Notes under the pieces: generated by a model | Told to the model about the DNA's origin: nothing | What the model saw: the letters and a program-made list of their open reading frames with translations, nothing else | Databases searched by the model: none | DNA from: Nanobdellota archaeon | Lineage (GTDB): Archaea > Nanobdellota > Nanobdellia > Parvarchaeales > Parvarchaeaceae | Assembly (NCBI GenBank): GCA_021802505.1 | Contig: JAJZXE010000003.1 | Coordinates: 8,926-72,925, forward strand | Direction of reading: 5' to 3' | DNA length: 64,000 nucleotides | Made by a program: the position numbers and the translations under genes | Shown here: in pieces, positions 1 to 64,000 of the stretch | How the letters are laid out: every line of letters starts with the position of its first letter | How positions within the stretch are numbered: position 1 is the stretch's first letter

Positions 1-333
1 TCAAAGTACGTTAAAAACGCGGGGAAATTGATTGATGAGCTAAATAGGAATGACATAGAAATATACTCCGTTGATTTTGATTACGGTGAAAAATCCGCAT
101 CTATTTTTCTTCAGATTAAAAATACACCCAAGACAAGGACAAAACTCGTATACGGTCCGCTCGTTTCTTCGGATATAGAGATAATCAGGAGTTTTATCCA
201 CGCGCATAAAAACGTTTTTTTATCTGGAGTGCACCTCAGCTATGATAAGAATTACAATGTAAAAAATTTCAATAAATTTATATTGGTTAAAATAAAAGAA
301 TATATGTCTCCAAAATCAGTATTAATGAATTGA
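1..333 (+). CDS. hypothetical protein, C-terminal part (5' end outside window)
   Basis: Frame is open from nt 1 to TGA 331-333. The track start at 28 is an internal TTG. No motif recognised. Confidence 0.4.
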   Translation, partial: SKYVKNAGKLIDELNRNDIEIYSVDFDYGEKSASIFLQIKNTPKTRTKLVYGPLVSSDIEIIRSFIHAHKNVFLSGVHLSYDKNYNVKNFNKFILVKIKEYMSPKSVLMN

Positions 334-334
334 T

Positions 335-406
335 GCCCGAGTAGCTCAACGGCAGAGCACTTGGCTGTTAACCAAGGCGTTGCAGGTTCGAATCCTGCCC
401 CGGGCG
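335..406 (+). tRNA. tRNA-Asn (anticodon GUU)
   Basis: Cloverleaf readable by eye: acceptor GCCCGAG/CCCGGGC (one A-C mismatch), anticodon arm CUUGG-CUGUUAA-CCAAG, T arm GCAGG-UUCGAAU-CCUGC. No encoded CCA. Confidence 0.9.
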
Positions 407-407
407 C

Positions 408-414
408 TTTTTTT
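408..414 (+). terminator. oligo-T tract after tRNA-Asn (archaeal-type terminator)
   Basis: TTTTTTT lies directly 3' of the tRNA. Confidence 0.4.
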
Positions 415-456
415 AAAACAGTAGTATATGTTTATCCGCGTAAAATCGCAAAAATA

Positions 457-468
457 AAAGTATTTATA
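457..468 (+). promoter_or_regulatory. BRE/TATA-like box for ORF 491
   Basis: AAAGTATTTATA lies 23-34 nt upstream of ATG 491. The same 11-mer recurs at 26026. Confidence 0.4.
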
Positions 469-490
469 CTAGTTTTAATCGTAAGAATCT

Positions 491-1195
491 ATGGGACTTT
501 TTGATGTGATAAACTTTGCAGCCGAGAAGGCATATAAAAAATACAAGGGATCGAAGATGGAGAGTGCCATGGATGCCCTTCTTAGCGCTTTGGAAACGAA
601 TTCCGTTAACATAGAAGTTTTGCCCTACAAGGAAGGTGAGGATTACCACGTAATAAAAGGGAGGGTTTACAGATTAAAGAATGAAGAGATGGGCAGTTCA
701 ACAGCTCCGTACTTTTTAACCACCAGCGACTGGCTTGTAAAAGGGGGCGTCGATATCAATAATGACAATATCTACCATTCTTCCTTTCTTGAAAAAGGAG
801 CATATACTTCTATAAAATTAAGGGAAAAATATCTGAATTTAGCAAAGAATTATTCGGCTAAATATGGTTCTAATTCAGTACTAACCTCACTGTTTGTATA
901 TCTACCTGAAAGTAAATTTTTAATGGCGATGCCAAGATACATAAGGGATAAACACGGTACGGTCCTGATTGCAAATAAAGTTGCGCACGAAGATTTTAAT
1001 GCGTTTGAAAAGATGAGGGCCGAGCACCCTGAGAATATGGTAAATAATCTGCACAATTTTTATTACAGAGCGAAATTTTTTGCATATCTTGTCGCGAATG
1101 AGCTCAATCAATACGATAAAACTAACTTGGATAACGCATTCAGTAAATTTGAAGAAAAACACGGACACGGTGCAGAGATTTCCTATACTTATTAG
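491..1195 (+). CDS. hypothetical cytoplasmic protein (234 aa)
   Basis: Clean ORF behind a TATA-like box. No hydrophobic segment and no family motif recognised. Confidence 0.6.
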   Translation: MGLFDVINFAAEKAYKKYKGSKMESAMDALLSALETNSVNIEVLPYKEGEDYHVIKGRVYRLKNEEMGSSTAPYFLTTSDWLVKGGVDINNDNIYHSSFLEKGAYTSIKLREKYLNLAKNYSAKYGSNSVLTSLFVYLPESKFLMAMPRYIRDKHGTVLIANKVAHEDFNAFEKMRAEHPENMVNNLHNFYYRAKFFAYLVANELNQYDKTNLDNAFSKFEEKHGHGAEISYTY

Positions 1196-1216
1196 ACAGC
1201 CCGTAGTTTCTAAATG

Positions 1217-1227
1217 AATTTATATTA
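1217..1227 (+). promoter_or_regulatory. TATA-like box for the six-gene surface-protein operon
   Basis: AATTTATATTA is centred about 25 nt upstream of ATG 1247. No comparable box occurs at the internal gene junctions. Confidence 0.4.
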
Positions 1228-1246
1228 ACAGAGTATACTTCTTTTT

Positions 1247-3667
1247 ATGCTAACCAGAAAGGCACAGATAGTCATAGGTATAGGAATCATCATCTTATCC
1301 GCGGCTTTTCTCTTAGTGGGTGTTTATTTTGCCAATCTTCAGGGCTTATTCTTCCAGAACGGAGCGAGGTCACTGCAGTTATTTGCGGATAACATAGGTT
1401 TTTCAATAAATTCACTGTACAGTGCACCCTCCTCAATGAGTATAACACTGGCGGGGAACAATTCACTATGCAGCTGGAATCCTTCTATATCGGCCTATAC
1501 ATGTGCGGGAGGATCAAAAGTCTATAATCTTTCGTATGCCAACGGCCCTACATTAGACGCTGGTAAAAATGTTTTCAGCGTAGCATTATGTTTCATGATA
1601 GGATATGGTTTCGGAGGAGTTGGTGGTTCTACCTCCGGTGCAAAAGAAGGCGTCGATGCAGCCACGCAGGTCTCTACAGAGGTTGCAAAGGATACGGAGA
1701 ACACTCTTGTGCAGACGGGTGAGCAGGCCGCACACGAATTACCAGCGACAGCGATTGAAGATACGGGCCAGAGTGCTGGAGAATCTCCAAGTTTATTGAG
1801 CAGACTCGGAACACGCATAAAAAACGGCTTAATAACCAACATAAAACATCCTTTTATACAGGATTTGCCGGAGGATTCTCTTCTCTCGAGCAGTATGTCA
1901 ACCATAAGAGAGGCCTTAAGAACTTCTTCTGCATTTATACCGGTTGCAGTAGCATCAATGTCAGCTGCATTGGTTGCTGTCCCCATCTTTGAATTATGGT
2001 TTGGAACAAGCAGCAGTACACTAAATACGTATGTAACTAAGGGCATATACATAAACGGCCAGCAAATAGGTGCATTAACAGGGCCGTCAGTTTCAATAAG
2101 CCAGCAGATAGCGGCGGCTTATCTAAACCAGGAGCCTCTGCCGTTCAAATATGCAGCGGCGGACTTTGTATTGCAGCAATACTCTCAGTTATTATCCAGC
2201 GAGCAGACTCTGAATTCTTTGCCGCCCGGACTGGGAAAAGATACCCTGTTGTTGTTTACCGCAAAGCAGATCGCGGTGAAACAGAACGTATTATCAGAGT
2301 TGTCAGCAGGCGCTTCGGCTTCAACAAATCCTTATTCAACACCTACTTCTGGCGTTTCATCTCCTGGAGTTTTAAGCTCGCCAAACTCTTTGGTAGGTTC
2401 AGTTCATTTATCAGCAAACGGGGCCGATCCGCTCCTTTCGATACCCTTTTTCCTCGCACAGAATGCATTTCTTGTTTATGCAAGGACCGCTAGCTGTTTA
2501 AGTATACCGTCACAGCCATTAAACGTTAACAGTTATAATTCTGTTGGGAAGGGGGTTTCATCTTTAACCTCTGAATTTGGTGCGGCAACTACTCTGGTAA
2601 ACATATATACCAAAATAAACAGCATTCTGCCGCTCGGAACATATTTTGTAGGCTATGGCGGGGAGGTTTATCTTAACGGTCAGTCGAGCGGAAGGCCGAC
2701 ACAGGTAACAGCTCCACTAATAACAGATATGAATGATATGTGTGAGTTGGCCCAAACTACTTCTGAACCGGGACAGAATCTCAGAACGATTATACAGCCA
2801 AGCGGAAACGGCTCTATCACTTTTTCATTGTCTCAGGGCCTTTACAACACCCTCTGTTCTTCAAATAATGCGCTGTTCCCGCACACCTTGCAGACAGAAT
2901 TAAACGGCCTTTTGAACGCTAATGCAAGTGATAAAAACATGACTGTTCTTCTTCCACCGGGAGATTCGCTTGCAATCTCGAATACCGGTAAAAACATAGA
3001 TTTATGTATTTATAGCATACTGATAGATTCCTTTGGCTCTCCCGTTATATCTGCCGGTAATTTTAACAGCGCTTCATTTAATGCGACTGAGTTCGGTTCA
3101 CCGGTTTCATGCGTAAATCTTACTAATCTTAGTGGCGGAGCGGTAAATATCGGTATAAGTTCCGGTGAATTAACAGCATTAAACAATGACATGCAGAATA
3201 ACCGGGATTTCTACATAAATAACGGGTCTTTGCTTGGTTTCTCGGTTCCTATAACCGATTTCCCAAATCAAATCACCGCAACCAGTCTCTTAGGTACAAA
3301 CAGTTTCTTATCCGCCGGTAACTTTATAGCGGGAGGGCAGCCCGCAATAAGAAAAGACTTGGGCATAAATTTTCCGGTTGCTTCATTGATAGCTTCTATA
3401 ATAGGAAAGAAGATACCTAAATTACAGGCAGGGATATCGACTTCACTGGACAATTTTTTAATAACGCCCTTGTACCAATTGTCTTCCTCTAATACAAATC
3501 TTTCATATTACCAAACGGATTATGCAAACGTTACGATTGAATTCGGAAGGACAACCGCCGGCGGCGTAACAACCTATAATATCAACAAAGTATTCGATAA
3601 CTTGGTGTTTGGAGTGTATCCAAACAATCTAAATTCGTTTGGAGGTACTTACTTTTCAGGGAGTTGA
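1247..3667 (+). CDS. operon gene 1: 806-aa membrane/surface protein with class III (prepilin-like) signal motif
   Basis: N-terminus MLTRKA/QIVIGIGIIILSAAFLLVGVYF. Two more hydrophobic segments flank an acidic loop. The remainder is Ser/Thr/Asn/Gly-rich with few charges. Confidence 0.75.
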   Translation: MLTRKAQIVIGIGIIILSAAFLLVGVYFANLQGLFFQNGARSLQLFADNIGFSINSLYSAPSSMSITLAGNNSLCSWNPSISAYTCAGGSKVYNLSYANGPTLDAGKNVFSVALCFMIGYGFGGVGGSTSGAKEGVDAATQVSTEVAKDTENTLVQTGEQAAHELPATAIEDTGQSAGESPSLLSRLGTRIKNGLITNIKHPFIQDLPEDSLLSSSMSTIREALRTSSAFIPVAVASMSAALVAVPIFELWFGTSSSTLNTYVTKGIYINGQQIGALTGPSVSISQQIAAAYLNQEPLPFKYAAADFVLQQYSQLLSSEQTLNSLPPGLGKDTLLLFTAKQIAVKQNVLSELSAGASASTNPYSTPTSGVSSPGVLSSPNSLVGSVHLSANGADPLLSIPFFLAQNAFLVYARTASCLSIPSQPLNVNSYNSVGKGVSSLTSEFGAATTLVNIYTKINSILPLGTYFVGYGGEVYLNGQSSGRPTQVTAPLITDMNDMCELAQTTSEPGQNLRTIIQPSGNGSITFSLSQGLYNTLCSSNNALFPHTLQTELNGLLNANASDKNMTVLLPPGDSLAISNTGKNIDLCIYSILIDSFGSPVISAGNFNSASFNATEFGSPVSCVNLTNLSGGAVNIGISSGELTALNNDMQNNRDFYINNGSLLGFSVPITDFPNQITATSLLGTNSFLSAGNFIAGGQPAIRKDLGINFPVASLIASIIGKKIPKLQAGISTSLDNFLITPLYQLSSSNTNLSYYQTDYANVTIEFGRTTAGGVTTYNINKVFDNLVFGVYPNNLNSFGGTYFSGS

Positions 3668-3675
3668 AATAGGAC

Positions 3676-4482
3676 ATGGCATTAGTTGAGATGATGGCGT
3701 TTTTGAATGCAGGGATACTGATAGTTGCATTTGCCCTGCTTTTGGTCGTTTTATCATTCAGTGTCTCTCAAATCAACAGTACGAGTGTATTTGCAAATTC
3801 AGAAGCGGTGGCAACAGGTATAGGAACCAGGCTGATAACCTCTCCGAACTGTTTTGCCTACAAAAATACCATTTCATACTATAATTCGAGTCTGGATGCT
3901 CAGGGCGGGCCTCTTTATTCTTCATCATATACGGAACCGGGGGTAATAGATCTTAACAAGTTTATCGAAAATTACTTTCTTTCGTGCATGCAATATATAT
4001 ATTTTGGAGGGTCGACGGATGTCCCGGCTCTTCAGTCCGATTTAACCGCTGCCACAGGCGTTTCATTGACTCTTGCCGACACACAGGATCCGACCGAACT
4101 CGGCCCGACCGGTTCTTTGTATCTTTCCAATTATAATCAGTTTAATTTCGGAGGCAGTTTTCAACAGACAGAGGCGTTGATACAAAAATACGCCCAGACG
4201 GCAGAGTATGCTGCAATGGGCGTAAGCATGGTTACAAGTCTGGCGGTAATGATAGCTACCGGCGGTGCTGTGCAGTTTAATGTAATTTTAGCAGTGGGAC
4301 AGCAGTCCACTACGGAGATAACGCCGCAGTATGCATTGGCCAGCGTATTCTATTCTGAAAACACCTACACAGAATCTTTTCCCGTAGAGATACAGTTTAC
4401 AAACGCGCAGGGCCAGCCTACTTTTCAGAATAGCGGAGTGTTAAAAATTGCGGTAACATATGGAATTCCACCTTACAGCTAG
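3676..4482 (+). CDS. operon gene 2: 268-aa protein with pilin-type N-terminal helix but no leader
   Basis: Starts M-ALVEMMAFLNAGILIVAFALLLVV, resembling the SALEYMMTYGWAILIIV helix of the 26067 gene. It lies 8 nt after gene 1. A second hydrophobic stretch (MGVSMVTSLAVMIATGGAV) lies in the C-terminal third of the protein. Confidence 0.7.
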   Translation: MALVEMMAFLNAGILIVAFALLLVVLSFSVSQINSTSVFANSEAVATGIGTRLITSPNCFAYKNTISYYNSSLDAQGGPLYSSSYTEPGVIDLNKFIENYFLSCMQYIYFGGSTDVPALQSDLTAATGVSLTLADTQDPTELGPTGSLYLSNYNQFNFGGSFQQTEALIQKYAQTAEYAAMGVSMVTSLAVMIATGGAVQFNVILAVGQQSTTEITPQYALASVFYSENTYTESFPVEIQFTNAQGQPTFQNSGVLKIAVTYGIPPYS

Positions 4483-5041
4483 AAATAGAAAGGGCCAGCT
4501 AACGATGTTAGACCTGGTGTTAGCCCCGCTTGCGGCCGTAGTCCTTGCGGTTCTGGCGTCTGCATTGCTGCACAGTGCCACAGCTAATTTATTGACGGCG
4601 GTTAGTCAGCAGCCCGGTTCATTTTCCTGTAATTTTGCCCTGGATTCTCTTTATAGCACTTATTATATTCATACAGCCGCGGCATTATCACAGCTGGCTT
4701 TGTCAAATCCGAGCCAGTACTCGCTGTCAGAATCGACTAAACAGCAGAGTTTATCCGCCAATTGTAGCGGAGCGTGTACTCCTACCTATAGTTATGTACA
4801 GAGCTATCTCTATAATTCTACTTCTCTCTTTTCTGATTTTATAGGTTATTTCTCTGGTTTTTCCTTTAGTAATTTTAAGGTGTTAACCGGCCAGCAGGCC
4901 GCAACTTTAAGCGCACTGGGCATGCAGGTCTATCTGAATCAGATACCTGCAGGGGTCACCGGAACGACGGAATGCAGCATGCAGGTTTATAATCCGGTGG
5001 ATCCTTCAAGACCGTATACTTTATATGGGGTGATGAACTAA
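4460..5041 (+). CDS. operon gene 3: 193-aa class III signal peptide (pilin-like) protein
   Basis: MEFHLTARNRKG/QLTMLDLVLAPLAAVVLAVLASALL. Overlaps gene 2 by 23 nt. Confidence 0.75.
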   Translation: MEFHLTARNRKGQLTMLDLVLAPLAAVVLAVLASALLHSATANLLTAVSQQPGSFSCNFALDSLYSTYYIHTAAALSQLALSNPSQYSLSESTKQQSLSANCSGACTPTYSYVQSYLYNSTSLFSDFIGYFSGFSFSNFKVLTGQQAATLSALGMQVYLNQIPAGVTGTTECSMQVYNPVDPSRPYTLYGVMN

Positions 5042-8000
5042 TGAACAGGAAAGGGCAGGCGAATATGATTGTTGTCCTTGGCATGGTGGCAGCTACAATA
5101 TATATAATGCTAAATGCCTTTGGATATATAAGCAATGTCGGTCTCAGCTCAAAAATAGAGATAACAGCGCAGAACAGCATATACCAGACGCTTGCACTGA
5201 AGGATTATCTTATCCAGGAGGCAAATTACAACTTTCAGAAGGCCCAGCTTTTCGACGGATTAACGCTGAAGCCCAGTTCCGTCGGTTGTGGCTATATCAA
5301 CACCTCGCAGTCCCTTCCCTTTGTACCTCTGCCGAAGGTTTATTACTGGAGGAATCTGGCCGGCCAGATCTGTCTTCCGAATAATAATCTAATAACCTAC
5401 GGTCTGGAAACACTTTTAAACAAGAAATCATTCGACATAATAAACTCCTCAAACATAGACATACAATCGAATCTTGTCCTTAATTTGTCGAATAGAAATG
5501 GAAATGTATGGTATAATAATTTCTCTGCCCCGTTCCTTTCGGGCAAATACACTTTTTTTTACAACGGATCAGCAGCAACGTTTTCGATATGCGAATGGTC
5601 TAACAGCGGCTGCAGTTATGTCCTTAATGATTCTCCGTTGGGTGTGAATTTCAATATCTCAAATCTAGAGTTTACTTCTCTTCCGCTGCAAAATATAGTC
5701 TCCGGAGTTATATCTCAGTCCAGTTCTGTAAGTGCTTTCTTCACAGACTCAAGCGTTTCACCTTCAAGCCAGTATTCCCTGGTGACTTTTCCGGATGGAA
5801 ACGTTGCGATAATATACACAAATACAACAAACGGTGTAGCCAGTTTTTACCTCACGCCGATGCCCAATCAGAATATTTACACCCTGAACGGTGTTATGGC
5901 TTACGACTCTGCAAACGGTATAACTGATAAAATAGAACTTGTCAATAATTCTGCCAGAGGATTTATCTTTGACGGTGTAAATTACACTTTTTCGGTTTCT
6001 TCGGACGTAAACGGAATATTTTCAATAGCTCCGAGCAATTATAAAATGTTCGGGATCCAGCCAAAGTTTGTGTATTATAAATATATATTGAACAGCATAC
6101 AAAATTCCGGCACGCAGAATCTTCTCTTTCCGAACAACCAGAATATTTACGTCTCGTATTCCGTATTTCCTTTATACTCTCCCCAGGTCTGCGTGAATTA
6201 CAATGAGGGACAGTATAACCTGCAGAATTGCATGACGCTGTCCGATTCCATAACAGGTAATAATTACCTGAGCCAGATAATGCAGCTTGGTATTGCTTTC
6301 GTAAATGAGAGTTTTCCGGTTGGAAACCAGAAAATAGAGGGATTTGCACAGTATGAAATTGATAATTACATATCAAATGCCATAAATGCAGTAAACCTAA
6401 AAACAGTTTCGGTAAACGGCAGACCGAAATATGACTGGTATTCAGCGCTAATACTTGCACTGGGTTCGCCGCAGGGTACGAATTATCTGATTGGCAAGCT
6501 GGCAAGGGTAAAAGAACCGTATTACAGTACTTATATATACAATTGTGAGCAGAACGTTTCTGATATACAGTACTGCAGAAGCCTTTTATCTTCTACACTT
6601 TCGCAGGATATTGTTTCGTTACTGCAGCAGCAGATGCCGCAGGAGTTGAGTTTTCTTTCCGGAACCAATTTTAATATAAATGTGTTGAATCTTTCTGTAA
6701 ATGCCAGTGAACTTCATTCCTGCGTCAATGCAAGTAATTACAGTGTAAAATCAAATTATACCTACTCGGTAAAAAGTGTGCCGGTGAGCGGGAACTATTC
6801 GGAAGAGGTGCTTGGTATACCCATTGCTTTGGATTTCGGCTATCAGAACAGCCTTAATTTAGTGCCGACTGAGTCATGCGGCATACAGAAATCGCCGTAT
6901 TCGACCGGCTATCCGGGATTTTCAGAGGCATTGGTAACAAATAATTTTACTTATATAAATTGCGCTCCGGCAATATCACAGGAGTTTTTAAATCATACAT
7001 GCATTGCCAGTTTAGAGACTTCAAACTCAAATGTTGCGGATTATCTTAATTCCAGCAGCTCCGCAGGGCAGGGAGAATACTGCAGGGAGGAAACAAACGG
7101 GGAGTATTTCTGTCCGTATTATAAAATCTCCAGCTTTTCCTATAAGAACTGGCTTACGAGCAGCAACAGCTGCCCGGATTACTTTGTTATAGACAAGGAA
7201 AATTTCACAACCTCTCAGAGCAATAACAATTACAGATTGGTTTCCGTTTATGGCGGCGGTGCAGATTCGGCTAGTTTATCATTTTACAACCGGACATTTG
7301 CGCTGTACAACGGCTCATTAAATCTGCCTGAAAATTTCAGTTTTAACGTGGGTTTCAATTCAAGCGGCCCGTATGCCGGTGTAGATGCATTCTTCTCCGG
7401 TAACTCTCACTTAACCGGCAATGTTATATCCGCTTCATTTAATTCAGTACAGGACCCCATAGGCATATACAATTATTCCGTATCAACGGATTCATTGTCA
7501 TTATTAAGCGGGTCTAATAATTTTCTTTCGCCGGGCGCAGAAAGTGAACTTAGCTTTGACAGGTATTGCACGGTTAAAACAGGCTGCAACCTGACGGCTT
7601 ACCTTAATTCAAACCTGGAAAGTAATTTTTACAGTAATTCAACCGCCGTTAAATCAAACGTTAATCTATTGGGCGTTTCCACCACCTCAAAGTCCTCCTC
7701 TGATATCATAAGTTATGCCTTTGTAAGTAATTATATTCCGGTTTACAAACCGGTTATAAATCAGCTTGCCTACTCATCAGCAGCCCAGCTGAACCCCTCG
7801 CTTAATGCTTCATTCGGACTTACAACGGACAATAATACATATTTCAACGAGTTTTTAATAAATTCATCAAACTTTTCAGATGCATACCAGCTTGCGGTCT
7901 ACTTAAACAGCAATTTCAATTTCGGATATATGCTGCCGGGTTATATAAAAATATTCGGGGTTTACTCCAATAATGCCGTTTCCCAGTTTTATTGGTGGAA

Positions 8001-8466
8001 TCAGACAGATATACAGAATGGAGGTGTAATCTGGGTTAATCTGACAAACAAGGTACCGGCGGAATTATACATAGTTTATGGACAGGGTGCGGTTTATAAC
8101 GGCAAATTCTCGGACAACGGTTCGGAAGTATTTCCGTTTTTCTATTCTGCAAGCGGAGACAACGCCGCTTTCAATTTTCTCTATCCAAATAATGACCAGC
8201 ACAATTTCAATGCATACTACTCTAATGTAGGTTTAAATCTTTCAAACACAGAACCGGTACCGCCGTATATATACAATTCAACCCTAAACTCATATTATGA
8301 GGAGTTCGCGTGCATTAATGTAAATCCGTTCAAACTAACGCTGTTAAATGCCACATATTCCGCTTATCCTCCAAACTTTAATATAAATGAACTGTATAAT
8401 GATTTTAGCACGTTATATCCAAACCTTACTGTAATTGGAAAGAAGACATATGACAGCTGGCCTTAA
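5041..8466 (+). CDS. operon gene 4: 1141-aa class III signal peptide surface protein with C-terminal DUF2341-like module
   Basis: MNRKG/QANMIVVLGMVAATIYIML. TAATG overlap with gene 3. The C-terminal segment FYWWNQ...VIWVNL...LYIVYGQG...VFPFFY parallels the DUF2341 region of the 26067 gene. Confidence 0.8.
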   Translation: MNRKGQANMIVVLGMVAATIYIMLNAFGYISNVGLSSKIEITAQNSIYQTLALKDYLIQEANYNFQKAQLFDGLTLKPSSVGCGYINTSQSLPFVPLPKVYYWRNLAGQICLPNNNLITYGLETLLNKKSFDIINSSNIDIQSNLVLNLSNRNGNVWYNNFSAPFLSGKYTFFYNGSAATFSICEWSNSGCSYVLNDSPLGVNFNISNLEFTSLPLQNIVSGVISQSSSVSAFFTDSSVSPSSQYSLVTFPDGNVAIIYTNTTNGVASFYLTPMPNQNIYTLNGVMAYDSANGITDKIELVNNSARGFIFDGVNYTFSVSSDVNGIFSIAPSNYKMFGIQPKFVYYKYILNSIQNSGTQNLLFPNNQNIYVSYSVFPLYSPQVCVNYNEGQYNLQNCMTLSDSITGNNYLSQIMQLGIAFVNESFPVGNQKIEGFAQYEIDNYISNAINAVNLKTVSVNGRPKYDWYSALILALGSPQGTNYLIGKLARVKEPYYSTYIYNCEQNVSDIQYCRSLLSSTLSQDIVSLLQQQMPQELSFLSGTNFNINVLNLSVNASELHSCVNASNYSVKSNYTYSVKSVPVSGNYSEEVLGIPIALDFGYQNSLNLVPTESCGIQKSPYSTGYPGFSEALVTNNFTYINCAPAISQEFLNHTCIASLETSNSNVADYLNSSSSAGQGEYCREETNGEYFCPYYKISSFSYKNWLTSSNSCPDYFVIDKENFTTSQSNNNYRLVSVYGGGADSASLSFYNRTFALYNGSLNLPENFSFNVGFNSSGPYAGVDAFFSGNSHLTGNVISASFNSVQDPIGIYNYSVSTDSLSLLSGSNNFLSPGAESELSFDRYCTVKTGCNLTAYLNSNLESNFYSNSTAVKSNVNLLGVSTTSKSSSDIISYAFVSNYIPVYKPVINQLAYSSAAQLNPSLNASFGLTTDNNTYFNEFLINSSNFSDAYQLAVYLNSNFNFGYMLPGYIKIFGVYSNNAVSQFYWWNQTDIQNGGVIWVNLTNKVPAELYIVYGQGAVYNGKFSDNGSEVFPFFYSASGDNAAFNFLYPNNDQHNFNAYYSNVGLNLSNTEPVPPYIYNSTLNSYYEEFACINVNPFKLTLLNATYSAYPPNFNINELYNDFSTLYPNLTVIGKKTYDSWP

Positions 8467-8467
8467 T

Positions 8468-11400
8468 ATGGAAGAACGCAGTAGAAAAATAGCAGAGATC
8501 GGACTTGTTTTATTGATATTTCTGCTTTCTTTTTTAATCGTAAATAAGAGCACCCAGATCTTTAGAGGCAGTACTACAAATAATGCATCGTCCGCTGCGT
8601 TTGTGGCTGCAAATGCGTCAGGTATTAACAGTTTTTCGATTCCGTTTGCTTCAGGATCTTCTTCCAGTCTTGTAACAAAGAATGAATTTTTAAACACTTC
8701 CTCAAATTCGCAGTATTACAGTAATATCTTCTTTAATGAGAAATTTTATCCTGGGAATGTTTCATCAAATTCAAATACTTATTCATGTTCTGCAGTCAAT
8801 ACAATCATTGCACCACACTTATGTTTTAGTTTTGCCACTCTTTTTTCATGTGGAGGTGGGCCGACCACCGCTGATTTCAGCAATTTGGTCGGATACATAG
8901 GTTTTCCGCAGCAAGATAATAATTTTCCCAATAATGGTGGCACAAATTATTCAAATCTTTATTCGGCTGTAAGCAACGGCAGCTCCCAAAATGTTTATCA
9001 ACTGCCATCCTCTACCTTTGAATATCAGAATTTCATAAACTGGAGTGCGTCTTCAATTCGTTCATACGGTTTTAGTTCTTCGAATGGAAACCCTTATCTT
9101 TATGCAATAAACCACTCTTTTACGGGTTATCCTACTCTTTCCGGCAGCATCCCTAGCAGCACTCTTATAATACCGGCGGTGTCCTGCGGTTCAACTTTTA
9201 TAAATAACTACATAAATTATCCTGGATTTATCGGTACTCTTTATAATATATCCACTCTAAGCGGTTTTACTCCCTCGGTTTATTTAGCTTCAAAGGATGA
9301 AAACGGATTCGGCGCTTATTATGCTTTCGGCTATCTCTTATCATTAGGTAACCTACCCTGGACAGGCAGTTTTAATTCGCTCCTTGCTTACCAGATACAG
9401 TCGATAAATCCTGCGTTTAGTTATACGATGCCGACGGAGGACTATGCCGAATTTCCAAAAGGAAACAGAGGAGATATGCAGTATGTAAATTCCTCGAATG
9501 AGTTCCTCACGCCCTTACAGATGTCGTACTATGAAAGTGGAAATACCTCAAACGTTTCTATATATGTTTCCAATACGAGTATCTCATCCATAGCGGAGGT
9601 TTCTTCCACAAGCCAGGTGTGCAGCAGGTTCGGGCCGCATGGCGTGTGTAATAGCTATACACCGGAGGTAAAAACTGCCAACAGCGCCGATACATTTACT
9701 GATCCAAATCTGGAGGGTGTTTATTATCCGAATTATGCAAACGGAATTTATGTTCAGTTTAGGACGGACGGCATATTTCCGATATGCGCCTGGAATTCCA
9801 CCACTTCAAACACTTTAAGCAGCTGTACTTTTGAAAAACCTTCCACGATAAACAACATCTCTTATCAAAGACTCTGGCTTTCAAATAATATAAAGAATAA
9901 CCAGCTTTACAATTCCAATTTTGCGCCGGGTCAATCCTCTTCTCCTGAAAATAGTTTTACCCTGACAGCTTTGGATAGTTTCTGTTTTTATGGGGAAAAT
10001 TTCAATACGGCAAACGGCGTTTATACCTCGCCGAGTTATTCCAGAATAATACCCCCGACTTCCACTGAGAATTATACCTCCGCGATAGGAACCTGCAATG
10101 CGTTCTTCAACAGTACTAACTGTTTCAGCGGCCGTGCAAGCCAGTACCTTAACTTTCAGGACGGAATATTTGCAAATAATATTGCATGTACATCAACAGG
10201 AATACATGCAAAGAATGTCACCGATGCGTGGATAAGATCCATATACGTTGCGAACAATGCGGGGGATTTCTGCGGAGATTTCCTGGGTCAGAAAAATCCT
10301 TCAGATCCCCAGGCAAATTCTACCGTGTTTCTTCAAACATTGAACAATAACTGCCCGTCGTTTAATTCGAATTCTTCATCGGTTAATCTGGTTATAACCG
10401 TGAAGAACGTAGGAAATACCCAAATAACAAATCCATACCTTGTCGCTTTATACGGAAACAACAATTTAAGCAATATATTTTATAACTCCCAGAACAGTCA
10501 GCATGTAACCTACTTATTATATCAGGATTTTCTATCTTCGATGAAGGCAACGACCGGAATCATACAGGTTGATTACAACAACAATTTTGATACCAATATG
10601 TATGTTTTTGATGCCGGCCATCCGTTGAATCCGATACCGATTGAATCACTGTTTTCATCGGGCCAACAGTACGAAAACGGGCCTTTCAATAATTCTCTTT
10701 TAGGGATGTGGATATATTCCAATGGCGCGCCTAATAATGTGATAAGAACTTCCAATACTATACTCTCGCATTCCACGGCCGGAACATCCGCTGTCCCGGT
10801 TATACAGCCAAACGGAACCGCAACATTTACCCTAGAAGTTCCGATGTCTTTATTTAAGGCACTGCTGTCCGGTAAATACAATCTAAGTGTTTTCTTTGGT
10901 AATACCTTCAATGTCACATGGAATACGCTCTCAAGCACTTCTCCACAGACGGCACTTTCCAATCCCGGAACTCCTGTTACTGTTAATCCGTTGGTTTCAT
11001 CCTCCGATACAAATGCTTCGCAGACCCATAATAACGAGATAATAACCGGTGGAAAAGGTGCTCCCTCACCCTTATGGCAGTACATCGTAAGCTACGATTT
11101 CAATTTTTCCAAAGCGCCTTTCAATCGCATAAGCATATACAATGACAACCTCTCTATAAACGTTTCGTCGGTTAATTCAACTTCTAGTGCATTGAATGTA
11201 ACTGTAAACCCTTCCGTCTCTGTTCTGAACGGAAGCGGTTCCTATAAGCTTGGATTAAACCAGCTTAAAGGGTCAGCAATATCCTGTTTTGCCTCTCCTG
11301 ACAACGTACAGGACTTCGGAGTATTCTGGTCAAAGCAGATAGTCTCCCCATCGAATCTTAATTACGCCCTGTCAAATAGCATCTATTCCGATAACCAGCA

Positions 11401-14400
11401 GCAGGCAAGCAATGTACTCATAACCAGCTGGAGAGGGATACTGTTTATGCCCTATTCGGATCAAGTCGCATTAAACTATAATAACCTGCCGCATTACTAT
11501 CCTGCTACTTCCTCTTTCCAGATAGAAACTCCTACGCTTAATTCTACGTCCAAGAATTTCAATTATGAGGCATTTGATTACTTTGGAAGCGGTACCGGAG
11601 GAGGTTTATTTTCCAATTTATCTGACTTGTACGGTTCTCTAAACTCCTCGGTTACCTCTTTTCCGGTAAGCCTTCCAAACAGTTCATTGACATTCCATCT
11701 TACTTCCAACTCGCTCGTAAGTGATCCGTCAATTTTAAGAATAGTGGGAACGGATCTTTTAGTTAACTATTCGGTTTTTTCAAATAGATCATTTACATTC
11801 TCTCTGGTTACTAAAGGTTCAGTACAGTGCACATACAGCGAAAGTACCTCGTCCAACGGTACTTTTGAATACGGTTCAGGAGGGTCCTCCTGCTTAAACA
11901 GTGCGGTCATAAACAGTTCTTACATCAATATATCCTCAAAATACGGGCCGTTCTTTGCTGACATGTACAATAATTCAAATCTGAACATGTCAAATGAGAC
12001 GGCAGGCGGAACAGTTCTTATGGCTGGAAATGAAACCTTGTCGAAACAGAATAAGGGCGGTTTGTTTACCATAACTTTACCGATAAATACGAGCACAAAC
12101 AACGGAATAGCACTGGTATTTTCGGTGGTTCCATTAACACGGCAGCTTTATAACTCCGATGTTTACCTTTACAATCTAAACGGCACGCCTTTCAACTGCA
12201 ACATACTCAATGATTTCAACAATACCGGGAATCTCGGCGTTTCTCAGATAGGCAGGGGAAAGTATTTCCTTCCAAACGGCACGATGATGTGCAATCTTAC
12301 GGGTGATTTCACCTATCTGAGGGCAGTTTTTATAAATCGTTCAAACAATGCCTATCTTGGCAGCGGAGACATACAATCCGGGGTAGTAATCTCAAATATC
12401 AGCGGTTCCTCGGCAAAAGACGAGCTAAATATAAGCATAAACGGGATTCCGGTAAATGCGCAAAACGCGAACATATTGCCAGGAAAGTACTCCTCCTGCA
12501 GTTTAACCGATAAAACCATCTATAACGGCATATTAAGGTACCCTACCGGCTGTGATAACCTTTCGTATTCCCTAATAACTTTTGATTATAATGTTAACGG
12601 GAGCATACTGCCGGAATCCGCCTTAATCTCTCCGAAAAATTATTACAGGCATTATCCTCAATTTTTATATTCCGGTCCATCAGTTGTATCGACCAATCCA
12701 ACGGCCGAATATAATCTTACGCTGCCGGCGAGCAGCGCAGAGAATGTACCCATACAATTTAGCATTCCCAATAATTTCGGAGGCTGCAATAATATTATAC
12801 TGACCACTCAGAATCCTTATCCATATGCCGAGGTTCCTTATCAGGTCATTTTATCCGGTTCGCAGTCCTGTGATTATGTTTTCGTCGGGTCCGGAGGAAA
12901 CAGTTATTCTGTATTCGTGAGCAGTTCTCCTGCAGTCGGTTATCCAGACAATTGGATGAGCTATAACGCTACGCAGTACAATGTTCAATTGTCAACATCC
13001 CTCTTCAATGGGGATCTTATAAGCAATTGCCGGTCCGGCTTCGGTCCGTGCCTGGATTCCTTTTCAGTCAATGGAAAAGACCTCGGGAGCCTTCTTTTCA
13101 ACAACGTTTCAACGTCCTCCGCTACCATCTCTCAATCACTCAAAGGCCCGGTTGAGGACTGTTTCACTGTAAGTTATTCATCCTCGCAAACCGTTGAATT
13201 TCCTGAAACCGGTTTCGGAGGTATAAATTATGCAAATAACAAGATATACCAGACAGCCGCTCCTTCCCAATCCATAGCCAGTGATTATTGTTTCTATGCG
13301 GGTTCTCCGGTAATAACCGACTCTATTACGGCGAGGGGCTCTCCTATAACGTTTAAGGTCCAAAACCAGCTTATATCCAATTTTTCATACCTGAAAAACA
13401 GCAATCTGAAGAGCTTTTACGTGCCTGCCGCAATAAATGTAGGTTATTCATCGTACGGCAGTGTGAATGTCAGCACGAGTAAACAGATATACTACAATAT
13501 CAGCAGTGCAGATTTACTTACAAAGTGCATAAATTACACGATATCTGGCGCAAATGCGAGTGCTCTGGGTATAAATCAGATTACTCCCATAAATATAAAT
13601 TCAAATGATATACTGACCAACGAGCAGCTTTACTGTTTATATGGCGGCAGTCCATCCTATACCACGCAGCTTCCGTTAAGCGGCACAAACAATGCAAATT
13701 CATCAACTTCAGTCGGCTTTGCTTATCAGCCTGGGAATTACACGGCAGGAACCGGGACATTATATGATTCATGCATCATCCCGCCAAAACTTAAGGTGTC
13801 TTCTCCAGCTGTTTTTTATCTGAATGGAAAAGCTTCCGACTATAATCCTTCAAACAGCGGCGAAAACTATACTGCCAGCCACTCTGCAAATTCAAGCGGT
13901 CTCGAGATGCTTTACAGCCCGGGTTCCAGCGTGTTTATAAACAAGTGCGCTCCCAATAGTACAATCTTAAGTTACAGCGCATGTACAAAGCCTGTGAATA
14001 TTGTGCCTCAGAACGGATCCTACAACAGCTTGGAGGCATTGCCGACCGGAAGTAATGGGAATCTCTCTTTTGGAGGCGGTTGTTTTATAGGCAGTATAGG
14101 AACCACAAATTACAAATGTGCACCGACAGATGGCGAGCTATCCTTCTCGAATACCACGGGAAAAAGTTCTTCCTCTACATCGGTTTCAATTTCACAGGTC
14201 ATATTAAATTCTACGTCGGCTCCAACAACTTCATTTTCTGTTTCGTTTGATTGCAGTGTATCCGCCAGTAACAGCACAGTTACCAAGCTGTTTTCGTGCA
14301 GCTACCCAAATTCGCAGACATCCGGTGCGTGTTCTGCGAGTGTTTCTTATAAGCAGATAAACTCCACCGCCTACAATATAATTTCTACCTGTTCGGTTTC

Positions 14401-17400
14401 TTCAGTAAAAGGCTTTACCGTCAAGGCAGATACAGTAAAAATAAGCAAGCTTAGTATAACAGGCGGACAGTCCGAGACAACAGGTTTAATATCCGATTTT
14501 ATATGCGGCAATACGACGAATGTGATAAGCAAAAACATTCCTAACGGCTGGAACTGGAAGCCTTACTCCACTGCCGGTGCTATAAATCCCGCTCCGAGTA
14601 CGAACAAGGCAGGGGTTGCGGAAGTCGGCGGTTGTGAAGCCGGAAGGGACACATTTGAGACACAACAACCAACTATTTCAATAACAACACCCAGTAGTAA
14701 TACTTTTCAATATAGTTACTCCTGCCAAAGCGGTTACTCCGGCACAATAACGGCATGCAGTCAGCCGACTTCCCTTCCTCAGTCAAAGCTAGAATTCTCT
14801 TCAAATAACAAGTGTGGTATTGCAAATATAACACTTATAAATACTACTTTTCAATCCAGTTCTGTAAACGGGAAAAATAACGGCGGCGAAGCTACAAGCT
14901 GTAATCCTTTCAGCAAATCCGGTTTTTCACAGCCGACAGTACAGGATAACTGCATAGCTTACCATAACCCTGCTTTCAATTCAACCACCGCTTCCTATGA
15001 ACTTCAATATGCGAATTCAAGCGGTTACGGCATAGGCATGGGGGTACTCGGCGGAAGTTATAACTTAAATATTTCGATTCCAAACAATAAACAGCAGAAC
15101 TCTGTAAAAGATGCATATCTGACAGGTTTATCGGAATCACAGATTGAAAGCGGCAATAACATTTTGACAGACTTACTTCCAACTTCTCTGCTGGAGTCGA
15201 ACCTTCCGAGCAAGGCCTTATCCATATCAGCTGCATACTCCTATGACATGCTTAATATACTCATGCTTCAGAATCCCTCGTTGGGCGTGACCGGCATACC
15301 TGGTTTTATAAACGGCAGTATACTGGATTATGCGCTAAGTATATTTACGGGAGGAACCTCCGGAAATTGTGCTCCGCCGTACAATGTAAGCGGTGACGGC
15401 ATATTTAAATTGGGGGAGGGAGAACTGTGTTCTGGTAAAACACTTCCATCAAGTTACAAGGAGGGCGTTTTTCTCTCTCTGGGAACTCTGAACGAAGGAC
15501 TGCATTCCCTGCAGTTTTACAGCATAGGTAACTCTACAAACGAAGCGCAGCCGTCCGTAAACGTCTTCGACAGTGTGGGAAACGCCGTGAACCTAAACAG
15601 CGCGTGTTCAAACGGCAACAAGAGAGTATTCACCTCTGTTTATAAAGGCGGGACGTGGAGTTTTAATATGACTTCGGATCAGCAGTGCAACCCTGTAAAC
15701 AATAAATTATACGGTTATATTGTCAATTGCCTTTATCAAACGCCGGGCAATTCCACTTATACAATAACTTCTCAGTACTATCTTGCGTATAACCTCCCGA
15801 CAATCTGGAATATAAGCTATACTCTCTTGGTTTCTCCAAAGAGCTATGAAGTCGTGCCTGCTCCAGTCTATCAGATAAACTACTCAACAGGTTCTATATT
15901 GACGCTGCAGCAGCCCAATAAGACGGTGTTTATAGAGAAAGGATTACCGGCAGGATACAGATGGACCGTTGATTATAACGGTGTAAGCAGAAACTCCATT
16001 TCAAATGAAATTTACTTTTACTCGGTTGGAACACATTCATTTACGGTTCCCGTACTGCAGAATTCGTCCATAACACCGGATTGTTATACAAGATACACCC
16101 CTGCTCCGGGTGCCGGCCAGGCAACTTCAGGCACTACAACCTATATACAATTTTCTTCCAATACAACCTGCTATAGTTACTTTACAGAGAGCGGTTTGCC
16201 ATCTGGGTTTAACTGGAATGTAACTTATGACGGAGTTACAAAAGTTTCCGGGTCAAGCAACATAGAATTTATAACTATAAATCCGGGAGGTTACGGCGGC
16301 AACTTTTCTTATTCCGTTCCGGATATCAAAACTACCTCAGCCGCCTGCACTGAAATTTACATTCCTTCGCCGTCTTCTGGTTATTTAGCGGCTGGAACAA
16401 ATCAGAGCGTTGTATTTACCTTAACTTCGGATACCTGTATAACTACATTTGATGAAAATGGTCTGCCTAGTGGCCATGCCTGGACTGTAGACTACAATGG
16501 CACTACTGAAACTTCGTCTACTGACAAAATAACATTTACCTCTGCCCCGGGCACGCCGTCTTATTCTGTATCCGCGCCTTCTAATTCATCAGCGACTTTG
16601 GATTGCACCACTTATTACTTCCCGTCGCCTTCTTCAGGACATTTAACTGCCGGAACATCTCTATCCATATCATTTTCATCTAAAACGCATTGTACCACAA
16701 CATTCACTGAAACAGGCCTGCCGTCTAATGTCAAATGGTACACAACTTATGATAAAGATACTAGCAGTGCCCAGTCTCCGAATAAAATAGTATTTTCAAA
16801 GAATACGACTGGTACTGCAATTCCTTCATATTCTTATTCTGTGCAGAAATTGACGGCTTCTTCAAGTTCATTGGACTGTTCAACCACTTACACCCCTTCG
16901 CCATCCTCCAGCAGTTCACTTAATGCCGGATCCAGCATTAAAATAACATTTACGACATCTACATCCTGCGTAACTACTTTCAAGGATTCAGAACTGAACT
17001 CAGGTTATAATTGGGCAGTATACGGTGGCTCTCAGTCATCAAGCGGCTCGACAAGCAGTAATCTCCAGCTAACTACTTCTAGCGGGACATATTCTTATTC
17101 TGCATCTATAACTACAAACGGTATAGACTGTTATTCCTCAGGATCGTTTTCGGCAGGCTCTACCATCACTCCGAGTTTTACCTGTCAAACAGAATTCTAT
17201 GTAAGTCAGTATCATTCTGTGGATTCCGGCGCAACATGGTCAGTTAGCTATAATGGGAGTTCGGAATCGCAGCCTAGCCCCAATGACAATATCTTCTTTT
17301 ATGAATCTTCAAACAGTTCATTAAAGATACCGTTCACTGCAGGTTTCAGTGTAAGTAACATAGGCACCTGGACAGAGTATCCACACCCTGGTTCTGGCAG

Positions 17401-17446
17401 TTTAATAAGCGGAGGCACGCAGGCAATCTGGTATGGTTATTCGTAA
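8468..17446 (+). CDS. operon gene 5: giant N-terminally anchored Ser/Asn/Thr-rich surface protein (about 2992 aa from ATG 8468; 3003 aa from TTG 8435)
   Basis: Uninterrupted 9 kb ORF. N-terminus MEERSRKIAEIGLVLLIFLLSFLIV, with the ATG 1 nt after the gene 4 stop. Dense N-x-S/T sequons, many Cys, very few K/R/D/E. A CARDB-like stretch (VITVKNVGNTQITNPYLVALYG). Six C-terminal tandem repeats. Confidence 0.85.
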   Translation: MEERSRKIAEIGLVLLIFLLSFLIVNKSTQIFRGSTTNNASSAAFVAANASGINSFSIPFASGSSSSLVTKNEFLNTSSNSQYYSNIFFNEKFYPGNVSSNSNTYSCSAVNTIIAPHLCFSFATLFSCGGGPTTADFSNLVGYIGFPQQDNNFPNNGGTNYSNLYSAVSNGSSQNVYQLPSSTFEYQNFINWSASSIRSYGFSSSNGNPYLYAINHSFTGYPTLSGSIPSSTLIIPAVSCGSTFINNYINYPGFIGTLYNISTLSGFTPSVYLASKDENGFGAYYAFGYLLSLGNLPWTGSFNSLLAYQIQSINPAFSYTMPTEDYAEFPKGNRGDMQYVNSSNEFLTPLQMSYYESGNTSNVSIYVSNTSISSIAEVSSTSQVCSRFGPHGVCNSYTPEVKTANSADTFTDPNLEGVYYPNYANGIYVQFRTDGIFPICAWNSTTSNTLSSCTFEKPSTINNISYQRLWLSNNIKNNQLYNSNFAPGQSSSPENSFTLTALDSFCFYGENFNTANGVYTSPSYSRIIPPTSTENYTSAIGTCNAFFNSTNCFSGRASQYLNFQDGIFANNIACTSTGIHAKNVTDAWIRSIYVANNAGDFCGDFLGQKNPSDPQANSTVFLQTLNNNCPSFNSNSSSVNLVITVKNVGNTQITNPYLVALYGNNNLSNIFYNSQNSQHVTYLLYQDFLSSMKATTGIIQVDYNNNFDTNMYVFDAGHPLNPIPIESLFSSGQQYENGPFNNSLLGMWIYSNGAPNNVIRTSNTILSHSTAGTSAVPVIQPNGTATFTLEVPMSLFKALLSGKYNLSVFFGNTFNVTWNTLSSTSPQTALSNPGTPVTVNPLVSSSDTNASQTHNNEIITGGKGAPSPLWQYIVSYDFNFSKAPFNRISIYNDNLSINVSSVNSTSSALNVTVNPSVSVLNGSGSYKLGLNQLKGSAISCFASPDNVQDFGVFWSKQIVSPSNLNYALSNSIYSDNQQQASNVLITSWRGILFMPYSDQVALNYNNLPHYYPATSSFQIETPTLNSTSKNFNYEAFDYFGSGTGGGLFSNLSDLYGSLNSSVTSFPVSLPNSSLTFHLTSNSLVSDPSILRIVGTDLLVNYSVFSNRSFTFSLVTKGSVQCTYSESTSSNGTFEYGSGGSSCLNSAVINSSYINISSKYGPFFADMYNNSNLNMSNETAGGTVLMAGNETLSKQNKGGLFTITLPINTSTNNGIALVFSVVPLTRQLYNSDVYLYNLNGTPFNCNILNDFNNTGNLGVSQIGRGKYFLPNGTMMCNLTGDFTYLRAVFINRSNNAYLGSGDIQSGVVISNISGSSAKDELNISINGIPVNAQNANILPGKYSSCSLTDKTIYNGILRYPTGCDNLSYSLITFDYNVNGSILPESALISPKNYYRHYPQFLYSGPSVVSTNPTAEYNLTLPASSAENVPIQFSIPNNFGGCNNIILTTQNPYPYAEVPYQVILSGSQSCDYVFVGSGGNSYSVFVSSSPAVGYPDNWMSYNATQYNVQLSTSLFNGDLISNCRSGFGPCLDSFSVNGKDLGSLLFNNVSTSSATISQSLKGPVEDCFTVSYSSSQTVEFPETGFGGINYANNKIYQTAAPSQSIASDYCFYAGSPVITDSITARGSPITFKVQNQLISNFSYLKNSNLKSFYVPAAINVGYSSYGSVNVSTSKQIYYNISSADLLTKCINYTISGANASALGINQITPININSNDILTNEQLYCLYGGSPSYTTQLPLSGTNNANSSTSVGFAYQPGNYTAGTGTLYDSCIIPPKLKVSSPAVFYLNGKASDYNPSNSGENYTASHSANSSGLEMLYSPGSSVFINKCAPNSTILSYSACTKPVNIVPQNGSYNSLEALPTGSNGNLSFGGGCFIGSIGTTNYKCAPTDGELSFSNTTGKSSSSTSVSISQVILNSTSAPTTSFSVSFDCSVSASNSTVTKLFSCSYPNSQTSGACSASVSYKQINSTAYNIISTCSVSSVKGFTVKADTVKISKLSITGGQSETTGLISDFICGNTTNVISKNIPNGWNWKPYSTAGAINPAPSTNKAGVAEVGGCEAGRDTFETQQPTISITTPSSNTFQYSYSCQSGYSGTITACSQPTSLPQSKLEFSSNNKCGIANITLINTTFQSSSVNGKNNGGEATSCNPFSKSGFSQPTVQDNCIAYHNPAFNSTTASYELQYANSSGYGIGMGVLGGSYNLNISIPNNKQQNSVKDAYLTGLSESQIESGNNILTDLLPTSLLESNLPSKALSISAAYSYDMLNILMLQNPSLGVTGIPGFINGSILDYALSIFTGGTSGNCAPPYNVSGDGIFKLGEGELCSGKTLPSSYKEGVFLSLGTLNEGLHSLQFYSIGNSTNEAQPSVNVFDSVGNAVNLNSACSNGNKRVFTSVYKGGTWSFNMTSDQQCNPVNNKLYGYIVNCLYQTPGNSTYTITSQYYLAYNLPTIWNISYTLLVSPKSYEVVPAPVYQINYSTGSILTLQQPNKTVFIEKGLPAGYRWTVDYNGVSRNSISNEIYFYSVGTHSFTVPVLQNSSITPDCYTRYTPAPGAGQATSGTTTYIQFSSNTTCYSYFTESGLPSGFNWNVTYDGVTKVSGSSNIEFITINPGGYGGNFSYSVPDIKTTSAACTEIYIPSPSSGYLAAGTNQSVVFTLTSDTCITTFDENGLPSGHAWTVDYNGTTETSSTDKITFTSAPGTPSYSVSAPSNSSATLDCTTYYFPSPSSGHLTAGTSLSISFSSKTHCTTTFTETGLPSNVKWYTTYDKDTSSAQSPNKIVFSKNTTGTAIPSYSYSVQKLTASSSSLDCSTTYTPSPSSSSSLNAGSSIKITFTTSTSCVTTFKDSELNSGYNWAVYGGSQSSSGSTSSNLQLTTSSGTYSYSASITTNGIDCYSSGSFSAGSTITPSFTCQTEFYVSQYHSVDSGATWSVSYNGSSESQPSPNDNIFFYESSNSSLKIPFTAGFSVSNIGTWTEYPHPGSGSLISGGTQAIWYGYS
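15923..17446 (+). repeat. six tandem protein-level repeats (about 75-90 aa each) at the C-terminus of the giant protein
   Basis: Repeat heads are FIEKGLPAGYRWTVDYNG, YFTESGLPSGFNWNVTYDG, TFDENGLPSGHAWTVDYNG, TFTETGLPSNVKWYTTYDK, TFKDSELNSGYNWAVYGG and EFYVSQ..GATWSVSYNG. They start near 15929, 16178, 16444, 16699, 16972 and 17190. Confidence 0.8.
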
Positions 17447-18011
17447 ATCTGTGATATTTTTAATAGTTGTAGTTTTGATAGCAGCGGTGCTTTTTATAGT
17501 GCTTAAAACTCAGGTTTTTGCACAAAGCAAGTTTAAAGTGTTCAATCTAAATAATGTTTATTTTTCCTACCCCAAAAACTGGTCTATTGTCTCCTATCAT
17601 TATAATGCAACTTCCAAGTTGACCTTTAATGCCCTGCTGCTTCCGACTAATCTGGTCAGTACCTTGTCATATCCTAATGGCTCAATTAGATCACTGCCAA
17701 ATACAACGAATTTCTCAGAGATTTCAATAATTATATTAAAGAACAAATCTCTTTCAGAGTTATATCCCCTGTACATTTTTAATTATACTTACTTGGTGAA
17801 TAATACTGTTCTAGACGGTTATAGGGGAGCAGCGGCTGTTGAAGAAATAAATGCATCCAGCCTTTTGCCGAAAAGCGAAGCTATCTCTTATATCTCAAGC
17901 GGCGGCGGTTATGGTTATTCAGTGGGGGCATTCTTAACATTAGGTTTCAATAAAAGTACATACGGAGCGCTTACCGAAATTATAAAAACTTTTAAGTACC
18001 CACTATCTTAA
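17433..18011 (+). CDS. operon gene 6: 192-aa N-terminally anchored or secreted protein
   Basis: MVIRKSVIFLIVVVLIAAVLFIVLKTQVFAQS. Overlaps the giant gene by 14 nt. Confidence 0.65.
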   Translation: MVIRKSVIFLIVVVLIAAVLFIVLKTQVFAQSKFKVFNLNNVYFSYPKNWSIVSYHYNATSKLTFNALLLPTNLVSTLSYPNGSIRSLPNTTNFSEISIIILKNKSLSELYPLYIFNYTYLVNNTVLDGYRGAAAVEEINASSLLPKSEAISYISSGGGYGYSVGAFLTLGFNKSTYGALTEIIKTFKYPLS

Positions 18012-18012
18012 C

Positions 18013-18501
18013 ATGGAAAACATTGAAGAAATAAAAATAATCTGTCAAGACGGGGAAAATATAATACTGGGGCAGGCCCATTTCATAAAAACCGTAGAGG
18101 ATGTTTACGAGGCGTTGATAACTTCTTTTCCCGGAATAAAATTCGGTATAGCCTTTAATGAAGCTTCAGGCGACAGGTTAATCAGGACGGATGGAAATGA
18201 CGATGAATTAATTGAAAAAAGCGCAGAATACTCTGAAAAGATAGGTGCGGGCCATTCTTTTGTGATACTGTTAAAAAATGCCTATCCCATAAACATATTA
18301 AACAGGGTGAAACAGGTGATGGAAGTCGTTAATATCTATGTTGCAACCTCCAATTCAATAAAGGTTTTGGTGTATGATGACAATGAAGAAGGTAGAGCGA
18401 TAATCGGCGTGATAGACGGCAAAAAACCCTTAGGTAAGGAGAGTCGGCAGGATAAGGAAAAAAGACACAAATTCCTAAGAGACATAGGCTATAAAAGATA
18501 A
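18013..18501 (+). CDS. adenosine-specific kinase family protein (DUF355/PF04008-like)
   Basis: GQAHFIKTVEDVYEAL, FGIAFNEASG, GAGHSFVILLKNAYPINILN and a GYK C-terminus match my recollection of the PAE2307-type family. Confidence 0.7.
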   Translation: MENIEEIKIICQDGENIILGQAHFIKTVEDVYEALITSFPGIKFGIAFNEASGDRLIRTDGNDDELIEKSAEYSEKIGAGHSFVILLKNAYPINILNRVKQVMEVVNIYVATSNSIKVLVYDDNEEGRAIIGVIDGKKPLGKESRQDKEKRHKFLRDIGYKR

Positions 18502-18523
18502 AAACTTCTATTATTTGTAAAAA

Positions 18524-18595
18524 GTCAGGGTAGTATAACGGCATTACACCGCCCTCATGAGGCGGAAATTGTGGGTCCGAATCCCATCCCTGACA
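18524..18595 (+). tRNA. tRNA with CAU anticodon (elongator Met or Ile2)
   Basis: Acceptor GUCAGGG/CCCUGAC, anticodon arm CCGCC-CUCAUGA-GGCGG, T arm GUGGG-UCCGAAU-CCCAU. G1-C72 argues against an initiator. Confidence 0.85.
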
Positions 18596-18625
18596 GTTTT
18601 TATTTTGTTATTTTCTAATAATAGC

Positions 18626-19042
18626 ATGGAATACACATTCTTTTTTGGATTGATAACAGGTTTAGTGATAGTTTCAATAATCTCTTTTTTTATACTCAAG
18701 TACTTATTAAAGAAAAAGATAGAGCAATGGGAAAAATATGAGCTGTCAAAAGCATTGGAAAAGACCGTTAATATGCAAAGACCGATACTCAAGGGAAAAA
18801 TAAGCGAGCAACTTTTTCCAATTTTGTATGAAAAAGAGGGCAATTTATCCGATTTAAGATTTTTAGGCAATCCGATAGACTATATAAAATTTGAAGGGCT
18901 GTCAGACCTGCAAGAAAGCGGGAAAATAAAGATAAAATTCATAGAAATTAAAACAGGAAATGCCAAACTTAATAAGAATGAAGAAGCCGTTAAAAAAGCC
19001 GTAGAAGACAAAGAAGTTTATTGGGAAGAAATAACCATTTAA
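18626..19042 (+). CDS. membrane-anchored endonuclease related to archaeal Holliday junction resolvase (COG4741-like)
   Basis: Start moved to the in-frame ATG 18626 because the track start overlaps the tRNA. N-terminal TM helix, then LKGKISEQLFP, RFLGNPIDYIKFEG and FIEIKTG motifs. Confidence 0.6.
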   Translation: MEYTFFFGLITGLVIVSIISFFILKYLLKKKIEQWEKYELSKALEKTVNMQRPILKGKISEQLFPILYEKEGNLSDLRFLGNPIDYIKFEGLSDLQESGKIKIKFIEIKTGNAKLNKNEEAVKKAVEDKEVYWEEITI

Positions 19043-19111
19043 TAATAGTTATTTAAATTGATAATTTAACATTTATAAGAGTTTAAATTTTATGACATGT
19101 ATATTATATAG

Positions 19112-21163
19112 GTGGATATTAATAAATTTTTTGAGCCGGAAAGCATTGCAATAGTTGGCGCTTCGAGGGATCCGAATAAAGTCGGAAGCGCCGTTCTTAA
19201 GAATTTAATAATAACTTTCAGGGGGAAGATCTTTCCGATAAATCCGTTTGTTGATGAGCTACAGGGCTTAAAAGTCTATAAATCCGTATTAAACGTAAAA
19301 GAAAAGATTGATATAGCAGTGATATCCGTCCCTGCAGATCTTGTTTTGAATATCCTGCGGGAATGCGAAAGGGCAAAGATACCATTAGCGGTGATACTGA
19401 GTGCGGGATTTAACGAAATAGGAGGAGAAGGCACGAAGAGAGAAGAAGCAATCAAAAAATTTCTTGTAAAATCCAAAATAAGGATAATAGGTCCCAATTG
19501 CCTCGGGATAATAAACACGGATCCGCATTTTAATGCGACTTTTCTGGATCCGAATTCGAAGGTCGTAAAGGGATATGCAGGTTTTATCTCCCAGAGCGGT
19601 GCATTGTTGAGCGCAATAGTGGACGACGCTTCGATGAATAACATCGGCTTCAGCAAAATAATAAGCATAGGAAATGCGACTGATATAAGCGAGGCAGACG
19701 TCATAAATGCGTTTAAAACCGATGAGAAAACAAAGGTGCTTGCTCTTTATCTGGAAGGTCTGAACAACGGCGATGCTTTCCTTAAGGCAGGCATCTCCTT
19801 TTCACAGGAAAAACCCCTGCTTATTCTCAAAGGGGGCAAATTTCAGTCTAGTTCAACGGCTGTTTCTTCCCATACAGGTTCGATGGCAGGAAATTATAAG
19901 GCGTATGAGTTGGCATTTGACAGGATGGGCGCCATATCCGTGGATAACATCGACGATCTTTTTAATTTTATGAGAGACGCTCCGAATATAAAAATAAATT
20001 CGGATGAAGTGATAATAGTCACAAACGCAGGCGGTGCCGGAGTAGTTACAACAGACCACCTGGTAAGCAGCGGTTTAAGGCTTGCCAGTTTTAGCGATAA
20101 ACTTTTAAATGAGCTTGGAAAGACACTTCCGAAGGAAGCCAACATACACAATCCGGTTGATATGGTTGGGGATGCAACACCGGAAAGATACAGGGATACA
20201 TTGGAAATACTCGTACAGCAAAACAAGCCCATAATAATATTGTTTTCCCCGCAGGAGATGTCGCAGCCGCTTGAAACCGCCAAACAAATCTATGAAATAC
20301 ACGAAAAACATCCCACTGTTCCTTTCTTATCCGTATTTTTAGGAGGTGCGCGTGTTGATAAGGCAAGAAAATTCCTGCTCGAAAGAAACATGCCGATATA
20401 TGAATATCCGAATGAAGCGGTTTCAATGATAAAAGGGTTATACAGCTATTATTCCCATAGGACGCAGACTTTTAAGGCTATTTCAAAGGAAAAAACCAGA
20501 TACAGGGATTTCAGGCTGAAAGGCGACACGTTCGGGATATCTGCGAAAAGAATATTCGATTCAATAGGCATAAAAAGCGTTGAAGGCGCAATAGTCACTT
20601 CGCAGAAGGAACTGGATAAACTGTCGGATAAAATAGGTTATCCGTGCGTGCTTAAGATAGAATCCAATCTTCTGGCCCATAAAAACAAGGTCGGCGCAGT
20701 AATAATCGGGATAAAAGACAGGAAAGCATTGGATGATGCATTTGCGGGCCTGCTGAAAATCACGAAGGAGCAGAAGCTAAACAGGGCATCTTTTGGGCTA
20801 TATGAGGACGTTAATAAATTCGGAGAGAATAAACTGGAAATATTGTTAGGTGCGCATCGCGATCCGCAATTCGGCCCAATGATAGCGCTGGGTCTCGGGG
20901 GGATATTCGCCAACGAGCTTAATGACAGCATGTTCTTTTTATCGCCTATTTCAGACCAGAGTATAAACGAATTAAAGACATCAAGGTTAGGCAGAATAAT
21001 AACGCAGTTTACCTCCGAAAACATATTCGATGAGCTTATCTCGTATATGTTAAAACTTGATAAATTTATGAATGCAAACAGGAATGTGAAAGACGTAGAT
21101 CTTAATCCCATAATCATTGTGAATGATAAGCTGTTTGCAACGGATTTTAAAATATTCATTTAA
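19112..21163 (+). CDS. acetyl-CoA synthetase (ADP-forming), fused alpha/beta
   Basis: CoA-binding IAIVGASRDPNKVGS, GPNCLGI, phosphohistidine loop SSHTGSMAG, C-terminal ATP-grasp. GTG start. Confidence 0.85.
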   Translation: MDINKFFEPESIAIVGASRDPNKVGSAVLKNLIITFRGKIFPINPFVDELQGLKVYKSVLNVKEKIDIAVISVPADLVLNILRECERAKIPLAVILSAGFNEIGGEGTKREEAIKKFLVKSKIRIIGPNCLGIINTDPHFNATFLDPNSKVVKGYAGFISQSGALLSAIVDDASMNNIGFSKIISIGNATDISEADVINAFKTDEKTKVLALYLEGLNNGDAFLKAGISFSQEKPLLILKGGKFQSSSTAVSSHTGSMAGNYKAYELAFDRMGAISVDNIDDLFNFMRDAPNIKINSDEVIIVTNAGGAGVVTTDHLVSSGLRLASFSDKLLNELGKTLPKEANIHNPVDMVGDATPERYRDTLEILVQQNKPIIILFSPQEMSQPLETAKQIYEIHEKHPTVPFLSVFLGGARVDKARKFLLERNMPIYEYPNEAVSMIKGLYSYYSHRTQTFKAISKEKTRYRDFRLKGDTFGISAKRIFDSIGIKSVEGAIVTSQKELDKLSDKIGYPCVLKIESNLLAHKNKVGAVIIGIKDRKALDDAFAGLLKITKEQKLNRASFGLYEDVNKFGENKLEILLGAHRDPQFGPMIALGLGGIFANELNDSMFFLSPISDQSINELKTSRLGRIITQFTSENIFDELISYMLKLDKFMNANRNVKDVDLNPIIIVNDKLFATDFKIFI

Positions 21164-21213
21164 AAACCTTTCCAGTATTTAAACTATTTAAGCTAAAAAA
21201 GACACAGTAATTT

Positions 21214-21492
21214 ATGGTTTTAAAATTAAAAAGCATCGGTTCGACTTATGGTCTGAAGGTATACACCGATAATGGTACATATTTCGGAGAAATAGACGAA
21301 GCCATACTACAGGATAACAGGATAGTAAGCTGGAGGATAAGGGCCAGCTCCTCGTCTAACCTTTCAAAGATGATAAAAGGCGCAAGGGGTGCAATAATAC
21401 AGCACAGCCTGGTAAGAGCAATCGGGGACATATTCATAATCTCCAATATAGTAACTTCACAGTCCGAACCTGAAACCTCCAATACAGAATAA
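21214..21492 (+). CDS. PRC-barrel domain protein
   Basis: Small (92 aa). GLKVYTDNGTYFGEIDEAILQDNRIVSWRI fits the PRC-barrel pattern. Confidence 0.5.
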   Translation: MVLKLKSIGSTYGLKVYTDNGTYFGEIDEAILQDNRIVSWRIRASSSSNLSKMIKGARGAIIQHSLVRAIGDIFIISNIVTSQSEPETSNTE

Positions 21493-21546
21493 GTTTTTAA
21501 ACGCAGAAACACTTAACTTTAAGTTTTAGTAATAACTGGTATTATT

Positions 21547-23472
21547 ATGGATAATAATTTTAGTATATCATTTAAGACGACGGATGACATAAAGATACCT
21601 CCCAAGATAGTAGATCAGGTCATCGGTCAGGAACAGGCGGTTGAGATAATCAAAAAAGCAGCTACTCAGCGAAGAAATGTTCTTTTGGTCGGAGCACCAG
21701 GTACTGGTAAAAGCATGCTTGGGCAGGCGCTATCACAGCTTTTACCCGCCGAGAAACTGGTGGATATCCTTGCTTTTCCAAATCCTAAAGATGAAAACGA
21801 ACCTACGATAAAAACGGTTCCTGCCGGAGAGGGTAAAAGGATAGTCAATCAGGCAAAGGCAAGAAATATGTCTGCACTGGGCGGCGGCAACAACATGATA
21901 CTCTTCCTGGGTTTTATAGTTGCGTTTTTTATAGCAACCTATGTCGTAAGCATTGTTGTTTCTGATCAGAAAAACCCGATACTTGCCGCGGCCAATCAAA
22001 TCTCCGGGACATTGTTCATAATAACCATGCTTATAGGTTTCCTTTTTGTTCTTTTGATGTACAGGCTTGGCAGGACTTCTATGAGGACTACCGTGCCGGC
22101 TCCGAAACTTCTGCTTGATAACTCAGGTGCAAAATATGCCCCCTTTGTAGATGCGACCGGTGCGAAAGAAGGAGCATTACTGGGAGATGTGCAGCACGAT
22201 CCTTTCCAGTCGGGTGGATTAGGCACGCCGGCGCATGAACGCGTCGTTTTAGGAGACATTCATAAAGCAACGGGCGGTGTTCTGTTCATAGACGAAATCG
22301 CCAATCTTTCACCGGAGACGCAGATTCAGCTTCTTACGGCCATGCAGGAAAAGAAATTAAGTATCACCGGCAGAAGTGAAAGAAGTGCGGGCGCGATGGT
22401 AAAAACCAATCCAGTCCCCTGTGATTTCATACTTGTTGGTGCCGGTAACCCTAATACGCTGAGTGAGATGAGCCCTGCTTTAAGATCCAGAATAAGGGGT
22501 TACGGTTACGAGATTTATATGAATGAGACAATGCCGGATACGGTTGAAAACAGGGATAAAATCGCAAGATTCGTTGCCCAGGAAATAAGCAAAGACACAA
22601 AGATACCTCCGTTTTCAAAGGATGCTGTCATAGAGATAGTAAATGAAGCTAGAAGAAAATCAAACAGGAAAGAGTCGCTTACTTTAAAGCTTAGGGAACT
22701 TGGTGGTATAATTAGGGTTGCAGGAGATCTCGCGGTTGAAAATAAGCATTCCGTCGTTACCAGAGATGATGTAATCAAATCTAAAGGCTATGCCGGCTCA
22801 TTTGAGCAGCAGATTGCCTCCAGATACATAAAAGAAAAGAAGGATTATGACGTTATACAGGTCAGCGGTTCAAGGATAGGAAGGGTCAACGGATTAGCAG
22901 TAATAGAAAATTCGGATTCCGGTTTAATGCTGCCTATAGAGGCAATAGTCACGAAAACCATGAGAAAAGGTGCGGGTGAGATTATCGCTACGGGTAAATT
23001 GGGGGAAATAGCGCAGGAGGCGGTAAAAAACGTCTCGGCTATCATTAAATTATACGCGAATAAGCCCCTGACAGACTATGATATACACATACAGTTCCTT
23101 CAGGCTTATTCGGGTGTAGAAGGAGACAGTGCTAGTGTGAGCGTTGCGATAAGCATTCTGTCAGCATTAACGAACATACCGATAAAACAATCAGTCGCGA
23201 TGACAGGCTCTCTTTCTATATGGGGAGAAGTCCTGCCGGTGGGAGGAGTTTCAGCCAAGGTCGAGGCGGCCATTAATGCCGGCATAAAAGAAGTGATAAT
23301 CCCCGCTTCAAATATGGATGATTTAGTCATCTCCGATCCCAAGAAAATAACAGTAATATCCGCGAATTCCGTGGCGGATGTTATAGAGCATGCAATGGTT
23401 AACAACAGACAAAAAACAAAATTACTAAATACTATAAAGAAATCGCTGAAAATAAAATATGCCAAAAAGTAA
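21547..23472 (+). CDS. lonB: archaeal membrane-bound ATP-dependent Lon protease (LonB)
   Basis: Walker A GAPGTGKS. Two TM helices are inserted in the AAA+ module. Walker B VLFIDEI. Protease domain with GDSASVS. Confidence 0.9.
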
Positions 23473-24151
23473 GGTTTTTTCCCATGTTTTCGACGAGGAA
23501 ACCCTTAAAAATGTTAATAAACTACAGGGAGACGGTTATATCGGAAATTTACTCGGGCCGATAGGTACCGGAAAAGAGTCATATGTTTTCTACAGCGAGA
23601 ATTTTAAGGGCAGAGTAGTTGCGGTCAAGATACACCGGCACAATATAGACACTTTTAAGGCAATACCCTCTTATATACGGTTAAGAGGAAAAAACACCGG
23701 CGGGTTCATTAAAAAAATAAATGATTGGACAAGGTTTGAATATAATTTTTTATCGAAGGCCTTTAATATCGGGATAAATGTACCGGAACCCATCCGCTGC
23801 TATGAAAATATAATAGTAATGGAATTCATAGGAGCAGAGGGGCGGCCGGCTCAGCCCGCAATAAAAGACAGTGATTTTGACAGCAACGAGTGGTACCCTC
23901 AAATAATCGATTATATAATAAAAATGGGAAGGAATAATTTGATACACGGCGATTTAAGCCCGTATAATATATTGAATTATAACGGAAAACCGTTCATTAT
24001 CGATTTTTCCCAGGGGCTTAAGCTTTCCAGCCTGACTAAAAGTTTTTTAGTAAGGGATATAGACAATATAAACAAGTGGTTTTTGTCTCTGGGTTATAAA
24101 AAAATCAAAGAATCACAGGAGATAATAAGAGACATCGACGAAAATCTATGA
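23459..24151 (+). CDS. RIO-type serine/threonine protein kinase
   Basis: [20 protein letters not shown] and [10 protein letters not shown] motifs. Overlaps lonB by 14 nt. Confidence 0.8.
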
Positions 24152-24459
24152 AAACCGAGGATAAGGTTTACAGTTTGCTGACTAAAATACCAAAGGGAAA
24201 AGCAACTACCTATGGAGCTATAGCAAAAACGCTTAACATAAATCCAAGACTCGTCGGCGGCATACTGAGCAGAAACAGGCACCCTGATAAATATCCCTGC
24301 TATAAAGTCATTAGATCTGACAGAAGTTTGGGCGGTTATACTGTAAACGGGAAAAACAATGAAAAAACCTTAAAAATTAAGGTTAGAAAATTGAAAGCCG
24401 ACGGTGTAAAAATAGATGAATCCGGCAGGGTGGATAAGCACTGCATTTTTTATGGCTAA
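24148..24459 (+). CDS. MGMT-family DNA-binding domain protein (alkyltransferase C-terminal domain only)
   Basis: 103 aa. TYGAIAK...NPRLVGGIL...PCYKVIRSD aligns to the PCHRV active-site region, with Cys kept and His changed to Tyr. Confidence 0.7.
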   Translation: MKTEDKVYSLLTKIPKGKATTYGAIAKTLNINPRLVGGILSRNRHPDKYPCYKVIRSDRSLGGYTVNGKNNEKTLKIKVRKLKADGVKIDESGRVDKHCIFYG

Positions 24460-24615
24460 TTTCGATATTTTGTTCTTACCTTTAAATGTATTCCATTGGC
24501 TTTTGCTACTGTGAATTAGGTATCGTTCTGGATTAAAATCGGAATAAATTGTTGAAATGGAACGTCTTAAAACTCGAATAGTATAGTATGTAAGATTTAA
24601 ATAATCTCAAATATT

Positions 24616-25899
24616 ATGAATATCATGGATGTGGAGCTTTTAAAAGTCATAATAGAAGAGCAAAGAGAAAAGATCGAAAAACTGGTAAGAAACGAAAACA
24701 TAATAGAAAGAGAATTGAAGGTGAATGGATTGATAAAAAATCCAAATTCACTGGTAATATTGGGCGTTAGACGGGCTGGCAAATCGATACTTTCGATACA
24801 GACCTTCTATGGCAGAAGATTTGCTTATATAAATTTTGATGATGAGCGGCTTATAGATTTAAACACACAGGATCTTAACAAAATATTACAGGTCTTTTAT
24901 GAATTATACGGACCAAATGTAGATAATTTAATTTTTGATGAAATACAAAATATACGTGGTTGGGAATTGTTTATAACACGGTTAAGAGACACCAATAAAG
25001 TTATAGTAACCGGGTCGAATTCCAATCTTTTGGGAGGAGAACTGGCTACTCGTCTTACGGGCAGGCACATAGATGTCACGCTTTTTCCATTCAGTTTCAA
25101 AGAGTTTTTGAAATACAAAAACTTTGAAGTCAAAGGCGCATTGACTACAAGGGAAAAAGCACAATATATTTCTCTGTTTAGAGACTATCTAAAAAACGGG
25201 GGGTTTCCAGAAGCGGTAAAATCCGGCAAAGAAATTATTACAAGCATATACAACGATATATTAAGCAAAGATATAATAACCCGGCACAAAATAAAGAAAG
25301 GAGAAGATCTGAGAAAGATAGCAAAGTATCTGATTTCAAATTCGGCGAACGAGTTTACCTTTGAATCGTTAAGGGGGTTAAGTGAAACGACCAGTCTAAT
25401 AACCATATCAAATTGGGTTAGATACCTGGAGGAGGCATATCTTGTATTTCGGCTTGAAAGGTTTTCGTTTAAATTGAAACAGACGTTTAAAGCGCCTAAA
25501 AAAATATATTGTATTGATAATGCGATTATAAACAGCATAGGCATCAAACTATCCGAGGATTTTGGTGGTTTGATGGAGAATCTGGTTGCAATAGAATTAT
25601 TCAGACAGAAAAGTTATAATAGATACCAGCAAGAAATATACTATTGGAAGGACTATCAGCAACACGAAGTGGATTTCTTAATCAAAGAACATTTCAAAGT
25701 AACCCAAATAATACAGGTGACGTACGCATCTTCCATGGAATTTATAAAGCCGCGAGAAATAAATAATCTTTTATTTGCATCCAAAGACCTTCACTGCAAC
25801 AATCTTTTAGTCATAACCTGGGACTATGAAGCTCAGGAAAAAATAGAAGGCAAGACGATAAAGTTCATCCCTTTGTGGAAATGGCTTCTTAAGGTTTAG
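24616..25899 (+). CDS. AAA+ ATPase with DUF4143 (COG1373 family)
   Basis: Walker A GVRRAGKS and Walker B LIFDEIQ. The C-terminal half is typical of COG1373. Confidence 0.8.
   Translation: MNIMDVELLKVIIEEQREKIEKLVRNENIIERELKVNGLIKNPNSLVILGVRRAGKSILSIQTFYGRRFAYINFDDERLIDLNTQDLNKILQVFYELYGPNVDNLIFDEIQNIRGWELFITRLRDTNKVIVTGSNSNLLGGELATRLTGRHIDVTLFPFSFKEFLKYKNFEVKGALTTREKAQYISLFRDYLKNGGFPEAVKSGKEIITSIYNDILSKDIITRHKIKKGEDLRKIAKYLISNSANEFTFESLRGLSETTSLITISNWVRYLEEAYLVFRLERFSFKLKQTFKAPKKIYCIDNAIINSIGIKLSEDFGGLMENLVAIELFRQKSYNRYQQEIYYWKDYQQHEVDFLIKEHFKVTQIIQVTYASSMEFIKPREINNLLFASKDLHCNNLLVITWDYEAQEKIEGKTIKFIPLWKWLLKV
25789..25871. repeat. 83-bp direct repeat, copy A (inside the 3' end of the ATPase gene)
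   Basis: 79 of 83 nt identical to 29574-29656 by hand alignment. Confidence 0.85.
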
Positions 25900-26025
25900 C
25901 TTTCTGCCTGTAGATTGCAACCTTTGCGTATCTATTGATATTATATTTCTGTTCTTCTTTCTTCCACTGTTTTTACGCTTTCCATCCTCGGAGTTGCGAT
26001 TTAAGACTTGCCGGCGCCTTTTCGT

Positions 26026-26039
26026 AAAGTATTTATTTA
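26026..26039 (+). promoter_or_regulatory. BRE/TATA-like box of the DUF2341 pilin-like gene
   Basis: AAAGTATTTATTTA. The same 11-mer occurs at 457-467. Confidence 0.45.
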
Positions 26040-26063
26040 CTCTCTCTCTCTCTCTCTCTCTCT
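26040..26063. repeat. (CT)12 dinucleotide microsatellite between TATA box and start codon
   Basis: Perfect CTCT... tract of 24 nt, followed by TAT and ATG 26067. Confidence 0.95.
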
Positions 26064-26066
26064 TAT

Positions 26067-27479
26067 ATGAGATTGACGCATAAATCGCAATCAGCATTAG
26101 AATACATGATGACCTACGGCTGGGCCATTCTGATCATAGTCATCGTAGCGGTAATCCTGTACAGCATGGGTATATTCAATCCTTCAAGCAGTGTAACTTT
26201 TACATCAAGCGGTTTCAGTCCATTCATAATATCCTCTGCTTTATGCAACAACCTGGGTTTAAACCTGGCAGTAGAAGCAGGTCCTATCCCGAACAATGCA
26301 CCGTATCTGCAGATAAAGAAGGTCTTTGTAACCTCTTCTTCAGCCGTAAACACAACAACGGCTAGTTATTCCCTTCCTTCTCCTATAACATTGAAATCAG
26401 GACAGACTGCAAATATATTAGTCCCGGATATTGCCTGTAACACGGCAAAAAGCAGGTATACAATCGCAGCAAATCTCCAGTATTACTACTCGGCAGCGGG
26501 CCTGGCGGTAAATACCAATACAACGGGCACAATAGCCGGAACATCGATATCCGGAAAACCCTCTGTAATAACATCCTATGTACCGGTGAGCATAACCAAT
26601 ACTCAGTCCTCATCAATCCCTCAGCCCTTCCAGCAGATGGTTAACATAACATCCTTAGACTCAGGTTGGACAGATATCGCATCCTCTCCCTTCGGCCAGA
26701 ACGTGGAGTTCTTTTACTACAACGGCACGATAATCCCCAGCTGGCTGGAAAACTACACCTCAAATCATGCGTTGTACTGGATAAAGACGGAGAGTATACC
26801 CGCTTCCTCATCAATAACGGTCTACATGGGCTTCGCTCCCACTTCGACAAATCTTTTTAACACTGTGAATGTAGGAGAGGCACCACAGCTTTCGGCAACA
26901 TACGGACAATACGATGACGGGGCGAACGTGTTCAATTTCTATGATAATTTCGCTGGAACTTCGCTGCCAAGCGGATGGGCTGTTTATAGTGGCGGTGGCT
27001 CATACTCTGTTAACAACGGATTAATAGTCACTTCAACAAGTAGTTCATCGACTGAAAGCATAGAATCCCCTACATTTAATTCAAATCCAGGTATAGTTGA
27101 ATGGCTTAGTGCGCCATTTATAAATAGCGTAAGCGGTGATCTACAGGAAGGGATGGGCCCTTTTAATTGTCCAGATCCAGGTAGGTTCTTTTATGATTTA
27201 TCACCATCGTCTGCAGAGATTTTTACTGGCGGCAGCGTTAATCTTCAGAATAATATAAATAATAACATATTCGGTTACGTTTTCAATGGCACAAACTCAA
27301 CTTTCTCTTTTAATTATAAAACTGTCGATGTGACCCCTGCAGGAAATCCTTATCCAGATGTCTTCTGTGATGGCAACCAAAACACCGGTACATCAATGCC
27401 GATGTTAATGTGGTTCCGTGTACGTGCATATCCTCCCGCAGGCGTAATGCCTTCCGTGACTTTCGGGAGCGTTTCTTAA
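26067..27479 (+). CDS. class III signal peptide (archaeal type IV pilin-like) protein with DUF2341/LamG-like domain
   Basis: MRLTHKS/QSALEYMMTYGWAILIIVIVAVILY is the common archaeal pilin N-terminus. ALYWIKTESIPASSSITVYMGF and NVFNFYDNFAG are typical of DUF2341. Confidence 0.85.
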   Translation: MRLTHKSQSALEYMMTYGWAILIIVIVAVILYSMGIFNPSSSVTFTSSGFSPFIISSALCNNLGLNLAVEAGPIPNNAPYLQIKKVFVTSSSAVNTTTASYSLPSPITLKSGQTANILVPDIACNTAKSRYTIAANLQYYYSAAGLAVNTNTTGTIAGTSISGKPSVITSYVPVSITNTQSSSIPQPFQQMVNITSLDSGWTDIASSPFGQNVEFFYYNGTIIPSWLENYTSNHALYWIKTESIPASSSITVYMGFAPTSTNLFNTVNVGEAPQLSATYGQYDDGANVFNFYDNFAGTSLPSGWAVYSGGGSYSVNNGLIVTSTSSSSTESIESPTFNSNPGIVEWLSAPFINSVSGDLQEGMGPFNCPDPGRFFYDLSPSSAEIFTGGSVNLQNNINNNIFGYVFNGTNSTFSFNYKTVDVTPAGNPYPDVFCDGNQNTGTSMPMLMWFRVRAYPPAGVMPSVTFGSVS

Positions 27480-27507
27480 GATCCATAGTTATTATCTGAC
27501 GTTACCC

Positions 27508-28036
27508 TTACAGCTCAGTTTTAGAACACTTCAAGCTTCTCCGCATCGGCATATTCCTAAGATAGGTCTCTGCACTCTCCAGCTTCTTGAAGTCGGCGAT
27601 GGACTTGACCAACATCATCCTGTCTTTTTCCTGATGTTTCGGCTTTCTTGAGTGGGCCAAAGACGATAGTCTGGCATGCCTGAGCAGACGAGGATTGAAG
27701 CCAGCGTGCCTAAGGACATAGGCATAGACTCTATGCCGCATCTTGTTGTCGATGAAAGGTACTGTTTTAATCTCAGTCTTTACCTCTCCGGAAGCACCCT
27801 TCTTTTTGATGATTACTTTTCGGGTCGTTTCAAGCAGCCCCGAATCGTCAAAGATGTAGGTGTCCGAGGATAGATCTAACTTCATCAATATTGCTAAATT
27901 TGGTGGCTTTCCCCTTGACTTGGGATCCAAAGATTATAACGGCGAGCACGTTTTCGTATCTCTTTATTTTACCCAGCGTTTTTTTCAGGTTGTATTCCAA
28001 ATCTAACCGCTCTATAACCGCTTCATCGCTTTTCAT
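27508..28036 (-). pseudogene. frameshifted remnant, tyrosine-recombinase-like (alternative reading: minimal nucleotidyltransferase N-terminus)
   Basis: Two overlapping minus-strand ORFs in different frames (27848-28036 and 27508-27930). KKKGASGEVKTEIKTVPF, LLRHARLSSLA and ETYLR loosely fit integrase boxes. FGSQVKGKATKFSNID could instead be a GS-x-SDID nucleotidyltransferase motif. Confidence 0.35.
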
Positions 28037-28138
28037 GGCTTTAAATCACAGCTATAATAGAAATAGTTCTCTATTATATACATCGTTAATGTCTAGGGAC
28101 AACTTTAAATGATATTGACAGTGCAAGTTATGTTAAAG

Positions 28139-28192
28139 ATTCGTATTTTTACGGTACGAAACATTTAAATATTCGTATTATCATAGTACGAA
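28139..28192. promoter_or_regulatory. two copies of palindrome ATTCGTATT-N5-GTACGAA (TTCGTA-N9-TACGAA) flanking a TATA-like box
   Basis: Copy 1 is 28139-28160 and copy 2 is 28171-28192, with CATTTAAAT between them. Copy 2 ends 1 nt before ATG 28194. Confidence 0.6.
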
Positions 28193-28193
28193 T

Positions 28194-29447
28194 ATGGAAA
28201 TAGAAAATGAAATCACTATTTTGAATGACTGGTGGAAAAGTGGAAATATAAGCGGGGAGCTTGCGAAGGGATATAAGAGAAAAGTTTTTGTAGAGTTTAA
28301 GCGGCTGTTCAAAAGCCATCGCGAGGTGCTTGTCCTTTCCGGACTTAGAAGAGTGGGGAAAACCACAATCATATATCAGCAGATAATGGATTTGCTTAAG
28401 GAGCATAAGCCAAGGTCTATCGTTTACTTTACATTTGATTATGTAACAATAAATCTGGTAGAATTATTGGATACTTATTCCAAACTAACAGGTATAGACT
28501 GGAAACACGAGAAGATCTTCCTTTTTTTGGATGAGATCCAAAAATTGAAGGGGTGGAGCTCCCAGGTAAAAGTACTTTTCGATGCCTTTCCAAACCTTAA
28601 AATAGTGGTTTCGGGATCTGCATCTTTACAGCTGGAGAAGGATGCGATGGACAACCTGGCAGGAAGACACTTTATGTTGGAAATAAAACCATTGTCTTTG
28701 GTAGAGTTTTATGAGTTGAAGTATGGAAAAGTGATTGATAGGCCCGAATTATACAGAAGCGAATTTGTCGCGGAAACAGGTTCGTATATCAAGCGACCAT
28801 TTCCAGCGGCCGTTAAGTGGAGAGATGGCGACGTTTATGCATACATCCGTGAAAGTGTGCTTTCTAAAATTATAAGGGGAGATCTGCCGGACACTTTTAG
28901 GGAAGTAAATGTAGCGTTGTTAGAAAGGATGATAGATGTATTTTATAGCAACCCAGGTATGATCATAAATGTCGACGAAATGGCGAAGAATTTTAGTATA
29001 AGCAAGACTACGTTTGAAAAGCACATGTTTTTTCTGAAATTTGCCAAATTAATACGCACATGTGCAAATTTTCGCGGTTCAGCTATTTCTATGTCACGGA
29101 AAAACAAAAAAGTATATCCTTACGATATTTCCCTTGCGTTTCCGTTTAATCCGAATGTTGGTATTGGAACCGTCACAGAAACGAAAGTCGCTTCTGTCAT
29201 AAACGCAAAAATGTATTGGCGGGATGGAAAGGACGAAGTAGACTTCGTTTCAAACCAAAAAGGAAAAGTGGAAGGGATAGAAGTAAAAGCTGCTAATATC
29301 CTAACAAAATCTGATATGACGGGCTTGCATAAATTTGCCAGAAAGTTTGGTGCTAAGAAATTCTTGATATATAACGGGAAAAAAGGGAATCTAGACCGTG
29401 TAACTCTACTTAATTTCACAGATTTTTTAATAGCTGAAAAAGTATGA
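28194..29447 (+). CDS. AAA+ ATPase with DUF4143 (COG1373 family), second paralog
   Basis: Walker A GLRRVGKT and Walker B LFLDEIQ. Same architecture as 24616-25899. Confidence 0.8.
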   Translation: MEIENEITILNDWWKSGNISGELAKGYKRKVFVEFKRLFKSHREVLVLSGLRRVGKTTIIYQQIMDLLKEHKPRSIVYFTFDYVTINLVELLDTYSKLTGIDWKHEKIFLFLDEIQKLKGWSSQVKVLFDAFPNLKIVVSGSASLQLEKDAMDNLAGRHFMLEIKPLSLVEFYELKYGKVIDRPELYRSEFVAETGSYIKRPFPAAVKWRDGDVYAYIRESVLSKIIRGDLPDTFREVNVALLERMIDVFYSNPGMIINVDEMAKNFSISKTTFEKHMFFLKFAKLIRTCANFRGSAISMSRKNKKVYPYDISLAFPFNPNVGIGTVTETKVASVINAKMYWRDGKDEVDFVSNQKGKVEGIEVKAANILTKSDMTGLHKFARKFGAKKFLIYNGKKGNLDRVTLLNFTDFLIAEKV

Positions 29448-29544
29448 AATAATCTATTCTGATTTTCGTCTACCGTAATGTATACCCTACACATACCTTT
29501 GTAAATTAGGGTTGTTTATACACTTATGTTTAATATGAACATAA

Positions 29545-29684
29545 TTGACAATCTCCTAATCGCCTCCGAAGAACTTCACTGCAACAATCTTTTAGTCATA
29601 ACCTGGGACTACTAAGCTCAGGAAAAGATAGACGGCAAGACGATAAAGTTCATCCCACTGTGAAAGGGGCTCCTTAATATAAAG
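29545..29684 (+). pseudogene. decayed 3' fragment of a COG1373 ATPase gene (contains repeat copy B)
   Basis: Translates to IIDNLLIASEELHCNNLLVITWDY*AQEKIDGKTIKFIPL*KGLL. The intact gene 24616-25899 has EINNLLFASKDLHCNNLLVITWDYEAQEKIEGKTIKFIPLWKWLL. Confidence 0.75.
29574..29656. repeat. 83-bp direct repeat, copy B
   Basis: 79 of 83 nt identical to 25789-25871. Confidence 0.85.
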
Positions 29685-29905
29685 TAAACTTTCCTATTAG
29701 ATCAAGTTGACAAACATACAATCAAAACATTTAAATAAAAAACATAAGCATTCATATGTTTGACGGCTGCAAAGACAATAACAAAAAGAAATCATTAAAT
29801 GGTAGTTCCCATATATATTCATTTATATTACTTTCTTTTAAGACTGCTTCCTTCAGTAAGAGAGACAATAAAGTCAATCGATTCCGTATAAAATATAAAT
29901 ATCAA

Positions 29906-29989
29906 CGCTGGGTGCAGGATTCGAACCTACGCAGGGAAAATCCCAACTGGCTCTCAAGGCCAGCGCTTTAACCGCTCAGCCAACCCAGC
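29906..29989 (-). tRNA. tRNA-Ser (anticodon UGA)
   Basis: Reverse complement folds with acceptor GCUGGGU/ACCCAGC, anticodon arm CUGGC-CUUGAGA-GCCAG, a long variable arm and T arm GUAGG-UUCGAAU-CCUGC. Discriminator G. Confidence 0.9.
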
Positions 29990-30045
29990 AATATTTAACT
30001 ATATAACCACTTAGTCTAAATATAAGTATGTTTTATTTTTAAGAT

Positions 30046-30879
30046 TTGATGTGCATGGAACTGGATATTAAAGGGTTTTCCCTTGATAGGACATTGGATG
30101 CTGGACAGATATTCGCTTTTTTTAAAGAGAAAGAGCATTGGTACTCCTTTATAGACAAGCCCATCGCATTAAAACAAACAGGATCAAAATTAGAGATAAT
30201 GGGTGCGGGCAAGAGCGAAATCAAAGAGCTACTGGGTTTAAATGATAATATTGAAGAAGTCAAAGCGGAAATAGATAAAGATGATTTTATAGACAAAGCA
30301 ATCAGATACTCCGGTTCGTTAAGGGTGGTAAAAAGCGGATTATGGCCCGCTACACTGGGTTTTATTCTGTCCATCCAGTCAAACATAAATCTTATACTGA
30401 AAAGGATAAAGGCAATGTCTCGATTTTACGGCAACGACGGCGAGATAAACGGTATGCCTATAAAAAGTTTTCCGTCTTTTGATGTAATATACTCTAAGGG
30501 CTACGCGGCTTTAAAACGGTTTAAACTGGGATTCAGGACAAAATTCGTGTTTTCGGCCGCGGAATATTTCTACAGGAATGAAATCAGCGATAAATTCACG
30601 AAAGAGCAGATAAGCAGAAATCTTTTTGATATAGACGGCGTTGGGGAAAAAGTGCTTGATTGTATACTGCTGTATGGCCTGCATGACCTGTCTTCTTTCC
30701 CGATGGATGTGTGGATATCGCGGACGCTGTCGCTTTATTACGGTAGGATACTAAAGAATGCTAAAAATTACAGGGATAAAAGAAAAGCAATGACGGATTA
30801 TTTTGGCAGATATGCGGGGTATGCACAGCTCTTCATATATGATTACTCCAGGCTTAATTCAATCAGATCTAAAATTTAA
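30046..30879 (+). CDS. ogg: 8-oxoguanine DNA glycosylase / AP lyase (Ogg, HhH-GPD family)
   Basis: N-terminal LDAGQIF motif. HhH-GPD region DIDGVGEKVLDCILLYGL...FPMDVWI carries the catalytic Lys and Asp. Confidence 0.75.
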   Translation: MMCMELDIKGFSLDRTLDAGQIFAFFKEKEHWYSFIDKPIALKQTGSKLEIMGAGKSEIKELLGLNDNIEEVKAEIDKDDFIDKAIRYSGSLRVVKSGLWPATLGFILSIQSNINLILKRIKAMSRFYGNDGEINGMPIKSFPSFDVIYSKGYAALKRFKLGFRTKFVFSAAEYFYRNEISDKFTKEQISRNLFDIDGVGEKVLDCILLYGLHDLSSFPMDVWISRTLSLYYGRILKNAKNYRDKRKAMTDYFGRYAGYAQLFIYDYSRLNSIRSKI

Positions 30880-31969
30880 CAGTCTTTAATTCTTTGAGAC
30901 TGTCACTTATGATTTTTTTCATGTCTATTTTATCTTCCAACTCTTTTATTATATCCTGTGTAGACTTAGTGGCCGGGTTGCTTGATACCAGTGAGCAGCA
31001 GTCTTTGTATTCTTCTATTGAAAGGTCGTAAAAGCCGTATTTTATCGATTTTTCGATTATTTCCAGTTTGTTGTATCCGATGAAAGGCCGGAAAATCGGC
31101 AGGTCAATTCCAAAGCTTATGGCATTTATGTTTTCAATGGTCTGTGATGCCACCTGTGACAGTGCATCCCCCGTTATTATTGCCATGTATTTTTTATCCC
31201 TGCTTATCTCCTCCGCTAATTTCAACAGGAACCGCTTGAAAAGCACCAATTCGTACCTTTTTTCTATCTTAAGCGCGGAAACGCTGAAGTAATGAAAAGG
31301 GACAAGATATAAGTTAAGACCCGATTCAAACTCGCTAAGTTTCCCAGCTATCGTGTTTATCTTACCGTTAAGCGCCGAGTCCGGCGAGTTTAATGCGTAT
31401 ACATGCAGCAGGTCGACTTTAGACCCTCTTTTTATCAGTTCTATAGGGGCGATTGTTGAGTCTATTCCCCCCGAAAAAAGAGCTAGAAGTCTTCCGGAAC
31501 TGCCGATTGGCAGCCCACCCATACCTTTTTCAATGCTATAATTTATTATAAATGAATCCTTCATTATCTCAATTCTTATTTTTTCCCCGTTTTTATCAAA
31601 CCTCAACCCCAGCTCTTTTGCCACCTGTTCCTTTATTTCAACAGAGGTCTTGGCGTAGCTTTTGTCTACACGTTTAACGTCGATATTTACATTCTTGCGC
31701 TCACCGAGTATCTTCTTAAGCAGTTCCTCCAGCTGTTCGATTTTTCTGTCAATTATGTAAGCCTCGCTCGACCAGGATACTCCCGGCGTAAATTTTATTT
31801 TTTGCAAGTCTTCCTTATCATAATTTTCCAGTATCAACCTGCTTTCTACCGCTTTAATCGGTTTGTTAATCCTGTTTTTTATGTTTTTTACAAGAAGGCC
31901 TTGAAAGTATCCGCGTTGCTTCCCTTTTAATGCTATCTCATCATAATGAATTGAAAGTATTTTTTTCAT
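30869..31969 (-). CDS. thiI: tRNA 4-thiouridine synthase ThiI (THUMP + PP-loop)
   Basis: N-terminal HYDEIALKGKQRGYF and PP-loop LFSGGIDS. No rhodanese domain. Confidence 0.85.
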   Translation of the reverse strand: MKKILSIHYDEIALKGKQRGYFQGLLVKNIKNRINKPIKAVESRLILENYDKEDLQKIKFTPGVSWSSEAYIIDRKIEQLEELLKKILGERKNVNIDVKRVDKSYAKTSVEIKEQVAKELGLRFDKNGEKIRIEIMKDSFIINYSIEKGMGGLPIGSSGRLLALFSGGIDSTIAPIELIKRGSKVDLLHVYALNSPDSALNGKINTIAGKLSEFESGLNLYLVPFHYFSVSALKIEKRYELVLFKRFLLKLAEEISRDKKYMAIITGDALSQVASQTIENINAISFGIDLPIFRPFIGYNKLEIIEKSIKYGFYDLSIEEYKDCCSLVSSNPATKSTQDIIKELEDKIDMKKIISDSLKELKTVKF

Positions 31970-32397
31970 ATATCCAACACGACTCTAGCACTCCATTCTC
32001 CACCCTTATTTTGTACCTTAAGCAGGTGCATAGTGGCAGCCTTTACGTCAACAACGAACTGGTGCCTGGCGGGGTCAAGCTTCTCCCCCTTCGCGGTGCA
32101 GTAAGCAGTCCAGCTGTCAAGACGGTTTTCCACCTTTACATCCACATTACCAAAGATTAGTTGTTCAGTATCTTTATAGAATATAAGCCTGTCAAGGAAT
32201 CTTATCAAAAGAAGATCAAGATCCTTGGAGGTTACTTCAAATTCACGGGTTATTCTTGTGTTTATAGCGGTTGGGTTTTTAATCATCGTGTTCGCCAGTG
32301 CATCAGCCGCATATTCAAGCACCTCTTCTAAATTATCACCATGGACTTCAAATGCAACATCCGCTATAGATAGATTTTCTAAGAATTTGTAGCCCAT
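31966..32397 (-). CDS. archease (RtcB activator)
   Basis: 143 aa. The IADVAFEVHG start is typical of archease. Sits immediately downstream of rtcB and overlaps thiI by 4 nt. Confidence 0.85.
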   Translation of the reverse strand: MGYKFLENLSIADVAFEVHGDNLEEVLEYAADALANTMIKNPTAINTRITREFEVTSKDLDLLLIRFLDRLIFYKDTEQLIFGNVDVKVENRLDSWTAYCTAKGEKLDPARHQFVVDVKAATMHLLKVQNKGGEWSARVVLDI

Positions 32398-32398
32398 A

Positions 32399-35392
32399 TC
32401 ATCCCTTCACATTTGATAAAGGCGTGAATCTGCAGACCTTTTTTGAGAGGCCCGCCGCATCGACTGCATTTACCACTTCGTCTATGTCTTTATAACTGGC
32501 GCCGCTTTCTTCCGCTAAACCCGACCACGAAACGCTTTTTACATATATACCGTTCTTTAGCATCTTTTGAAATAGTTCTTTACCGTCTACCATGCTCCTG
32601 GCTTTTGTCCTGCTCATCGTTCTGCCGCTGCCATGTGCGGTAGAATTGAAAGTCTGCGGGGCGTTGGGGCCTCCGACCATTAAGTATGAACCTGTTTCCA
32701 TACTGCCTCCGATTATAACGGGAGAGCCGTCATTCCTGAATCGTTTAGGTATCTCTCTTCGTCCCCGTGGGTAAGAACCTGTGCTTCCTTTTCTATGGAC
32801 CAACAATTTCTTGTTTTCGCCGTCTATTTCATGCATCTCTAAGGATGCACGATTGTGTGCTATATCGAACAGCTGCTCAAGTCCGAGTTTATCCGCGTCT
32901 TTTTTGAAGGTTTCTGAGAAGGCTTCCCTTAGCTTGTGAAGGATAAGCTGCCTGTTTGCGAAACTTATATTTACGCCGCACCCCATTGCCTTATAGTAAT
33001 CCTGGCCTTCCTTCGAATCAAAAGGTGCACACGCCAGCTCTTTATCCTGAGTCTTTATCCTGTACTTGCTTTCCATTACACTTAGAAAAGTCTGTATGTA
33101 ATCGCTTGCTATCTGGTGGCCTGCGCCTCTTGAGCCCGTATGGAACATTATGACCACCTGATTGGGGAACAATCCCCACTTTTTGGCGAGCTTGTTGTCT
33201 TTTATATCGCCTGGTTTTATGTATTGGATTTCCAAGTAATGGTTTCCGGACCCGAGGGTGCCTATCTGTTTGACTCCCCTCGAAATTGCCATATCAGATA
33301 TCTTAGAGCTGTCCGCCCAGTCGGCTACTCCCCCGAGTTCAGTGGATCCGAGATCTTCTTTCCACCCATATCCTTTCTTGATAGCCCACTTTGCTCCTTC
33401 CTCAGATAGGTTTTTGAAATCCTTTTTGTCTATGTCTAGTTTGCTCTTGCTGCCCACACCCGCAGGCACCTTATTGAACAAATTATCAGTTAGCTCTTTT
33501 ATCTTTGGTTTGATATCTTTTATGGTAAGATTTGTAGTTATCAACCGCATGCCACAGTTTGAAACTAGTACCCCATTAGCCAGAAAGTTATGGTTTTCAT
33601 CGGCCATGCTTAAATCATATACCTGGCCATCAAACTTAGATTCTTCTATATTGATAATTTTATCGTAGACTAATCCGCTTGTGCCAATTTCCCGCGATTT
33701 ACAGAATTCTTCAAATCTTTCTATACCATAGATTCTGGGTATACCGCGGCTGTCAAAAATTGATTTGTATATGAAATTTTTCCCGGCTTCTTCACATTCT
33801 AAATTATTGACAATACGGCTGGCACTCCCTCTTCCGGTATACATTTCAATCGCACTTCTCTTTATAATCTCGCGTTTTTCTCTAACGGCATTCAAATATT
33901 GTAAGTATACCGCAGCCAAGCTTCCGAGTCTCTCTCTTTCTTTATTATAACTATAACCCACTTCGCTAAAAAATTTTATTAAGTTTTTGGTATTAGATTT
34001 TATGCCTAATCTAAATCCTACAGATTTTCCATCAATTCCAAAGTAATCATATCCCTTCACTCTAGTTGGATTTATGCATTCTATTCCGAGCTCCTTAAGT
34101 ATGAACTGTATATCTTTTATGAATAGAAGTGCACTCCGTTCAAGGCGTTCTAATTTGTTTACACTAAATGTCGGCGCACTAAAATTGTATCCATTATTGG
34201 TTTGCGGTTTTGATAATTCCGCACCGAAATACGCGGATATAAAAAGTCGCATCATCCATTTTTCACCATTTATTATCCATTTTGGTACCCTATATGCTAT
34301 TTTAGTTTTCTTTCCGATAGGAGTTCCCAGCAGAGCCAGTAAAATTATTATAGACTTATTCTGTACGTGTAAAGAATGTTCTATGCAGTCAAACTCTGAT
34401 ACACCATAGGCAGTATTAATCCTGCTATGTCTCGGTCTGCTATAGATTTTACCCTTAAATCCAAGTTCATTGACATCCATTAATATATTTTTCAAGTCGT
34501 CTTTTTTACCATAAAATGATAAAGTATTGGTTTTTGGAGTTGATACTATAGCCCCATCGCCAAATACAAAGCCCATTAATTTTATAAGGATTGGCAATCT
34601 ATTATCGTCACTATCTATCTCCGTTAGCATACGTTGCTTAAGTGAATTTAAAATCTGGGTTTTAGCATTCCCGTGTTCATTTGTTATTCCTAACTTATCC
34701 ATAAAATTTATTAATAAAGTTTCTGTAACTATTTTCTTGTGCTGGTTATTTCTGTACTCCACCCCGTCGAAACCAGAAATTGCTATTTCTTCGCGTTCCT
34801 TTAATTCTCCCGCTTTTACCATGCCATTTTTAGTTAAAACCGGGTGATCTTTGGTTAGTAATATATTTTTACCGCAATAAGTGGTGATTTTAGTTATCGT
34901 ATTTGCCCCTTTCCTTAAAATAAGCATGGGTTCTGTGTGCTTTTCAGTTTCACTTTTATAATCGAGACTTATCACAGTATCAGAATAATCAAAGTCTTTG
35001 ATAGGTTTCCATAGTCCGTGCCTGTTTAATATCCTTGTAGAACTGTGAAGACAATTGATATCAAATCCAACAATTCCAGGGGAGATAATGCCGCCATTGT
35101 TTACGTCGAAAGCTGCCACACCGCCGATAGGTGAAGAGTACCCGCTGTGGCCATCCGGCATGACAAAAGCATACTTCTCTATGCCTGGCAGCACAGCTAT
35201 GTTGGAAATCTGGTCAAAGACCTGGCTATCCATTCCTTTTAAGAGTTTTTCGGTAGCATATACTCTTACAGGGACTCTCATCCCCTGTTTGAAGTCCTTG
35301 TCTATCTCCCATATCGTGTCTGAAATCTTCGTGAACTTCGGCTCTTGGAAATCAATATCTGTTTTCATATTACAATCATTTATTACATACAT
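32399..35392 (-). CDS. rtcB: RNA-splicing ligase RtcB interrupted by a 499-aa intein
   Basis: Exteins total 113 + 385 aa, with PDGHSGY, GSGNHY, HTGSRG and AHGSGR motifs. The intein sits between FDIN and CGMRL. The true start may be ATG 35368 (MKTDIDF). Confidence 0.9.
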   Translation of the reverse strand: MYVINDCNMKTDIDFQEPKFTKISDTIWEIDKDFKQGMRVPVRVYATEKLLKGMDSQVFDQISNIAVLPGIEKYAFVMPDGHSGYSSPIGGVAAFDVNNGGIISPGIVGFDINCLHSSTRILNRHGLWKPIKDFDYSDTVISLDYKSETEKHTEPMLILRKGANTITKITTYCGKNILLTKDHPVLTKNGMVKAGELKEREEIAISGFDGVEYRNNQHKKIVTETLLINFMDKLGITNEHGNAKTQILNSLKQRMLTEIDSDDNRLPILIKLMGFVFGDGAIVSTPKTNTLSFYGKKDDLKNILMDVNELGFKGKIYSRPRHSRINTAYGVSEFDCIEHSLHVQNKSIIILLALLGTPIGKKTKIAYRVPKWIINGEKWMMRLFISAYFGAELSKPQTNNGYNFSAPTFSVNKLERLERSALLFIKDIQFILKELGIECINPTRVKGYDYFGIDGKSVGFRLGIKSNTKNLIKFFSEVGYSYNKERERLGSLAAVYLQYLNAVREKREIIKRSAIEMYTGRGSASRIVNNLECEEAGKNFIYKSIFDSRGIPRIYGIERFEEFCKSREIGTSGLVYDKIINIEESKFDGQVYDLSMADENHNFLANGVLVSNCGMRLITTNLTIKDIKPKIKELTDNLFNKVPAGVGSKSKLDIDKKDFKNLSEEGAKWAIKKGYGWKEDLGSTELGGVADWADSSKISDMAISRGVKQIGTLGSGNHYLEIQYIKPGDIKDNKLAKKWGLFPNQVVIMFHTGSRGAGHQIASDYIQTFLSVMESKYRIKTQDKELACAPFDSKEGQDYYKAMGCGVNISFANRQLILHKLREAFSETFKKDADKLGLEQLFDIAHNRASLEMHEIDGENKKLLVHRKGSTGSYPRGRREIPKRFRNDGSPVIIGGSMETGSYLMVGGPNAPQTFNSTAHGSGRTMSRTKARSMVDGKELFQKMLKNGIYVKSVSWSGLAEESGASYKDIDEVVNAVDAAGLSKKVCRFTPLSNVKG
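33557..35053 (-). mobile_element. intein with LAGLIDADG homing-endonuclease domain inside rtcB
   Basis: Begins CLHSSTRIL, block B is TKDHPVLT, the LAGLIDADG motifs are LMGFVFGDGAI and FISAYFGAELS, and it ends NGVLVSN before extein Cys. Boundary codons were checked against the nucleotide sequence. Confidence 0.85.
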
Positions 35393-35459
35393 AAATTAAT
35401 AGCTATAACCTCCATGAGGTCGTGTTTTAACCAGAATATTGCAAAATAGAGGGAGTTAG

Positions 35460-36224
35460 TCACCCGTTGCTCATATTGTTGTATCCTTTTAGTACATTAG
35501 CATTATCCTCTTCCAGTTTCATCTGATTTACTTTTTCAAGTATCTCTTTTTTGTCCATTTTTTTGCTGCACAATATTATTGTGTTTCCGGATCCCAGTGG
35601 ATTATTGACCAGGTATACTTTGAAATATTTTTTAAGTTTGTTTATATAATTTTGAAGGAAAACTATCGCCTTAAAACTCATAGCATAGTTTATGGCAAGC
35701 ACCCCCTCCTCAGTAAGTGCATTGTTTATGCTTTCCACCGTCTTTTCATCAAGAAATTCATCGGGTATTTTATCCCCGTCATATGCATCTAAGAACACCA
35801 ATTCATACTTTTTTTTGTTTTTATTCAGGAATTTTATGCCGTCTTCCAGAAATAAATTCACTTTTTTTATGTCTTCCGGAATGAAATCTTCTGCGAGTTC
35901 TATCATTTTTTCATCTATTTCAACTACATCCATTTGCACTTTTTTTCCGTATAATCTGTTTATCTGGTATACAATGGTTCCTCCGCCCAAGCCTATCATG
36001 AGGATATTTGACTTTTGGTAAAGCAATGGCAAAGGTGTGAAATAATCCCAATAAGAACCTGTAAACAGTTTATTTTCATTTCGTCTCGAATAAGTTATTC
36101 CGTTAAATTTTACGCTTAGTCCATCAGGACCTTTTGTAAGCGTAAGAATCTTTTTATCGTCTTTTTCTGTTTTTATTATTTTTTCTCCTTTTATTCTCTC
36201 AATTATTTTATTTATTACGTTCAT
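35460..36224 (-). CDS. spermidine synthase-like / class I SAM-dependent transferase
   Basis: ILMIGLGGGT, VVEIDEKMIELA and VFLDAYDGD motifs. Confidence 0.55.
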   Translation of the reverse strand: MNVINKIIERIKGEKIIKTEKDDKKILTLTKGPDGLSVKFNGITYSRRNENKLFTGSYWDYFTPLPLLYQKSNILMIGLGGGTIVYQINRLYGKKVQMDVVEIDEKMIELAEDFIPEDIKKVNLFLEDGIKFLNKNKKKYELVFLDAYDGDKIPDEFLDEKTVESINNALTEEGVLAINYAMSFKAIVFLQNYINKLKKYFKVYLVNNPLGSGNTIILCSKKMDKKEILEKVNQMKLEEDNANVLKGYNNMSNG

Positions 36225-38493
36225 ATTTTCTGAGACCTGGCCACCAGTTGTATTTTTGCAGTAAAAACATTATAGAAGGGACTATAAACAGAACAGATAG
36301 GACCGAATCGATTAAGATACCAACTGCAACTATAAACCCTACTTCTGCTATTATAGGCACACCGCTGGCAATAAGTGATAAAAACACAACGGAAAATATC
36401 ACACCGATGCTTGCGACAACCGGTCCGCTCTTCATCAATCCAAGTTTTACCGCCTCAAAATTATTCTTCCCCATTTTTACATATTCTCTTATGCGCATGA
36501 CCAAAAATATATCATAATCTACTCCAACCCCCATTATACTGGTTATGAGAAATACCTGCGCTATAGATATGAACGGAAAAGACAGTATGTAATGAAATAT
36601 CACCAGTGTAATTCCGTTTGCGGCTATTACGTTTGCAATTATAAGAAGTACGAGTCTTAGCGGGGTATAGACCGAAAAAAGTATTATGAAAAGAACTGTG
36701 AATATCATTGAGCCTAGTGCCAGTATAAGCAGCGGAACATCACTGTTCATAGTCTGTACCGCATTTCCTAAAAAAACCTGAAGACCCGTAATGGTGTATT
36801 TTACGTTTATCTTTTTAAGATAGTTGTTTATATTCTGATAGTCGTTCAATGCGGCGGTGCTAAAACCAAGCGGTTTAAGGTAAGCAGTCACCCGAAATGA
36901 GCCGTTCGCTCCGCCGATTTGTGTGTATGCAACGCCGTTCATCGATTTAATTGAGTTATAGATTGCTGTGCTGTTCAAATTCTGTGCGGGAGTTATGTTT
37001 ATTATTAAGGGATCTATAGGATCAAATTTAAAGTTGTTTGTAGCGATATAAAAAGCAGTTTTTGACTGTGAATTTGGCAGTAACCCAAGAAAATTTAGTC
37101 CGGGATGATACACTACAAAAAAATACGCGGCTATCGCAATTAAAAATACAAATATTGAAATTATTACATATCTGTTTTTGTAATCGAATTCAGCCAATTT
37201 TTCGAAAGCTCTTTCAAATGAAAATCCAGGTTTAAAATTCGGGTAGAAGACCTTCTTTCCAAAAGATATCAATATGGACGGCATTAAAGTAACGGCCGAT
37301 ATCAGAACCACAAGGACACCTACAGAATCGAGGATTCCTGTAGACCCAAGAAATGCGAGATTAAATCCAGAGAGTATACTGTAAGCTAAGATTACAGTAG
37401 TGCCGCTAACGAGTATAGCCGCACCGGCTCCCCCCACGCTTAGTTTCACGCTTTCCCTATGGTTTTTCTTAAGTTCCTGTTTAAACCTGTAAAGCATGTA
37501 TACCAAATAATCTGTTGATATTCCTAACATTAGTATTGCTGCAAGAGCCGGATCAAAGAATGATACAGTACTTCTTAATATCACGTGGTATATAACATAG
37601 AAAATGGAAAAAGCGATCGTAAGGTCAATTCCATATACCATCAGCGGCACAAATGCAGCGATCGGCGACTTAAAAATAAATCCCGTTATGATTATGACCA
37701 TGAGTATTCCTATTGCTATTGCAAGAAAAGTTCCAAAATCCGTTTCATTTTTTATGTTACTGCTTAAGCCTGTTGATCCAGTTACGTATGATTTTATGCC
37801 GTAATTCCCGGAAATTTTTCCGATGTATGAATTTACGAATGAATAGTTAGAATTGTTTACTATTGTAATTGTGGTGGTGTGGTTATAATTTATCAAAGTC
37901 TCTGTTTCTGTGCTGTTTTGCACTATCGGGTAAGTAGTAAAGTTATATTGGTTGATTATATATAATGGCGTTGAATTTGTATAATCTTTTATGACTCCGA
38001 TAATAAAATCATATGAAGAATTTCTAAGTACTAATCCAGAATCGTTTAAATTTTCCTGTATCCCTTTTGCTATATTCTCTATTATGGTATTGTTTATACT
38101 TTTTGGAGCTGTTTTTGGGGTCAGATTATATTTTGAATAAGCAAGACTTAATGCTATTTCTGAGTTTTTCTTTATCGTATAATACGATGAATTCAATATA
38201 TTATATTCCACAGAGTATATCGATGTTATGTTCCGATATGTGAATGCATCCGATATCCTTTCGAAAAAACTTTTGCTGCTGTTTGAGAATGAATTATTGC
38301 TTACACTGACAATTAGCTGAACAGAATTTCCGCTGCTGCTGTTGTTTGAGCTGCTGGTTACGTTATAAGACACTATGCTAAATAAGTGTATAGCCACAGG
38401 TATTGAAATTAAAAAGATTATAATCCAAATCGCTATTATTTTTTTATGATGTTTGTCTATTATATCGCTGAATTTTCTTAAGTTTACTTCCAT
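36208..38493 (-). CDS. MMPL / RND-superfamily exporter
   Basis: 761 aa. Two blocks of about 5-6 TM helices, each preceded by a large extracytoplasmic domain. Confidence 0.7.
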   Translation of the reverse strand: MEVNLRKFSDIIDKHHKKIIAIWIIIFLISIPVAIHLFSIVSYNVTSSSNNSSSGNSVQLIVSVSNNSFSNSSKSFFERISDAFTYRNITSIYSVEYNILNSSYYTIKKNSEIALSLAYSKYNLTPKTAPKSINNTIIENIAKGIQENLNDSGLVLRNSSYDFIIGVIKDYTNSTPLYIINQYNFTTYPIVQNSTETETLINYNHTTTITIVNNSNYSFVNSYIGKISGNYGIKSYVTGSTGLSSNIKNETDFGTFLAIAIGILMVIIITGFIFKSPIAAFVPLMVYGIDLTIAFSIFYVIYHVILRSTVSFFDPALAAILMLGISTDYLVYMLYRFKQELKKNHRESVKLSVGGAGAAILVSGTTVILAYSILSGFNLAFLGSTGILDSVGVLVVLISAVTLMPSILISFGKKVFYPNFKPGFSFERAFEKLAEFDYKNRYVIISIFVFLIAIAAYFFVVYHPGLNFLGLLPNSQSKTAFYIATNNFKFDPIDPLIINITPAQNLNSTAIYNSIKSMNGVAYTQIGGANGSFRVTAYLKPLGFSTAALNDYQNINNYLKKINVKYTITGLQVFLGNAVQTMNSDVPLLILALGSMIFTVLFIILFSVYTPLRLVLLIIANVIAANGITLVIFHYILSFPFISIAQVFLITSIMGVGVDYDIFLVMRIREYVKMGKNNFEAVKLGLMKSGPVVASIGVIFSVVFLSLIASGVPIIAEVGFIVAVGILIDSVLSVLFIVPSIMFLLQKYNWWPGLRKYERNK

Positions 38494-38508
38494 CAGGAGT
38501 TTTATGAC

Positions 38509-38889
38509 TTACTCTTGCTTTTTAAGAGTTACCTGGCCGTCCTGTCCTGGTCTGTTAATTACCATCGCTTTTCCTTGATCAGTTTCTATAACTGCACCCT
38601 TGGTGATTATATTACGCCTTGCATACGATCGATTGGCTTTATTTTCGAGAACGCGTAGTATCTTAACTTTTGACAGTTTTTTAGTTTTAGGATCAAAAAG
38701 ATTCCCCTGGTCAGTTTTAAGTGCTATAATTTTTGTATTTCCACCGAGTGTTCTAGTCGTTTTTATCTTTCTTTCACCGACCTGAAGCGGAACCGAAAGA
38801 TCTTTTGATTCACTCCTTCTTTTATCCTTTCTTTTACCCTTAAAACCCCCTCCTACTTTCTTAAGAGACGGCGCAGTACTTTTAGACAT
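38509..38889 (-). CDS. rps8e: 30S ribosomal protein eS8 (S8e)
   Basis: TRTLGGNTKI, ENKANRSYARRNIITKGAVIET and NRPGQDG motifs. Confidence 0.9.
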   Translation of the reverse strand: MSKSTAPSLKKVGGGFKGKRKDKRRSESKDLSVPLQVGERKIKTTRTLGGNTKIIALKTDQGNLFDPKTKKLSKVKILRVLENKANRSYARRNIITKGAVIETDQGKAMVINRPGQDGQVTLKKQE

Positions 38890-38926
38890 ATTCTTATTCT
38901 ATAAAATACGTTGTATTTAAACCTTT

Positions 38927-39592
38927 TTATGATTTGTCTATAGGGCTTAGAACCTCGACACGTATTTTATTTTCAAGCAATCTTTTAAATTTCTGCGCCT
39001 CTTTTTCCGTCCCTATCCCTGATCCATAATGCATGGGTACAACGATTTCAGGATTTATGATGATTGCCACTTCGGCGGCTTCTTCCGGCGTCATAACATA
39101 CACACCGCTAACCGGTAACAGTGCTATGTCGGTCCTGAAGTTCTTCATTTCCGGTATATTATCCGTATCGCCAGCAAGATAGACTCTTACATTGTCTATT
39201 ATGAATATGTATCCGACGTTTCCTTTTTCTTTAGGATGGAATACCGCTCCCTTTTCCCTGAATTTATTCACATTATAAGAAGGAACGGTTTTTATGGTGA
39301 TTTCTTTTATTATCTTTATTTCATCGGGTGAAACTAGCACTTTTTGATTTTTAAAGTCAGAAAGTAAACCTTCGCAGTCTTTCGGGGCAATGATTATTGT
39401 TTTATCACAGATTAATTTTTTTATGCTTTCTTTATCCAAGTGATCATAGTGGTCATGCGTTATAAGTATCAAATCAGCATCGTTATATCTGTTTAAAACT
39501 TTATAAGGATCAGTGTAAATTTTGATCTTTTTGCAGGTTATCCTAAAACAGTCATGATGGAGCCATTCGATCTCTATACTCTTAAATTTCAT
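38927..39592 (-). CDS. metallo-beta-lactamase fold hydrolase
   Basis: ITHDHYDHLD (HxHxDH motif). 221 aa. Confidence 0.75.
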   Translation of the reverse strand: MKFKSIEIEWLHHDCFRITCKKIKIYTDPYKVLNRYNDADLILITHDHYDHLDKESIKKLICDKTIIIAPKDCEGLLSDFKNQKVLVSPDEIKIIKEITIKTVPSYNVNKFREKGAVFHPKEKGNVGYIFIIDNVRVYLAGDTDNIPEMKNFRTDIALLPVSGVYVMTPEEAAEVAIIINPEIVVPMHYGSGIGTEKEAQKFKRLLENKIRVEVLSPIDKS

Positions 39593-39673
39593 GTAAATTA
39601 TATTGCATCCGCAGATAAATATTTAATTTTGGCTAAACAATAAATTTTTATACTGAGATAATTTAATCATTAG

Positions 39674-40195
39674 ATGATATTAAGTGACAAAGATATACGG
39701 GAGTATATTGAAAAAAATAAGCTTGTTATAGATCCTATTGCCAATGATACGATACGCGAAAACGGGGTGGATTTAAGAATAGGGGATGAATTGCTTCGGT
39801 TTGTCTATAATAAAGAGCCAGTTGATATAAATGACAAGTCAATACTGGATAAGGTGTATAGTAAGGAGAAGATAGACAATAGCTTTGTTATTTTTCCACA
39901 GGAGCGGGTTCTGGTAAAAATAAGCGAGAGGATAAAAATGCCAAATGATCTTGTAGGTATGTGTAATATAAGGTCGACGTTTGCAAGATTGGGGATTGCA
40001 ATTCCTCCCACAATAGTAGATGCGGGGTATGAAGGCAACTTAACAATAATGATGATAGGCGGCAACGTCCCCGTAAAAATATCGAAAGGTACACGGTTTC
40101 TGCACCTGGTGTTTAGTACTACGTTAAGCGAGGTTCAAAAACCCTACGCTGGCAATTATCATCAGAGTTCGGGCGTCTCGGGTGCCAAAATATAA
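39674..40195 (+). CDS. dcd: dCTP deaminase (possibly bifunctional dCTP deaminase/dUTPase)
   Basis: MILSDKDIREYI, ENGVDLRIG and DAGYEGNLT motifs. Confidence 0.85.
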   Translation: MILSDKDIREYIEKNKLVIDPIANDTIRENGVDLRIGDELLRFVYNKEPVDINDKSILDKVYSKEKIDNSFVIFPQERVLVKISERIKMPNDLVGMCNIRSTFARLGIAIPPTIVDAGYEGNLTIMMIGGNVPVKISKGTRFLHLVFSTTLSEVQKPYAGNYHQSSGVSGAKI

Positions 40196-40219
40196 ATGAG
40201 GTGAACACGTAATTAGTAT

Positions 40220-40336
40220 ATGAAAAGAAGTTCAAAAAATTGGAAGAAATACCACAAAGACAGGTGGAAAACGAGAAAGAAGAAAATGTTGGATAGAAAG
40301 AGAAAAAGACGGCTTCTTAGGGAGAAGAGCGCTTAG
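40220..40336 (+). CDS. 38-codon highly basic ORF, probable ribosomal protein eL41
   Basis: Not in the ORF track (under 60 aa). Translates to MKRSSKNWKKYHKDRWKTRKKKMLDRKRKRRLLREKSA. It resembles the archaeal L41e pattern KRSSRRWKKKGRMRWKW..KR as I recall it. Confidence 0.5.
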   Translation: MKRSSKNWKKYHKDRWKTRKKKMLDRKRKRRLLREKSA

Positions 40337-40369
40337 TTATAAATAATCAGCGAGTGCTTATTATTTGAA

Positions 40370-40491
40370 GCAGAGGTAGCGAAGTTTGGCCCAACGTGCA
40401 GGACTTAAGGTCCTTATCTGTCTTTGTAGTCGCAGAGAATAAGATATCCTGCGGCTTAGCGCCCTCGAGGGTTCAAATCCCTCCCTCTGCA
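40370..40491 (+). tRNA. tRNA-Leu (anticodon UAA) with 36-nt intron
   Basis: Exon 1 is 40370-40409 and ends CUUAAG. The intron is 40410-40445. Exon 2 is 40446-40491. The spliced product is 86 nt with a long variable arm and T arm GAGGG-UUCAAAU-CCCUC. Confidence 0.85.
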
Positions 40492-40498
40492 GATTTAT

Positions 40499-40795
40499 AT
40501 GAAAATATACGAATATAACAAAGGAAAGATTGCTATAAAGACAGTGAAGGATTATGCTTCAAACAACAAGAAAAGATACAAAATCCTGAAGGATATTTAT
40601 AATTTTCTTTTAGCGGTATCCCTACTGTCAGTTCTTTTATCAATTGTCGTTGCCATGTCAGTTATATCTATTATTTTTTATAATGGGCTAATTCTATTGT
40701 CGATTTTTATCGATGCAGTTGCCGTGATTTTTTCAATTTATTTAATTTATTTCTTCTGGTCTAGATATAAAACGGACCTTGTCTCCAGAAATTGA
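40499..40795 (+). CDS. small membrane protein (98 aa, two TM helices)
   Basis: Hydrophobic stretches LLAVSLLSVLLSIVVAMSVISIIF and LLSIFIDAVAVIFSIYLIYFF. Confidence 0.5.
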   Translation: MKIYEYNKGKIAIKTVKDYASNNKKRYKILKDIYNFLLAVSLLSVLLSIVVAMSVISIIFYNGLILLSIFIDAVAVIFSIYLIYFFWSRYKTDLVSRN

Positions 40796-41299
40796 GTTTG
40801 ATAGTTTTTTGACAGTCTTGAGTTCCTTTATCCGTACGTTTGCGTACCCTCTTATAGGAAAATGCATAACATACATCTTACTGTCGTATAATTTTTTTTG
40901 TAGTCCAAATTTGAAATTTTTATCATTTGAAAATTTCATGTAGGTAATTTTGCCGATAAAGCATACCACTCTCGGTTTCATTTTTCTTATTATTTTATTT
41001 AATCTGTACACGCCAGGTTTTTCCTCGTTTTTTCTTAAATCAGAAACATTTTTTGAAGGCCTGTCAATCAGATTAATGAAATTTATCTTGTATATTTTAT
41101 CTATTTTGTTATAAAGATTTTTTAACTTATAATCCTCTTTTATAACTTCTCTGGTCTCTTTTATCATACCAGCATCGCTTAGCAAGTACCAAAAAGTTTT
41201 ATTGTTAGAAAATGGAACACCTCTTTCATAAGAACCAAAGTGAGGGTTTATACCTACAAATAATACCCCTGCATTCTTTGAGATCTTGTAGTCTATCAT
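40742..41299 (-). CDS. uracil-DNA glycosylase superfamily protein (MUG/TDG-like)
   Basis: Start moved to the internal Met (MIDYKISKNAGVLFVGINPHFGSYERGVPFSNNKTFWYLL). GINP...FW is the family motif. The upstream extension overlaps the divergent DUF488 gene. Confidence 0.6.
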   Translation of the reverse strand: MIDYKISKNAGVLFVGINPHFGSYERGVPFSNNKTFWYLLSDAGMIKETREVIKEDYKLKNLYNKIDKIYKINFINLIDRPSKNVSDLRKNEEKPGVYRLNKIIRKMKPRVVCFIGKITYMKFSNDKNFKFGLQKKLYDSKMYVMHFPIRGYANVRIKELKTVKKLSNSISGDKVRFISRPEEIN

Positions 41300-41339
41300 G
41301 TTCCTAGCATTATTTATAATATTTTCTTCTATTAATATT

Positions 41340-41696
41340 GTGATAGAGATTCGCAGGGCGTATGAAAAAAACAACGGAGGATATCGGATACTCGTAGACA
41401 GATTATGGCCTCGCGGGATAAACAAGGAGAAACTGGCAGCCGACGAGTGGATAAAGGATGCGGCGCCGAGCGATAAGCTGAGAAAATGGTTTTCACACGA
41501 CCCGGAAAAATGGAACGAGTTCAAAATCCGTTACAGAGCGGAACTTAAGAATCCAAAAGTTCTGGAAAAAATAAATAGCATCAAATCATTGGAAAAAAAG
41601 AAGAAGAGACTAGTCCTGCTGTTCGGTGCGAAGGACGAAGAACATAACCAGGCGGTCGTGCTCAAACAGGTCTTGGATTCCATAAAGCCGCGCTAA
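41340..41696 (+). CDS. DUF488 (YeaO-like) protein
   Basis: RILVDRLWPRGINKEKLAADEWIKDAAPSDKLRKWFSHDPEKW is a strong YeaO-type motif. I prefer the GTG at 41340 over the track ATG 41298. Confidence 0.7.
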   Translation: MIEIRRAYEKNNGGYRILVDRLWPRGINKEKLAADEWIKDAAPSDKLRKWFSHDPEKWNEFKIRYRAELKNPKVLEKINSIKSLEKKKKRLVLLFGAKDEEHNQAVVLKQVLDSIKPR

Positions 41697-41725
41697 CATT
41701 TATATAGAATGAAATTTTAATTTAG

Positions 41726-42046
<321 letters not shown>

Positions 42047-42082
42047 TATTAACTATTTAAATTAACGTATTAATTTAATATT

Positions 42083-42322
42083 ATGGTAAATGAACAAGAC
42101 GTGTTTGTTGGTGTGTCCTATTCGACTAAATTGCAGTACGAAGAACTTAAAAAAATTGTTGGCAGGGCCTCCGATTCATTTAATAAATTTAAGATTGATA
42201 ACCAGAAATATGAAGAGATGTTTTCCAAATTATCCGTCGATTTAAAAAATCTACATGAATCATTTGAAAATATCTTTGAAGATCTGAATAAGTCCGAGCC
42301 GGTAAAAGACAAGAGTAGTTAA
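42083..42322 (+). CDS. hypothetical small coiled-coil protein
   Basis: 79-aa ORF. No motif recognised. Confidence 0.4.
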   Translation: MVNEQDVFVGVSYSTKLQYEELKKIVGRASDSFNKFKIDNQKYEEMFSKLSVDLKNLHESFENIFEDLNKSEPVKDKSS

Positions 42323-42459
42323 AATTTCTAGTAAACAATGCGGTTTTACCACCTGGTCTTATTGTCTTTATGGTTTTGTTAACTGTTTCAATAAACTTAT
42401 TTAAACGTCATAATTCTATATTCTGATTATCGGACACAGTATTGTTGCCGGTGTTATTT

Positions 42460-42564
42460 GCAGGGGTAGCGAAGCCTGGCCAAACGTGGCAGACTCAAGA
42501 AAAGTGCGCGTTTGAGCTATCTGCTCTCTTTGTGAGTTCAAGGGTTCAAATCCCTTCCCCTGCA
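42460..42564 (+). tRNA. tRNA-Leu (anticodon CAA) with 19-nt intron
   Basis: Exon 1 is 42460-42499 and ends CUCAAG. The intron is 42500-42518 (AAAAGUGCGCGUUUGAGCU), and its UUUGAG pairs with the anticodon loop. Exon 2 is 42519-42564. The spliced product is 86 nt. Confidence 0.85.
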
Positions 42565-42604
42565 TTTAAACTATTAATATCAACTAATACTATTATCAGT
42601 TAGT

Positions 42605-44209
42605 ATGCAAGTAAAAAGAGAAGATAAAGGATTTCTGCGGTTTTATTATTTTAGTGGGATGGGTGCGATTTTTTACAGGACATTTCCCACGACAGAAATG
42701 CTGGCAATTGAAGACTTATCTCTTTCAAGTAGACTTACTACAAAAAATAATGAAAGTTTATTGGAAAAATTACTTTCTAAATCGGATTTTATGACAAGTA
42801 AATATTTAGGAGTGTATGATGACGAGGTTGATTTAAAGGATGTTTTATCCGTTAACAAGTTTTTTGCAAAAGTAGAGTCATACTTAGAAAGTTCCACTAG
42901 GAGTAGTCTCTACAATATACAGTCTGTCCTTGGTCACAGAAATATAGGGGAACAGTCTAGCTTCATGATCTCAATGACCGTTCCTGAGATTACTGCATTG
43001 TCTATACAGGATGAAATTTTTATTTCTTCTCAAGAAAGATCTACGCGTTATGTCGAATTTAAAGAGCGTTACCTACCATCAGATATAACCGGAGACGCAA
43101 GAGCTTCTTTATCGAGGGGGTATACTGAACTTTCAAAATTGTATAACTCCTCCTTTGATCTATTATTAATTAAATATGTTGAAGACTTTCCGAGTAAAAA
43201 CCATAGGATTCCAAGTGAAAAAGAAATTAAAACGGTTCTTTCCCCCACGGTAAGAGATTCTGTAAGAAGCTTTCTGCCCCTGGGGTCAAATACGACTTTG
43301 GTCATGCTTTTAAGTGCCAGAACTTCAGAGAACATCGGCAGAAAATTGCTTTCTAGTGATAATCTCTATAATAAAATGGCAGGAGAACTGTTTTCTTCGA
43401 CGGTTACGGATAACGTTCCATCTTTATCTACCCATATAAAACCTGATGATTTTAATAAAAAAATATACCCGGAACGAATAAAATTTAATTATTCTGATGT
43501 CTCACAGCCCCCTTCCTTATCTTCCATCGATGCCGTAAAAGTAGGCATAACTGATGCGTCTCAAAATGAAAAACAGGTACTAAATTCAATTTATTATCAA
43601 CTTCCGCATACTAACTCAAAAAATAAAAAAAGTGTGGTTGTAGATTATCTTACCGGCTTGTCTGCAAGCAGAACTGGAAAATTTGATGATTTGAACGACA
43701 GTGTGCTTAGATCCTCCTTCCTGCAGATAGATATAACCTGCTCACTTGGCACCGCGAGAGATCTATGGAGACACAGGTTGTCAAACAGAAATATAGAAGT
43801 TTATGTCAATGATTACATAATACCGGATGTCATATACAAAAATGGTGATCTTATGAGGACAACAAGCGATTCACTTGGCGAACTTGAACACTATTTAAAA
43901 GAATTGTATAAGAACGGATTTTATTCCGAGTCCCAGTTACTTATTCCGCTTGCGACAAAATCTGATCTTAAAATGTCAATGAGCCTGGCCGAAGCGGTTT
44001 TTATTGCTGAAAATCGAAGCACTGATGAAGCGCACCCAGAATATAAAAAAATAGCATTTGATTTATACCGCCAATTAAAGAGTACATACCCGGTTATAAT
44101 GAATCACCTGAAAATATTTATGGGCAACGACGGTCAAATAAACAGTTTATCAGATTATTCAAGAGTTCAAAAACCAAATATAGATTCAGTCAACGATTCT
44201 CTTTCTTGA
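42605..44209 (+). CDS. long-form ThyX-like protein (FAD-dependent thymidylate synthase family, internally duplicated)
   Basis: The second half has RDLWRHR. The first half has IFISSQERSTRYV, which fits the S-x4-S-x-R-Y spacing of the ThyX motif but lacks RHR. Confidence 0.4.
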   Translation: MQVKREDKGFLRFYYFSGMGAIFYRTFPTTEMLAIEDLSLSSRLTTKNNESLLEKLLSKSDFMTSKYLGVYDDEVDLKDVLSVNKFFAKVESYLESSTRSSLYNIQSVLGHRNIGEQSSFMISMTVPEITALSIQDEIFISSQERSTRYVEFKERYLPSDITGDARASLSRGYTELSKLYNSSFDLLLIKYVEDFPSKNHRIPSEKEIKTVLSPTVRDSVRSFLPLGSNTTLVMLLSARTSENIGRKLLSSDNLYNKMAGELFSSTVTDNVPSLSTHIKPDDFNKKIYPERIKFNYSDVSQPPSLSSIDAVKVGITDASQNEKQVLNSIYYQLPHTNSKNKKSVVVDYLTGLSASRTGKFDDLNDSVLRSSFLQIDITCSLGTARDLWRHRLSNRNIEVYVNDYIIPDVIYKNGDLMRTTSDSLGELEHYLKELYKNGFYSESQLLIPLATKSDLKMSMSLAEAVFIAENRSTDEAHPEYKKIAFDLYRQLKSTYPVIMNHLKIFMGNDGQINSLSDYSRVQKPNIDSVNDSLS

Positions 44210-46600
44210 TTAATATAATGTAGAGACTCCTGCCTCTTTTTTTAGTTTTATGACCCTATCAGCAATGTTCTTCATGCTATCCTCATGTGTGACTATTACA
44301 ATCTGTTTTAAGTCCGTTATCTTGGTTATTGCGCTTGTGAGCGCATTTATATCTTCCTTATCCAAGCCAGAGGTCGGCTCGTCCATAAGTATCAATTCAT
44401 TTTTTCCAACCCCTCCCAAAATTGATGCCAAAGAGGATAATGCAAGTCTATAAGCTATCGCTACGGAAGTTTTTTCTCCACCCGATAACGCTCTCGCATC
44501 TGTTTCTTCATTTCCGGCATTTATAATGACATTATAGTTGTTGTCTATATCCAACAGGTAATCATTTTCGTTTCTAAGTTCTTCAAAGCGTGCTTTGAAC
44601 AAGGATTTGAATTCATTTATAAATTTTAATCTTACATACTCCCGTATACTCCTTATATCCTCACGTAGATTTGAGATTATTTTCAGAAGATCTTCCTTTT
44701 TGTTCAAGGTTTTAATTATTTCCTCCCTTTTCTTAATTTTAATTTTTACTTCTTCCAGTCTTCCTTTATCCTCTAAAATCTGTTTTTCTCTCATTTCCGT
44801 CTCTTTTTTAATTTCAGTTATTTTATAATTTATTTTATTTATCTCCTCAATTGTCAGCTTGAAACCATTTTCTTTTTTCTTTAATTCTTCTTCGTCAAAT
44901 TTTATGCCTGCCAATCTATCCTCGGTGTATTTTATTTCGTCTATATAATTTAGTATGGCTTTTTCAATTTCATTGATTCTATTATTATAGTTTTCCACTT
45001 CAATAGCAAGCTTTTCTTGCTCCTGTACTTTTTGCAGTTCTTCCCTGGCTTTTTTAAGTGATGATAACAGCTCTTCAAGTTCATCGCTATACTTTTTATA
45101 ATTATCTTTTTTTATCTCGTATTCAGTTTTTTTCTCTTCTATCTTTAATTCTGATAATCTTGATGTTACCTTATGCAGAATCTCATTGGAAGAGTCAATC
45201 TTCATTTTGATTATTTCAAGCTGATTTTCTAAATCTTTTTTGGAATATTTTATGTTATCTGAGATGCCTTTTAATTCAGTTATACTGTCCTGGCATTTTT
45301 TAATTTTTGTTTCATATTCCGTTTTAACATGCGAGATATCTGTTATTTTATTGCCGCACATAACACAAAATCCACTTTTTATGGAGTCCTCCATTTCTTT
45401 TTTAAGTTCATCGCTTTTTGTTTTTAATTCCTTTATCCTGCCGGCAATTTCCTCTTTATTTTCTATTTCTAAGGCAGTTTCAAGCCGTTTTTTTATTTTA
45501 GCCGCTTCTTCTGTCAGCGTCTTAATTTTTAGATTTTCGCTGGTTTTTTCGTTTGATAAATTTTCTTCCTCTTTTTGGGCGTTTTTATACGAATATTCTA
45601 ACTGGAAAAAGTCCTGGTATAATTTTTTAAGTTCATCGCTTTTTGTTTTTGTTATCTCCTCCAGGTTTTTTATTGCTTTTTCGAGCTCATTTTTTTCGTT
45701 CCTTTCTACCGCCTTAAAATTCTTGTTTGCATCCTCTATTTTCTGCTTTATTTTTGTAATTTCATTTTCGAGTTTTATTTTCTCGTTGTTTTTTAATTTT
45801 ATTTCTGTAGACATTTTTTCAAAATCTATTTTTTTATTTCTTTCGAATTCCAGCTCACTTTCTTTCTGTTTTTTTTCTATTGTTTTATTTTCAAGTAAAA
45901 TTCTATTCTCTTCAAGTCCATTTTTTAACGCTTCTATAACATTTTTATTTTCATTTATCTTTGTTTCTATTCTTATGATTTCATTTTCATCTATACCCAA
46001 TTCTATTTCCTTTTTGTTCAGCTCTATCTCATTTTTAATTTTTGTTATTAAATCTCTAGTACTTTCATATACATCTAGATATTTGTTTAATTGCAGCAAC
46101 CCGTCAATATACTCCTGTTTATACTGTCCGGTTTCAAATATCAGATTTTTTAATTCATCCTGTTTTATGTATGTTATAGTTTCAAACATCTTTAACGGAT
46201 TTTCCGATTCTATTTTGAGTATTTTATTCACATAGGAGTTTATATCCGACGCCCGATTTTGTAGATCAATTTTTTTATCGTTTTTGATTATATAGTTTTT
46301 CGAATCGTCATTTCTCACAGAATCGCCCACTCTTTTCAAACCGCGTTTTATTTCGTATTCATCATTGTTATTTATTAATTTTATTGCTATGCTTCCTTCA
46401 TTCGAGTTCCTTCTTAACAGCATTTTTCCTTCTTCTCGGCCTTCTCCTATTTTTCCGAAAAGTGCATATTCAATTGACATCAATACCGATGATTTGCCGC
46501 TGCCAGTGTTACCGGTTATTACATTTATTCCTGGTGTAAATTCTATACTATTTCTTTTATGGCTTCTTATATTGTCAAGTTGGATTTCAGAAATTATCAT
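44210..46600 (-). CDS. rad50: DNA double-strand break repair Rad50 ATPase
   Basis: Walker A GNTGSGKSS, long K/E-rich coiled coil, zinc hook CVMCG, signature LSGGE, Walker B LILMDEPT. Confidence 0.9.
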   Translation of the reverse strand: MIISEIQLDNIRSHKRNSIEFTPGINVITGNTGSGKSSVLMSIEYALFGKIGEGREEGKMLLRRNSNEGSIAIKLINNNDEYEIKRGLKRVGDSVRNDDSKNYIIKNDKKIDLQNRASDINSYVNKILKIESENPLKMFETITYIKQDELKNLIFETGQYKQEYIDGLLQLNKYLDVYESTRDLITKIKNEIELNKKEIELGIDENEIIRIETKINENKNVIEALKNGLEENRILLENKTIEKKQKESELEFERNKKIDFEKMSTEIKLKNNEKIKLENEITKIKQKIEDANKNFKAVERNEKNELEKAIKNLEEITKTKSDELKKLYQDFFQLEYSYKNAQKEEENLSNEKTSENLKIKTLTEEAAKIKKRLETALEIENKEEIAGRIKELKTKSDELKKEMEDSIKSGFCVMCGNKITDISHVKTEYETKIKKCQDSITELKGISDNIKYSKKDLENQLEIIKMKIDSSNEILHKVTSRLSELKIEEKKTEYEIKKDNYKKYSDELEELLSSLKKAREELQKVQEQEKLAIEVENYNNRINEIEKAILNYIDEIKYTEDRLAGIKFDEEELKKKENGFKLTIEEINKINYKITEIKKETEMREKQILEDKGRLEEVKIKIKKREEIIKTLNKKEDLLKIISNLREDIRSIREYVRLKFINEFKSLFKARFEELRNENDYLLDIDNNYNVIINAGNEETDARALSGGEKTSVAIAYRLALSSLASILGGVGKNELILMDEPTSGLDKEDINALTSAITKITDLKQIVIVTHEDSMKNIADRVIKLKKEAGVSTLY

Positions 46601-47759
46601 GTGAATAGAACATTTTCTCCACTTCTTCTTCTATTTTATCGACTGTTTCTCCAGTCGAATCTATAAGGTACCTGGCGATTTTTATTTCGTTTTCCGAATA
46701 ACCTTTATTTTTAAGAAATTCGTATTCTATAGAAGAAAGTTCCTCGCTTTTTAAATCTTCAAATTGCGCTTCTGTGTTTTTATCGCTTAGTTTTGATCTG
46801 TTTATGCTTATATAGGAGTAACCCAGTTCATAGCCCGTGTTCTTTATTTTTGTGATATTTATATCCGATATTTTTCCATTTAATTTTCCTTCCATTTTTA
46901 TAACAAGTATCCTACCTTCATTTTTTTTAAGTTCTTTCATCGTTTCATTTTCAACTTCCGCCGCGGTTTTATTGTCTGCTTTTATCGTGAAAATCTGTTT
47001 TTCCCGGGTTTTTATGATTTTATACTCTACTGATGTTATACCTCCCTCGTTGTAGTCTATGATATAAAATCCCCGGTTCGGATTGTCTACGATTTCTTTT
47101 TCATCACAGTATTCTAATGATCCAGGGTATTGTATTATGCCTTTGTCATATTCTATGTTATTCATGTGGCCGTGCCAATGTCCGGCTGCGTAATAGTCAA
47201 ATCCTTTGGGCAAACTCTCGGTCTCAAGGTCTTTGAATTTTTCTCCAAGGTAGGATATCGTGTGATGGAAAACAAATATCTTGGTGTATGCGGATTCATC
47301 CATTTTTATCTGCAATTTCTTAAATATTTCATCCTCGACCCTGCTTCGTTTTCCTTTTATGCCGCAAATAAACGCTCCTTTGTATGTTTCCCCCTTCAGA
47401 GTTACATAATCATTTATTTCTAGGTATTTTTTTGAATTTAGGTTGATAAGCAGTCCGTTTCTGTGGAAGAGTTCTATTATACTCTCTTCTTCCCCCACTC
47501 CAACGTCATGTGAACCGGGAATTATGAACAGCGGTATACCTTCTTTTTTAAGCCTGTTTAATTCGTCCGTTACGAACAGAAGGGAATCCAACGGCGGAGT
47601 ACCGATATCAAATAAATCACCAGAATGTACTATAAAATCAATTTTATTTGATATTGCATAATCTATCATTTCTATAAATGCTTTTTTAATATCCGCGTTC
47701 CGTGTGTCATTCTTGTATACCTGGCCTATGTGTGTGTCCCCAACATGGATAAATTTCAT
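46587..47759 (-). CDS. mre11: Mre11 nuclease
   Basis: Phosphoesterase motifs HVGDTH, HSGDLFD, GSHD and GHWH. Overlaps rad50 by 14 nt. Confidence 0.9.
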   Translation of the reverse strand: MKFIHVGDTHIGQVYKNDTRNADIKKAFIEMIDYAISNKIDFIVHSGDLFDIGTPPLDSLLFVTDELNRLKKEGIPLFIIPGSHDVGVGEEESIIELFHRNGLLINLNSKKYLEINDYVTLKGETYKGAFICGIKGKRSRVEDEIFKKLQIKMDESAYTKIFVFHHTISYLGEKFKDLETESLPKGFDYYAAGHWHGHMNNIEYDKGIIQYPGSLEYCDEKEIVDNPNRGFYIIDYNEGGITSVEYKIIKTREKQIFTIKADNKTAAEVENETMKELKKNEGRILVIKMEGKLNGKISDINITKIKNTGYELGYSYISINRSKLSDKNTEAQFEDLKSEELSSIEYEFLKNKGYSENEIKIARYLIDSTGETVDKIEEEVEKMFYSHDNF

Positions 47760-47841
47760 GTTTATTACTGTATTTCGGATAAATTAAACTTTCCTATTTC
47801 TGGCAGGTAAAGTATATATTTCAAGTTTTGTTATCCTAATA

Positions 47842-48861
47842 ATGGATGTAGAGGAAAGATTAGAGTTGATAAAGAGAAATACTCTTGAGATAATAACCGT
47901 TGAGGAGTTAAAATCTCTTCTCAATGAGGGTAAACCTTTATCCGTATACATCGGCAGAGCGCCTACCGGATCGATTCATCTAGGTCATTTGGTTGCACTT
48001 GGGAAACTCTTTGATTTTGAAAAAGCAGGGGTGCATCCGAAGATACTTATAGCGGATTTACACGCGGCATTGGATGACTTGAAGTCAAAGTGGGAGGATC
48101 TTGATAAAAGGGTAGATTATACAAAGAAATGCATAGAGCTGGCGTTTGACTGGGAAAGAACACCAGAGTTTGTGCGGGGTTCTGATTTTGAGTTAAGCCA
48201 GACGTACGTTTCCGACTTATTAAAACTTTCGACAATTACAACCGTTGAGAAGGCCTTGCATGCAGCTTCGGAAGTCACAAGGATGAAAAATCCAAAGGTC
48301 AGCGAACTTATATATCCTATGATGCAGAGTTTGGATGAGGAGTATCTGGATGTTGATATGCAGCTGGGGGGAATGGATCAAAGGCACATATTCGCCTATG
48401 CGAGGGAATATCTTGATAAAATAGGCTACAGAAAAAGGGTGGAGGTGCTGACTCCGCTGGTTGCATCGATACGCGGCCCGGGAACCAAGATGTCCTCTTC
48501 CGTGCCGGAAAGTAACATAAAAATATATGATTCTGAGGACTCAATAAGAAAGAAAATAATGAACGGTTATTGTCCGGAAGGCATAGTCGAAGATAATTTT
48601 ATAATACAGCTCATAAACTTTTTTATACTCCCGAATGACGGGAAGTTCCATATAGAGAGGGATGCAAAGTTTGGAGGAGATCTCGAAATAACCTTCCCGG
48701 GTGAATTAATAAAGCTGTATAGCGAAAAAAAGATCCACCCTCTTGATTTAAAAAATGCCGTTGCATCCAATCTTATAAAAAGATTCAAAAATGCGAGAGA
48801 ATACTTTGAAAGACAGACCGAGGTTTTAAAGGATCTCGGGGAAAGTTTCATGCCTTATTAA
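47842..48861 (+). CDS. tyrS: tyrosyl-tRNA synthetase
   Basis: HIGH-type PTGSIHLGH, KMSSS, and an end-to-end resemblance to M. jannaschii TyrRS (IKRNTLEII, GGMDQR, FGGDLEI, HPLDLKNAVA). Confidence 0.9.
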   Translation: MDVEERLELIKRNTLEIITVEELKSLLNEGKPLSVYIGRAPTGSIHLGHLVALGKLFDFEKAGVHPKILIADLHAALDDLKSKWEDLDKRVDYTKKCIELAFDWERTPEFVRGSDFELSQTYVSDLLKLSTITTVEKALHAASEVTRMKNPKVSELIYPMMQSLDEEYLDVDMQLGGMDQRHIFAYAREYLDKIGYRKRVEVLTPLVASIRGPGTKMSSSVPESNIKIYDSEDSIRKKIMNGYCPEGIVEDNFIIQLINFFILPNDGKFHIERDAKFGGDLEITFPGELIKLYSEKKIHPLDLKNAVASNLIKRFKNAREYFERQTEVLKDLGESFMPY

Positions 48862-48863
48862 CT

Positions 48864-49265
48864 ATGATGGAGAACTATTCTTTCAGCGAGGATGTTAAGA
48901 TATATGATACTGACGCGCAGGGGGTAGTCCACTACTCCGGTTATTACCGTTTTTTTACGGATGCAATGCAGGAATTCGTAAAATTAAAGGGTTACAATTT
49001 TCCGTTTATAGACGATGAACGTTGGATGGTTGTCCTTGAATCGGGTGCAAAGTACATTAACTCTGCGAGAATGGGAGATGTTTTGAACACTGTGTTGAAG
49101 GTGAGTCTCATATCCAAAAAGATAATACGTTTTGATTTTGACATAGTTCGCGGAGAAGATATTATGTGCCAGGGTTATATACTTCACATCTGCATAGATA
49201 AAAATAAATGGAAATCAACGGATCTGCCGCAGGAATTTATAGATAAGTTAACTGAAAAAATTTAA
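48864..49265 (+). CDS. acyl-CoA thioesterase (4HBT/YbgC hotdog fold)
   Basis: YDTDAQGVVHYSGYYRFF motif. 133 aa. Confidence 0.7.
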   Translation: MMENYSFSEDVKIYDTDAQGVVHYSGYYRFFTDAMQEFVKLKGYNFPFIDDERWMVVLESGAKYINSARMGDVLNTVLKVSLISKKIIRFDFDIVRGEDIMCQGYILHICIDKNKWKSTDLPQEFIDKLTEKI

Positions 49266-49904
49266 TGTTTTATAATCAGTGGCTTTTACCGTGCTCCAGC
49301 TTTTTCTTATAAATTTTTTATAAGGGTCCTGTTTTATTTTCCCGTTCTGCGCAATGATTTTTATAAAATTCGCAGTTTTCGGATCGGAAGGATAACCGCT
49401 GCCGAAATCATATCCGATTATCTTCTTTATCCGGTCTACCTCCCTTTCCCTGTTTGCTTTCGCGATTATAGACGCCGCGGACACCTCGATGTGATTTTTA
49501 TCCGCATAGTTTTCTGCTATTACCCGTTTATTTATTATCTTTTTTTGGAGGTATAATCTTACTTTTTCGGTGTTCTTACTGGGGGAGTCAATTATAACAG
49601 TTTCTCCCTCTAGTTTATTTGCGATCTCTGCCATGTTATCGAGTTCCAGATAATTAAGATTTTTTCCATTACTAAACCTGTCGTCTATTTCTCCTGCGGA
49701 TAATGTTATGAAATAGTAATTTTTAATAAGGTTTAATATCTCCCTTTCCAACAGAAATATTCTTTTTATGCTCAGCATCTTTGAATCTTTTACACCCATT
49801 GATTTGAATTTTACAGAGACTTCTTCATCTGCTCCCACACCGGCTATTATCATCGGGCCTATGACAGGACCTCTGCCCGCTTCGTCTATCCCTATTGTTA
49901 TCAT
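49248..49904 (-). CDS. rnhB: ribonuclease HII
   Basis: GIDEAGRGPVIGPM, and DSK and ASI motifs. Confidence 0.9.
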   Translation of the reverse strand: MITIGIDEAGRGPVIGPMIIAGVGADEEVSVKFKSMGVKDSKMLSIKRIFLLEREILNLIKNYYFITLSAGEIDDRFSNGKNLNYLELDNMAEIANKLEGETVIIDSPSKNTEKVRLYLQKKIINKRVIAENYADKNHIEVSAASIIAKANREREVDRIKKIIGYDFGSGYPSDPKTANFIKIIAQNGKIKQDPYKKFIRKSWSTVKATDYKTLNFFS

Positions 49905-50225
49905 TTAACCACTGCTTTTTCCGAGAGCGTCTGCCCTGAATCTTGCATGTCCGAATTGTATTACCGCCTTTATCCCGAATTTACCCAGGCCGCTCGGGAT
50001 ATCACATGCCCCGTACGTACTGCCGCCCCATATATACACTTCAGCACCGGAATTTTTGCTTATTACATCCGCAATATCAAGCGCGTGGAGTTTGAATCCG
50101 TCCGGTACCTGTATGGCCACTTTATCATATTTTTTTTCTTTTATGCTGTCTATTATACCGTCGAAATCAATATCGTATTTCTCGGTGAGGTATCTCAATC
50201 CGTCGTTATCTACCTTATATGTCAT
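49905..50225 (-). CDS. dph2: Dph2 (diphthamide synthesis, 2-(3-amino-3-carboxypropyl)histidine synthase), N-terminal 106-aa fragment only
   Basis: KVAIQVPDGFKLHALDIADVISKNSGAEVYIWGGSTYGACDI...IQFGHARF aligns with residues about 20-85 of P. horikoshii Dph2 (about 340 aa). The stop TAA abuts the rnhB ATG. Confidence 0.7.
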   Translation of the reverse strand: MTYKVDNDGLRYLTEKYDIDFDGIIDSIKEKKYDKVAIQVPDGFKLHALDIADVISKNSGAEVYIWGGSTYGACDIPSGLGKFGIKAVIQFGHARFRADALGKSSG

Positions 50226-50283
50226 CTAATCCCTTATTATTTTGGTATTTAAATTATTTATTTCTAAAGGTTTAGCTCAATTT

Positions 50284-50946
50284 ATGGATAAAAAAGACTT
50301 TGCATCCGTAGTGCATATCCTCAGCAAGCGATACTATGAAAAGGAAAGGAAAGCAGAACCTTTCGAGATACTGGTTCACGGCATATTATCTACAAGAACC
50401 AAGGACACAACAACGTTCCCGGCCCAAAAAAGGCTGCTTGCCGTGGCCGGTACGCCGGATAAAATATTAAAATTAAAAACAGATGATATAGAACGGCTTA
50501 TATATCCCGTTGGTTTTTATAGGACTAAAGCTAGACTTTTGAAAAGAGCGTGCAGGTTTCTTATAATAAATTTTAATTCACGGGTTCCAAAGGACAAGAA
50601 AGAACTTATGAAAATACCTGGAGTGGGCGCCAAAGTCGCGAGTTTGGTGTTAGAGTGGGGTTTTAACCTGCCGTATATTGCGGTGGACACGCACGTAAAC
50701 AGGATATCACAGAGACTGGGTGCAGTTCCATTCAATACGAAGCCGGAACAGGCTGAAAAAATACTTGAGGAGATGCTGGATAAAAAAAACAGAATGGCGG
50801 TAAATCATGTCTTTGTAAAATTCGGAAGGGAGATATGCAAACCTATATCACCTCTATGCGGAGAATGCCCCGTGTATGCCTATTGCGGTTTTAAATTAAA
50901 GTCAGAATATGCCGGCAGAGCAAAAAGTAAAAAAGCGCGGGGATAA
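50284..50946 (+). CDS. nth: endonuclease III (Nth)
   Basis: HhH-GPD region IPGVGAKVASLVL...VDTHV, and the FeS cluster CxxxxxxCxxCxxxxxC (CKPISPLCGECPVYAYC). I prefer ATG 50284 over the track TTG 50242. Confidence 0.85.
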   Translation: MDKKDFASVVHILSKRYYEKERKAEPFEILVHGILSTRTKDTTTFPAQKRLLAVAGTPDKILKLKTDDIERLIYPVGFYRTKARLLKRACRFLIINFNSRVPKDKKELMKIPGVGAKVASLVLEWGFNLPYIAVDTHVNRISQRLGAVPFNTKPEQAEKILEEMLDKKNRMAVNHVFVKFGREICKPISPLCGECPVYAYCGFKLKSEYAGRAKSKKARG

Positions 50947-50977
50947 GGATATTAGTAAGCATAACCAGGTATATAAA

Positions 50978-51718
50978 ATGGAAGAAGGAGGCGGTTGGAA
51001 AGGTCTGTTGTCGGCAGTTGTATACGGACTGAAATCGCCATCTGAAGCGAGTTCTTTCATTGCATTTATGTCAGTATTTCTTATAGTCTTTTTATTGGAC
51101 TTTGTAACCATTCTTGAAGTTCTTGGTTTGGGGGTATTTATGGGAAAAACAGTATACCCCTCCGTTTCAACAAGCTACATTATCATCGGTGAAGCCGCGT
51201 TTATATCCTCGTTTATGCTTATAATCTTCTCTGTTTTCATTTTGTTTTATTATAAATTGTATTATGTCGTTTCAAATAACCTCAGCATATCGCGGCTTAT
51301 AAAAACGTCGCTCGTCAAATTCCCTAAATTTCTTATAGCGATATTCGTGCAGGGAGCGGTATCTATATTAGGGTTGATCGCATTAGTTATCCCTGGTGTT
51401 TATTACGGCAGTTCCCTGATGTTTTTCGGTTTCTTCTCAATCTACGGAGATTCTACTGTTTACTCTGCATTCCGAAACAGCAGGGAACTCGCTAAGGGCA
51501 TAAAGCTGCAGTCGATTGTTTCATTTTTAATTTATCTCGTGTTGCTGCTACTGTTTGTTTATCTGGTAAGCACAGCAGTTATGCCGTTGATTTATAAAGG
51601 TATTCTCGGATCACTATTACTCTCATACTGGGTTGTAAGTTACAGTAACTCTGTCTTTAACCTTGCGGACAGAAACTTGAATAATAACGGTAAAATACAT
51701 TCATTAGAACGGCAATAA
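50978..51718 (+). CDS. polytopic membrane protein, hypothetical
   Basis: About 6 hydrophobic helices. I prefer ATG 50978, which avoids overlap with nth; the track start is 50909. Confidence 0.5.
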   Translation: MEEGGGWKGLLSAVVYGLKSPSEASSFIAFMSVFLIVFLLDFVTILEVLGLGVFMGKTVYPSVSTSYIIIGEAAFISSFMLIIFSVFILFYYKLYYVVSNNLSISRLIKTSLVKFPKFLIAIFVQGAVSILGLIALVIPGVYYGSSLMFFGFFSIYGDSTVYSAFRNSRELAKGIKLQSIVSFLIYLVLLLLFVYLVSTAVMPLIYKGILGSLLLSYWVVSYSNSVFNLADRNLNNNGKIHSLERQ

Positions 51719-51820
51719 CTCGGCCTTAATGCACATTTTATTCATTTGTTAATGATAAATGCGACTTACCAATACAGAATTTACTGATAGAAAAGCTTAA
51801 ATACTATAATTATTATAGAA

Positions 51821-52090
51821 TTGAATTATAAATTATACTTGAAGAGGTTTCGCCGCTTGGATATCGATGTATTTAGTAACCGTTTGTCACCGCAATATAG
51901 AGTTATGCTCAAAGAGGAGATTGACCAGCTGTTAAGTAAATATAATATTTCTCTGAAGGATCTCCCTAAGATAAAGTTGAATGATCCCGCAGTAAAGCTA
52001 CTGGATGCAAAGGAGGGGGATGTGCTCGAGATAAAACGTAAGAGTAAGACTGCTGGTGAGTACAACTATTATAGGTTTGTGGTGAAATAA
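51821..52090 (+). CDS. rpoH: DNA-directed RNA polymerase subunit H (Rpo5)
   Basis: LPKIKLNDPAVKLLDAKEGDVLEIKRKSKTAGEYNYYRFVV. The start codon is uncertain (TTG 51821, 51839 or 51857). Confidence 0.8.
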   Translation: MNYKLYLKRFRRLDIDVFSNRLSPQYRVMLKEEIDQLLSKYNISLKDLPKIKLNDPAVKLLDAKEGDVLEIKRKSKTAGEYNYYRFVVK

Positions 52091-52091
52091 A

Positions 52092-53570
52092 ATGGAAAAG
52101 AATCCTTACGATGCGGTTTTGAATTCGGCGCTCAATGCCACCGCGCTGGCGGCGCATCACATTCTGTCATTTGAATATTTTATAGACAAGGGCCTTCAAA
52201 AGATAATAGAGACCGAGGGAATTATCGAACCGGTGATAAAACCGGCCGGTGTGAACGATTTCAAAATAAAGATAAATAAGATAACCATAGGAAAGCCGGA
52301 CATAATCGAGGCAGACAGCATAGTGAGGCAAATAATGCCTATGGAGGCAAGAATACGGGATCTTACCTATGATGCCCCTCTGATGATTTCCGTTTCTTAT
52401 ATAGAGGACGGCAAAACAACTGAGGAAGAGGAGGTGTTTATAGGCCGTATGCCGATAATTGTAAAGTCAAAATATTGCAATCTCTATGGCCTTTCATCGG
52501 AGGAATTAAGCGAAAAAAAAGAGGATCCGACAGATCCTGGCGGTTATTTTATCATAAACGGGACAGAAAGGATAATAATAACGACGGAGGACCTAGCCCC
52601 GAATAATATACTTATAACAAGGGATAACCAGGAAGGATTTAAATTCAGCGCCAAGATTTTTGCTGATGCGGATTCTATAAAGGTTCCCCACACTCTGCAG
52701 ATTTCAAGCAGCAATCTTCTTTATATAACATTCGGTAAGCTCAAAAGAGTTCCCATAGTAATGCTTATAAAAGCGTTGGGCGTGACGAGCGAGAACGAAA
52801 TAATCAAAAAAATAGGAAAAGGCGATGAAGATGCAATAAACACTGTAGACATGAATCTTATCGCGTTTAATGTAGATTCAGAAAATGATGCATTGGACAC
52901 TATCGGTAAAATGCTGCATTCAATCCATACGAAGGAAACCGCAGAGCTCAATATAGATTCTTTGCTGTTTCCGTTTTTAGGAAGAGAAAAGGATTCAAGA
53001 AAAATAAAAGCTGAGTATTTAATGTATGTTTCAAATCTTCTTATTAAGAACTCTTTAGAAGGAAAAGAAGTTGATAAGGACCATTATTCAAACAAGAGAC
53101 TGCATGCAGAAAGTTACAATCTGGATATGCTTTTCAGGTTCATATTTAAACAGATATTAAACGATGCTAAATATAATTTTGAAAGAGGCATACGAAAGGA
53201 CAAGGTACCTGGTCCAAAGTATATATTCACTTCGGATCAGTTGACTGCCAGGTTAAGGTCCTCGCTCGCAACAGGTCAGTGGGTGGGCGGCAGGGTAGGT
53301 ATAACCCAGCATCTTAACAGAAGAAGTTTCCCTGACACCGTTTCCCATTTAAGAAAGGTTGAATCGCTGCTTACATCTAACCGGGAAAATTACAGGGCCA
53401 GAGACTTGCACGGAACACAATTTGGGAGGTTCTGCGCGGTTGAAACCCCCGAAGGTCCCAAAATCGGTTTAACTAAGAATCTCGCCATACTTTCAATGAT
53501 GTCAAAGGAGGGAGTAGATACCAACAGCGTTAAAAAACTGCTTAAGAATTACGGGGTGAAGAGCATATGA
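52092..53570 (+). CDS. rpoB2: DNA-directed RNA polymerase subunit B'' (N-terminal half of Rpo2)
   Basis: 492 aa. Ends just upstream of the conserved split point. ATGA overlap with B'. Confidence 0.9.
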   Translation: MEKNPYDAVLNSALNATALAAHHILSFEYFIDKGLQKIIETEGIIEPVIKPAGVNDFKIKINKITIGKPDIIEADSIVRQIMPMEARIRDLTYDAPLMISVSYIEDGKTTEEEEVFIGRMPIIVKSKYCNLYGLSSEELSEKKEDPTDPGGYFIINGTERIIITTEDLAPNNILITRDNQEGFKFSAKIFADADSIKVPHTLQISSSNLLYITFGKLKRVPIVMLIKALGVTSENEIIKKIGKGDEDAINTVDMNLIAFNVDSENDALDTIGKMLHSIHTKETAELNIDSLLFPFLGREKDSRKIKAEYLMYVSNLLIKNSLEGKEVDKDHYSNKRLHAESYNLDMLFRFIFKQILNDAKYNFERGIRKDKVPGPKYIFTSDQLTARLRSSLATGQWVGGRVGITQHLNRRSFPDTVSHLRKVESLLTSNRENYRARDLHGTQFGRFCAVETPEGPKIGLTKNLAILSMMSKEGVDTNSVKKLLKNYGVKSI

Positions 53571-55369
53571 GTTTTGTATTTGTAAACGGCGTACTTTCCG
53601 GAGTGACAGATGATCCGAATAAATTGGTGAAAGAGATAATAGAAGACAGACGGGCGGGGAACATACCTAAAGAGGTAAATATAAGGTATAGGAAGGATAC
53701 TGACAGCGTGATGATAAACTCCGACGGCGGAAGACTTTTAAGGGCTCTTATAGTCGTTAAAAACGGCAAGCCGATGGTAACAAAGGAGGACGTGCAGTTG
53801 ATTAAAGAAGGCCATCTTACCTGGCAGGATCTAATAGATAAAGGTAAAATCGAATATCTCGATGCCGATGAGGAGGAACTTGCTTATACCGCTTTAAAAG
53901 AAGAGGACCTGACTACTGAGCACACCCATCTTGAGATAACTCCTCTTTCAGTGTTTGGCACGCAGGCAGCGCTGCTTCCTTTTATAAATCACAGTAACGC
54001 ACACAGAAATGTTACCGCCGTAAAAAGTGTACAGCAGGGCGTCGGTATATACACCACAAATTATCTTATAAGACATGACAACGATTCTATGATCGCAGTT
54101 GATCAGCAAACACCCATAGTGAAGACAAGGATGTATGATAATGAGGAGTTCAGATCCCATGTTTTTGGACAGAATATAGTAGTTGCCGTCCTTTCTTATC
54201 TGGGGTATAACATGGACGATGCGATAATAATAAACAAGTCCTCCGTTGAAAGAGGGCTTTTCAGGGCAATGTTTTTCAGGCCTTATAAGGTAGAAGAGAC
54301 CAAGTACGTGGGAGGGCAGAGTGATCTTATAACTATACCGGATAAGGACGTAGCCGGCTACAGATCCGAGGATTCGTATAAATATCTTGATGAGGACGGG
54401 ATAGCACAGGTAAATTCACACGTCAACAGCGGAGATGTTCTTATAGGGAGGATATCCCCTCCAAGATTCGTTTCATCAATAGATAAATTCAGGTTGGGCG
54501 TACAGAAACAGGTAGAATCCTCAATAGAATGCAGGACAGGCGAAGGCGGGATAGTAGAGAATGTTTTCGTGACTTCAACAGCTGAAGGAAACAAGTATGT
54601 TTCCCTTAAAATAAGACAGGACAGAACCGTCGAAATAGGTGATAAGTTCGGACCGAGAAGCGGTCAGAAGGGAGTCGTCGGCATGCTTTTAAATCAGGAG
54701 GATATGCCTTTTACCTATTCGGGAATTGTTCCGGATCTTATTTTTTCTCCTTATTCGATTCCTACAAGAATGTCGATGGCCTATCTGCTTGAGTTGATAG
54801 GAGGAAAGGTCGGGGCACTTGGAGGCAGGTATGTAGATGGGACTTCATTTACTGGAGAAAAAGAAGAGGATCTTAGAAAAGAACTAATGGAATACGGATT
54901 CAGGGAAAATGGCGTTGAAACGATGTATAACGGAATAACCGGAGAGGAGATGAAAGTAAGAATATTCGTTGGAGATATGACATATATACGGCTTAAGCAT
55001 TTCGTTGCAAATAAGATACAGTGGAGGGCGAGAGGCCCAATACAGCTGCTTAACAGACAGCCGACCGAGGGTAAATCCAAAAGCGGCGGACTTCGTTTGG
55101 GAGAAATGGAGAAGGACTGCTTTGTAGCTTATGGATCAGCGATGACGCTGAAGGAACGGTTTGATTCGGATAAAGTAGCCATCCCCGTGTGCACGAAATG
55201 CGGTATGGTGGTAGTTTACAACGTAAAAAAGAGAACTGGTTATTGTCCGATAGACGGGGAAGATTCGCAAATAAAGTTGATAGAAGTTTCGGCATCATTT
55301 AAGATACTTTTAGACGAGTTGAAGGCAGTAGGCATATATCCAAAAATGGTTCTGGGGAGCAAGGTATGA
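53567..55369 (+). CDS. rpoB1: DNA-directed RNA polymerase subunit B' (C-terminal half of Rpo2)
   Basis: GQKGV, LRLGEMEKDC and the C-terminal zinc ribbon CTKCG...CPIDG. Confidence 0.9.
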   Translation: MSFVFVNGVLSGVTDDPNKLVKEIIEDRRAGNIPKEVNIRYRKDTDSVMINSDGGRLLRALIVVKNGKPMVTKEDVQLIKEGHLTWQDLIDKGKIEYLDADEEELAYTALKEEDLTTEHTHLEITPLSVFGTQAALLPFINHSNAHRNVTAVKSVQQGVGIYTTNYLIRHDNDSMIAVDQQTPIVKTRMYDNEEFRSHVFGQNIVVAVLSYLGYNMDDAIIINKSSVERGLFRAMFFRPYKVEETKYVGGQSDLITIPDKDVAGYRSEDSYKYLDEDGIAQVNSHVNSGDVLIGRISPPRFVSSIDKFRLGVQKQVESSIECRTGEGGIVENVFVTSTAEGNKYVSLKIRQDRTVEIGDKFGPRSGQKGVVGMLLNQEDMPFTYSGIVPDLIFSPYSIPTRMSMAYLLELIGGKVGALGGRYVDGTSFTGEKEEDLRKELMEYGFRENGVETMYNGITGEEMKVRIFVGDMTYIRLKHFVANKIQWRARGPIQLLNRQPTEGKSKSGGLRLGEMEKDCFVAYGSAMTLKERFDSDKVAIPVCTKCGMVVVYNVKKRTGYCPIDGEDSQIKLIEVSASFKILLDELKAVGIYPKMVLGSKV

Positions 55370-57888
55370 AATTAGATTCAAATTTTGTTTTCAGCAAGAT
55401 ATCCTCCTTGGAATTTGGTATACTTTCTCCTAAAATTATACAAAAGATGAGTGCGGTTGCTATAACCTCCTCGGAATTATACGATATAGACGGTTTTCCG
55501 GTTGATGGCGGCCTGTCTGATTTAAGGATGGGCGTTACCGATCCGGGCCTGACATGCAAAACATGCGGCAATACCATCAGGGATTGTCCGGGGCATTTTG
55601 GCCACCTCGAACTTGCGAGGGCGGTGTTCAACATAAAAACGGTTCCATACGTTTATAATCTTGTAAATGCGACGTGCAATTCCTGCGGAAGGATACTCAT
55701 TTCTGATGAGCATCTTAAAAAACTTAGCGAGGATATAATATCGGCGGATATAAACGAGGGCCATAAAAAGAAGATAAAACTGATAAAGGTGTTGATAAAG
55801 CATGCAAAGAATGTTACTGTGTGCCCGTTCTGTAAGGCAAAGCAGAGAAAAGTCAAACTTGAAAAACCTTACACTTTTATGGACGGAGACCAGAAACTCA
55901 CTCCCGTAGATATATTGAATAAACTCGAAAAAATAAAGGACTCCGACCTGCAGTTCTTTGGTTTGGATCCGGATTATTCTAGACCGGAATGGATGGTTAT
56001 CTCCATACTGGCGGTTCCTCCGATAACGATAAGGCCGTCGATTACACTTGAAAACGGCCAGAGAAGCGAGGATGACCTTACACACAAATTGACCGACATC
56101 GTAAGGACTAACCAGAGACTCGCTGAGAACATAAGATCCGGTGCTCCGGAAATTATAATCGATGAACTTTGGGATCTTCTGCAGTATCATGTTACCACTT
56201 TTATATCAAACGGCTCCGCACAGGTGCCTGTTGCAAGACACAAATCCAACAAAAAACTTAAGACATTAGAAGATAGAATAAAAGGCAAAGAAGGCAGGTT
56301 CAGGGGTTCCGCACTGGGTAAACGTGTAAATTACGGCGCCAGATCCGTTATTTCGCCGGACTCTTTTCTTAGATTTGATGAAGTTGGAGTACCAATAAAA
56401 GTAGCAACTGAGATAACTTATCCCGAATCGGTTACTGATATCAATATAGACAGATTAAAACTGACAGTTAAAAATTTCAATTCATATCCCGGGGCAAATT
56501 ATGTGATAACTCCCGATGGCATAAAAAAGAAAATAACCGAAACCACTGTTGGTAATATACTTGATGAACTTAAGACGGGGTATGTAATTGAGAGACATAT
56601 AAAAGACGGAGATATAATCCTGTTCAACAGACAGCCTTCTCTGCATCGTTTATCAATAATGGGGCACAGGGTAAAGGTTCTTCCGTACAGCACGCTGGGA
56701 ATAAACCCCGCTTCGACTCTCCCATACAATGCAGATTTTGACGGCGACGAGATGAATATACACGTCTTGCAGAATGAAGAAGCTCTGGCAGAGGCAGACA
56801 TGATAATAAACATAAAGAACAACATAGTTTCACCGAGGCACGGCCTCCCGCTGATAGGAGCCGCGCAGGATTACGTTTCAGGCTGTGCGCTCCTTACCTC
56901 AAAAGAAACGGAGCTGGATAAAAATAAAGCGGAGTTTCTTCTTTCCAACATCGGCATGGTCGTTGATCTTAAGGATAAAAAGTATTCCGGAAGAGAGATA
57001 TTCAGCATGATTCTGCCCGCTGATCTTAATTTTGAAAGCAACAGCAACACATATAAGATAACGAAGGATGATGATTCGATAGTGAGAATTAAGAACGGAA
57101 AACTCGTCTCGGGAGTGATAGATTCCGCAACGATCGGAAGGGAGAGCGGCAGTCTTCTCCAGTTTTTATTTGTAAGGTACGGTTCCGATGTTACCGCCAG
57201 ATTTATAGATCAGGCGAATAAGATTGGATTGATGACACTTTTCAGCATGGGTATGAGTGTTAATATACGTGATTTTGATGTTCCGAAAGCGGCGTATACT
57301 GAAATAGAAAAAGTGGTAAAAGATGGCGAGAGGGAGGTCTCTGAGCTTTTGAAGGATTATGATGATATCGCAGAGGCAAAGATACTAAGTATAACAAACA
57401 GGATAAGAATAAAGGTGAGAAATATAATAGACGCGTATATAGAAAAGAAAAATAATAACGTTGAATCTATGATAACAACAGGGGCTAAGGGAAGCATCAC
57501 AAATCTTATACCTACAGTTGGCTTAGTAGGGCAGCAGACGCTTAGGGATGTAAGAATAAGCAACGGATTTTCTGACAGGCTTACTTCACACTTCAAGAAA
57601 GGGGATAATGGCCTGATTGCAAGAGGCTTCATAACATCAAACTACCGGGAAGGACTTAATCCTGTGGAATATTTCCTTCATTCCGCAAGTAACAGGGAAG
57701 GACTTATGGACAACGTTATTCGTACACCAATATCAGGTTATATGCAGAGGAGGCTGTCTTCTGCTTTGCAGGATCTTAAAGTCGTAGATGATCTTTCCGT
57801 CAGGCTCGGCAATTCGATAGTGCAGTTTAAATACGGAGAAGACGGATTGGATGTGTCGGCCAGCGACAGAGGTGACCTTAAATTATGA
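55366..57888 (+). CDS. rpoA1: DNA-directed RNA polymerase subunit A' (Rpo1N)
   Basis: Zinc motifs [17 protein letters not shown] and the catalytic [10 protein letters not shown]. Confidence 0.95.
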
Positions 57889-59015
57889 ACATGGAAATAC
57901 CCGAGAAGTATATAGTTGCTTTTAAGGCTAAGTACGGCGAGAATGCGGACATGTCAGAGCTGGAAAAGATATACACAAGATCCTTAGTTACTCCCGGGGA
58001 AGCAGTCGGGGTCATAGCCGCCCAAAGTATAGGCGAAGCAAGTACACAGCTTACTCTTAAAACGAAGCATGCGGCCGGTCTTTCGGTTATCAACACAACG
58101 ACAGGTTTGCCGAGACTGGTTGAGATATTCGATGCAAAAAAAGACATATCCACACCTTTTATGGATATTTATCTTAGGCAGGAATATGCAAAATCCAGAC
58201 AAAAGGCCAGTGAAGTCGCCAATCGGATAATAGAAATAAAAATAGGGGATGTAACCTCCTCATACACTGTTTCTTTAAGAAAAAAATCCATAGAATTTGT
58301 AATTGACAAAGAGCTATTAAAAGAGTATGGTTTTACTGTAAAAGATTTAACGGCAAAGTTATCACATATGAAGGTATCCACCGTGGTTGAAGGAGAGGTG
58401 CTTTCGGTTGTAGATAAATCTGCTGATAGTGTCAAAAAATTGATCAGGCTAAGAAATAAAATTGTAGACATAAATCTTTCGGGTGTACCCGGTGTTTCAA
58501 GGGCCATACTCAATCAGGATAAACAAGGAAACTACTGGATCAAAACCATAGGAACAAATCTTACAGAGATTCTTAAGATAGATGAAGTTGATCCTGTAAA
58601 CACAATATCAAACGATATAATAGAAGTTTCAAGGGTACTCGGGATAGAGGCTGCCAGAAACCTGATTATAGAAGAGGTCAACGGCACACTGGAGAATGTA
58701 GGATTAATCGTCGATTTAAGGCACATATTTTTAATAGCGGATGCTATGTGTTTGGACGGCAGTGTAAGGGGTATAGGCAGGTACGGACTTAGCGGGGAGG
58801 CCGATTCGGTCCTTGCGAGGGCTTCATTTGAGGTGCCGCTTAAACATCTTATCGAGGCGGGGTTATACCATGAATCAGATCCGTTTAAATACGTTGCAAA
58901 CAATATAATGTCAAACCAGGTCATACCTGTAGGAACTGGAGGAGTAGAACTGGTGGTAAAACAAAATGGAAAAGGAAATAGTGAAGAGGATTCAGGAGAA
59001 AATAAAGAGCAATAA
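57885..59015 (+). CDS. rpoA2: DNA-directed RNA polymerase subunit A'' (Rpo1C)
   Basis: [19 protein letters not shown] overlap with A'. Confidence 0.9.
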
Positions 59016-59223
59016 AGTTTTTATAGGCTTGAACTCAACTTTGAGGGCTTACGCCAATAATGAACTTTCTTTTGTTGTATACGCGGAGAATGCAAGCGAA
59101 GAGATGCTGACTCAAATAAACAGTTTAAACGTAGAAAAATACAAATATGAGGGAGACAGTGATGCCCTTTCAATTGCGTGCGGTAAATCATTTGGAGTGA
59201 CTATCTTAGGGATCAAAAAGTAA
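58966..59223 (+). CDS. rpl30e: 50S ribosomal protein eL30 (L30e)
   Basis: Conserved position after rpoA''. [14 protein letters not shown]...[17 protein letters not shown]. Confidence 0.75.
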
Positions 59224-59228
59224 AAAAT

Positions 59229-59639
59229 ATGAACATAAAATTCGACGGCGATGTAATTCTTTCAATGAACTTGTTTTCCGATGTCACGAGCGTCATACCG
59301 CGCGACTGCATAAATTTTGAGGATAGGATCATCTTTGTGGTAAATCAGGGTCAGGCCGGGCTTGCGATAGGCAAGAACGGGATGAAGATAAAGATGCTGC
59401 AGGAAATGCTCAAGAAAGATGTAATTGTGATAGAGTATTCCGATGATCCCGTTAAGCTTTTCGAGAATGTGATAAGGCCAAACAAGCTTATCTCAGGGTA
59501 TATAACCGCGGACAGGAACATGCAGGATAACAAAAAAGTTGAGGTGTCAATTGACGGAAAAATAAGCAATAATAAGATAAAGATGATAAAAATGCTGATG
59601 CAAAGGTATTTTAATATAGTTAGCATAAATATTAAATAA
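59229..59639 (+). CDS. nusA: archaeal NusA-like KH-domain protein
   Basis: GQAGLAIGKNGMKIKML (KH GxxG motif). Conserved position. Confidence 0.8.
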   Translation: MNIKFDGDVILSMNLFSDVTSVIPRDCINFEDRIIFVVNQGQAGLAIGKNGMKIKMLQEMLKKDVIVIEYSDDPVKLFENVIRPNKLISGYITADRNMQDNKKVEVSIDGKISNNKIKMIKMLMQRYFNIVSINIK

Positions 59640-59644
59640 AAACT

Positions 59645-60082
59645 ATGGGAAATAAAACACGCGGACTTTTTAATGGGAAAATGTTGCTTAAAAGGAAAGA
59701 GCGAGTGAGATTCAGCAAAAACAAGAGCAAATCTTATTTCAGCGGAAGCTGGAAAAAGAATGATCCTCTTGCAGGGTCTCCGCAGGCAAGAGGGATAGTG
59801 CTTGAGAAAGTAGAGATAACCCCGAAGAAACCGTCATCCGGAAAGAGAAAATCCTGTAAGGTACAGCTTACAAAAAATGGGAAGATAATAACCGCTTATA
59901 TACCGTGGAGTAAGGGCGTATCATTTGTTGATGAACACAACGATGTCATTGTCGAGAGGATCGGCGGTGCGCAGAAGGGTGCGAGGGGAGACCTGCCTGG
60001 CGTTAAATTCAGGATAACCAAAGTCAACGGTATTTCATTAAAAGAATTGGTAAAGGGGAGAAAGCAGAAACCGGTAAGATAA
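59645..60082 (+). CDS. rps12: 30S ribosomal protein uS12
   Basis: GSPQARGIVLEKVEITPKKPSSGKRKSCKVQL...GDLPGVKFRITKVNG. Confidence 0.95.
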   Translation: MGNKTRGLFNGKMLLKRKERVRFSKNKSKSYFSGSWKKNDPLAGSPQARGIVLEKVEITPKKPSSGKRKSCKVQLTKNGKIITAYIPWSKGVSFVDEHNDVIVERIGGAQKGARGDLPGVKFRITKVNGISLKELVKGRKQKPVR

Positions 60083-60083
60083 A

Positions 60084-60710
60084 ATGGAAGAAGAAAAAAC
60101 AGTCAACATTAAAAACGAGAAAGAGATAAAGCTCTTTGGGAAATACAGTTTTGAAGGGGTTGTTGTGAGCGATTCCGGACTTAAGAATATTATATCACTG
60201 AAACCTGTGATAGTACCAAAGACCTCTGGCAGACTGTCACAGCAGAGACTTGCGAGAGCAAGAATGAATATCGTGGAACGATTAATAAGCCATCTTATGA
60301 TACCAGGGCATAAGGGCAAGAAACATCTCAGAACAAGTAAACTTATGTCCGGAAGATTTTATACCACCTCTAATCTCGTTGAAAGGGCATTCGATAAGAT
60401 AAGCAGCAATGGTTCCAATCCGCTTCAGGTTCTTGTAAAGGCAGTGGAGAACTCTGCTCCGAGAGAGGAGGTTATGACCCTCTTAATAGGGGGGCAAAGA
60501 ATCGCAAAACAGGTGGATACCGCACCGATAAGAAGGGTCGATCTTGCGCTTCGGTGGATAGCTGAAGGTACATACCAGCTTTCCGCAACGGGCAAGAAAG
60601 CTGATGAAGCTTTGTATGAGATACTTACTCAGTCTGCAAATAATCAGGATATCGCATTTCCCATATCTAAAAGGATAGATACGGAAAGACAGGCCGCATC
60701 AAGCAGATAA
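60084..60710 (+). CDS. rps7: 30S ribosomal protein uS7
   Basis: Conserved position after uS12. The C-terminal ...ERQAASSR is typical. Confidence 0.9.
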   Translation: MEEEKTVNIKNEKEIKLFGKYSFEGVVVSDSGLKNIISLKPVIVPKTSGRLSQQRLARARMNIVERLISHLMIPGHKGKKHLRTSKLMSGRFYTTSNLVERAFDKISSNGSNPLQVLVKAVENSAPREEVMTLLIGGQRIAKQVDTAPIRRVDLALRWIAEGTYQLSATGKKADEALYEILTQSANNQDIAFPISKRIDTERQAASSR

Positions 60711-60724
60711 TGACCGCGTTTATC

Positions 60725-61474
60725 TTATTCTGAGGTTACCTTTCTAAGAAAAAGCAGGAAACCGGTGTGTAATATACCGTTACTTTCAGGACGGAGCACA
60801 TCTCTGTCTATATCTACTTTCCAGTTTACCTCATTGTTCTGTATTAGCCGTTCAACTTTCAAATTAGGCGGAAGAGACCTTACCGTCTTTTCTATCTGTA
60901 TTATCGATGGGGAGTAAGTCACTATTCTTGCGCCTATTTTAAAATTTTTTCTTATTATAGGCAGTATCTCCCATGGTTCCGGCAAATCAATTATACCGCA
61001 GTCAAAGTTTTTTTCCTTTATTCCTTTTTTCACATCCTGATTTACAAATTTTATGTTGCTGAGGTAGAAAAGATCGGCATTCTTCTTTGCCACTTTCATA
61101 AATTCTTTTCTTATTTCGTATGAGAACACCTTTACGTCTTTTGACAGGTTTGCAATCGAGCAGGCGGTTATTCCGGAGCCGCTGCCGGCATCAAAAACCT
61201 TGCTGTCGTGTTTTATTCCTAGATACATCGCTATGCTGCCGACATCCTTTAAAGTTATTATCTGCGGCAGCCTTATCACTTTTTTTATCAGATCTGGAGC
61301 AGTGGGCTCAATCACATAAAATGAATTCCCGTTGTGTGTTTTTATCTTTGAGCCGAATTTCTTGTTTTTTATGTCCTTTGATTTGAATATACCAAATTGG
61401 GTATTGCTGTCTTTTTCCGAATCCACAAAAAAAGAGTTGTTTTCATCTAGCAAAAATATTTTTCTGTTTTTCAT
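60725..61474 (-). CDS. trmI: tRNA (adenine-N1)-methyltransferase TrmI (m1A57/58)
   Basis: SAM motif DAGSGSGITA, and IIDLPEPWEILP. Confidence 0.8.
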   Translation of the reverse strand: MKNRKIFLLDENNSFFVDSEKDSNTQFGIFKSKDIKNKKFGSKIKTHNGNSFYVIEPTAPDLIKKVIRLPQIITLKDVGSIAMYLGIKHDSKVFDAGSGSGITACSIANLSKDVKVFSYEIRKEFMKVAKKNADLFYLSNIKFVNQDVKKGIKEKNFDCGIIDLPEPWEILPIIRKNFKIGARIVTYSPSIIQIEKTVRSLPPNLKVERLIQNNEVNWKVDIDRDVLRPESNGILHTGFLLFLRKVTSE

Positions 61475-62265
61475 AACTTGGTTTTTATTATGTTTACCAT
61501 ACCTCCGAAGCCCTTATTGCCTGCTATCTTATCCGCATTAGTAATTATAAATGCTATTGTTTTATACATGCTCCCGTAGCCCATCGCATTTATAAAATCT
61601 TTCCTGCCGACCGATTTTTTATCGAGAATCTGGACTATTACCTTTATGTTGTGCGGGCCGTAGGAACACAGGAACACCCCCTTCTCAATTGTTTTGGGAT
61701 CGTTGAATCCGTTCTCTAACAGTATGTTTGGATGTTCCTTATTCGATACCGCGGCGTTTTCTGCCGGAATTTTTATTAGTTTCTGTACGGTCGGCTTTTT
61801 TGCTTTTTCATCTTTTGCATTTATTATATCTTTTACACTGTCAAGGGTTAAACCCTGTTCATAAAGATAATCCACTTTTTGCCCGGTTTGGCTGTCCTGT
61901 GCTGAAACCTTCTTCATAAAATCTATTAGGTTTTGGGACAGGTACCTTTCCGAAGACGATAACGAGTCTGTGTTTACCACTTTTTTTTCTCTTATCTTCA
62001 AAACAAGCGCCTTTTCCTGGCTGGTCAGCGTCTGCATCAGCAGGTTTAGCGCTTTTTCCCGGTCTTTTTCCAGAAAGTATACGGGGGAAGAGCCGAATTT
62101 TCTGGCAGTCTTCTTTATCTCGCCCTTCGGTATAAAATAATCCGTTATTGTCTGTGTCTGCAGGGTGTCTTTTTCTATGCTTTCCGCTATTTCAAGTATG
62201 AGCGATGGGCCGGTGTTAAGCCGCCGTATTATAGCGTTATATATCTCATTTATGTCTTCCATCAA
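61471..62265 (-). CDS. hypothetical protein, probable winged-helix N-terminus
   Basis: 264-aa ORF with a 4-nt overlap with trmI. No catalytic motif recognised. Confidence 0.5.
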   Translation of the reverse strand: MMEDINEIYNAIIRRLNTGPSLILEIAESIEKDTLQTQTITDYFIPKGEIKKTARKFGSSPVYFLEKDREKALNLLMQTLTSQEKALVLKIREKKVVNTDSLSSSERYLSQNLIDFMKKVSAQDSQTGQKVDYLYEQGLTLDSVKDIINAKDEKAKKPTVQKLIKIPAENAAVSNKEHPNILLENGFNDPKTIEKGVFLCSYGPHNIKVIVQILDKKSVGRKDFINAMGYGSMYKTIAFIITNADKIAGNKGFGGMVNIIKTKL

Positions 62266-62325
62266 TAAACCTCTGTCGTATTATTATTTATATCTTGCAA
62301 ATTTTAACAAGTCCGCTGGGAATTC

Positions 62326-62351
62326 CCCTTTCATAAGATAGAAGATGAAAG
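62326..62351. other. 8-bp stem hairpin upstream of tnpB (candidate IS200/IS605 left-end structure)
   Basis: CCTTTCAT-aagatagaag-ATGAAAGG. The related ATGAAGGCGG recurs at 63637-63646, downstream of the tnpB stop. Confidence 0.4.
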
Positions 62352-62367
62352 GCGGTGAAAGATATTT

Positions 62368-63600
62368 ATGAATGAAAAGGCAAATAACAGTATGCGTAAC
62401 TACAAGTTCAGGTTATATCCAAACAAAGTCGTTGAAACGGAACTCAACAGACAATTGGATCTGTGCCGATGGGCTTATAACAGGCTTTTGGAAGAACTGA
62501 ACAAGGCAAGAGAAAACGGTGTAAAGTTGAAAAGGTACGACACTCAAAAGCTTTTGGTAAAGCTAAAGGAAGGAGAAAAGCCAGAACTCCAGAACATCTA
62601 TTCAAAGACCCTGCAGATGGTGAACGAGCAGCTGTGGAACAACATCCATACTCTGGCAGGAAGAAAGAAAAAAGGTTATAAAATCGGAAGATTGCGCTTC
62701 AAAAGCTATGACTTGTTCAAGTCAATATTCTACAATCAAAGTGGATTCGTCATAGGAAACAAGAAGATAATCCTTTCAAAAGTGGGAAAGATAAAGGCGG
62801 AGTTCCACAGAGATATCAAAGGCAGCGTAAAAGGAATAATAATCAGCAAAAGAGGAAACAAGTGGTTTGCCTCTATTCAGGTGGAAAACCCCGAGCGGGA
62901 AAGGAACCAGATAACGGTTTTCTCATACACAGAAAAGAAGAGGGTAGGGTTGGATTTAGGGATAAACAGTTTTGCAGTGGACAGTGACAACAACTTTATA
63001 GACAATCCACGCTTCCTGAACAAGACTGCAGACAAAATAGCTTCTCTGAACAGGATGTTGGCGAAGAAAAAGAAGGGTTCCAACAGAAGAAACAGAGTAA
63101 AGTTAAGACTGAATAGTGCTTACGAACACCTACAAAACCAGAGAAAGGATTTTGCTCACAAGTTATCCACAGAATACGCGAAAAACTATGGAATAATCGC
63201 TGTAGAAAAGCTGAACATCCAGGGCATGGCTAAAAGCCACAGATTTGCAAGAGGTATCTATGATGCCGCATGGTCTCAGTTCATATTCTTTTTATCCTAC
63301 AAGGCTGAAAGCGCTGGTAGGATATTTATAAAAGTACCTCCGAAGGACACCACACAGAGATGCAGTGTCTGCGGGAAGCTAAGCAAAGAACATCTGGATC
63401 TATCCGTAAGGATATTCAAATGCTCATATTGCGGAATAGAGTTAGACAGAGATTACAACGCGGCTAGAAACGTCATCATAAAAGCGTTATCTGGTAGAGA
63501 ACCTACCAGTATGCTCGCAGAGCTCAGACCTCTACTTTTGAGAAAGCAGAAGCAAGCCAAGGTATTGAAGCGAGAAGCCCCCTTCGGAAGCTCGGGGTAG
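62368..63600 (+). CDS. tnpB: TnpB (IS200/IS605-family OrfB, RuvC-like RNA-guided nuclease), no tnpA partner
   Basis: YKFRLYPN start, RuvC residues in VGLDLGIN, AVEKLNIQGM and RDYNAARNV, and the zinc ribbon CSVCG...CSYCG. Confidence 0.9.
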   Translation: MNEKANNSMRNYKFRLYPNKVVETELNRQLDLCRWAYNRLLEELNKARENGVKLKRYDTQKLLVKLKEGEKPELQNIYSKTLQMVNEQLWNNIHTLAGRKKKGYKIGRLRFKSYDLFKSIFYNQSGFVIGNKKIILSKVGKIKAEFHRDIKGSVKGIIISKRGNKWFASIQVENPERERNQITVFSYTEKKRVGLDLGINSFAVDSDNNFIDNPRFLNKTADKIASLNRMLAKKKKGSNRRNRVKLRLNSAYEHLQNQRKDFAHKLSTEYAKNYGIIAVEKLNIQGMAKSHRFARGIYDAAWSQFIFFLSYKAESAGRIFIKVPPKDTTQRCSVCGKLSKEHLDLSVRIFKCSYCGIELDRDYNAARNVIIKALSGREPTSMLAELRPLLLRKQKQAKVLKREAPFGSSG

Positions 63601-63713
63601 TTCGCTAGTATTAGATATTATGGATAGTTATGCGTAATGAAGGCGGATTATCAGGCTTATGATTTCGTCATTATAAGCTTAGTCATTAATATCACGAGGG
63701 TATTCATTACAAT

Positions 63714-64000
63714 ATGAACAGAAAAGGTCAGATATTTACAATTGATCTGTTAATCGCATTATTTGTATTTCTTCTGCTGTTTACAACGGTTCTTCTTTTT
63801 CTGTATTCGAATGCGGATATAAGCAACAGTTACTCCTCTTATTATTCACAGATAACCTCAGATTATATAAATAATCTGGCAGTTCAGGGAGCAAATTCCA
63901 TAATAGGTTCGCAGGGTTATCCGTCCGACTGGTCTTCATTGGCATGCAGCCAGATCAAACAGCTTGGAGTCATGCATGATAATATCATGGCTTCGCCAAC
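63714..64000 (+). CDS. class III signal peptide (pilin-like) protein, 5' part (runs off window)
   Basis: ATG 63714 gives MNRKG/QIFTIDLLIALFVFLLLFTTVLLFLY. The frame is open to nt 64000. Not in the ORF track. Confidence 0.7.
   Translation, partial: MNRKGQIFTIDLLIALFVFLLLFTTVLLFLYSNADISNSYSSYYSQITSDYINNLAVQGANSIIGSQGYPSDWSSLACSQIKQLGVMHDNIMASP

Follow-up and report, generated by a model that had tools for sequence, protein, structure and literature searches.

Our analysis of a 64-kb stretch of DNA (hereafter the window) from a Candidatus Parvarchaeum (ARMAN-4/5 type) MAG identified a cluster of six closely coupled genes that probably represents, in detached form, the distal (accessory) module of a DPANN type IV filament system, with minor pilins and adhesins. 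We favour this assignment because homologous modules in related lineages follow genes for a pilus ATPase, a TadC platform and pilins, and because the genus itself is reported to have such machinery without a recognised pilin. Since the counterparts in relatives end a type IV pilus operon, this conserved ARMAN operon, whose pilin-like products and giant surface glycoproteins are unannotated, is at present the best candidate for the cell-attachment structure of these tiny symbionts.

The six genes lie on one strand behind a conserved TATA box. Upon re-reading of the sequence, the ORFs, the junctions and the TATA-like element given in an earlier sequence-only reading of this DNA were exactly borne out. 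The relevant features of the window are as follows.

1217-1227, + strand: TATA-like box, AATTTATATTA, with its centre about 25 nt before the g1 ATG
1247-3667, + strand: g1, ORF of 806 aa
3676-4482, + strand: g2, ORF of 268 aa, junction to g1 +8 nt
4460-5041, + strand: g3, ORF of 193 aa, junction to g2 −23 nt
5041-8466, + strand: g4, ORF of 1141 aa, TAATG overlap with g3
8468-17446, + strand: g5, ORF of 2992 aa, junction to g4 +1 nt
15920-17437, + strand: distal repeats of g5 (aa 2485-2990), six tandem copies of about 85 aa, detected with an iterated HMM (E 1e-20 to 1e-36)
17433-18011, + strand: g6, ORF of 192 aa, junction to g5 −14 nt
26067-27479, + strand: DUF2341 prepilin of 470 aa, MRLTHKS/QSALEYMMTYGWAILIIV, with a canonical archaeal class III signal and a Pfam match to DUF2341 (PilY1-type, E = 4.9e-9)

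For g5, alternative starts are an ATG at 8450 (2998 aa) and a TTG at 8435 (3003 aa, in which case the junction to g4 is −32). An A/T-rich box (GATAAATATC or GATATATATTAA) is conserved at the same distance from g1 in 13 orthologous Parvarchaeum loci, and the box at 1217-1227 is probably the promoter of the whole unit; its spacing of about 25 nt from the g1 ATG implies a predicted mRNA with no leader or a very short one. The gene that follows the cluster, adk, begins 1 nt after g6 but has a TATA-like box of its own at 17980-17987, inside g6.

The genes g1 to g5 constitute a conserved, closely coupled unit behind one conserved, probable promoter. They are syntenic in 17 Parvarchaeum loci, including those of ARMAN-4 and ARMAN-5, are present in single copy in every Parvarchaeum genome sampled, and recur with other flanking genes in more divergent lineages. 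Within the genus, the identities amount to 83-90% for g2, 73-81% for g4, 71-82% for g3, 67-76% for g1 and 64-70% for g5, which is on a par with the housekeeping genes for Lhr, adk and the CCA-adding enzyme. In g1 and g4 the first 100 residues are the best conserved part (90-92%). It should be noted here that conservation of g1 to g5 at a housekeeping level is unusual for adhesins and counts against a pilus or adhesin function.

All six proteins have few charged residues and many N-glycosylation sequons. The original description of them as nearly devoid of K, R, D and E went too far, as these residues make up 6.7-11.5% compared to 22-31% in the cytoplasmic proteins encoded in the window. The N-termini, on the other hand, had been quoted correctly, and they are conserved across species. 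To locate class III signals, we applied a FlaFind-style rule to all 1388 start variants (40 aa or longer) in the six frames of the window. This rule asks for a short leader of positive charge with G or A at −1 and for about 20 hydrophobic residues immediately thereafter. The strict rule picked g1 (RKA/QIVIG...) and g3 (RKG/QLTMLD...) alone. A relaxed [KR][GAS]Q rule added g4 (RKG/QANMIVV), which misses the strict rule at position +3 only; one spurious antisense ORF was a further match. The motif is therefore far more concentrated at the cluster than expected by chance. The [KR]G/Q site is invariant in the g3 and g4 families and looser in that of g1. Judged by sequence, g3, g4 and, less strictly, g1 thus share a conserved short basic leader, a small residue, a Gln and a hydrophobic helix, and a FlaK-type peptidase would be expected to cut g3, g4 and probably g1 before this Gln. 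The class III-like signal proposed for the cluster accordingly holds for these three proteins, but not for g2, which is leaderless, nor for g5 and g6, which have ordinary signal-anchors. That the organism uses prepilin signals with Gln at +1 follows from the canonical one on the 470-aa DUF2341 protein. The genomic context of this protein is identical in all strains; it has no detectable similarity to g1 to g5 and no profile match to g4. In all probability, the pilus machinery that serves the cluster handles this protein as well.

The protein with the most canonical features is g3 (MEFHLTARNRKG/QLTMLDLVLAPLAAVVLAVL), in which G(−1), Q(+1), D(+6), P(+11) and four Cys residues are invariant while the overall identity drops to 51%; we regard it as the best prepilin candidate of the cluster. 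Its ARMAN-4 orthologue is BJBARM4_0018, and homologues occur in loci L027 and L039. In g4 (MNRKG/QANMIVVLGMVAATIYIML), G(−1), Q(+1) and N(+3) are invariant in 12 sequences with identities down to 20%. With 40 N-glycosylation sequons and many invariant Cys residues, g4 is a candidate giant modular pilin-like protein that may act as an adhesin or tip subunit; homologues were found in L027 and L039 (E = 8e-39) and in L040 (E = 3e-16). The N-terminus of g1 (MLTRKA/QIVIGIGIIILSAAFLLVG) is conserved among orthologues with variation of the −1 residue (A, S or T). A conserved N-domain containing Cys and Trp is followed in g1 by a variable charged stretch (aa ~128-225) between hydrophobic segments and by a large C-terminal part rich in S, T and N. 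Transmembrane-like segments are located at residues 4-35, 109-127 and 226-253, of which the extra ones are absent from distant homologues. This protein, with homologues in L027, L038, L040 and L048, may be a large pilin-like or a modular membrane glycoprotein.

The most conserved member of the cluster, g2, opens directly with a hydrophobic helix (MALVEMMAFLNAGILIV), and an in-frame stop is located two codons upstream of its ATG. Two of its Cys residues are invariant, and a further conserved hydrophobic helix spans about aa 177-208. The g2 family is small (18 representatives in 1.84 billion) and grades from leader-bearing to leaderless members, the remote relatives bearing KK[GAS]/Q or MKA/Q leaders. 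By comparison, g2 itself begins at what corresponds to the mature end.

The giant surface glycoprotein g5 (99 sequons, 60 Cys) has an N-terminal signal-anchor that lacks a class III site. Its conservation varies considerably along its length, with 36% over the first 100 aa, 58-89% over the body and 28-40% over the last ~300 aa. The distal repeats (motif F.E.GLPSG..W.V.Y.G...I.F...Y.Y.V...C..Y.PSP.SG.L.AG) form a hypervariable region with low identity and indels among orthologues, and are presumably the ligand-facing part of the protein. A giant gene occupies the position of g5 in L022-L027, L035, L036 and L040. The last gene, g6, encodes a small glycoprotein that is anchored at its N-terminus and has 10 sequons. 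Most Parvarchaeum loci have an anchored ORF of 188-214 aa in this slot, belonging to two unrelated sequence types, whereas L016 has none. The slot is kept while the sequence turns over fast, and g6 lies outside the conserved core.

No pilus ATPase, platform or peptidase gene was found in the 64 kb, as had been stated, and none in the 10 kb of genome sequence upstream of it; the window also contains no major pilin candidate. The situation is different in related DPANN lineages. There, genes for a T2SSE ATPase, a TadC-like platform and several short pilins of canonical type are directly followed, on one strand, by a homologous g1-g4(-g5) module. On a single contig (L048), one strand encodes the T2SSE ATPase, TadC, about ten class III proteins, three QGLPINTIV pilins among them, and then the counterparts of g1 and g2, in which the family motifs are present and HMM E-values are about 1e-5. 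Loci L047 and L040 combined show the same order, with counterparts of g1 (2e-23), g2 (6e-31) and g4 (3e-16) as well as a giant ORF, which is at least 2180 aa long. The TadC match in L040 (E = 0.003) is below the Pfam threshold, and its assignment is based on PF00482-annotated family members and the adjoining T2SSE gene. In L029 and L046, short pilins are located immediately 5' of the module. The remote g1-, g3- and g4-like proteins carry class III-type leaders, while the giant protein and downstream proteins of some relatives carry Sec-like signals. The homologous modules of the relatives are thus the last genes of ATPase-TadC-pilin operons. The candidate appendage of the sequence-only reading, described as lacking assembly genes, is not supported as a stand-alone system; the cluster is more probably the distal part of a type IV filament operon in a detached state. 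A stand-alone ATPase-TadC pair was observed in another Parvarchaeota genome. According to published data, the FlaK peptidase (K07991), the arCOG01818 ATPase and the arCOG01812 TadC are each present in at least one copy in ARMAN-4/5 and all other Parvarchaeota, and PilA-family pilins number zero in all Parvarchaeota genomes, including ARMAN-4/5, except for one MAG (arCOG02420 = 1) (PMC10134863 Table S6).

The link to type IV pilins therefore draws support from the invariant G(−1)/Q(+1) of g3 and g4, the leaders of the g2 relatives, the operons of related lineages and the published FlaK, ATPase and TadC genes. Minor-pilin-like subunits combined with large adhesins and encoded apart from the machinery remain the best reading because the motif, the operons of the relatives and the published machinery agree, although a pilin fold was not confirmed and the signal is present in three of the six proteins only. 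Searches of g1 to g6 against Pfam and NCBIfam (E <= 0.1), PHROG and PDB gave no match; among the families that had been suggested beforehand, PF04021, DUF361, DUF2341 and CARDB matched none of the six in Pfam, and DUF2341 appeared below threshold in a divergent g4 orthologue (L022, E = 0.007). No sequence or profile similarity connects the cluster proteins with known pilin, PilY1/DUF2341 or other adhesin families, and g1 to g4 are not similar among themselves. The AF2 model of g2 shows a helix of 54 residues (2-55) followed by a beta-sheet, with a mean pLDDT of 61 and a pTM of 0.48; it gave no Foldseek match with E below 1 and no PDB match. The g3 models, mostly helical, are unreliable (one pLDDT of 64, four near 40). 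A pilin fold, in which a long N-terminal alpha-helix packs against a head of beta-sheet, was thus confirmed for neither g2 nor g3.

The cluster resembles several known systems in part. In Pseudomonas aeruginosa, the FimU-PilVWXE and PilY1 proteins (compare the GspH-I-J-K tip of the type II secretion system) are likewise encoded in an operon that combines pilin-like N-helices with a very large non-pilin, the ATPase and platform may be encoded elsewhere, and the presumed role is to prime assembly and present an adhesin. Unlike that system, with which it has no sequence or profile similarity, the cluster has 'pilins' of 806 and 1141 aa, one leaderless member, an N-anchored giant of 2992 aa, an archaeal-type Gln +1 signal and another envelope. 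The short basic leader and Gln +1 are shared with the Epd pili of Methanococcus maripaludis and other archaeal loci (Makarova et al. 2016, PMC4858521; bioRxiv 10.64898/2026.04.22.720090). The minor pilins of such loci are EppA/FlaK-processed, and their large proteins are of the DUF2341 or adhesin-like kind. They also combine accessory pilins and large adhesin-like proteins with an ATPase and TadC/FlaJ in one operon, as in L040, L047 and L048, and a DUF2341 prepilin is likewise encoded in the window. However, g1 to g4 lack the DUF361 'QxSxEY' motif and DUF2341, and the Parvarchaeum module lies apart from the machinery. These families, which are confined to Parvarchaeales-related DPANN, are not mentioned in the same two archaeal type IV surveys (PMC4858521; bioRxiv 10.64898/2026.04.22.720090). 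In Streptococcus sanguinis PilB and PilC (PMC8179133, PMC9934059), a class III signal and pilin helix carry a large grafted module and the pilin itself is the adhesin, but these proteins are far smaller and have recognisable vWA or lectin modules, whereas neither a fold nor a family can be recognised in the modules of g1 and g4, and the pilin core of these two proteins is putative. In general terms, 'dark matter' islands of DPANN with FlaI/TadC and unannotated signal-peptide proteins have been interpreted as pilus systems (Makarova, Wolf & Koonin 2019, PMC6393860, Fig. 2A). The DPANN and type IV pilus literature that we examined describes neither the g1-g5 module nor its detachment in ARMAN, and it mentions neither the leaderless g2 family nor the giant g5.

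Several observations sit less well with a pilus. The two extra hydrophobic segments and charged loop predicted for g1, and the second helix of g2, would be awkward for subunits that leave the membrane, the −1 residue of g1 varies, and g5 and g6 have no class III signal. The proteins could instead be a cell-envelope scaffold, that is, permanent parts of the two-layered ARMAN wall of about 30 nm with no extended pilus and no specific adhesion. The pilin-type N-termini would then serve for membrane insertion or bundling only, as in a bindosome-like or pseudopilus-anchored layer, and g5 would span the wall. We consider this unlikely, yet it accounts for the housekeeping-level, single-copy conservation in every sampled genome, the sequon-rich and charge-poor surface-type composition of all six proteins, the extra hydrophobic segments of g1 and g2, which fit stable membrane residence, and the length of the N-terminally anchored g5, which could reach across tens of nanometres. 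An S-layer gene is otherwise not known for Parvarchaeota, and cryo-ET showed a wall of about 30 nm with inner and outer layers, 'no S-layer' and densities of 5-8 nm near the inner membrane, and described no pili made by ARMAN cells (PMC4110969). The Sulfolobus bindosome (Bas), with class III signals on sugar-binding proteins, provides a precedent for large non-filament surface proteins with prepilin-type signals, but none of the six proteins contains a substrate- or solute-binding-protein domain and Bas homologues were not detected among them. What argues for a filament rather than a wall is that the module of the relatives tails an operon with short canonical pilins, an ATPase and TadC. In addition, the hypervariable distal repeats of g5 resemble an interaction surface, and g1 to g6 have no match to an S-layer family or solved S-layer structure in Pfam, NCBIfam or PDB. 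Pilus-type biogenesis is in any case common to the scaffold and to the detached distal module that we prefer, the final structure alone being different.

It is very improbable that the proteins are ordinary Sec-dependent surface glycoproteins with plain signal peptides or anchors that mimic class III signals and have no tie to pilus machinery. The generic signal-anchors of g5 and g6, the Sec-like signals on the giant and some downstream proteins of relatives, the lack of a pilin family match and the not strictly G/A −1 residue of g1 would suit such proteins, but generic signal peptides would not be expected to retain G(−1)/Q(+1)/N(+3) at 20% identity in g4 or G(−1)/Q(+1)/D(+6) at 51% in g3. 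Neither would they explain the specificity of the motif for the cluster genes within the window, the gradient from leader-bearing to leaderless members in the g2 family, or the repeated adjacency of the module to pilins, ATPase and TadC in relatives.

Some type IV filament systems serve secretion or DNA uptake, and the cluster might be imagined as an intercellular conduit or uptake device that builds or gates 'synapse-like' cytoplasmic bridges or filamentous connections between ARMAN and Thermoplasmatales, with a polytopic g1 and a pilus-type motor that would not drive an adhesive fibre but act like the piston of a type II secretion system or competence pilus. This purely speculative explanation is likewise very improbable. 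ARMAN genomes are reduced and host-dependent, g1 has putative extra transmembrane segments and a charged, possibly cytoplasmic loop, and bridges and filamentous connections cross the ARMAN wall in cryo-ET, but many of the published connections were ascribed to the Thermoplasmatales partner (PMC4110969), the extra segments of g1 are absent in distant homologues, and Pfam and NCBIfam searches revealed no channel, nuclease or transporter domains in the cluster.

If the cluster is indeed a detached distal module, the conserved N-terminal helices of g1 to g4 would co-assemble on the TadC/ATPase platform, as those of bacterial minor pilins do, into a complex for priming or for the tip, or else into a short pseudopilus. 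On this complex the large glycosylated parts of g1 and g4 would be exposed, and it would hold or present the giant g5, whose hypervariable distal repeats would touch a partner surface, most plausibly that of Thermoplasmatales host cells or the biofilm matrix; g6 would be a variable accessory protein. Filament assembly, the tip location and host binding are in this respect inferred. A functional analogy for the proposed host attachment is provided by the ultrasmall Saccharibacteria (CPR episymbionts), in which type IV pili mediate host binding (PMC9894109). A more far-reaching and doubtful possibility is that g1 to g5 encode a Parvarchaeales-specific host-recognition organelle, in which a machinery-built stalk of giant modular pilins (806 and 1141 aa) and the leaderless 'pre-processed' pilin g2 would bear the ~3000-aa glycoprotein whose hypervariable repeats set the Thermoplasmatales host. 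Such an organelle would for the first time make the host specificity of DPANN archaea in acid mine drainage accessible at the molecular level, and g2 would represent a new class of genetically 'pre-processed' (leaderless) pilin.

The six genes g1 to g6 lie on one strand, and ORF calls in the window reproduced both the genes and the junctions of the sequence-only reading:

1247-3667 (+): g1, 806 aa
3676-4482 (+): g2, 268 aa; junction to g1 +8 nt
4460-5041 (+): g3, 193 aa; junction to g2 −23 nt
5041-8466 (+): g4, 1141 aa; TAATG overlap with g3
8468-17446 (+): g5, 2992 aa; +1 nt after g4, alternative starts ATG 8450 and TTG 8435
17433-18011 (+): g6, 192 aa; junction to g5 −14 nt

The locus makes up ~1.7% of a roughly 1-Mb genome. 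The TATA-like element AATTTATATTA that had been noted in front of it is indeed present at 1217-1227, ~25 nt ahead of the g1 ATG; 13 orthologous loci conserve an equivalent box at the same distance. A scan of the window for sigma-70 promoters and intrinsic terminators, a type of scan that is uninformative for an archaeon, gave counts equal to the shuffled expectation. The adk ATG follows at 18013, 1 nt downstream of the g6 end. We nevertheless rejected adk as a co-transcribed member because it has a TATA-like box of its own (AAATTATAAAAAC, 17977-17989 (+), also delimited as 17980-17987, within the 3′ end of g6 and ~29 nt upstream of the adk ATG) and because its spacing from the cluster is variable in other species; judging from this box, adk probably has its own promoter. 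We also rejected a 234-aa ORF at 491-1195 as a possible seventh member: its product contains many charged residues, and the ORF is inverted in one divergent Parvarchaeota locus (L025) and absent from another (L024), so that it does not belong to the g1-g5 unit.

Seventeen genome loci of distinct Parvarchaeum species, ARMAN-4 and ARMAN-5 among them, keep the order g1-g2-g3-g4-g5. Identity to the window proteins amounts to 83-90% for g2, 71-82% for g3, 73-81% for g4, 67-76% for g1 and 64-70% for g5, which is comparable to the housekeeping enzymes of the same genome pairs (Lhr 78-86%, a metallo-beta-lactamase-fold protein 78-87%, adk 75-78%, the CCA enzyme 60-66%) and indicates that these surface proteins are equally constrained. 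In more divergent Parvarchaeota, with g2 at 48-64%, the five genes are kept and the flanking genes differ. At the g6 position lies a small anchored ORF, which occurs as two unrelated sequence types; one species has no ORF there. Residues 1-100 are the best-conserved part of g1 and g4 (90-92%). In g5, residues 2200-2500 are 87-89% identical; the C-terminal end consists of six tandem ~85-aa repeats (aa 2485-2990, motif F.E.GLPSG..W.V.Y.G), and this distal part is hypervariable, with 28-40% identity and indels.

The mature proteins had been described as nearly devoid of charged residues. They are strongly depleted, with 6.7-11.5% in g1-g6 versus 22-31% in cytoplasmic proteins of the window, but not near zero. 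N-glycosylation sequons occur at 3.3-5.2 per 100 residues in g4, g5 and g6. Exact matches of the window proteins in Candidatus Parvarchaeota MAGs, which represent ARMAN-type DPANN archaea from acid mine drainage, are all annotated as 'hypothetical protein'. The Pfam comparison suggested by the sequence-only reading matched no family, and neither NCBIfam nor PHROGs gave a usable match for any of the six proteins. Weak similarities of g3 to hemicentin, LIFR and lactococcin fell below threshold and were discarded as noise. The sole Pfam result among the divergent orthologues was a sub-threshold DUF2341 match in the g4 of locus L022; a visual likeness of the g4 C-terminus to DUF2341 was not supported by HMM or by BLAST against the genuine DUF2341 protein of the window (26067-27479). 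No paralogy among g1-g5 was detected by BLAST, HMM or hhalign (the latter covering g1-g4), and PDB sequence searches with the g1, g2 and g4 profiles and the g5 sequence gave no match. An AlphaFold2 model of g2 from 32 sequences shows a 54-residue N-terminal helix, strands, a second long helix (160-194) and two C-terminal strands at a mean pLDDT of only 61, and Foldseek found no match for it in the PDB. The AlphaFold2 models of g3 are unreliable (one at pLDDT 64, four near 40).

The sequence-only reading had further assigned class III signals to the cluster, and this was borne out in part when every start variant of 40 aa or more in the six frames of the window (1388 in total) was scanned in FlaFind style. 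Under strict rules, g1 and g3 alone showed the motif plus hydrophobic stretch, and relaxing the rule to [KR][GAS]Q brought in g4. One spurious antisense ORF also matched; g2, g5 and g6 are without such a signal. In the peptides below, a slash marks the predicted cleavage site. Orthologues of g3 begin ...[KR][KR]G/Q[LVI]T[MIV]LD... with invariant G(−1), Q(+1), D(+6) and P(+11). In g4 ([KR]G/QAN[MI]I...), G(−1), Q(+1) and N(+3) are invariant in 12 sequences with overall identity down to 20%. The g1 N-terminus ([KRN][AST]/Q[IV]VIGI...) has a conserved Gln and a variable −1 residue. The g2 protein is leaderless, beginning MAL[VTM]EMMAF with an in-frame stop two codons upstream of the ATG. In g5, a variable basic leader and hydrophobic helix lack a G/A site, and most orthologues carry a Glu four residues past the last basic residue. 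The g6 N-terminus resembles a signal-anchor. A small antisense ORF (4956-5180, −) passes the class III motif scan, and long antisense ORFs of 170-180 aa lie inside g1, g4 and g5 (1522-2052, 5963-6505 and 10573-11085, all −); the skewed composition of the sense genes most likely produces all of these as artefacts.

A g2 profile built from 32 sequences found only 18 matches among 1.84 billion representative proteins; a concatenated g2+g3 query returned homologues of g2 only. The motifs R..[ST]S..[ND]C[FL]A[YF] and PG[VI][VI]D..K are invariant in the distant g2 relatives, which are rich in charged residues and thus stem from non-acidophiles. Their N-termini form a gradient: several carry short leaders (MKA/QLEP, MKKA/QDIF, MKKG/QVQIES, KKS/QMEIT, KKA/QMEIT), and others begin at the equivalent of the mature end, as does Parvarchaeum g2 (MAEIEI, MPELEV).

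The neighbourhoods of these distant relatives repeat the g1-g5 module, and in several it is physically linked to pilus genes (primes denote homologues of g1-g4):

L027/L028: 637-645 aa, 267 aa, 145 aa (MKKG/AITF), 723 aa (MRKG/QVNIV), at least 2108 aa
L040: TadC-like protein, three membrane proteins, five short pilins, two further proteins, g1′, g2′, g3′, g4′, giant ORF
L048: T2SSE, TadC, ~ten class III proteins, g1′, g2′, g3′, g4′

In L029 and L046, tandem short canonical pilins directly precede the module (MMNKKA/QEMSIQTVVV in three copies; LNKKA/QGLPIYAVVV); an exact-DNA scan for sequence further upstream of L029 returned no match. The L040 short pilins include MKA/QGLPINTIV, and its homologues were recognized by HMM with E-values of 2e-23 (g1′), 6e-31 (g2′) and 3e-16 (g4′). 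Its TadC-like protein matches T2SSF at E = 0.003 and falls in a family found across DPANN, in which three proteins carry a PF00482 annotation. In L047, a strain 95% identical to L040, a T2SSE ATPase gene (PF00437, 785 aa) lies immediately upstream of the TadC-like gene. The L048 locus, from an NCBI 'Ca. Parvarchaeota' MAG, has machinery, pilins and module all on one contig and one strand; its class III proteins include three ~155-aa QGLPINTIV pilins, followed by g1′ (MKKG/VLLP, E = 1.9e-5), g2′ (MKA/QFEAEY, TTG start codon, E = 4.4e-5), g3′ (MKKG/AMSLL) and g4′ (NRIA/QVDIIM). In another Parvarchaeota genome (L049) the ATPase-TadC pair stands alone amid housekeeping genes, mirroring the detached arrangement inferred for the window organism.

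The large proteins of these loci have some features of their own. An apparently ORF-free 6.5 kb in L040 was considered as an rRNA operon, had no Rfam match, and is actually the giant ORF, which spans at least 2180 aa and continues past the locus end. In the non-acidophilic relatives, the L027 giant (5926-12249) is extremely Cys-rich (149 Cys in 2108 aa), with a Sec-type signal and internal hydrophobic segments around aa 1528-1630; the large downstream proteins of L029 (14627-19790) likewise have Sec-type signals and are extremely Cys-rich (61 Cys in 611 aa). The L023 giant gives faint YncE/lactonase beta-propeller matches. The L040 g4-like protein (11439-13913, 824 aa) has a Dockerin_1 match at residues 132-198 (E = 1.2e-4; 22.6 bits, below the cutoff of 22.9), a hint of a Ca-dependent interaction module (dockerin type I / EF-hand).

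As the sequence-only reading stated, pilus ATPase, platform and peptidase are all absent from the 64 kb. The window falls on a 167-kb contig (DAIDNP010000002.1) of assembly GCA_027448405.1, and the 10 kb upstream of it in the same genome have no pilus genes, encoding instead IMPDH, a permease, Lhr helicase and the CCA-adding enzyme. Outside the cluster, the window carries housekeeping genes (LonB, RIO kinase, RtcB with an intein, MMPL, Rad50/Mre11, TyrRS, RNA polymerase subunits, ribosomal protein S7) plus TnpB. Machinery is nevertheless reported in the genus: ARMAN-4 and ARMAN-5 have one FlaK prepilin peptidase (K07991), one arCOG01818 ATPase and 1-2 arCOG01812 TadC, with zero PilA-family pilins listed, and other Parvarchaeota follow the same pattern, but with arCOG01812 TadC = 0 in one MAG (PMC10134863 Table S6). 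One further candidate substrate was found in the window:

26067-27479 (+): DUF2341 prepilin, 470 aa; canonical archaeal class III signal MRLTHKS/QSALEYMMTYGWAILIIV (DUF361/EppA-type motif); DUF2341 (PilY1-like)

It stands alone between AAA_14/DUF4143 ATPase genes (24616-25899 and 28194-29447) and is probably a substrate of the same pilus machinery. Taken together, the listed machinery, this Q(+1) prepilin and the lack of listed PilA suggest an organism that has the machinery and uses Q(+1) signals, without annotated substrates.

The best-supported interpretation is that g1-g5 constitute the detached distal module of a DPANN type IV filament system. The g3, g4 and probably g1 products would be prepilin-like substrates cleaved by a FlaK-type peptidase, g2 a leaderless pilin-like partner, and g5 an adhesin-like protein of very large size that is anchored at its N-terminus. 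As in bacterial systems of minor pilins and PilY1, the conserved N-terminal helices may co-assemble into a priming or tip complex, or a short pseudopilus, displaying large glycosylated modules that might bind a host. The main alternative, which we consider unlikely, is a permanent envelope scaffold built by the same biogenesis route. The cryo-ET paper describes the ARMAN wall as ~30-nm, two-layered and with 'no S-layer', and does not describe ARMAN-made pili (PMC4110969); the housekeeping-level conservation of g1-g5 and the extra hydrophobic segments in g1 and g2 would also suit a scaffold, for which the Sulfolobus bindosome would be the counterpart. That the products are ordinary Sec-dependent surface proteins, or form an intercellular conduit, we regard as minor possibilities. 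As a filament module, the locus resembles in function the minor-pilin/PilY1 tip complex, Epd-type archaeal pili with large adhesin-like proteins, and the modular pilins of Streptococcus sanguinis; neither sequence nor domain content places g1-g5 in any of these families or with the bindosome.

To our knowledge, little has been established at the molecular level about how DPANN nano-archaea locate their hosts and stay attached to them, and we know of no culture of, and no candidate attachment protein for, ARMAN/Parvarchaeota. The g1-g5 locus offers candidates for the missing substrates of a genus with machinery but without recognised pilins, and testable candidates for ARMAN cell-cell attachment. 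The invariant predicted g3/g4 cleavage sites, the conserved g5 body and its hypervariable distal repeats are concrete targets for metaproteomics, cryo-ET antibody labelling and host-range comparison. That DPANN 'dark matter' beside FlaI and TadC represents pilus components has been published as a general idea (PMC6393860), and recent surveys record that archaeal type IV filament loci can encode large adhesin-like proteins. The literature found describes neither the g1-g5 module nor its detached state in ARMAN, nor the leaderless g2 family or the giant g5, and it never mentions BJBARM4_0016-0021. If confirmed, three features would extend the known repertoire of type IV filament systems: pilin-like proteins of 800-1100 aa, a g2 family spanning leader-bearing to leaderless forms, and the division of one long pilus operon into separate machinery and accessory loci.

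Several minor observations concern the remainder of the window. A tRNA-Met gene (18524-18595, +) overlaps the 5′ end of the longest ORF (18557-19042, +) of a Holliday-junction-resolvase-related endonuclease (PF10107); the latter is called at 138 aa in sister strains, so that its true start lies downstream of the tRNA. A 122-nt tRNA at 40370-40491 (+), identified by Rfam (46 bits) and missed by ARAGORN, is probably an archaeal tRNA with an intron. The RtcB tRNA ligase gene (32399-35392, −; 997 aa) is interrupted by an intein (Intein_splicing, residues ~125-612), with an archease gene immediately downstream. An unusually long 534-aa protein (42605-44209, +) matches two ThyX (Thy1) domain stretches, and its gene adjoins those for dCTP deaminase and uracil-DNA glycosylase. 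At the window end lies an IS605-family OrfB/TnpB gene (62368-63600, +) with a Cas12f-like TNB domain.

Follow-up and report, generated by a model that had tools for sequence, protein, structure and literature searches.

Minor-pilin sets with a partner adhesin are the closest described counterparts of the locus reported here. In the Pseudomonas aeruginosa FimU–PilV–PilW–PilX set with PilY1, and in archaeal sets (PMC4858521; bioRxiv 10.64898/2026.04.22.720090), one operon encodes several proteins of very different sizes with prepilin-type N termini and, after them, a far larger exported protein that lacks a prepilin site. Minor-pilin sets accompanied by large, Cys-rich adhesin-like proteins are common at archaeal type IV pilus loci, and pilin sets may be encoded away from the ATPase, such unlinked sets being common in archaea (PMC4858521; bioRxiv 10.64898/2026.04.22.720090). 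Class III signals are also carried by non-pilus surface proteins, for example those of the Sulfolobus bindosome (PMC4858521). Pilin genes are reported from Parvarchaeales (PMC10134863), and pili-like fibres and Velcro-like densities have been seen where ARMAN cells touch Thermoplasmatales (PMC4110969).

The locus consists of five genes (A–E) in a 64,000-nucleotide stretch of DNA (the window) from a Parvarchaeota archaeon, an acidophilic DPANN lineage of the ARMAN-4/-5 type from acid mine drainage. It resembles the minor-pilin and adhesin loci in its gene arrangement, in the Cys-rich character of its large protein, E, and in lying separate from ATPase and platform genes. It differs from them in that A–E share no sequence homology, nor any structural homology that could be detected, with PilY1, DUF2341 or pilin families, only three of the four partners of E fit the class III rule, and association of E with a filament is predicted from the genes; E is also about three times larger than PilY1 and keeps an N-terminal transmembrane (TM) helix. 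D, and possibly A, join a class III N terminus to a very large C-terminal ectodomain, as do the modular pilins PilB and PilC of Streptococcus sanguinis (PMC8179133, PMC9934059), but the modules there are recognisable (vWA, lectin) and about 300–400 aa long, whereas those here span 800–1,100 aa with an unrecognisable fold, and the giant E is not a canonical pilin. Like Sulfolobales SlaA/SlaB and the orphan DPANN S-layer candidates NEQ300, Micr_00292 and MJ1_0160, E appears to be a sequon-decorated, β-rich, lineage-specific orphan on an acidophile or DPANN surface, and it shares Ig-like repeats with S-layer and stalked canopy proteins. It is set apart from these by its mass (320 kDa versus roughly 100–200 kDa), its 60 conserved Cys residues, an anchor that is N-terminal rather than C-terminal or partner-mediated, its place in a five-gene operon with pilin-like proteins, and the lack of an S-layer domain match. 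SPEARE of Ca. Nanohaloarchaeum antarcticus (PMC6642349) and the nanohaloarchaeal giant proteins (PMC10266531) are comparable in being encoded by very large genes, which take up about 1% of a symbiont genome of ~1 Mb, and in their presumed role in host contact; SPEARE-type proteins, however, are pieced together from protease, adhesion and nuclease domains that can be recognised, whereas E has none of the three, is non-repetitive for 2,485 residues and is unrelated in sequence.

Table 1 Features of the A–E locus, in positions of the window
Feature	Position	Strand	Description
TATA-box-like element (tttatatta), putative operon promoter	1219..1227	+	20–28 nt upstream of the gene A ATG
Gene A, 806 aa	1247..3667	+	Class III-like signal peptide MLTRKA/QIVIGIGIIIL
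Gene B, 268 aa	3676..4482	+	N terminus M-[AG]-L-x-[EQD]-x-M-[AS]-F running directly into TM helix
Gene C, 193 aa, pilin size	4460..5041	+	Class III signal peptide of canonical form; 23-nt overlap with B
Gene D, 1,141 aa	5041..8466	+	Class III signal peptide; start overlaps gene C stop
Gene E (studied protein)	8468..17446	+	2,992 aa, 319.8 kDa, pI 5.1; giant, predicted exported protein
Sole TM helix of E, residues 8–26	8489..8545	+	Short basic leader before helix
Non-repetitive ectodomain core of E, about residues 70–2485	8675..15922	+	Colinear, with hardly any gaps, in 25 orthologs
Most conserved module of E, residues 2201–2485	15068..15922	+	Column identity 72–83%, dN/dS 0.02–0.05
Array of six ~85-aa repeats, C terminus of E	15923..17443	+	Self-similarity
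Gene F, 192 aa, small, sequon-rich	17433..18011	+	N-terminal TM helix; overlaps E end by 14 nt

Genes A–E form an invariant, translationally coupled operon in which E is last and largest, in keeping with an earlier first-pass annotation that had taken E for the operon's likely functional payload. The order A–B–C–D–E is the same in every locus with enough flanking sequence, with A always first, and the genes are spaced by −26 to +17 nt, except for D–E gaps of 23–70 nt in four distant loci. In all Parvarchaeales examined the locus keeps a syntenic place between housekeeping genes, and its putative promoter is proposed by comparison with the TATA consensus of archaea.

Each of the five proteins has a single strong TM helix, at its N terminus, and a FlaFind-like rule matches only A, C and D among the 47 ORFs of the window. 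In alignments, the signal of C, [KR][GA]/Q[LIV]T[MLI][LI]D (the slash marking the predicted cleavage site), is present in 10 of 10 orthologs, as is that of D, [KR][GA]/QAN[MIF]I; the motif of A is kept approximately in eight full-length orthologs, four of which depart from the FlaFind rule. In protein A, a hypervariable segment rich in acidic residues and Ala separates a small, conserved N-domain that contains Cys from a conserved C-domain. A has no Pfam or NCBIfam match, and neither does B, which is found in all loci (266–271 aa), lacks a class III leader and has a second, weakly hydrophobic G/A-rich segment at ~residues 181–207. No relative of C was found in the PDB or Pfam, and none of D in the PDB. 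D contains 18 Cys residues and 40 forward sequons versus 26 mirror motifs, and its family, 40 orthologs all annotated as hypothetical, is restricted to Parvarchaeota, the same narrow range as that of E. A sequon excess is present in D and E, with none in A–C. Downstream of E, gene F is kept in two loci (L009, L010), is replaced in L002 by a 418-aa Kelch-like protein and is missing from L001, L007 and L008; it is an accessory gene found only in close relatives. A DUF2341 protein encoded 9 kb downstream carries a textbook class III signal, KS/QSALEY, which indicates that the organism uses class III export.

The frame of E is open without interruption from 8435 to 17446 on the + strand, as the first-pass annotation had described. 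The ATG at 8468, 1 nt past the stop of D, gives the 2,992-aa product considered here, and an alternative ATG at 8450, the choice of public gene callers, gives 2,998 aa. Full-length orthologs (2,550–4,020 aa, 39–100% identity) are present in 25 genomes at species level, ARMAN-4 and ARMAN-5 among them, with 26 full-length homologs found and none outside those genomes among 1.84 billion representative proteins. An assembly check had been called for at the outset: the ORF is intact and colinear in 24 of the 25 independent species-level assemblies, including the 2010 ARMAN-4/-5 scaffolds. The exception, L030, in which E is split into two ORFs, is the single point in favour of a chimeric assembly, a pseudogene or a frame that is open by chance. 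Set against the 24 intact assemblies, the purifying selection described below and the sequences nearly identical to this E (P0001 cluster) on several public contigs, such an artefact has a negligible probability and is ruled out; E is a real, conserved gene under selection.

The product is predicted to be a ~320-kDa type II (N-in) membrane-anchored, extracytoplasmic protein specific to Parvarchaeales. A TM scan of the whole protein found a single hydrophobic segment, the N-terminal anchor seen at first reading, and no C-terminal TM helix. An acidic residue lies at the helix start in 8 of 10 orthologs, and comparison of the orthologous N termini under the FlaFind-like rule found no consistent [KR][GA] prepilin cleavage site; AF2 placed a helix at residues 2–32 (pLDDT 52–60). 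Export is deduced from the one N-terminal TM helix after a basic leader, together with exoprotein composition, sequon enrichment and 60 Cys residues.

E contains 99 N-x-S/T sequons (3.31 per 100 aa, versus 0.70 in the non-surface genes of the window), whereas 76.0±7.4 are expected from its shuffled composition (z about 3.1–3.3), a real but modest excess of about 30%. The mirror motif S/T-x-N occurs 77 times, and the forward motif outnumbers it in all 25 orthologs (mean 97.9 versus 70.3), in which neighbouring spacings show no excess; 39 of the 99 sequons are retained in at least 80% of 24 homologs. The description of E as sequon-dense stands, the count exceeding that expected from composition; the first 250 residues hold nine sequons, and the last 500 have a lower density than the rest. 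The Cys residues (2.0% versus a background of 0.55%) are nearly all invariant across the 25 orthologs and often 9–30 residues apart, and charged residues amount to 8.7% versus 26.7% (K+R 3.7% versus 13.9%; D+E 5.0% versus 12.8%), which bears out the initial impression of a Cys-studded, charge-poor protein. This charge-poor, Ser/Thr/Asn-rich composition is common to all exported proteins of the window (A–D and the DUF2341 protein); it is typical of the organism's exoproteins and not special to E. N-glycosylation of E is very probable, and the conserved Cys residues point to disulfides; the first-pass proposal of an acid-adapted, exported protein is supported, the source being an acidophilic archaeon from acid mine drainage.

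E has two parts, a unique, slowly evolving core of 2,485 residues and a variable C-terminal repeat cassette. The core (residues 1–2485) is under strong purifying selection (dN/dS 0.02–0.15), and its Cys residues are mostly invariant. Profile searches, including 400-aa Pfam tiles, found no Pfam, NCBIfam or PDB relatives for the core, and AF2 runs on residues 1–1200 and 1451–2650 failed outside the C-terminal repeats (core mean pLDDT 32–40). A CARDB/Ig-like strand pattern had been suggested for residues 639–663 (nt 10382–10456); the stretch exists, but matched neither Pfam CARDB nor another Ig family at E ≤ 5 in 400-aa tiles, nor any PDB profile. The C-terminal part of the most conserved module (~residues 2307–2492) is the only region that matches outside the family (P0158, E = 1e-5). 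For this module, AF2 gave a low-confidence helical patch (~2210–2295) followed by a Cys-containing β part.

The C-terminal repeats have the consensus F-x-E-x-G-L-P-S-G-x-x-W-x-V-x-Y-x-G ... C...Y-x-P-S-P-S-S-G...C, and most hold one Cys pair ~29 residues apart. They are predicted to be β-sandwiches (AF2, pLDDT 66–85), give weak tandem Ig-like matches and share their repeat with 342 other archaeal surface proteins. Their copy number differs among orthologs, with indels confined to this region, and they evolve faster than the core (dN/dS 0.10–0.57), with a low-dS recombination signal. The lineage, the strict five-gene synteny, the class III signals on three partners, the two-part architecture and the lack of detectable homologs or a predictable fold for the core are additions to the first-pass annotation.

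By analogy with the minor-pilin sets, we tentatively favour, with real reservations, a reading in which E is the distal, adhesive subunit of a minor-pilin complex that resembles a type IV filament and serves host attachment. The complex is proposed because A, C and D bear prepilin-type class III signal peptides, and the sequon excess in D and E but not in A–C fits exposed versus buried subunits. Against it, E has no consistent prepilin site, B has no leader, four of eight A orthologs depart from the FlaFind rule, class III signals are not confined to pilus proteins, and searches for pilin models and for machinery genes nearby were negative (below). The strong conservation of the core and the housekeeping synteny are also atypical of adhesins. 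These last features suit the main rival, which we consider rather unlikely: that E is a structural envelope protein, an S-layer-like canopy or 'sheath', which is N-terminally anchored and spans and forms the smooth ~30-nm ARMAN wall, with A–D helping to anchor or assemble it, as class III proteins embedded in the envelope after the manner of the bindosome, and not forming a fibre. E is universal in the Parvarchaeales examined, heavily sequon-decorated and acid-adapted; ARMAN walls are ~30 nm thick without a recognised S-layer protein (PMC4110969); Parvarchaeota have no known S-layer protein, and those of other DPANN archaea are orphan, Ig-rich and sequon-rich (bioRxiv 10.1101/2023.10.27.564410; 10.1101/2021.04.28.441871); and the large proteins associated with TFF include some that resemble those of S-layers (bioRxiv 10.64898/2026.04.22.720090). 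Size and 2% Cys nevertheless place E outside the usual S-layer range (40–200 kDa, few sulfur amino acids; 10.1101/2021.04.28.441871), S-layer Pfam domains were not found in it, its variable, recombining distal repeats are more typical of ligand-contacting proteins, and its position as fifth gene of a tightly coupled operon points to a complex of fixed stoichiometry and not to a lattice monomer made in massive amounts.

In another, improbable arrangement, E would work on its own, without type IV filament machinery, as an adhesin or receptor-binding protein tethered to the membrane; the class III-like N termini of its neighbours would be plain signal anchors, and the five single-helix proteins would make up some membrane-bound complex at the surface. 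Genes for an ATPase, TadC or a prepilin peptidase are missing within ±10 kb at all 34 loci and from the window; no pilin, archaellin or class III model of Pfam or NCBIfam matches A–E, even with isolated N termini at E ≤ 10; the profiles of C and D find no pilin in the PDB; and B and E lack the class III motif. Yet a plain anchor hardly accounts for the Q that invariably follows [KR][GA] at +1 in all 10 orthologs of C and all 10 of D (44–80% identity), no proteins of the window other than A, C and D carry the motif, and archaea often have unlinked pilin sets (PMC4858521). It is very unlikely that E acts outside the cell as an enzyme, a toxin or a nutrient scavenger (for example one that degrades polysaccharide or protein, or forms pores, in acting on the host) with a catalytic domain too divergent to detect. 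The module at residues 2201–2485 does behave as a functional core, with an invariant H2346 as well as Asp/Glu and Cys residues, its C-terminal part is found again by itself in an unrelated protein of 439–723 aa, and giant DPANN proteins such as SPEARE join enzymatic and adhesive domains (PMC6642349); but, just as no catalytic motif had been visible at first reading, no catalytic family was detected and no solved enzyme matched at any threshold used, and the composition and architecture of E are those of a structural surface protein.

Under the favoured reading of a minor-pilin complex with E as its adhesin, A–E would be made in fixed proportion from one translationally coupled operon, and A–D would assemble as a minor-pilin-like complex, built by type IV filament machinery that the lineage encodes at other loci (a VirB11-type ATPase, TadC and an A24 peptidase, described in the literature for relatives rather than for this very genome). 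E would be shown on this complex as a large non-pilin adhesin, comparable to PilY1 on FimU–PilVWX and to the large Cys-rich proteins of archaeal sets, its N-terminal helix docking to the membrane or to pilin helices. Because structure prediction failed, the geometry of shaft and tip is conjecture; we infer filament assembly, tip location and host binding, as we do glycosylation and disulfides, and propose a tip-like C terminus from its variable repeat number, higher dN/dS and recombination signal. The 2,400-residue, disulfide-stapled and glycan-shielded core may then serve as an acid-stable shaft or scaffold, from which the membrane-distal, fast-evolving and recombining Ig-like repeat cassette would touch the surface of the Thermoplasmatales host.

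The 2,992-residue giant protein, E, is the product of the last gene of a cluster in which four further genes, A to D, precede it on the same strand. E took fifth place in this cluster in ten loci compared gene by gene and in every locus of the 25-species set with enough flanking sequence, always preceded, in this order, by A (~800–1,000 aa), B (266–271 aa), C (187–198 aa) and D (1,127–1,211 aa). Spacings within A–E range from −26 to +17 nt, with some D–E gaps of up to 70 nt, and a TATA-like box lies 20–28 nt ahead of A. The cluster occupies 16.2 kb, about 1.5% of a ~1-Mb genome of this kind, and the 9-kb E gene alone accounts for over half of the cluster. Each of the five proteins has one strong N-terminal transmembrane helix; none matches a Pfam or NCBIfam model, and cross-comparison of the five families revealed no paralogy between them. 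The range of the D family is as narrow as that of E, its profile search returning only Parvarchaeota orthologs. Neighbouring genes are archaeal housekeeping genes, encoding split RpoB, RpoA′/A″, LonB, RIO1, RtcB with an intein, and ADP-forming acetyl-CoA synthetase.

Features of the window and their positions
Feature	Position (nt)	Strand	Description
tRNA-Asn(GTT)	335–407	+	
A	1247–3667	+	cluster gene
B	3676–4482	+	cluster gene
C	4460–5041	+	cluster gene
D	5041–8466	+	cluster gene
E	8468–17446	+	giant protein
Repeat cassette of E	15923–17443	+	C-terminal part of E
F	17433–18011	+	small transmembrane protein, overlaps the end of E
tRNA-Met(CAT)	18524–18595	+	
AAA_14/DUF4143 ATPase gene	24616–25899		
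DUF2341 protein	26067–27479	+	470 aa
AAA_14/DUF4143 ATPase gene	28194–29447		
tRNA-Ser(TGA)	29905–29990	-	
RtcB tRNA ligase	32399–35392	-	997 aa, contains an intein
MMPL transporter	36208–38493	-	
IS605 OrfB/TnpB-like gene	62368–63600	+	OrfB_IS605 and Cas12f1-like TNB domains, near the window end

Residues ~125–230 of A form a hypervariable, acidic and Ala-rich segment, probably disordered, between the conserved, pilin-like N-domain and the C-domain; such a charged segment is unusual for an acidophile exoprotein, and its length varies greatly between orthologs (803–998 aa for A as a whole). RtcB orthologs in three other loci (L001, L007 and L010) are 486–489 aa long and have no intein. The tRNA-Met gene overlaps the mechanical start (18557) of an Hjc-like ORF, the true start of which is therefore probably further downstream.

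A single plus-strand open frame spans positions 8435–17446. Its ATG at 8468, one base past the stop of the preceding gene, gives the 2,992-residue product (319.8 kDa); a nearly identical protein in public gene calls starts at the ATG at 8450 and has 2,998 residues. An unbroken copy of the frame is present in 24 of the 25 species assemblies, which excludes the assembly chimera raised as a risk in the first-pass annotation; an artefactual ORF is excluded too. A single hydrophobic segment was found, at residues 8–26, and no second transmembrane helix. The protein has an extreme composition (S 16.4%, N 10.5%, T 9.2%, Y 6.2%, K+R 3.7%, D+E 5.0%): compared with 25 non-surface genes of the same window, charged residues amount to 8.7% versus 26.7%, Cys to 2.0% (60 residues) versus 0.55%, and N-x-S/T sequons to 3.31 versus 0.70 per 100 aa.

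The high sequon density first noted by eye in E does exceed compositional expectation, although modestly, with 99 sequons against 76.0±7.4 on shuffling. E has 77 copies of the mirror motif, S/T-x-N, which the forward motif outnumbers in 25/25 E orthologs (means of 97.9 forward and 70.3 mirror); motifs of neighbouring spacing, a control to the sequon count in the orthologs, show no excess. Thirty-nine of the 99 sites are kept in at least 80% of homologs. E thus carries the mark of an archaeal N-glycoprotein, a sequon excess over composition and mirror controls that is conserved among orthologs. No gene for the AglB oligosaccharyltransferase lies within the 64-kb window. The forward-versus-mirror control, confined to families A–E, gave an excess in D and E and none in A–C, a distribution that fits exposed versus buried subunits. 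In the window, sequons exceed compositional expectation in D, E, F and the MMPL transporter (z 3.1–4.6), and show no excess (z −0.1 to −0.8) in the DUF2341 protein or in the exported A, B and C proteins.

E combines a core that is unique and conserved with a distal repeat cassette that varies. Alignment of 25 sequences shows residues ~100–2500 to be colinear and almost gap-free, with a mean column identity of 44% and nearly all Cys residues invariant; indels fall only within the final ~500 residues. Self-comparison detected repeats at residues 2486–2992 only, so that, unlike most giant adhesins, E is non-repetitive over 2,485 residues. The C-terminal array consists of six ~85-aa units, each bearing F-x-E-x-G-L-P-S-G-x-x-W-x-V-x-Y-x-G, and most units contain a Cys pair ~29 residues apart. 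Estimates of dN/dS (Nei–Gojobori, seven ortholog pairs), which are comparative only because dS is near saturation, are 0.05–0.17 for core residues 71–2200, 0.02–0.05 for the most conserved module (residues 2201–2485) and 0.10–0.57 for the C-terminal repeats. Between two of the loci, L010 and L034, dS is 0.27–0.36 in the repeat cassette versus 1.65–2.1 in the rest of E; this roughly six-fold lower synonymous divergence suggests recent recombinational exchange of the cassette between these lineages. Some orthologs (P0025, P0026 and P0147; loci L004, L005, L027 and L033) are 3,376–4,021 aa long owing to extra C-terminal material, which in the distant ortholog P0026 includes an added YncE/lactonase-type β-propeller; the distal end of E thus accepts additional modules.

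The ~85-aa repeat, for which no Pfam model was matched, is present in 342 other proteins of 350–900 aa (E-value ≤1e-3) from Parvarchaeota, Thermoplasmata and Nanopusillus, where it is combined with DUF2341, DUF1214, β-propellers and β-helices. Two assignments of the repeat were dropped: InlB B-repeat (Flg_new_2), matches to which in related proteins are single and located elsewhere, and 'thermopsin-associated', as a thermopsin domain never co-occurs. AlphaFold2 was applied to two 1,200-residue tiles of E with 10-sequence alignments, covering residues 1–1200 and 1451–2650; mean pLDDT was 32 and 40, and the only confident part was the C-terminal repeats (pLDDT 66–85, all-β). Foldseek comparison of the second model with the PDB gave nothing at E-value ≤1e-3, the best hits being weak, generic tandem Ig-like domains. 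Some 2,400 residues of E resist homology detection and, where modelled, AlphaFold2, and represent structural dark matter.

Searches of family databases with the whole of E were similarly unproductive: Pfam on the full protein and ten 400-aa tiles (E-value ≤5) gave nothing usable, the NCBIfam scan at E-value ≤1 gave nothing, and neither a DUF2341 domain nor a PilY1 C-terminal β-propeller was matched by Pfam. A stretch compared to CARDB/Ig-like strands in the first-pass annotation corresponds to residues 639–663, and this comparison is not supported: CARDB (PF07705) is unmatched at E-value ≤5 on the 400-aa tiles, no PDB profile match covers the stretch, AlphaFold2 confidence there is below 50, and the sole Ig-type match anywhere in E (Big_13, E-value 0.14) is in a different region. 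PDB profile searches with full-length E, three of its sub-regions, C and D gave chance-level matches only (antibody heavy chain, eL24 and BIR domain).

Twenty-six full-length homologs of E were found (2,817–3,857 aa, 39–100% identity), all named 'hypothetical protein' and assigned to Candidatus Parvarchaeota or Ca. Acidifodinimicrobium mancum. When a single genome of each GTDB species was scanned, E turned up in 25 genomes, including those of Ca. Parvarchaeum acidiphilum ARMAN-4 and Ca. P. acidophilus ARMAN-5. Residues 1500–2484 were used for an exhaustive HMM search against 1.84 billion representative proteins, which returned 19 proteins in total, 18 of them orthologs or ortholog fragments and the other a weak partial match (residues ~2307–2492) in an acidic, function-unassigned protein of 439 aa (P0158). 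A viral origin was dismissed, IMG/VR holding no relatives. The family is new, being annotated as hypothetical only and having no Pfam, NCBIfam or PDB relatives, and is restricted to Parvarchaeales. Two metagenomic, acidic, Asp/Glu-rich proteins (P0158 and P0160; 439 and 723 aa), apparently from a non-acidophilic organism, have in common with E only residues ~2307–2492 of the most conserved module (E-value 1e-5), a recurrence from which this part of the module may predate the Parvarchaeales family. E is, in short, a conserved, exported-type, sequon-enriched and Cys-invariant giant protein.

The link to type IV filaments comes from the N-termini of the preceding proteins. A FlaFind-like rule, defined as N-terminal [KRDE][GA][ALIFQMVED][ILMVTAS] ahead of a hydrophobic stretch, picks out A, C and D alone among the 47 ORFs in the window. 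In 10/10 orthologs each, C begins with [KR][GA]-Q-[LIV]-T-x-x-D and D with [KR][GA]-Q-A-N-x-I, and the motif in A is x-[KRN]-[AGT]-Q-[IV]-V-I-G; judged by sequence, these N-termini have the pattern of archaeal class III (prepilin) signal peptides. B opens with M-[AG]-L-x-[EQD] and passes straight into the helix. In E, a basic leader comes first and the helix usually begins with an acidic residue, with no consistent cleavage motif; the FlaFind-like motif is absent from E of the window, and matches among its orthologs are inconsistent. E is encoded and co-expressed with pilin-like proteins. The Pfam models Class_IIIsignal and Arch_flagellin and the NCBIfam model arch_flag_Nterm match none of A–E, isolated 60-aa N-termini at E-value ≤10 included. 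Genes for an ATPase, a TadC/FlaJ platform protein and a prepilin peptidase are absent within ±10 kb in 34/34 loci and from the 64-kb window; Parvarchaeota MAGs encode VirB11, TadC and A24 peptidases (PMC7779479; see also PMC10134863). The DUF2341 protein, encoded 9 kb downstream of the cluster, has a textbook class III signal, KS/QSALEY (N-terminus MRLTHKS/QSALEYMMTYGWAILIIVIV), which shows that the organism uses the class III export route and makes the protein a PilY-like pilin-adhesin. Its gene is in a ~5.5-kb segment of low GC (0.35) between the two AAA_14/DUF4143 ATPase genes; L010 and L001 lack this segment at the syntenic position, so that it looks like a variable insertion.

Our leading, though tentative, reading is that A–D would make up a minor-pilin-like complex, for which the lineage would use its type IV filament machinery, and that E would be a large non-pilin adhesin displayed on this complex, with its C-terminal Ig-like cassette contacting Thermoplasmatales hosts. 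The proposed arrangement mirrors bacterial FimU–PilVWX with PilY1, as well as archaeal sets of minor pilins plus a large Cys-rich adhesin, which are often unlinked to an ATPase (PMC4858521; bioRxiv 10.64898/2026.04.22.720090), and it agrees with the observation of pili-like fibres and Velcro-like densities where ARMAN cells contact their hosts (PMC4110969). It has to be set against the failure of pilin models and structures to match the N-termini of A–E or, in PDB searches, the C and D profiles, and against the fact that E itself is not a prepilin; the machinery is unlinked to the cluster and known from the genomes of relatives, and the conservation of the E core is unusual for an adhesin. Another rival, unlikely in our estimate, is a surface complex independent of type IV pili.

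The main rival makes E a component of a cell wall or S-layer-like canopy, for which there is room in that the ARMAN wall measures ~30 nm and its S-layer protein has not been identified (PMC4110969). However, a mass of 320 kDa, 60 Cys residues and the fifth place in a five-gene operon are atypical of S-layer proteins, which have 40–200 kDa and few sulfur amino acids (bioRxiv 10.1101/2021.04.28.441871); E falls outside that range on both counts and contains no recognised S-layer domain, and a canopy role is somewhat improbable. That E is a cryptic enzyme or toxin is very unlikely. The domains of SPEARE-type giant DPANN proteins (serine protease, adhesion, restriction endonuclease) were not found in E, in which Pfam and NCBIfam detect no domain of any kind. 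The cluster does not introduce a new principle, as large glycosylated surface or adhesin-like proteins encoded beside pilin genes have already been described in archaea and this kind of system is known.

Parvarchaeota (ARMAN-4/-5) are uncultivated symbionts with ~1-Mb genomes. Genome surveys have reported almost no candidate cell–cell interaction proteins in them, and the authors of the MAG study found such proteins seemingly missing (PMC7779479). The A–E cluster defines five orphan protein families and, being lineage-wide, exported and connected by its signal peptides to type IV filament biology, is a concrete, testable candidate for the ARMAN host-attachment or envelope apparatus, and it offers a variable tip cassette as well as antigens and peptides. 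A more far-reaching possibility, which we consider doubtful, is that A–E specify a host-attachment organelle that is Parvarchaeales-specific and has not been recognised before: three to four orphan pilin-like proteins would prime a type-IV-filament-derived fibre or pseudopilus, and its cap would be the 320-kDa glycoprotein, the 2,400-residue core of which would consist of folds absent from current structure databases, and a recombining Ig-like tip cassette would set which Thermoplasmatales host is bound. If true, such an organelle would provide ARMAN-4/-5 with their 'missing' cell–cell interaction proteins and account for the contacts, pili-like and Velcro-like, that cryo-ET has shown.

Follow-up and report, generated by a model that had tools for sequence, protein, structure and literature searches.

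Hypervariable defence islands beside tRNA genes combine variable content next to the tRNA 3' end, empty sites in congeners, cargo that includes PDC-S01 ATPases and nucleotidyltransferase or toxin-antitoxin modules, and exchange of whole blocks between diverged lineages through conserved flanks. The locus described here, from an ARMAN archaeon of the genus Parvarchaeum, resembles them in all these respects; however, it has no integrase, no tRNA att repeat and no compositional signature, and among its genes is one for a pilin-like surface protein, the body of which is swapped from strain to strain. Elements with tyrosine recombinases can target the 3' ends of tRNAs and other genes, for which they supply a replacement end. 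Our locus is like such elements in having an intact gene end at one border and a decaying duplicate at the other, whereas here the recombinase is absent, the repeats vary in identity along their length, no matching empty site was found and the duplicate runs into a different downstream region, one that matches a paralogous module. The pilE/pilS system of Neisseria offers a further likeness in its conserved 5' region and in a variable body that is replaced from one strain to the next within identical flanks; its silent promoterless cassette array, guanine-quadruplex and dedicated initiation site are not shown in this island, where variation is seen between genomes and not within a clone.

The ATPases of the island belong to PDC-S01, which has the status of a candidate defence family only, and is reported to be abundant in Archaea, to be enriched together with other PDCs in DPANN and to have undergone repeated interdomain transfer (PMC12988326). 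DUF4143, one of their two domains, is listed in the PD-(D/E)XK superfamily (PMC3424549). One subfamily of this candidate defence family stands in physical linkage with pilin-like genes in Parvarchaeum, where pieces of its 3' end also survive as orphans.

Content and variability of the island

The following features lie in the window, by which we mean the whole 64,000-nt stretch of DNA that was analysed:

23457-29995, no strand: block shared with ARMAN-4 scaffold GG730073.1, 98-100% identical except for the body of the pilin-like gene
24616-25899, plus strand: ATP1, COG1373-type ATPase with AAA_14 and DUF4143 domains (Pfam E=8e-32 and 5e-25; PADLOC PDC-S01 E=4e-100)
25758-25892, plus strand: repeat copy A, in which the final 45 codons of ATP1 are intact
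25900-26066, plus strand: leader A, the spacer before the pilin-like gene; it contains a TATA-like box and, at 26040-26063, a (CT)12 tract
26067-27479, plus strand: pilin-like surface protein with class III signal peptide KSQSALEYMMTYGW and a DUF2341 domain (Pfam E=5e-9)
27508-28036, minus strand: frameshifted ORF pair, a pseudogene whose N-terminal 62 aa match an MNT-type nucleotidyltransferase and whose 140-aa part has no relatives
28194-29447, plus strand: ATP2, second PDC-S01-type ATPase (AAA_14/DUF4143; PADLOC PDC-S01 E=1e-47), 29% identical to ATP1
29448-29542, plus strand: spacer in which no homology to any ATPase was detected and which marks where the putative stump breaks off on the left
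29543-29683, plus strand: repeat copy B, an ATPase tail pseudogene of mosaic make-up with TAA and TGA in frame
29684-29825, plus strand: leader B relic, a spacer with TTTAAATA (29730-29737), an ATG at 29756 and ~23 codons MFDGCKDNNKKKSLNGSSHIYSF
29905-29990, minus strand: tRNA-Ser(UGA), its 3' end facing the island

Both ATPases carry AAA_14 followed by DUF4143 and match the PADLOC PDC-S01 models end to end, and the pilin-like protein has at its N-terminus MRLTHKSQSALEYMMTYGWAILIIVIVAVILYSMG, where a hydrophobic helix comes after the class III signal peptide, as in archaeal type IV pilin-like proteins. The gene content that the initial annotation placed between the repeats (a DUF2341 gene with its CT tract, a minus-strand ORF pair in two frames and a second COG1373 ATPase) was thus recovered, as was the tRNA-Ser(UGA), which lies 222-228 nt beyond copy B and had been put at 250 nt. 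This tRNA alone was found in an RNA family search of 24000-30500.

Gene order in the island is fixed in 12/12 assemblies, and in the conspecific genome G045 the island falls in an assembly gap. Among relatives, the whole 5.4-kb interval from MGMT to tRNA-Ser is absent from three genomes (G005, G019 and G022), while it holds only the pilin in G012 and an ATPase with a pilin in G003, which supports the earlier view that the interval adjoining tRNA-Ser is inserted DNA relative to congeners. ATP2 is sporadic in the genus, being present only in G000, G013 and, at 47% identity, G010. The flanks of the ARMAN-4 scaffold are only 61-82% identical to the window, with tRNA-Ser forming the right edge of the shared block, and the pilin-like body differs between strains, evidently swapped, while its own flanks stay identical.

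The ORF pair at 27508-28036 had been described as a frameshifted recombinase-like remnant. We searched both ORFs and their read-through product against Pfam, NCBIfam, PHROGs and PADLOC, and looked for paralogues by tblastn. Only nucleotidyltransferase models were matched (Polbeta, NTP_transf_2, MntA and PDC-S09), at or below family cut-offs and within residues 17-51; the frame is broken, a complete nucleotidyltransferase fold with GS...DxD is lacking and no HEPN gene adjoins. No integrase was detected in any reading at E<=10 (Pfam) or E<=1 (PHROGs), and the tyrosine recombinase family PF00589 had no match in the six-frame translation of the whole genome, whereas 14/14 control genomes were positive. 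A recombinase remnant at this position is therefore not supported, a nucleotidyltransferase N-terminus being the sole match.

Copy B and the module on contig C24

The 83-bp direct repeats reported earlier, with 79/83 identities, were borne out at 77/83 to 79/83 (~93%), but they form only the centre of a longer repeat: 25758-25892 and 29543-29677 align over 135 nt at 85% identity with a spacing of 3785 nt (repeat search and blastn, E=1e-32). Identity along this repeat is patchy, at 65/93/64% in its left, central and right parts. The weaker homology claimed for both sides did not hold, as the 96 nt to the left of copy B align with the ATPase at a local score below that of shuffled controls and, on the right, A and B part at the stop codon, beyond which B aligns instead with a paralogous locus on contig C24 of the same genome. 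Copy A translates as INNLLFASKDLHCNNLLVITWDYEAQEKIEGKTIKFIPLWKWLLKV* and copy B, in frame, as IDNLLIASEELHCNNLLVITWDY*AQEKIDGKTIKFIPL*KGLLNI, so that both interrupting codons (TAA and TGA) are confirmed; across the 12 assemblies the TGA is fixed and the TAA is still polymorphic. These data support the description of copy B as a decayed duplicate of the 3' end of a COG1373 ATPase.

Two further copies of the tail are present in the genome, both on contig C24, which carries an intact ATPase-pilin module. Window positions 29550-29820 are 78.7% identical over 272 nt to C24:35247-35518, a stretch that runs from the C24 ATPase tail through the spacer into the start of the pilin ORF. The homology thus continues for ~140 nt beyond the ATPase stop and takes in the spacer with its TATA box and ~23 codons at the start of the pilin, before it stops near 29825. 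Leader A, by comparison, has no homology to the sequence after copy B, and none was found between 29780-29915 and the tRNA-proximal DNA of relatives. Since copy B matches tail, spacer and pilin start together, the alignment indicates that it is the stump of an ATPase-pilin module junction and not of a tail alone.

The make-up of copy B is mixed. Its 3' side is closer to C24 (77%) than to A (64%), and leader B is C24-like as well, while only the central 83 nt are A-like (93% to A vs 82% to C24). ATP1 and the C24 ATPase are mutually closest paralogues (50.6% aa), with pS of 0.84 in the body and 0.53 in the tail. The Parvarchaeum genome YP1.bin68 has a pair of ATPases whose bodies differ but whose tails agree at 95% over 111 nt. 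Judged by such comparisons, ATPase tails are exchanged.

The coupling of tail and pilin extends across the genus. A tail query matched 18/24 same-genus genomes and none outside the genus, and in 20/32 tails examined a pilin signal-peptide motif follows at 71-252 nt. At least nine of the tails that precede a pilin have no ATPase body and are orphans. Across the same-genus genomes that were searched, the motif itself reaches as many as 21 copies in a single genome.

Explanations for the repeat pair

Copy B is a recombination scar and not the footprint of an integrase-driven mobile element. The explanation we favour, and which we think somewhat more probable than the others combined, is that 29543-29825 is the stump of a second ATPase-pilin module in a hypervariable island that is turned over by host recombination, with single defence-type and pilin-like genes gained, replaced and lost without a dedicated recombinase. 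The stump would lie at the tRNA-Ser end of the island, and what remains of the second module would be a COG1373/PDC-S01 ATPase reduced to its last 45 codons, then the spacer with its TATA box, and then a pilin-like precursor of which only the first ~23 codons are left. Its ATPase body was probably removed on the arrival of a lineage-specific block (the nucleotidyltransferase pseudogene and ATP2), and its pilin by a separate deletion; we can only infer the order of these events, because no genome was found with an intact second module at the window's site. If copy B is such a stump, the A/B repeat would therefore reflect paralogy between the tails of two modules, not duplication of an attachment site, and its 93% central patch may have arisen by gene conversion between the tails. 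The stump would now be decaying. A model of stump formation by deletion requires two losses, that of the ATPase body and that of the pilin. Of the two histories considered in the initial annotation, a multi-copy ATPase array reduced by deletion comes closer to this explanation, although copy B proves to be a C24-type module junction and not just a tail.

Insertion without an integrase is a weaker contender, possible though on balance unlikely. A circle bearing an orphan tail, leader A, the pilin, the nucleotidyltransferase gene and ATP2 would have entered by a single Campbell-type crossover in the tail of ATP1; copy B and leader B would then be the original end of ATP1 and what lay downstream of it, pushed 3.8 kb away, and the pilin behind them would have been deleted later. 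The orphan-tail-plus-pilin units that this requires are common in the genus, ATP2 is sporadic and recently acquired, and the close paralogy of ATP1 and the C24 ATPase makes a C24-type leader behind ATP1 plausible. Comparable arrangements are also known from the genus: in YP1.bin68 a 5.4-kb ATPase/AbiE segment lies between 304-nt direct repeats (98-100% identical) of the 3' end of a HAD gene, which shows that insertions in this genus do duplicate gene tails, and on contig C19 a 76-nt repeat pair flanks an MNT/HEPN pair. (An empty HAD site for YP1.bin68 was not found: none of the 25 relatives searched has the HAD gene, nor does the genome to which the window belongs.) However, the empty site that such an insertion predicts, with ATP1 joined directly to leader B, was seen in 0 of 46 same-genus genomes and 0 of 12 assemblies; a metagenome scan for this junction returned zero, but so did its control scan for leader B alone, which leaves that zero uninformative. 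No relative lacks exactly the bracketed segment, the empty sites that do occur being without the whole island. Copy B is C24-like in its 3' side and leader, whereas ATP1 orthologues end like copy A: two residues follow WLL in these orthologues and in copy A, and three in copy B and C24, an argument that is weak since tails are homogenised within genomes. Furthermore, the insertion needs a second event too, the loss of the pilin, and the 3.7 kb between the repeats shows no shift in composition, contrary to what had been anticipated for inserted cargo (GC 0.407 vs a genome mean of 0.408; tetranucleotide distance at the 31st percentile).

Alternatively, the tail and leader could be kept as a functional unit, either as a regulatory region or as a homology anchor of pilin cassettes, and spread by conversion tracts that run upstream from the conserved pilin 5' end, in which case copy B would be a 5' flank beside which no ATPase body ever stood. 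In favour of this, all nine tails of genome G004 lie exactly 71 nt before a pilin motif, the ATPase stop codon there is overlapped by a TTTAAAT box that sits ~30 nt ahead of the pilin ATG, and in the C3 array of G004 the five aligned copies have near-identical leaders but ragged left ends, which start anywhere from query position 10 to 107. Every orphan, moreover, conserves the final ~60 nt of the tail. Yet copy B gathers stops and has no pilin behind it, the TATA box of the B/C24 type sits in the spacer and not in the tail, and substitutions among orphan tails fall mostly at third codon positions, which suggests derivation from coding tails and not constraint at the DNA level. We consider this alternative improbable.

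Finally, a site-specific element, in which a tyrosine recombinase since inactivated at 27508-28036 inserted itself at the 3' end of ATP1 with a replacement tail, corresponds to the reading preferred in the initial annotation and would account for direct repeats around a cargo-like segment adjoining a tRNA gene and for the disrupted ORF pair inside it, but it is already contradicted on its defining gene and, given also repeats without a clean core, unshifted composition, no matching empty site and no partial tRNA copy or other att-like repeat, we regard it as scarcely credible.

Turnover of surface and defence genes

We speculate, at a likelihood slightly below that of the circle insertion, that the PDC-S01 3' end and the pilin leader form a portable homology junction in Parvarchaeum (ARMAN), at which host recombination duplicates, swaps and horizontally exchanges pilin-like cassettes and neighbouring defence genes, copy B being one spent junction. 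If true, surface variation would be served here by a cassette system that works without an integrase.

The stump of copy B is in itself an ordinary recombination scar, and its context is the more useful part. The site is a hot spot in uncultured ARMAN nano-archaea from acid mines, with joint turnover of pilin-like surface proteins and candidate defence ATPases. The block as a whole passes between diverged lineages, and strains that are otherwise identical have had the body of the pilin replaced. The linkage of ATPase tail and pilin across the genus is a concrete pattern. ARMAN nano-archaea depend on contact with other cells, and diversification of their surface proteins bears on both host attachment and the avoidance of viruses.

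Copy B and the ATPase-pilin module

The window lies on contig C8 of a 763-kb genome in 28 contigs (84% complete). Among named organisms, Candidatus Parvarchaeum acidiphilum ARMAN-4 (scaffold GG730073.1) is closest to it; the source organism is therefore a Parvarchaeum and belongs to the "ARMAN" nano-archaea of acid mines, within DPANN. A repeat search returned a direct repeat of 135 nt (25758-25892 and 29543-29677; 85% identity, 3785 nt spacing, blastn E=1e-32), formed by two copies, A and B, of an ATPase gene 3' end, or tail. The local gene map is as follows.

24616-25899: ATP1, an ATPase gene whose last 45 codons are copy A
26067-27479: pilin-like gene (DUF2341), between A and B
27508-28036, minus strand: two-frame ORF pair, between A and B
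28194-29447: ATP2, a second ATPase gene, between A and B
29905-29990, minus strand: tRNA-Ser(UGA)

Re-alignment recovered the near-identical 83-nt core described in the initial annotation (77/83 to 79/83 identical), the TAA and TGA stops of B are indeed in the frame of ATP1, and the tRNA lies beyond B as described. The weaker homology said to extend outside the repeat was not found on the left, and on the right A and B part ways at the stop codon. The pilin-like gene, the ORF pair and the second ATPase do lie between the copies, but the pair, taken for a recombinase remnant, has a nucleotidyltransferase-like N-terminus. Immediately 5' of the ATP2 start codon are two 28-nt repeat units (28133-28192; 82% identical, 32 nt apart).

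Positions 29550-29820 also align with 35247-35518 of another contig of the same genome, C24 (78.7% identity over 272 nt), and B continues past the ATPase stop. This counterpart spans the end of an intact ATPase gene (34092-35384), a spacer containing AAACATTTAAATAAAAAA and the first part of a pilin-like ORF of 520 aa (35454-37016). The TATA-like box AAACATTTAAATAAAAAA recurs in the window at 29730-29737. It is followed by MFDGCKDNNKKKSLNGSSHIYSF, the counterpart of MFNSRKDNNREKSSSGSSHTYSY in the C24 pilin, which starts with an ATG at 29756; homology stops near 29825, 80 nt short of the tRNA. Identity to A and to C24 is 65% and 61% in the left 23 nt of B, 93% and 82% in the central 83 nt, and 64% and 77% in the right 44 nt. 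The leader after B (the spacer between ATPase stop and pilin start) resembles that of C24 only, A's own leader (25900-26066) being unrelated to it. From this mosaic and the C24-only leader, B appears to be a junction stump of a C24-type module (ATPase, leader and pilin-like gene) with an A-like patch midway. Upstream of the C24 module lie three wHTH-nucleotidyltransferase/HEPN pairs (29602-33752) and an orphan ATPase tail (33841-33901).

ATPase tails across the genus

ATP1 and the C24 ATPase share 50.6% protein identity; their synonymous differences reach saturation in the body (pS 0.84), whereas the last 38 codons stay below it (0.53), and non-synonymous differences fall from 0.37 in the body to 0.11 in the tail. 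Of 24 same-genus genomes, 18 matched a 155-nt tail query, at 1-10 places each; the other genera searched gave no match. When these hits were compared with the positions of the pilin signal-peptide motif GARTAYATGATGACNTAYGGNTGGGC, 20 of 32 tails had a pilin start 71-252 nt 3' of them on the same strand; in the congener G004 the distance was exactly 71 nt for 9/9 tails. An array in that genome (L027, G004:C3:23000-35461) holds five pilin-like genes whose leaders and signal peptides are nearly identical and which each have an upstream ATPase-tail fragment; the left ends of the fragments are ragged, and the first tail is full-length yet has no ATPase body upstream. The genes in between are AbiE-like and MNT/HEPN pairs and one PDC-S01 ATPase with a different end. 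When 13 tails were aligned, the last ~60 nt were kept in all, orphans included, and two ATPases of YP1.bin68 with dissimilar bodies have tails 95% identical over 111 nt. Together, the divergence, genus-wide distribution and shared tails show that tails undergo concerted evolution or exchange and are frequently orphaned, and B is another orphan tail.

Origin of copy B

We favour, with some reserve, the reading that module turnover probably left B behind as a stump. A module of ATPase and pilin genes adjoining the tRNA would have lost its ATPase body on the arrival of a nucleotidyltransferase-ATP2 block and its pilin through a second deletion, while tail-to-tail conversion would have supplied the A-like central patch.

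The main rival, which we consider rather unlikely, is an integrase-free, Campbell-type insertion with its crossover inside the tail. It invokes as many events as module turnover, and is strengthened by similar arrangements elsewhere: on C19, another contig of this genome, a 76-nt direct repeat (87%) surrounds an MNT/HEPN pair (29673-31665), and in YP1.bin68 repeated HAD gene ends, 98-100% identical, flank an ATPase/AbiE segment of 5.4 kb.

2325-2628 and 7693-7995 of L031 (JAKASS010000020.1): YP1.bin68 direct repeat, 304 nt, HAD hydrolase gene 3' end plus 66 nt

Such an insertion, however, sits poorly with the C24-like 3' end and leader of B, and with ATP1 orthologues, which terminate like A. 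The genes bracketed in YP1.bin68 encode an ATP1 orthologue, an AbiEi/AbiEii-like pair and another ATPase.

That tail and leader are kept together as a functional junction seems to us improbable. An integrase-driven element, which the initial annotation preferred on the strength of the ORF pair, is very improbable, and GC and tetranucleotide usage of the bracketed segment, where a shift had been looked for, equal the genome average. Residues 17-51 of the 62-aa N-terminal ORF match the Polbeta/NTP_transf_2, MntA and PADLOC PDC-S09 models; the 140-aa ORF and the read-through product gave nothing further in Pfam at E<=10 or PHROGs at E<=1, and a search of their own genome found no paralogue. When all six frames of the whole genome were searched, reading through stops, the tyrosine-recombinase model PF00589 had no match, while 14/14 control genomes score; a XerA-like gene thus went undetected in this genome, which is 84% complete. 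With Pfam and PHROGs silent beyond the nucleotidyltransferase N-terminus and PF00589 absent, we reject a recombinase identity for the pair.

Variability and probable exchange next to tRNA-Ser

The order ATP1, pilin, pseudogene, ATP2, B, tRNA-Ser is the same in twelve assemblies; the TGA of B is present in 12/12, and its TAA reads GAA in two related assemblies (L110 and L118) and in ARMAN-4. The arrangement is stable, and decay of the stump is slow. Identity of the window to the ARMAN-4 scaffold (L025) runs at 67-82% as far as 23456, 98-100% over 23457-26156 and 34-56% across most of the pilin body; between 27600 and about 29995 it is 99-100%, except for a 93% dip at tail B, and past that point 61-81%.

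23457-29995: 6.5-kb block shared with ARMAN-4 (RIO kinase, MGMT-like gene, ATP1, pilin 5' end, pseudogene, ATP2, B, tRNA-Ser)

A near-identical block amid 61-82% flanks points to a recent exchange, between diverged lineages, of the stretch that begins with the RIO kinase and ends with tRNA-Ser, probably via conserved flanks and with the Lon/RIO junction and the tRNA as its limits. The A/B duplication predates this exchange. Two versions of the tRNA-Ser/OGG locus in the ARMAN-4 bin show it to be composite; that a double assembly chimera produced the shared block is unlikely. At tail B, seven differences fall within 45 nt (29600-29650 versus L025 10620-10670) amid about 600 nt of identical flanks, a pattern that may reflect conversion by other tails or an error in the assembly consensus.

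The ARMAN-4 scaffold also carries (L025 265-1011) a second partial copy, 92% identical, of the 3' part of RIO, the MGMT-like gene and the 5' part of ATP1, followed by a truncated acetyl-CoA synthetase gene; it results from either a rearrangement or scaffold chimerism. Otherwise identical copies differ in the pilin-like gene, whose body (26217-27400) is swapped; its C-terminal part differs in the conspecific strain L110 (flanks 99.2%), and product lengths across assemblies are 456, 457, 470, 504 and 512 aa. The (CT)12 tract 5' of the pilin ATG (26040-26063) varies in length: a JGI contig of 99.9% identity (L109) has (CT)13, and the ARMAN-4 tract is interrupted and shorter by 8 nt.

The MGMT-like gene directly adjoins tRNA-Ser in three congeners (G005, G019, G022), so that the entire 5.4 kb (24460-29904) is inserted DNA relative to several congeners. 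The empty-site comparison that had been proposed revealed no genome with the intermediate expected under integration; these three are without the entire 5.4 kb. At the same site G012 has one pilin gene, G003 an ATPase and a pilin, and in G011 the MGMT-like gene has been lost. ATP2 is sporadic, being 100% identical in G013, 47% identical and alone amid housekeeping genes in G010, and not found in the remaining same-genus genomes searched. An ATP1 orthologue (79%) likewise stands alone in a different genomic context, and ATP1-like proteins (41-62% identity) occur across many archaeal and bacterial phyla, a spread in keeping with the literature, which describes PDC-S01 as a candidate defence gene that is often transferred (PMC12988326). 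Judged from these gene orders, the site next to tRNA-Ser is a hot spot.

Follow-up and report, generated by a model that had tools for sequence, protein, structure and literature searches.

A length-variable CT repeat separating TATA box and start codon in a pilin-like surface-protein gene of Parvarchaeum: a candidate archaeal contingency locus

The window, a 64,000-nucleotide stretch from a Parvarchaeota genome of 763 kb, carries a gene for a surface protein whose start codon is separated from its TATA-like box by a dinucleotide microsatellite. The features of this locus, together with a second promoter used for comparison, are as follows, in coordinates of the window:

457-493, plus strand: comparison promoter, consisting of AAAGTATTTAT and then ATG 491, with an ATTTAT hexamer at -29, the canonical leaderless spacing.

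24616-25899, plus strand: AAA_14/DUF4143 ATPase gene, the same-strand upstream neighbour, which served as synteny anchor for orthologous loci.

25807-26097, minus strand: spurious antisense ORF '...KRERERERV...' (from the ORF list), a product of the CT tract.

25900-26025, plus strand: T-rich intergenic region, 3' of the DUF4143 ATPase gene (from sequence).

26026-26039, plus strand: BRE/TATA-like box AAAG-TATTTATTTA (from sequence), whose ATTTAT hexamer starts at 26031.

26040-26063, plus strand: perfect (CT)12 microsatellite (from sequence and Tandem Repeats Finder), the whole TATA-to-ATG spacer and the hypervariable element.

26064-26069, plus strand: TAT (26064-26066), followed by the ATG start codon (26067; sequence and ORF list).

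26067-27479, plus strand: gene for a surface protein of 470 aa that has a prepilin-type (class-III) signal peptide and carries DUF2341 (ORF, Pfam, alignment).

The N-terminus of the 470-aa protein reads MRLTHKS|QSALEYMMTYGWAILIIVIVAVILY, with predicted cleavage before Q8, a Glu at +5, and then a hydrophobic helix. Its homologues number more than 1000, chiefly from Parvarchaeota, and in their alignment the short charged N-region, the peptidase site, and the Glu +5 motif are invariant, while the C-terminal third of the protein is variable. Because MRLTHKSQSALEY is also kept in the homologues, ATG 26067 is the true start, not M14. DUF2341 occupies residues 210-304 (nt 26694-26978; Pfam E = 4.9e-9), and an AlphaFold model of low confidence (pLDDT 54) predicts a helix from residue 10 to residue 33 and, after it, a beta-sandwich. 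An earlier note on this DNA had described the gene as pilin-like, a description that stands only in part: the class-III signal features, the helix, and DUF2341 agree with it, whereas no class-III-signal or pilin profile in Pfam or NCBIfam matches even at E <= 10, DUF2341 alone being matched. We therefore use 'pilin-like' as a putative label that describes sequence features, not a profile match. The genome also encodes a prepilin peptidase (Peptidase_A24 at C22:32896-33237, 53 bits) and an assembly ATPase (T2SSE at C1:9550-10251, 127 bits).

Upstream of the promoter, inspection of the intergenic region found neither an ATG nor a good alternative TATA box. Conservation of the region across all assemblies is 98.5-100%, and one G/A SNP in it, at 26014, divides the long-allele from the short-allele haplotype. 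Transcript read-through from the ATPase gene into the pilin-like gene seems unlikely because the intergenic region is T-rich. The antisense ORF is annotated in other assemblies as a gene of 92-102 aa, and its length tracks that of the CT tract. Repeat loci of this kind are mis-annotated by gene callers in several ways, with starts truncated at M14, spurious 'RERERE' ORFs, and N-termini extended through the repeats.

The earlier note had drawn attention to a perfect (CT)12 tract between the TATA-like box and ATG 26067 as the only long simple repeat in the window, and both statements are confirmed, the first by the sequence itself and the second by Tandem Repeats Finder, which reports it as the sole period-2 array. 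No second non-AT dinucleotide repeat reaches 5 units anywhere in the genome; the runner-up by length among all dinucleotide repeats is an (AT)8, and the base and dinucleotide composition of the genome predicts about 3e-9 such tracts. Also exact were the positions reported for the shared 11-mer AAAGTATTTAT, which lies 34 nt before ATG 491 and 41 nt before ATG 26067, and which has exactly two copies in the window, at 457 and 26026. Shuffled sequences give a mean of 0.22 matches, with two or more in 3 of 100 shuffles, and the shared 11-mer, only mildly unusual, is best read as the common TATA/BRE type of this genome. As a mirror repeat, (CT)n.(GA)n could in principle form H-DNA (triplex).

What makes the position of the tract significant is the geometry of transcription in this organism. 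Genes in the genome are mostly leaderless, and TATA-like hexamers show a sharp peak at -28/-29 from the ATG (counts of 100 and 86, vs a background of about 12), in line with the earlier note's premises of a fixed TATA-to-start distance and of frequent leaderless mRNAs in archaea. The (CT)12 tract puts ATG 26067 36 nt from the start of the TATA hexamer, 7 nt past the canonical 29. By comparison, 12 related promoters of the 'M.LTHKSQSALEY' type from other species, which lack a long repeat, have the box at -27 to -31 and spacers that are CT-rich and non-repetitive; three loci of the (CT)7-9 kind, from two further species, have the hexamer at -26; and in a sister haplotype of the window locus, n = 7, an interrupted 8, and 9 place it at -26, -28, and -30. 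The relatives and the sister haplotype thus lie at -26 to -31, the leaderless-promoter range (about 26-31 nt, no Shine-Dalgarno sequence), and the window lineage lies outside it, at -36 (n = 12) to -54. The proposal that the tract sets the TATA-to-ATG distance is upheld by these data; its placement is such that unit changes alter the spacing, with a predicted effect on expression.

The length of the tract is not constant among related strains, contrary to the invariance that the earlier note had named as grounds for rejecting its proposal. Twenty-one near-identical assemblies of the window lineage fall into seven length classes, n = 12, 13, 14, 15, 16, 18, and 21, with n = 12 in 2 assemblies, n = 13 in 7, n = 14 in 6, n = 15 in 3, and the remainder at 16, 18, or 21. 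Five of them match the window without a single substitution for up to 7.3 kb and differ in the tract nonetheless: L002 (n = 18), L007 (n = 14), L010 (n = 13), L012 (n = 14), and L009 (n = 15). The sister haplotype, which is near-identical (98.5% upstream), carries 7-9 units, with n = 9 unchanged in 4 assemblies, and short tracts may accordingly be stable. A paralogue promoter that lacks a long repeat served as control: among 10 assemblies from overlapping samples, 9 share one sequence, and the sole change lies in a short AT run. The CT tract mutates far faster than the flanking DNA. Alleles probably also coexist within samples, as the contig break points of two samples suggest: contigs L012 and L014, assembled at k = 141, begin exactly 115 nt upstream of the tract, which is where the assembly graph should branch (141 - 26 = 115) if (CT)13 coexists with (CT)14. 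Exact-pattern scans of metagenome contigs and viral contigs, collections from which near-identical records may be missing, yielded no further alleles.

The window locus is one of a larger set. In a survey of 40 genomes from the order, about 29 Mb in total, the 27 long repeats found all lie at the 5' ends of pilin-like genes, although the zones upstream of such genes make up about 0.3% of the sequence searched. The repeats sit directly upstream of the QSALEYMMTYGW pilin N-terminus and comprise 4 sites with (CT)>=7, 5 with (CA)>=7, and 18 with (ACAG)>=4; these sites are not independent, and paralogy perhaps leaves 3-4 origins. Counting from the genes instead, a repeat is present at 10 of 91 pilin sites, vs 3 dinucleotide repeats in 394 kb of background. 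Most of the 27 are situated within leader ORFs, in or out of frame (for (ACAG)n, 5 in frame and 10 out of frame), and one species has 11 repeat loci within the leader-peptide coding regions of its pilin genes. A (CA)n gene whose flanks are identical in L261 and L202 keeps its reading frame in the former (n = 10) and loses it in the latter (n = 12). To judge from these reading frames, most of the other pilin-gene repeats would act by another route than the CT tract, namely frameshifting inside the leader ORF. A search for related loci in JGI metagenomes returned distant DPANN pilins only, with at most 40% identity across the greater part of the window protein, and because a repeat lies upstream in only 1 of these 80 distant loci, the phenomenon appears not to be DPANN-wide but specific to acid-mine Parvarchaeota and some Micrarchaeota.

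From these observations we conclude that the CT tract is a real hypermutable promoter-spacer repeat and a member of a genus-wide set of contingency loci. The fuller reading, to which we assign a probability of roughly 0.6, is that (CT)n is a slippage-prone spacer between TATA box and leaderless start codon, one of the contingency loci found genus-wide at pilin 5' ends in Parvarchaeum (ARMAN). Archaeal RNA polymerase would start at a fixed distance downstream of the TATA box, here normally at the A of the ATG, so that each CT unit gained or lost would shift the ATG by 2 nt relative to the transcription start. Alleles of n = 7-9, with the hexamer at -26 to -30, would keep the leaderless geometry and represent the predicted ON state. 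For n = 12-21 (-36 to -54, the window allele of n = 12 included), the predicted start falls inside the purine-free tract, and the mRNA would bear a CU leader of 7-25 nt without a Shine-Dalgarno sequence. Where transcription starts, and whether expression responds, we infer: such a leader may lower or silence expression, making the tract a dimmer or an OFF state, and the long alleles are probably low or off. Some archaea do translate mRNAs whose leaders have no Shine-Dalgarno sequence, and silencing by a CU leader is therefore not a given.

One part of the earlier proposal did not find support, namely that the tract could toggle between leaderless and start-codon-lacking transcripts. All 21 window-lineage assemblies carry long alleles, on the far side of the canonical distance, and no reversible ON/OFF toggling inside the one lineage is seen among them; the observed alleles look like drift among low or off states. 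A return to n = 7-9 would need several contraction steps, and the short and long alleles also differ in a linked SNP haplotype and in their gene bodies, which confounds the contrast between them.

Four other explanations of the variable tract have to be weighed against a contingency locus. That the length differences are artefacts of assembly or sequencing at a low-complexity site is scarcely credible and was rejected: dinucleotide repeats do stutter in PCR-based libraries, and our data are assemblies, not reads, but the tracts of 14-42 nt lie well inside k = 141 and the read length, the differences reach 9 units, the control promoter does not vary in the same samples, and the four sources (ENA MEGAHIT assemblies, NCBI MAGs, JGI, and the window genome), several of them independent, all show the length variation. 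Very improbable, and likewise rejected, is a frameshift-type switch in which the tract itself is translated, from a TTG at 25994 that opens a leader ORF MRFKTCRRLFVKYLFT(LS)n... and reaches the pilin frame at n = 13, 16, and 19. The TTG frame is open into the CT tract, and leader ORFs do run through the repeat at the sister CA and ACAG loci; nevertheless, the stretch 26-31 nt upstream of the TTG has no TATA-like box, TTG is itself an unlikely leaderless start, the in-frame alleles (n = 13 or 16) account for 8 of 21 assemblies, matching the one third expected by chance, and in every CT-type relative the tract directly adjoins the TATA box and no start codon lies upstream.

The remaining two explanations accept the repeat as real. 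MutS was found in 0 of the 40 genomes of the order and NucS likewise in 0 of 40, and without mismatch repair any long repeat would vary, so that variability alone is no proof of function. The tract could thus be a tolerated, neutral microsatellite, expanded by slippage from a spacer that was already CT-rich in the ancestor, with polymerase starting inside it and a short CU leader translated normally, to no meaningful effect on expression. The lengths of 12-21, scattered around no obvious optimum, and the intact gene in all assemblies would suit this account, which we consider unlikely but which deserves more weight than any other alternative. It sits poorly with a TATA-to-ATG spacing held tightly at -26 to -31 in every relative, with sister loci in frame-switching states, and with genomes that are otherwise nearly repeat-free and yet have every long repeat at a pilin 5' end, a placement hard to explain without selection for it. 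Alternatively, expansion past the canonical spacing may have turned the gene permanently off in this lineage, leaving a former switch whose length drifts unconstrained in a gene entering decay. The position of the hexamer at -36 or further in 21 of 21 lineage assemblies fits such silencing, as does a sister haplotype that keeps canonical spacing and varies little. We regard it as quite improbable, since the gene is intact throughout: 0 of 16 ORFs compared carry nonsense or frameshift mutations, 14 of 16 are 100% identical, and 15 of 16 differ by at most 1 nt, a divergence too low for a selection test. Moreover, haplotype comparison finds different DUF2341 gene bodies behind the same promoter, and such continued recombination suggests a site in use.

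If the contingency-locus reading is extended from the single tract to the genus, ARMAN-4/5-type Parvarchaeum would possess a multi-locus repeat 'phasome' for type-IV-pilin-like surface proteins, the first contingency-locus system described in Archaea, a proposal to which we give about even odds. It would comprise three layers: (i) frameshift switches, formed by (CA)n and (ACAG)n in translated leader ORFs, at up to 11 loci per genome; (ii) an archaea-specific promoter-spacer dimmer, in which (CT)n would set the distance from TATA box to leaderless ATG; and (iii) DUF2341 bodies swapped by recombination behind a constant module of promoter and signal peptide. Together these layers would randomise the adhesins displayed by a cell, which could serve attachment to a Thermoplasmatales host or evasion of pilus-using viruses, and the loss of mismatch repair would make such a system possible.

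Repeat-driven phase variation is textbook bet-hedging of bacterial pathogens. Its distribution in archaea was called an open question in a 2025 review (PMC11868660), and our literature searches returned no account of such variation for ARMAN or DPANN archaea. The pilin-restricted repeats of Parvarchaeum point to phase variation of the bacterial style in an archaeon. If this is true, ultra-small, uncultivated archaeal episymbionts of a non-host environment share with bacteria an evolutionary solution for attachment organelles, to which they would have added an archaea-specific mechanism, in which repeat length fixes how far the TATA box stands from a leaderless start codon. Pili have been proposed as mediators of ARMAN-host contact (PMC10134863), and the repeats would then offer a testable handle on the surface proteins involved.

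Among known systems, the closest parallels are the fimbrial genes hifA/hifB of H. influenzae, where (TA)n between the -35 and -10 boxes causes promoter-spacer phase variation, and the opc and porA promoters of Neisseria meningitidis, which vary phase through poly-C/poly-G tracts. As in these bacteria, a surface or fimbrial gene has a slippage-prone repeat in its core promoter, and the unit number sets a critical spacing that would give graded or switched expression of an unchanged protein. Unlike them, (CT)n separates the TATA box of an archaeal promoter from a leaderless start codon, not one sigma-70 hexamer from the other, and its predicted effect is to move the transcription start relative to the ATG, and hence to alter start choice and translation mode. 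General background on bacterial promoter-spacer phase variation is available (PMC11868660). A second class of repeats acts through the 5'-UTR or leader, as in the G-repeat of Helicobacter pylori tlpB (PMC8295292) and the intergenic repeats of Haemophilus influenzae, which work through 5'-UTR structure (PMC12721329). The likeness is that a variable repeat between promoter and start codon changes the mRNA leader and hence, presumably also here, the output. Those systems need a small RNA or RNase III targeting of a structured leader, whereas the canonical state of (CT)n is leaderless, and we know of no small RNA or RNase III-type partner for this locus.

Frameshift contingency loci in bacteria include the tetranucleotide repeats of H. 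influenzae, the (CTCTT)n of Neisseria opa in the signal-peptide coding region, and the CT repeats of H. pylori oipA. Such loci have been described elsewhere (PMC2651432, PMC5084427). The (CT)n locus of the window is itself not of this type, unlike those of Haemophilus, opa, and oipA; it is the sister (CA)n/(ACAG)n repeats, lying in the pilin leader-peptide coding region, about one third of them in frame, that resemble the multi-locus repertoire of Haemophilus. They differ in that their hosts are DPANN episymbiont archaea of acid mine drainage, not host-associated bacterial pathogens, and in that Parvarchaeum mRNAs are leaderless and its signal peptides class III. Within DPANN archaea, diversity-generating retroelements are known to target surface proteins. 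Like them, the Parvarchaeum repeats would make surface proteins of ultra-small symbiotic archaea a target of hypervariation, but where the retroelements mutagenise coding sequence by reverse transcriptase, (CT)n would switch expression through repeat length.

The TATA-to-ATG spacer of the pilin-like gene is formed by a unique, hypermutable dinucleotide repeat. The sequence agrees with the earlier note on the arrangement, with (CT)12 lying between a BRE/TATA-like box and TAT-ATG:

26026-26039, + strand: BRE/TATA-like box, AAAG-TATTTATTTA
26040-26063, + strand: perfect (CT)12
26064-26066, + strand: TAT, followed by ATG at 26067
26067-27479, + strand: pilin-like ORF of 470 aa, opened by ATG 26067

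Tandem Repeats Finder returns the tract as the sole period-2 array in the window, in keeping with the note's remark that it is the only long simple repeat there. A scan of the 763-kb genome (28 contigs, 40.8% G+C; the window lies on contig C8) identifies it as the only non-AT dinucleotide repeat of at least 5 units, with (AT)8 the next longest and an expected count of such tracts from composition of ~3e-9. The 11-mer AAAGTATTTAT occurs twice in the window, at the two distances previously described, 34 nt upstream of ATG 491 versus 41 nt upstream of ATG 26067; because two or more matches were reached in 3 of 100 shuffles, the shared 11-mer is by itself only mildly unusual. The tract also creates a spurious antisense 'RERERE' ORF (25807-26097, - strand), called as a gene of 92-102 aa in several assemblies. 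Two 135-nt direct repeats (25758-25892 and 29543-29677; 85% identical, 3785 nt apart) flank a segment that holds the pilin gene, a second DUF4143 ATPase gene and a pair of small ORFs on the minus strand, one of them Polbeta-like (nucleotidyltransferase); the first copy forms the 3' end of the ATPase gene upstream.

The product begins with MRLTHKSQSALEYMMTYGWAILIIVIVAVILY: after a short charged N-region come Q (+1) and E (+5) and then a hydrophobic helix, a layout typical of prepilin-type (class III) signal peptides; the genome carries prepilin peptidase (Peptidase_A24) and T2SSE-type ATPase genes. DUF2341 (residues 210-304) is the sole Pfam match, a profile search gave no match to curated pilin or class-III-signal profiles, and a low-confidence AlphaFold model (pLDDT 54) places a beta-sandwich after the N-terminal helix. 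There are more than 1000 homologues, the named ones from Candidatus Parvarchaeota / Parvarchaeum (ARMAN-4), and the invariance of the QSALEYMMTYGWAIL block in their alignment establishes ATG 26067, not M14, as the real start. The M14 start (26106, + strand; 457 aa) is called in many assemblies, with loss of the signal-peptide N-region.

The earlier note suggested comparing the tract across related strains, and its length does vary, from n=12 to n=21 CT units. The locus was recovered by exact-protein look-ups from ENA MEGAHIT assemblies, NCBI MAGs and JGI, and the 40 nt on either side of the tract are identical in all 21 window-lineage assemblies, the window included.

Tract length in the 21 window-lineage assemblies
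n=12: 2 assemblies
n=13: 7 assemblies
n=14: 6 assemblies
n=15: 3 assemblies
n=16: 1 assembly
n=18: 1 assembly
n=21: 1 assembly

Five loci match the window without a mismatch over up to 7.3 kb (L002, n=18; L007, 14; L010, 13; L012, 14; L009, 15), and the pilin ORF is identical in 14 of the 16 assemblies compared. As a control, the promoter of paralogue P0037, which has no long repeat, is unchanged in 9 of the 10 assemblies compared (samples partly overlapping), the lone variant being a change in a short AT run (L182). Since flanks and ORF are nearly identical while n varies, and the control promoter is almost invariant, an assembly artefact is very unlikely. The tract evidently mutates at a rate orders of magnitude above the single-base rate. 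Two contigs assembled with k=141, L012 and L014, share a start point exactly 115 nt before the tract; because 115 is 141 minus 26, the expected branch point of a de Bruijn graph, (CT)13 and (CT)14 probably coexist in these samples, as judged from contig break points rather than a read count.

Among the 638 ORFs that reach 150 aa, TATA-like hexamers show a sharp peak 28-29 nt upstream of the first ATG (100 + 86 counts versus a background of ~12) and the Shine-Dalgarno-like peak is small, so most transcripts of this genome should be leaderless, a premise of the earlier note that is thereby supported for most genes. The gene at ATG 491 has ATTTAT at -29 (hexamer start relative to ATG), and 12 promoters of the same pilin subfamily (M.LTHKSQSALEY) from other species share the box, at -27 to -31, with a CT-rich, non-repetitive spacer after it. 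One of them, L050, reads AAAGTATTTATTTA-CTCTCTCTATTTCTCTATTAT-ATG and has the look of the tract's ancestor before expansion. The genus has just one further species representative with this intergenic DNA, a sister haplotype with a 98.5% identical upstream region and one linked G-to-A SNP; its tracts place the hexamer at -26 (n=7, L269), -28 (an interrupted 16 nt, G006) and -30 (n=9, four assemblies). At three more (CT)7-9 promoter-spacer loci, from two other species, the hexamer stands at -26. Canonical spacing is conserved in relatives, and the window lineage is the outlier at -36 to -54, with a predicted transcription start inside the purine-free tract, 7-25 nt upstream of ATG and without a Shine-Dalgarno sequence.

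A gene-first survey took pilin N-termini at 79 loci of species-representative genomes (91 sites, 160 nt upstream inspected) and found a substantial repeat, (CA)5-12, (AG)11, (AT)5, (CAGA)7 or (ACAG)10, at 10 of the 91 sites, against a background of 3 dinucleotide repeats per 394 kb. The reverse, unbiased test searched for the repeats themselves in 40 genomes of the order (~29 Mb).

Repeat sites in the 40-genome search
(CT) of at least 7 units: 4 sites, between the TATA box and ATG of pilin-like genes
(CA) of at least 7 units: 5 sites, within leader ORFs of pilin-like genes
(ACAG) of at least 4 units: 18 sites, 11 of them in G008, immediately 5' of a pilin N-terminus

At every one of the 27 sites a QSALEYMMTYGW-type N-terminus comes directly after the repeat (in two, a contig or locus end cuts the motif), and upstream zones of this kind account for ~0.3% of the sequence; being paralogous, the sites are not independent and perhaps reflect ~3-4 origins. 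Genus-wide, long repeats are restricted to the 5' ends of pilin genes. Among distant DPANN pilins from other habitats, such repeats are missing in all but 1 of 80.

Both CA and ACAG repeats are contained in leader ORFs, each of which opens with a leaderless ATG that has TATA at -28 to -31 and continues into the pilin. Five (ACAG)n leaders are in frame and 10 out of frame, and CA loci occur in both states, one gene with identical flanks having (CA)10 in frame in L261 and (CA)12 out of frame in L202; such a mixture of states is characteristic of classical frameshift contingency loci. In L228, L239, L245 and L028 (G033-type (ACAG)n/(CAGA)n), the out-of-frame leader stops at ATGTTAA, overlapping the pilin ATG (MLTKKGQSALEY), and because this overlap could permit termination-reinitiation coupling, frame 'OFF' may not be fully off. 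G008, of the same genus, holds 11 separate (ACAG)4-20 loci on contigs C4, C9, C16-C20, C24 and C28 (loci L223, L240, L242 and L253-L260, several at contig ends), each repeat within a leader ORF (MKPESSVYITDRQTDRQT...) of a pilin-like gene. Outside the window, the genome's longest AT repeat, (AT)8 at C28:102913-102928, occupies the TATA-box position of a gene for a signal-anchored DUF2341-like surface protein (at least 600 aa), 17 nt before its ATG, and is a candidate second promoter repeat. A paralogue at C24:35454-35565 has a 37-residue in-frame leader (MFNSRKDNN...HFLHTKLNQNKRSQSALEY) holding a C7 homopolymer, evidence that long translated leaders exist without a long repeat too.

Across strains (window, L269, L186, L189, L276, L267, L175), identity is 98.5-99.8% through the promoter, (CT)n and first 40-50 codons, after which each strain has its own DUF2341 cassette as gene body (488, 520, 491 and 504 aa), L175 diverging from nt 812 onward. 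A constant front with variable bodies recalls an expression site at which pilin bodies are swapped by recombination. At L192 (G020, C18, about 22004), TATA-(CT)9-ATG and the same signal peptide precede YVTN-type beta-propeller repeats instead of DUF2341, so the promoter and signal cassette is common to different passenger domains.

We favour, with a probability of about 0.6, a functional spacer switch or dimmer, in which tract length would alter where transcription starts with respect to the ATG and, through this, expression. On this reading short alleles are predicted to be ON and the long window-lineage alleles low or OFF, the short/long split being confounded with haplotype. The toggling between transcript states proposed in the earlier note was not seen, since all window-lineage alleles are long. 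That the locus is permanently silenced is improbable. A neutral, tolerated repeat is a rather more serious alternative, if still an unlikely one: MutS and NucS were undetected in all 40 genomes of the order (no MutS_V match above cut-off), known mismatch repair seems to be missing throughout, and without it variability is expected even of a neutral repeat. The same absence would explain both the instability of repeats and their general avoidance outside pilin loci. An upstream-TTG leader ORF and assembly artefact jointly take the small remainder.

The closest analogues of a spacer switch at the (CT)n locus are bacterial, namely the promoter-spacer repeats of H. influenzae hif, (TA)n, and of Neisseria opc and porA, both homopolymers. 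Bacterial 5'-UTR repeats (PMC8295292, PMC12721329) are also among them, and the sister CA/ACAG loci find their analogue in bacterial frameshift contingency loci (PMC2651432, PMC5084427). Our literature searches turned up no account of phase variation driven by repeats in either ARMAN or DPANN archaea, and a 2025 review leaves the archaeal distribution of phase variation to future work (PMC11868660). A multi-locus repeat repertoire is unexpected in an environmental symbiont. The principle is already known; what is new is the domain of life and the geometry, from TATA box to leaderless ATG.
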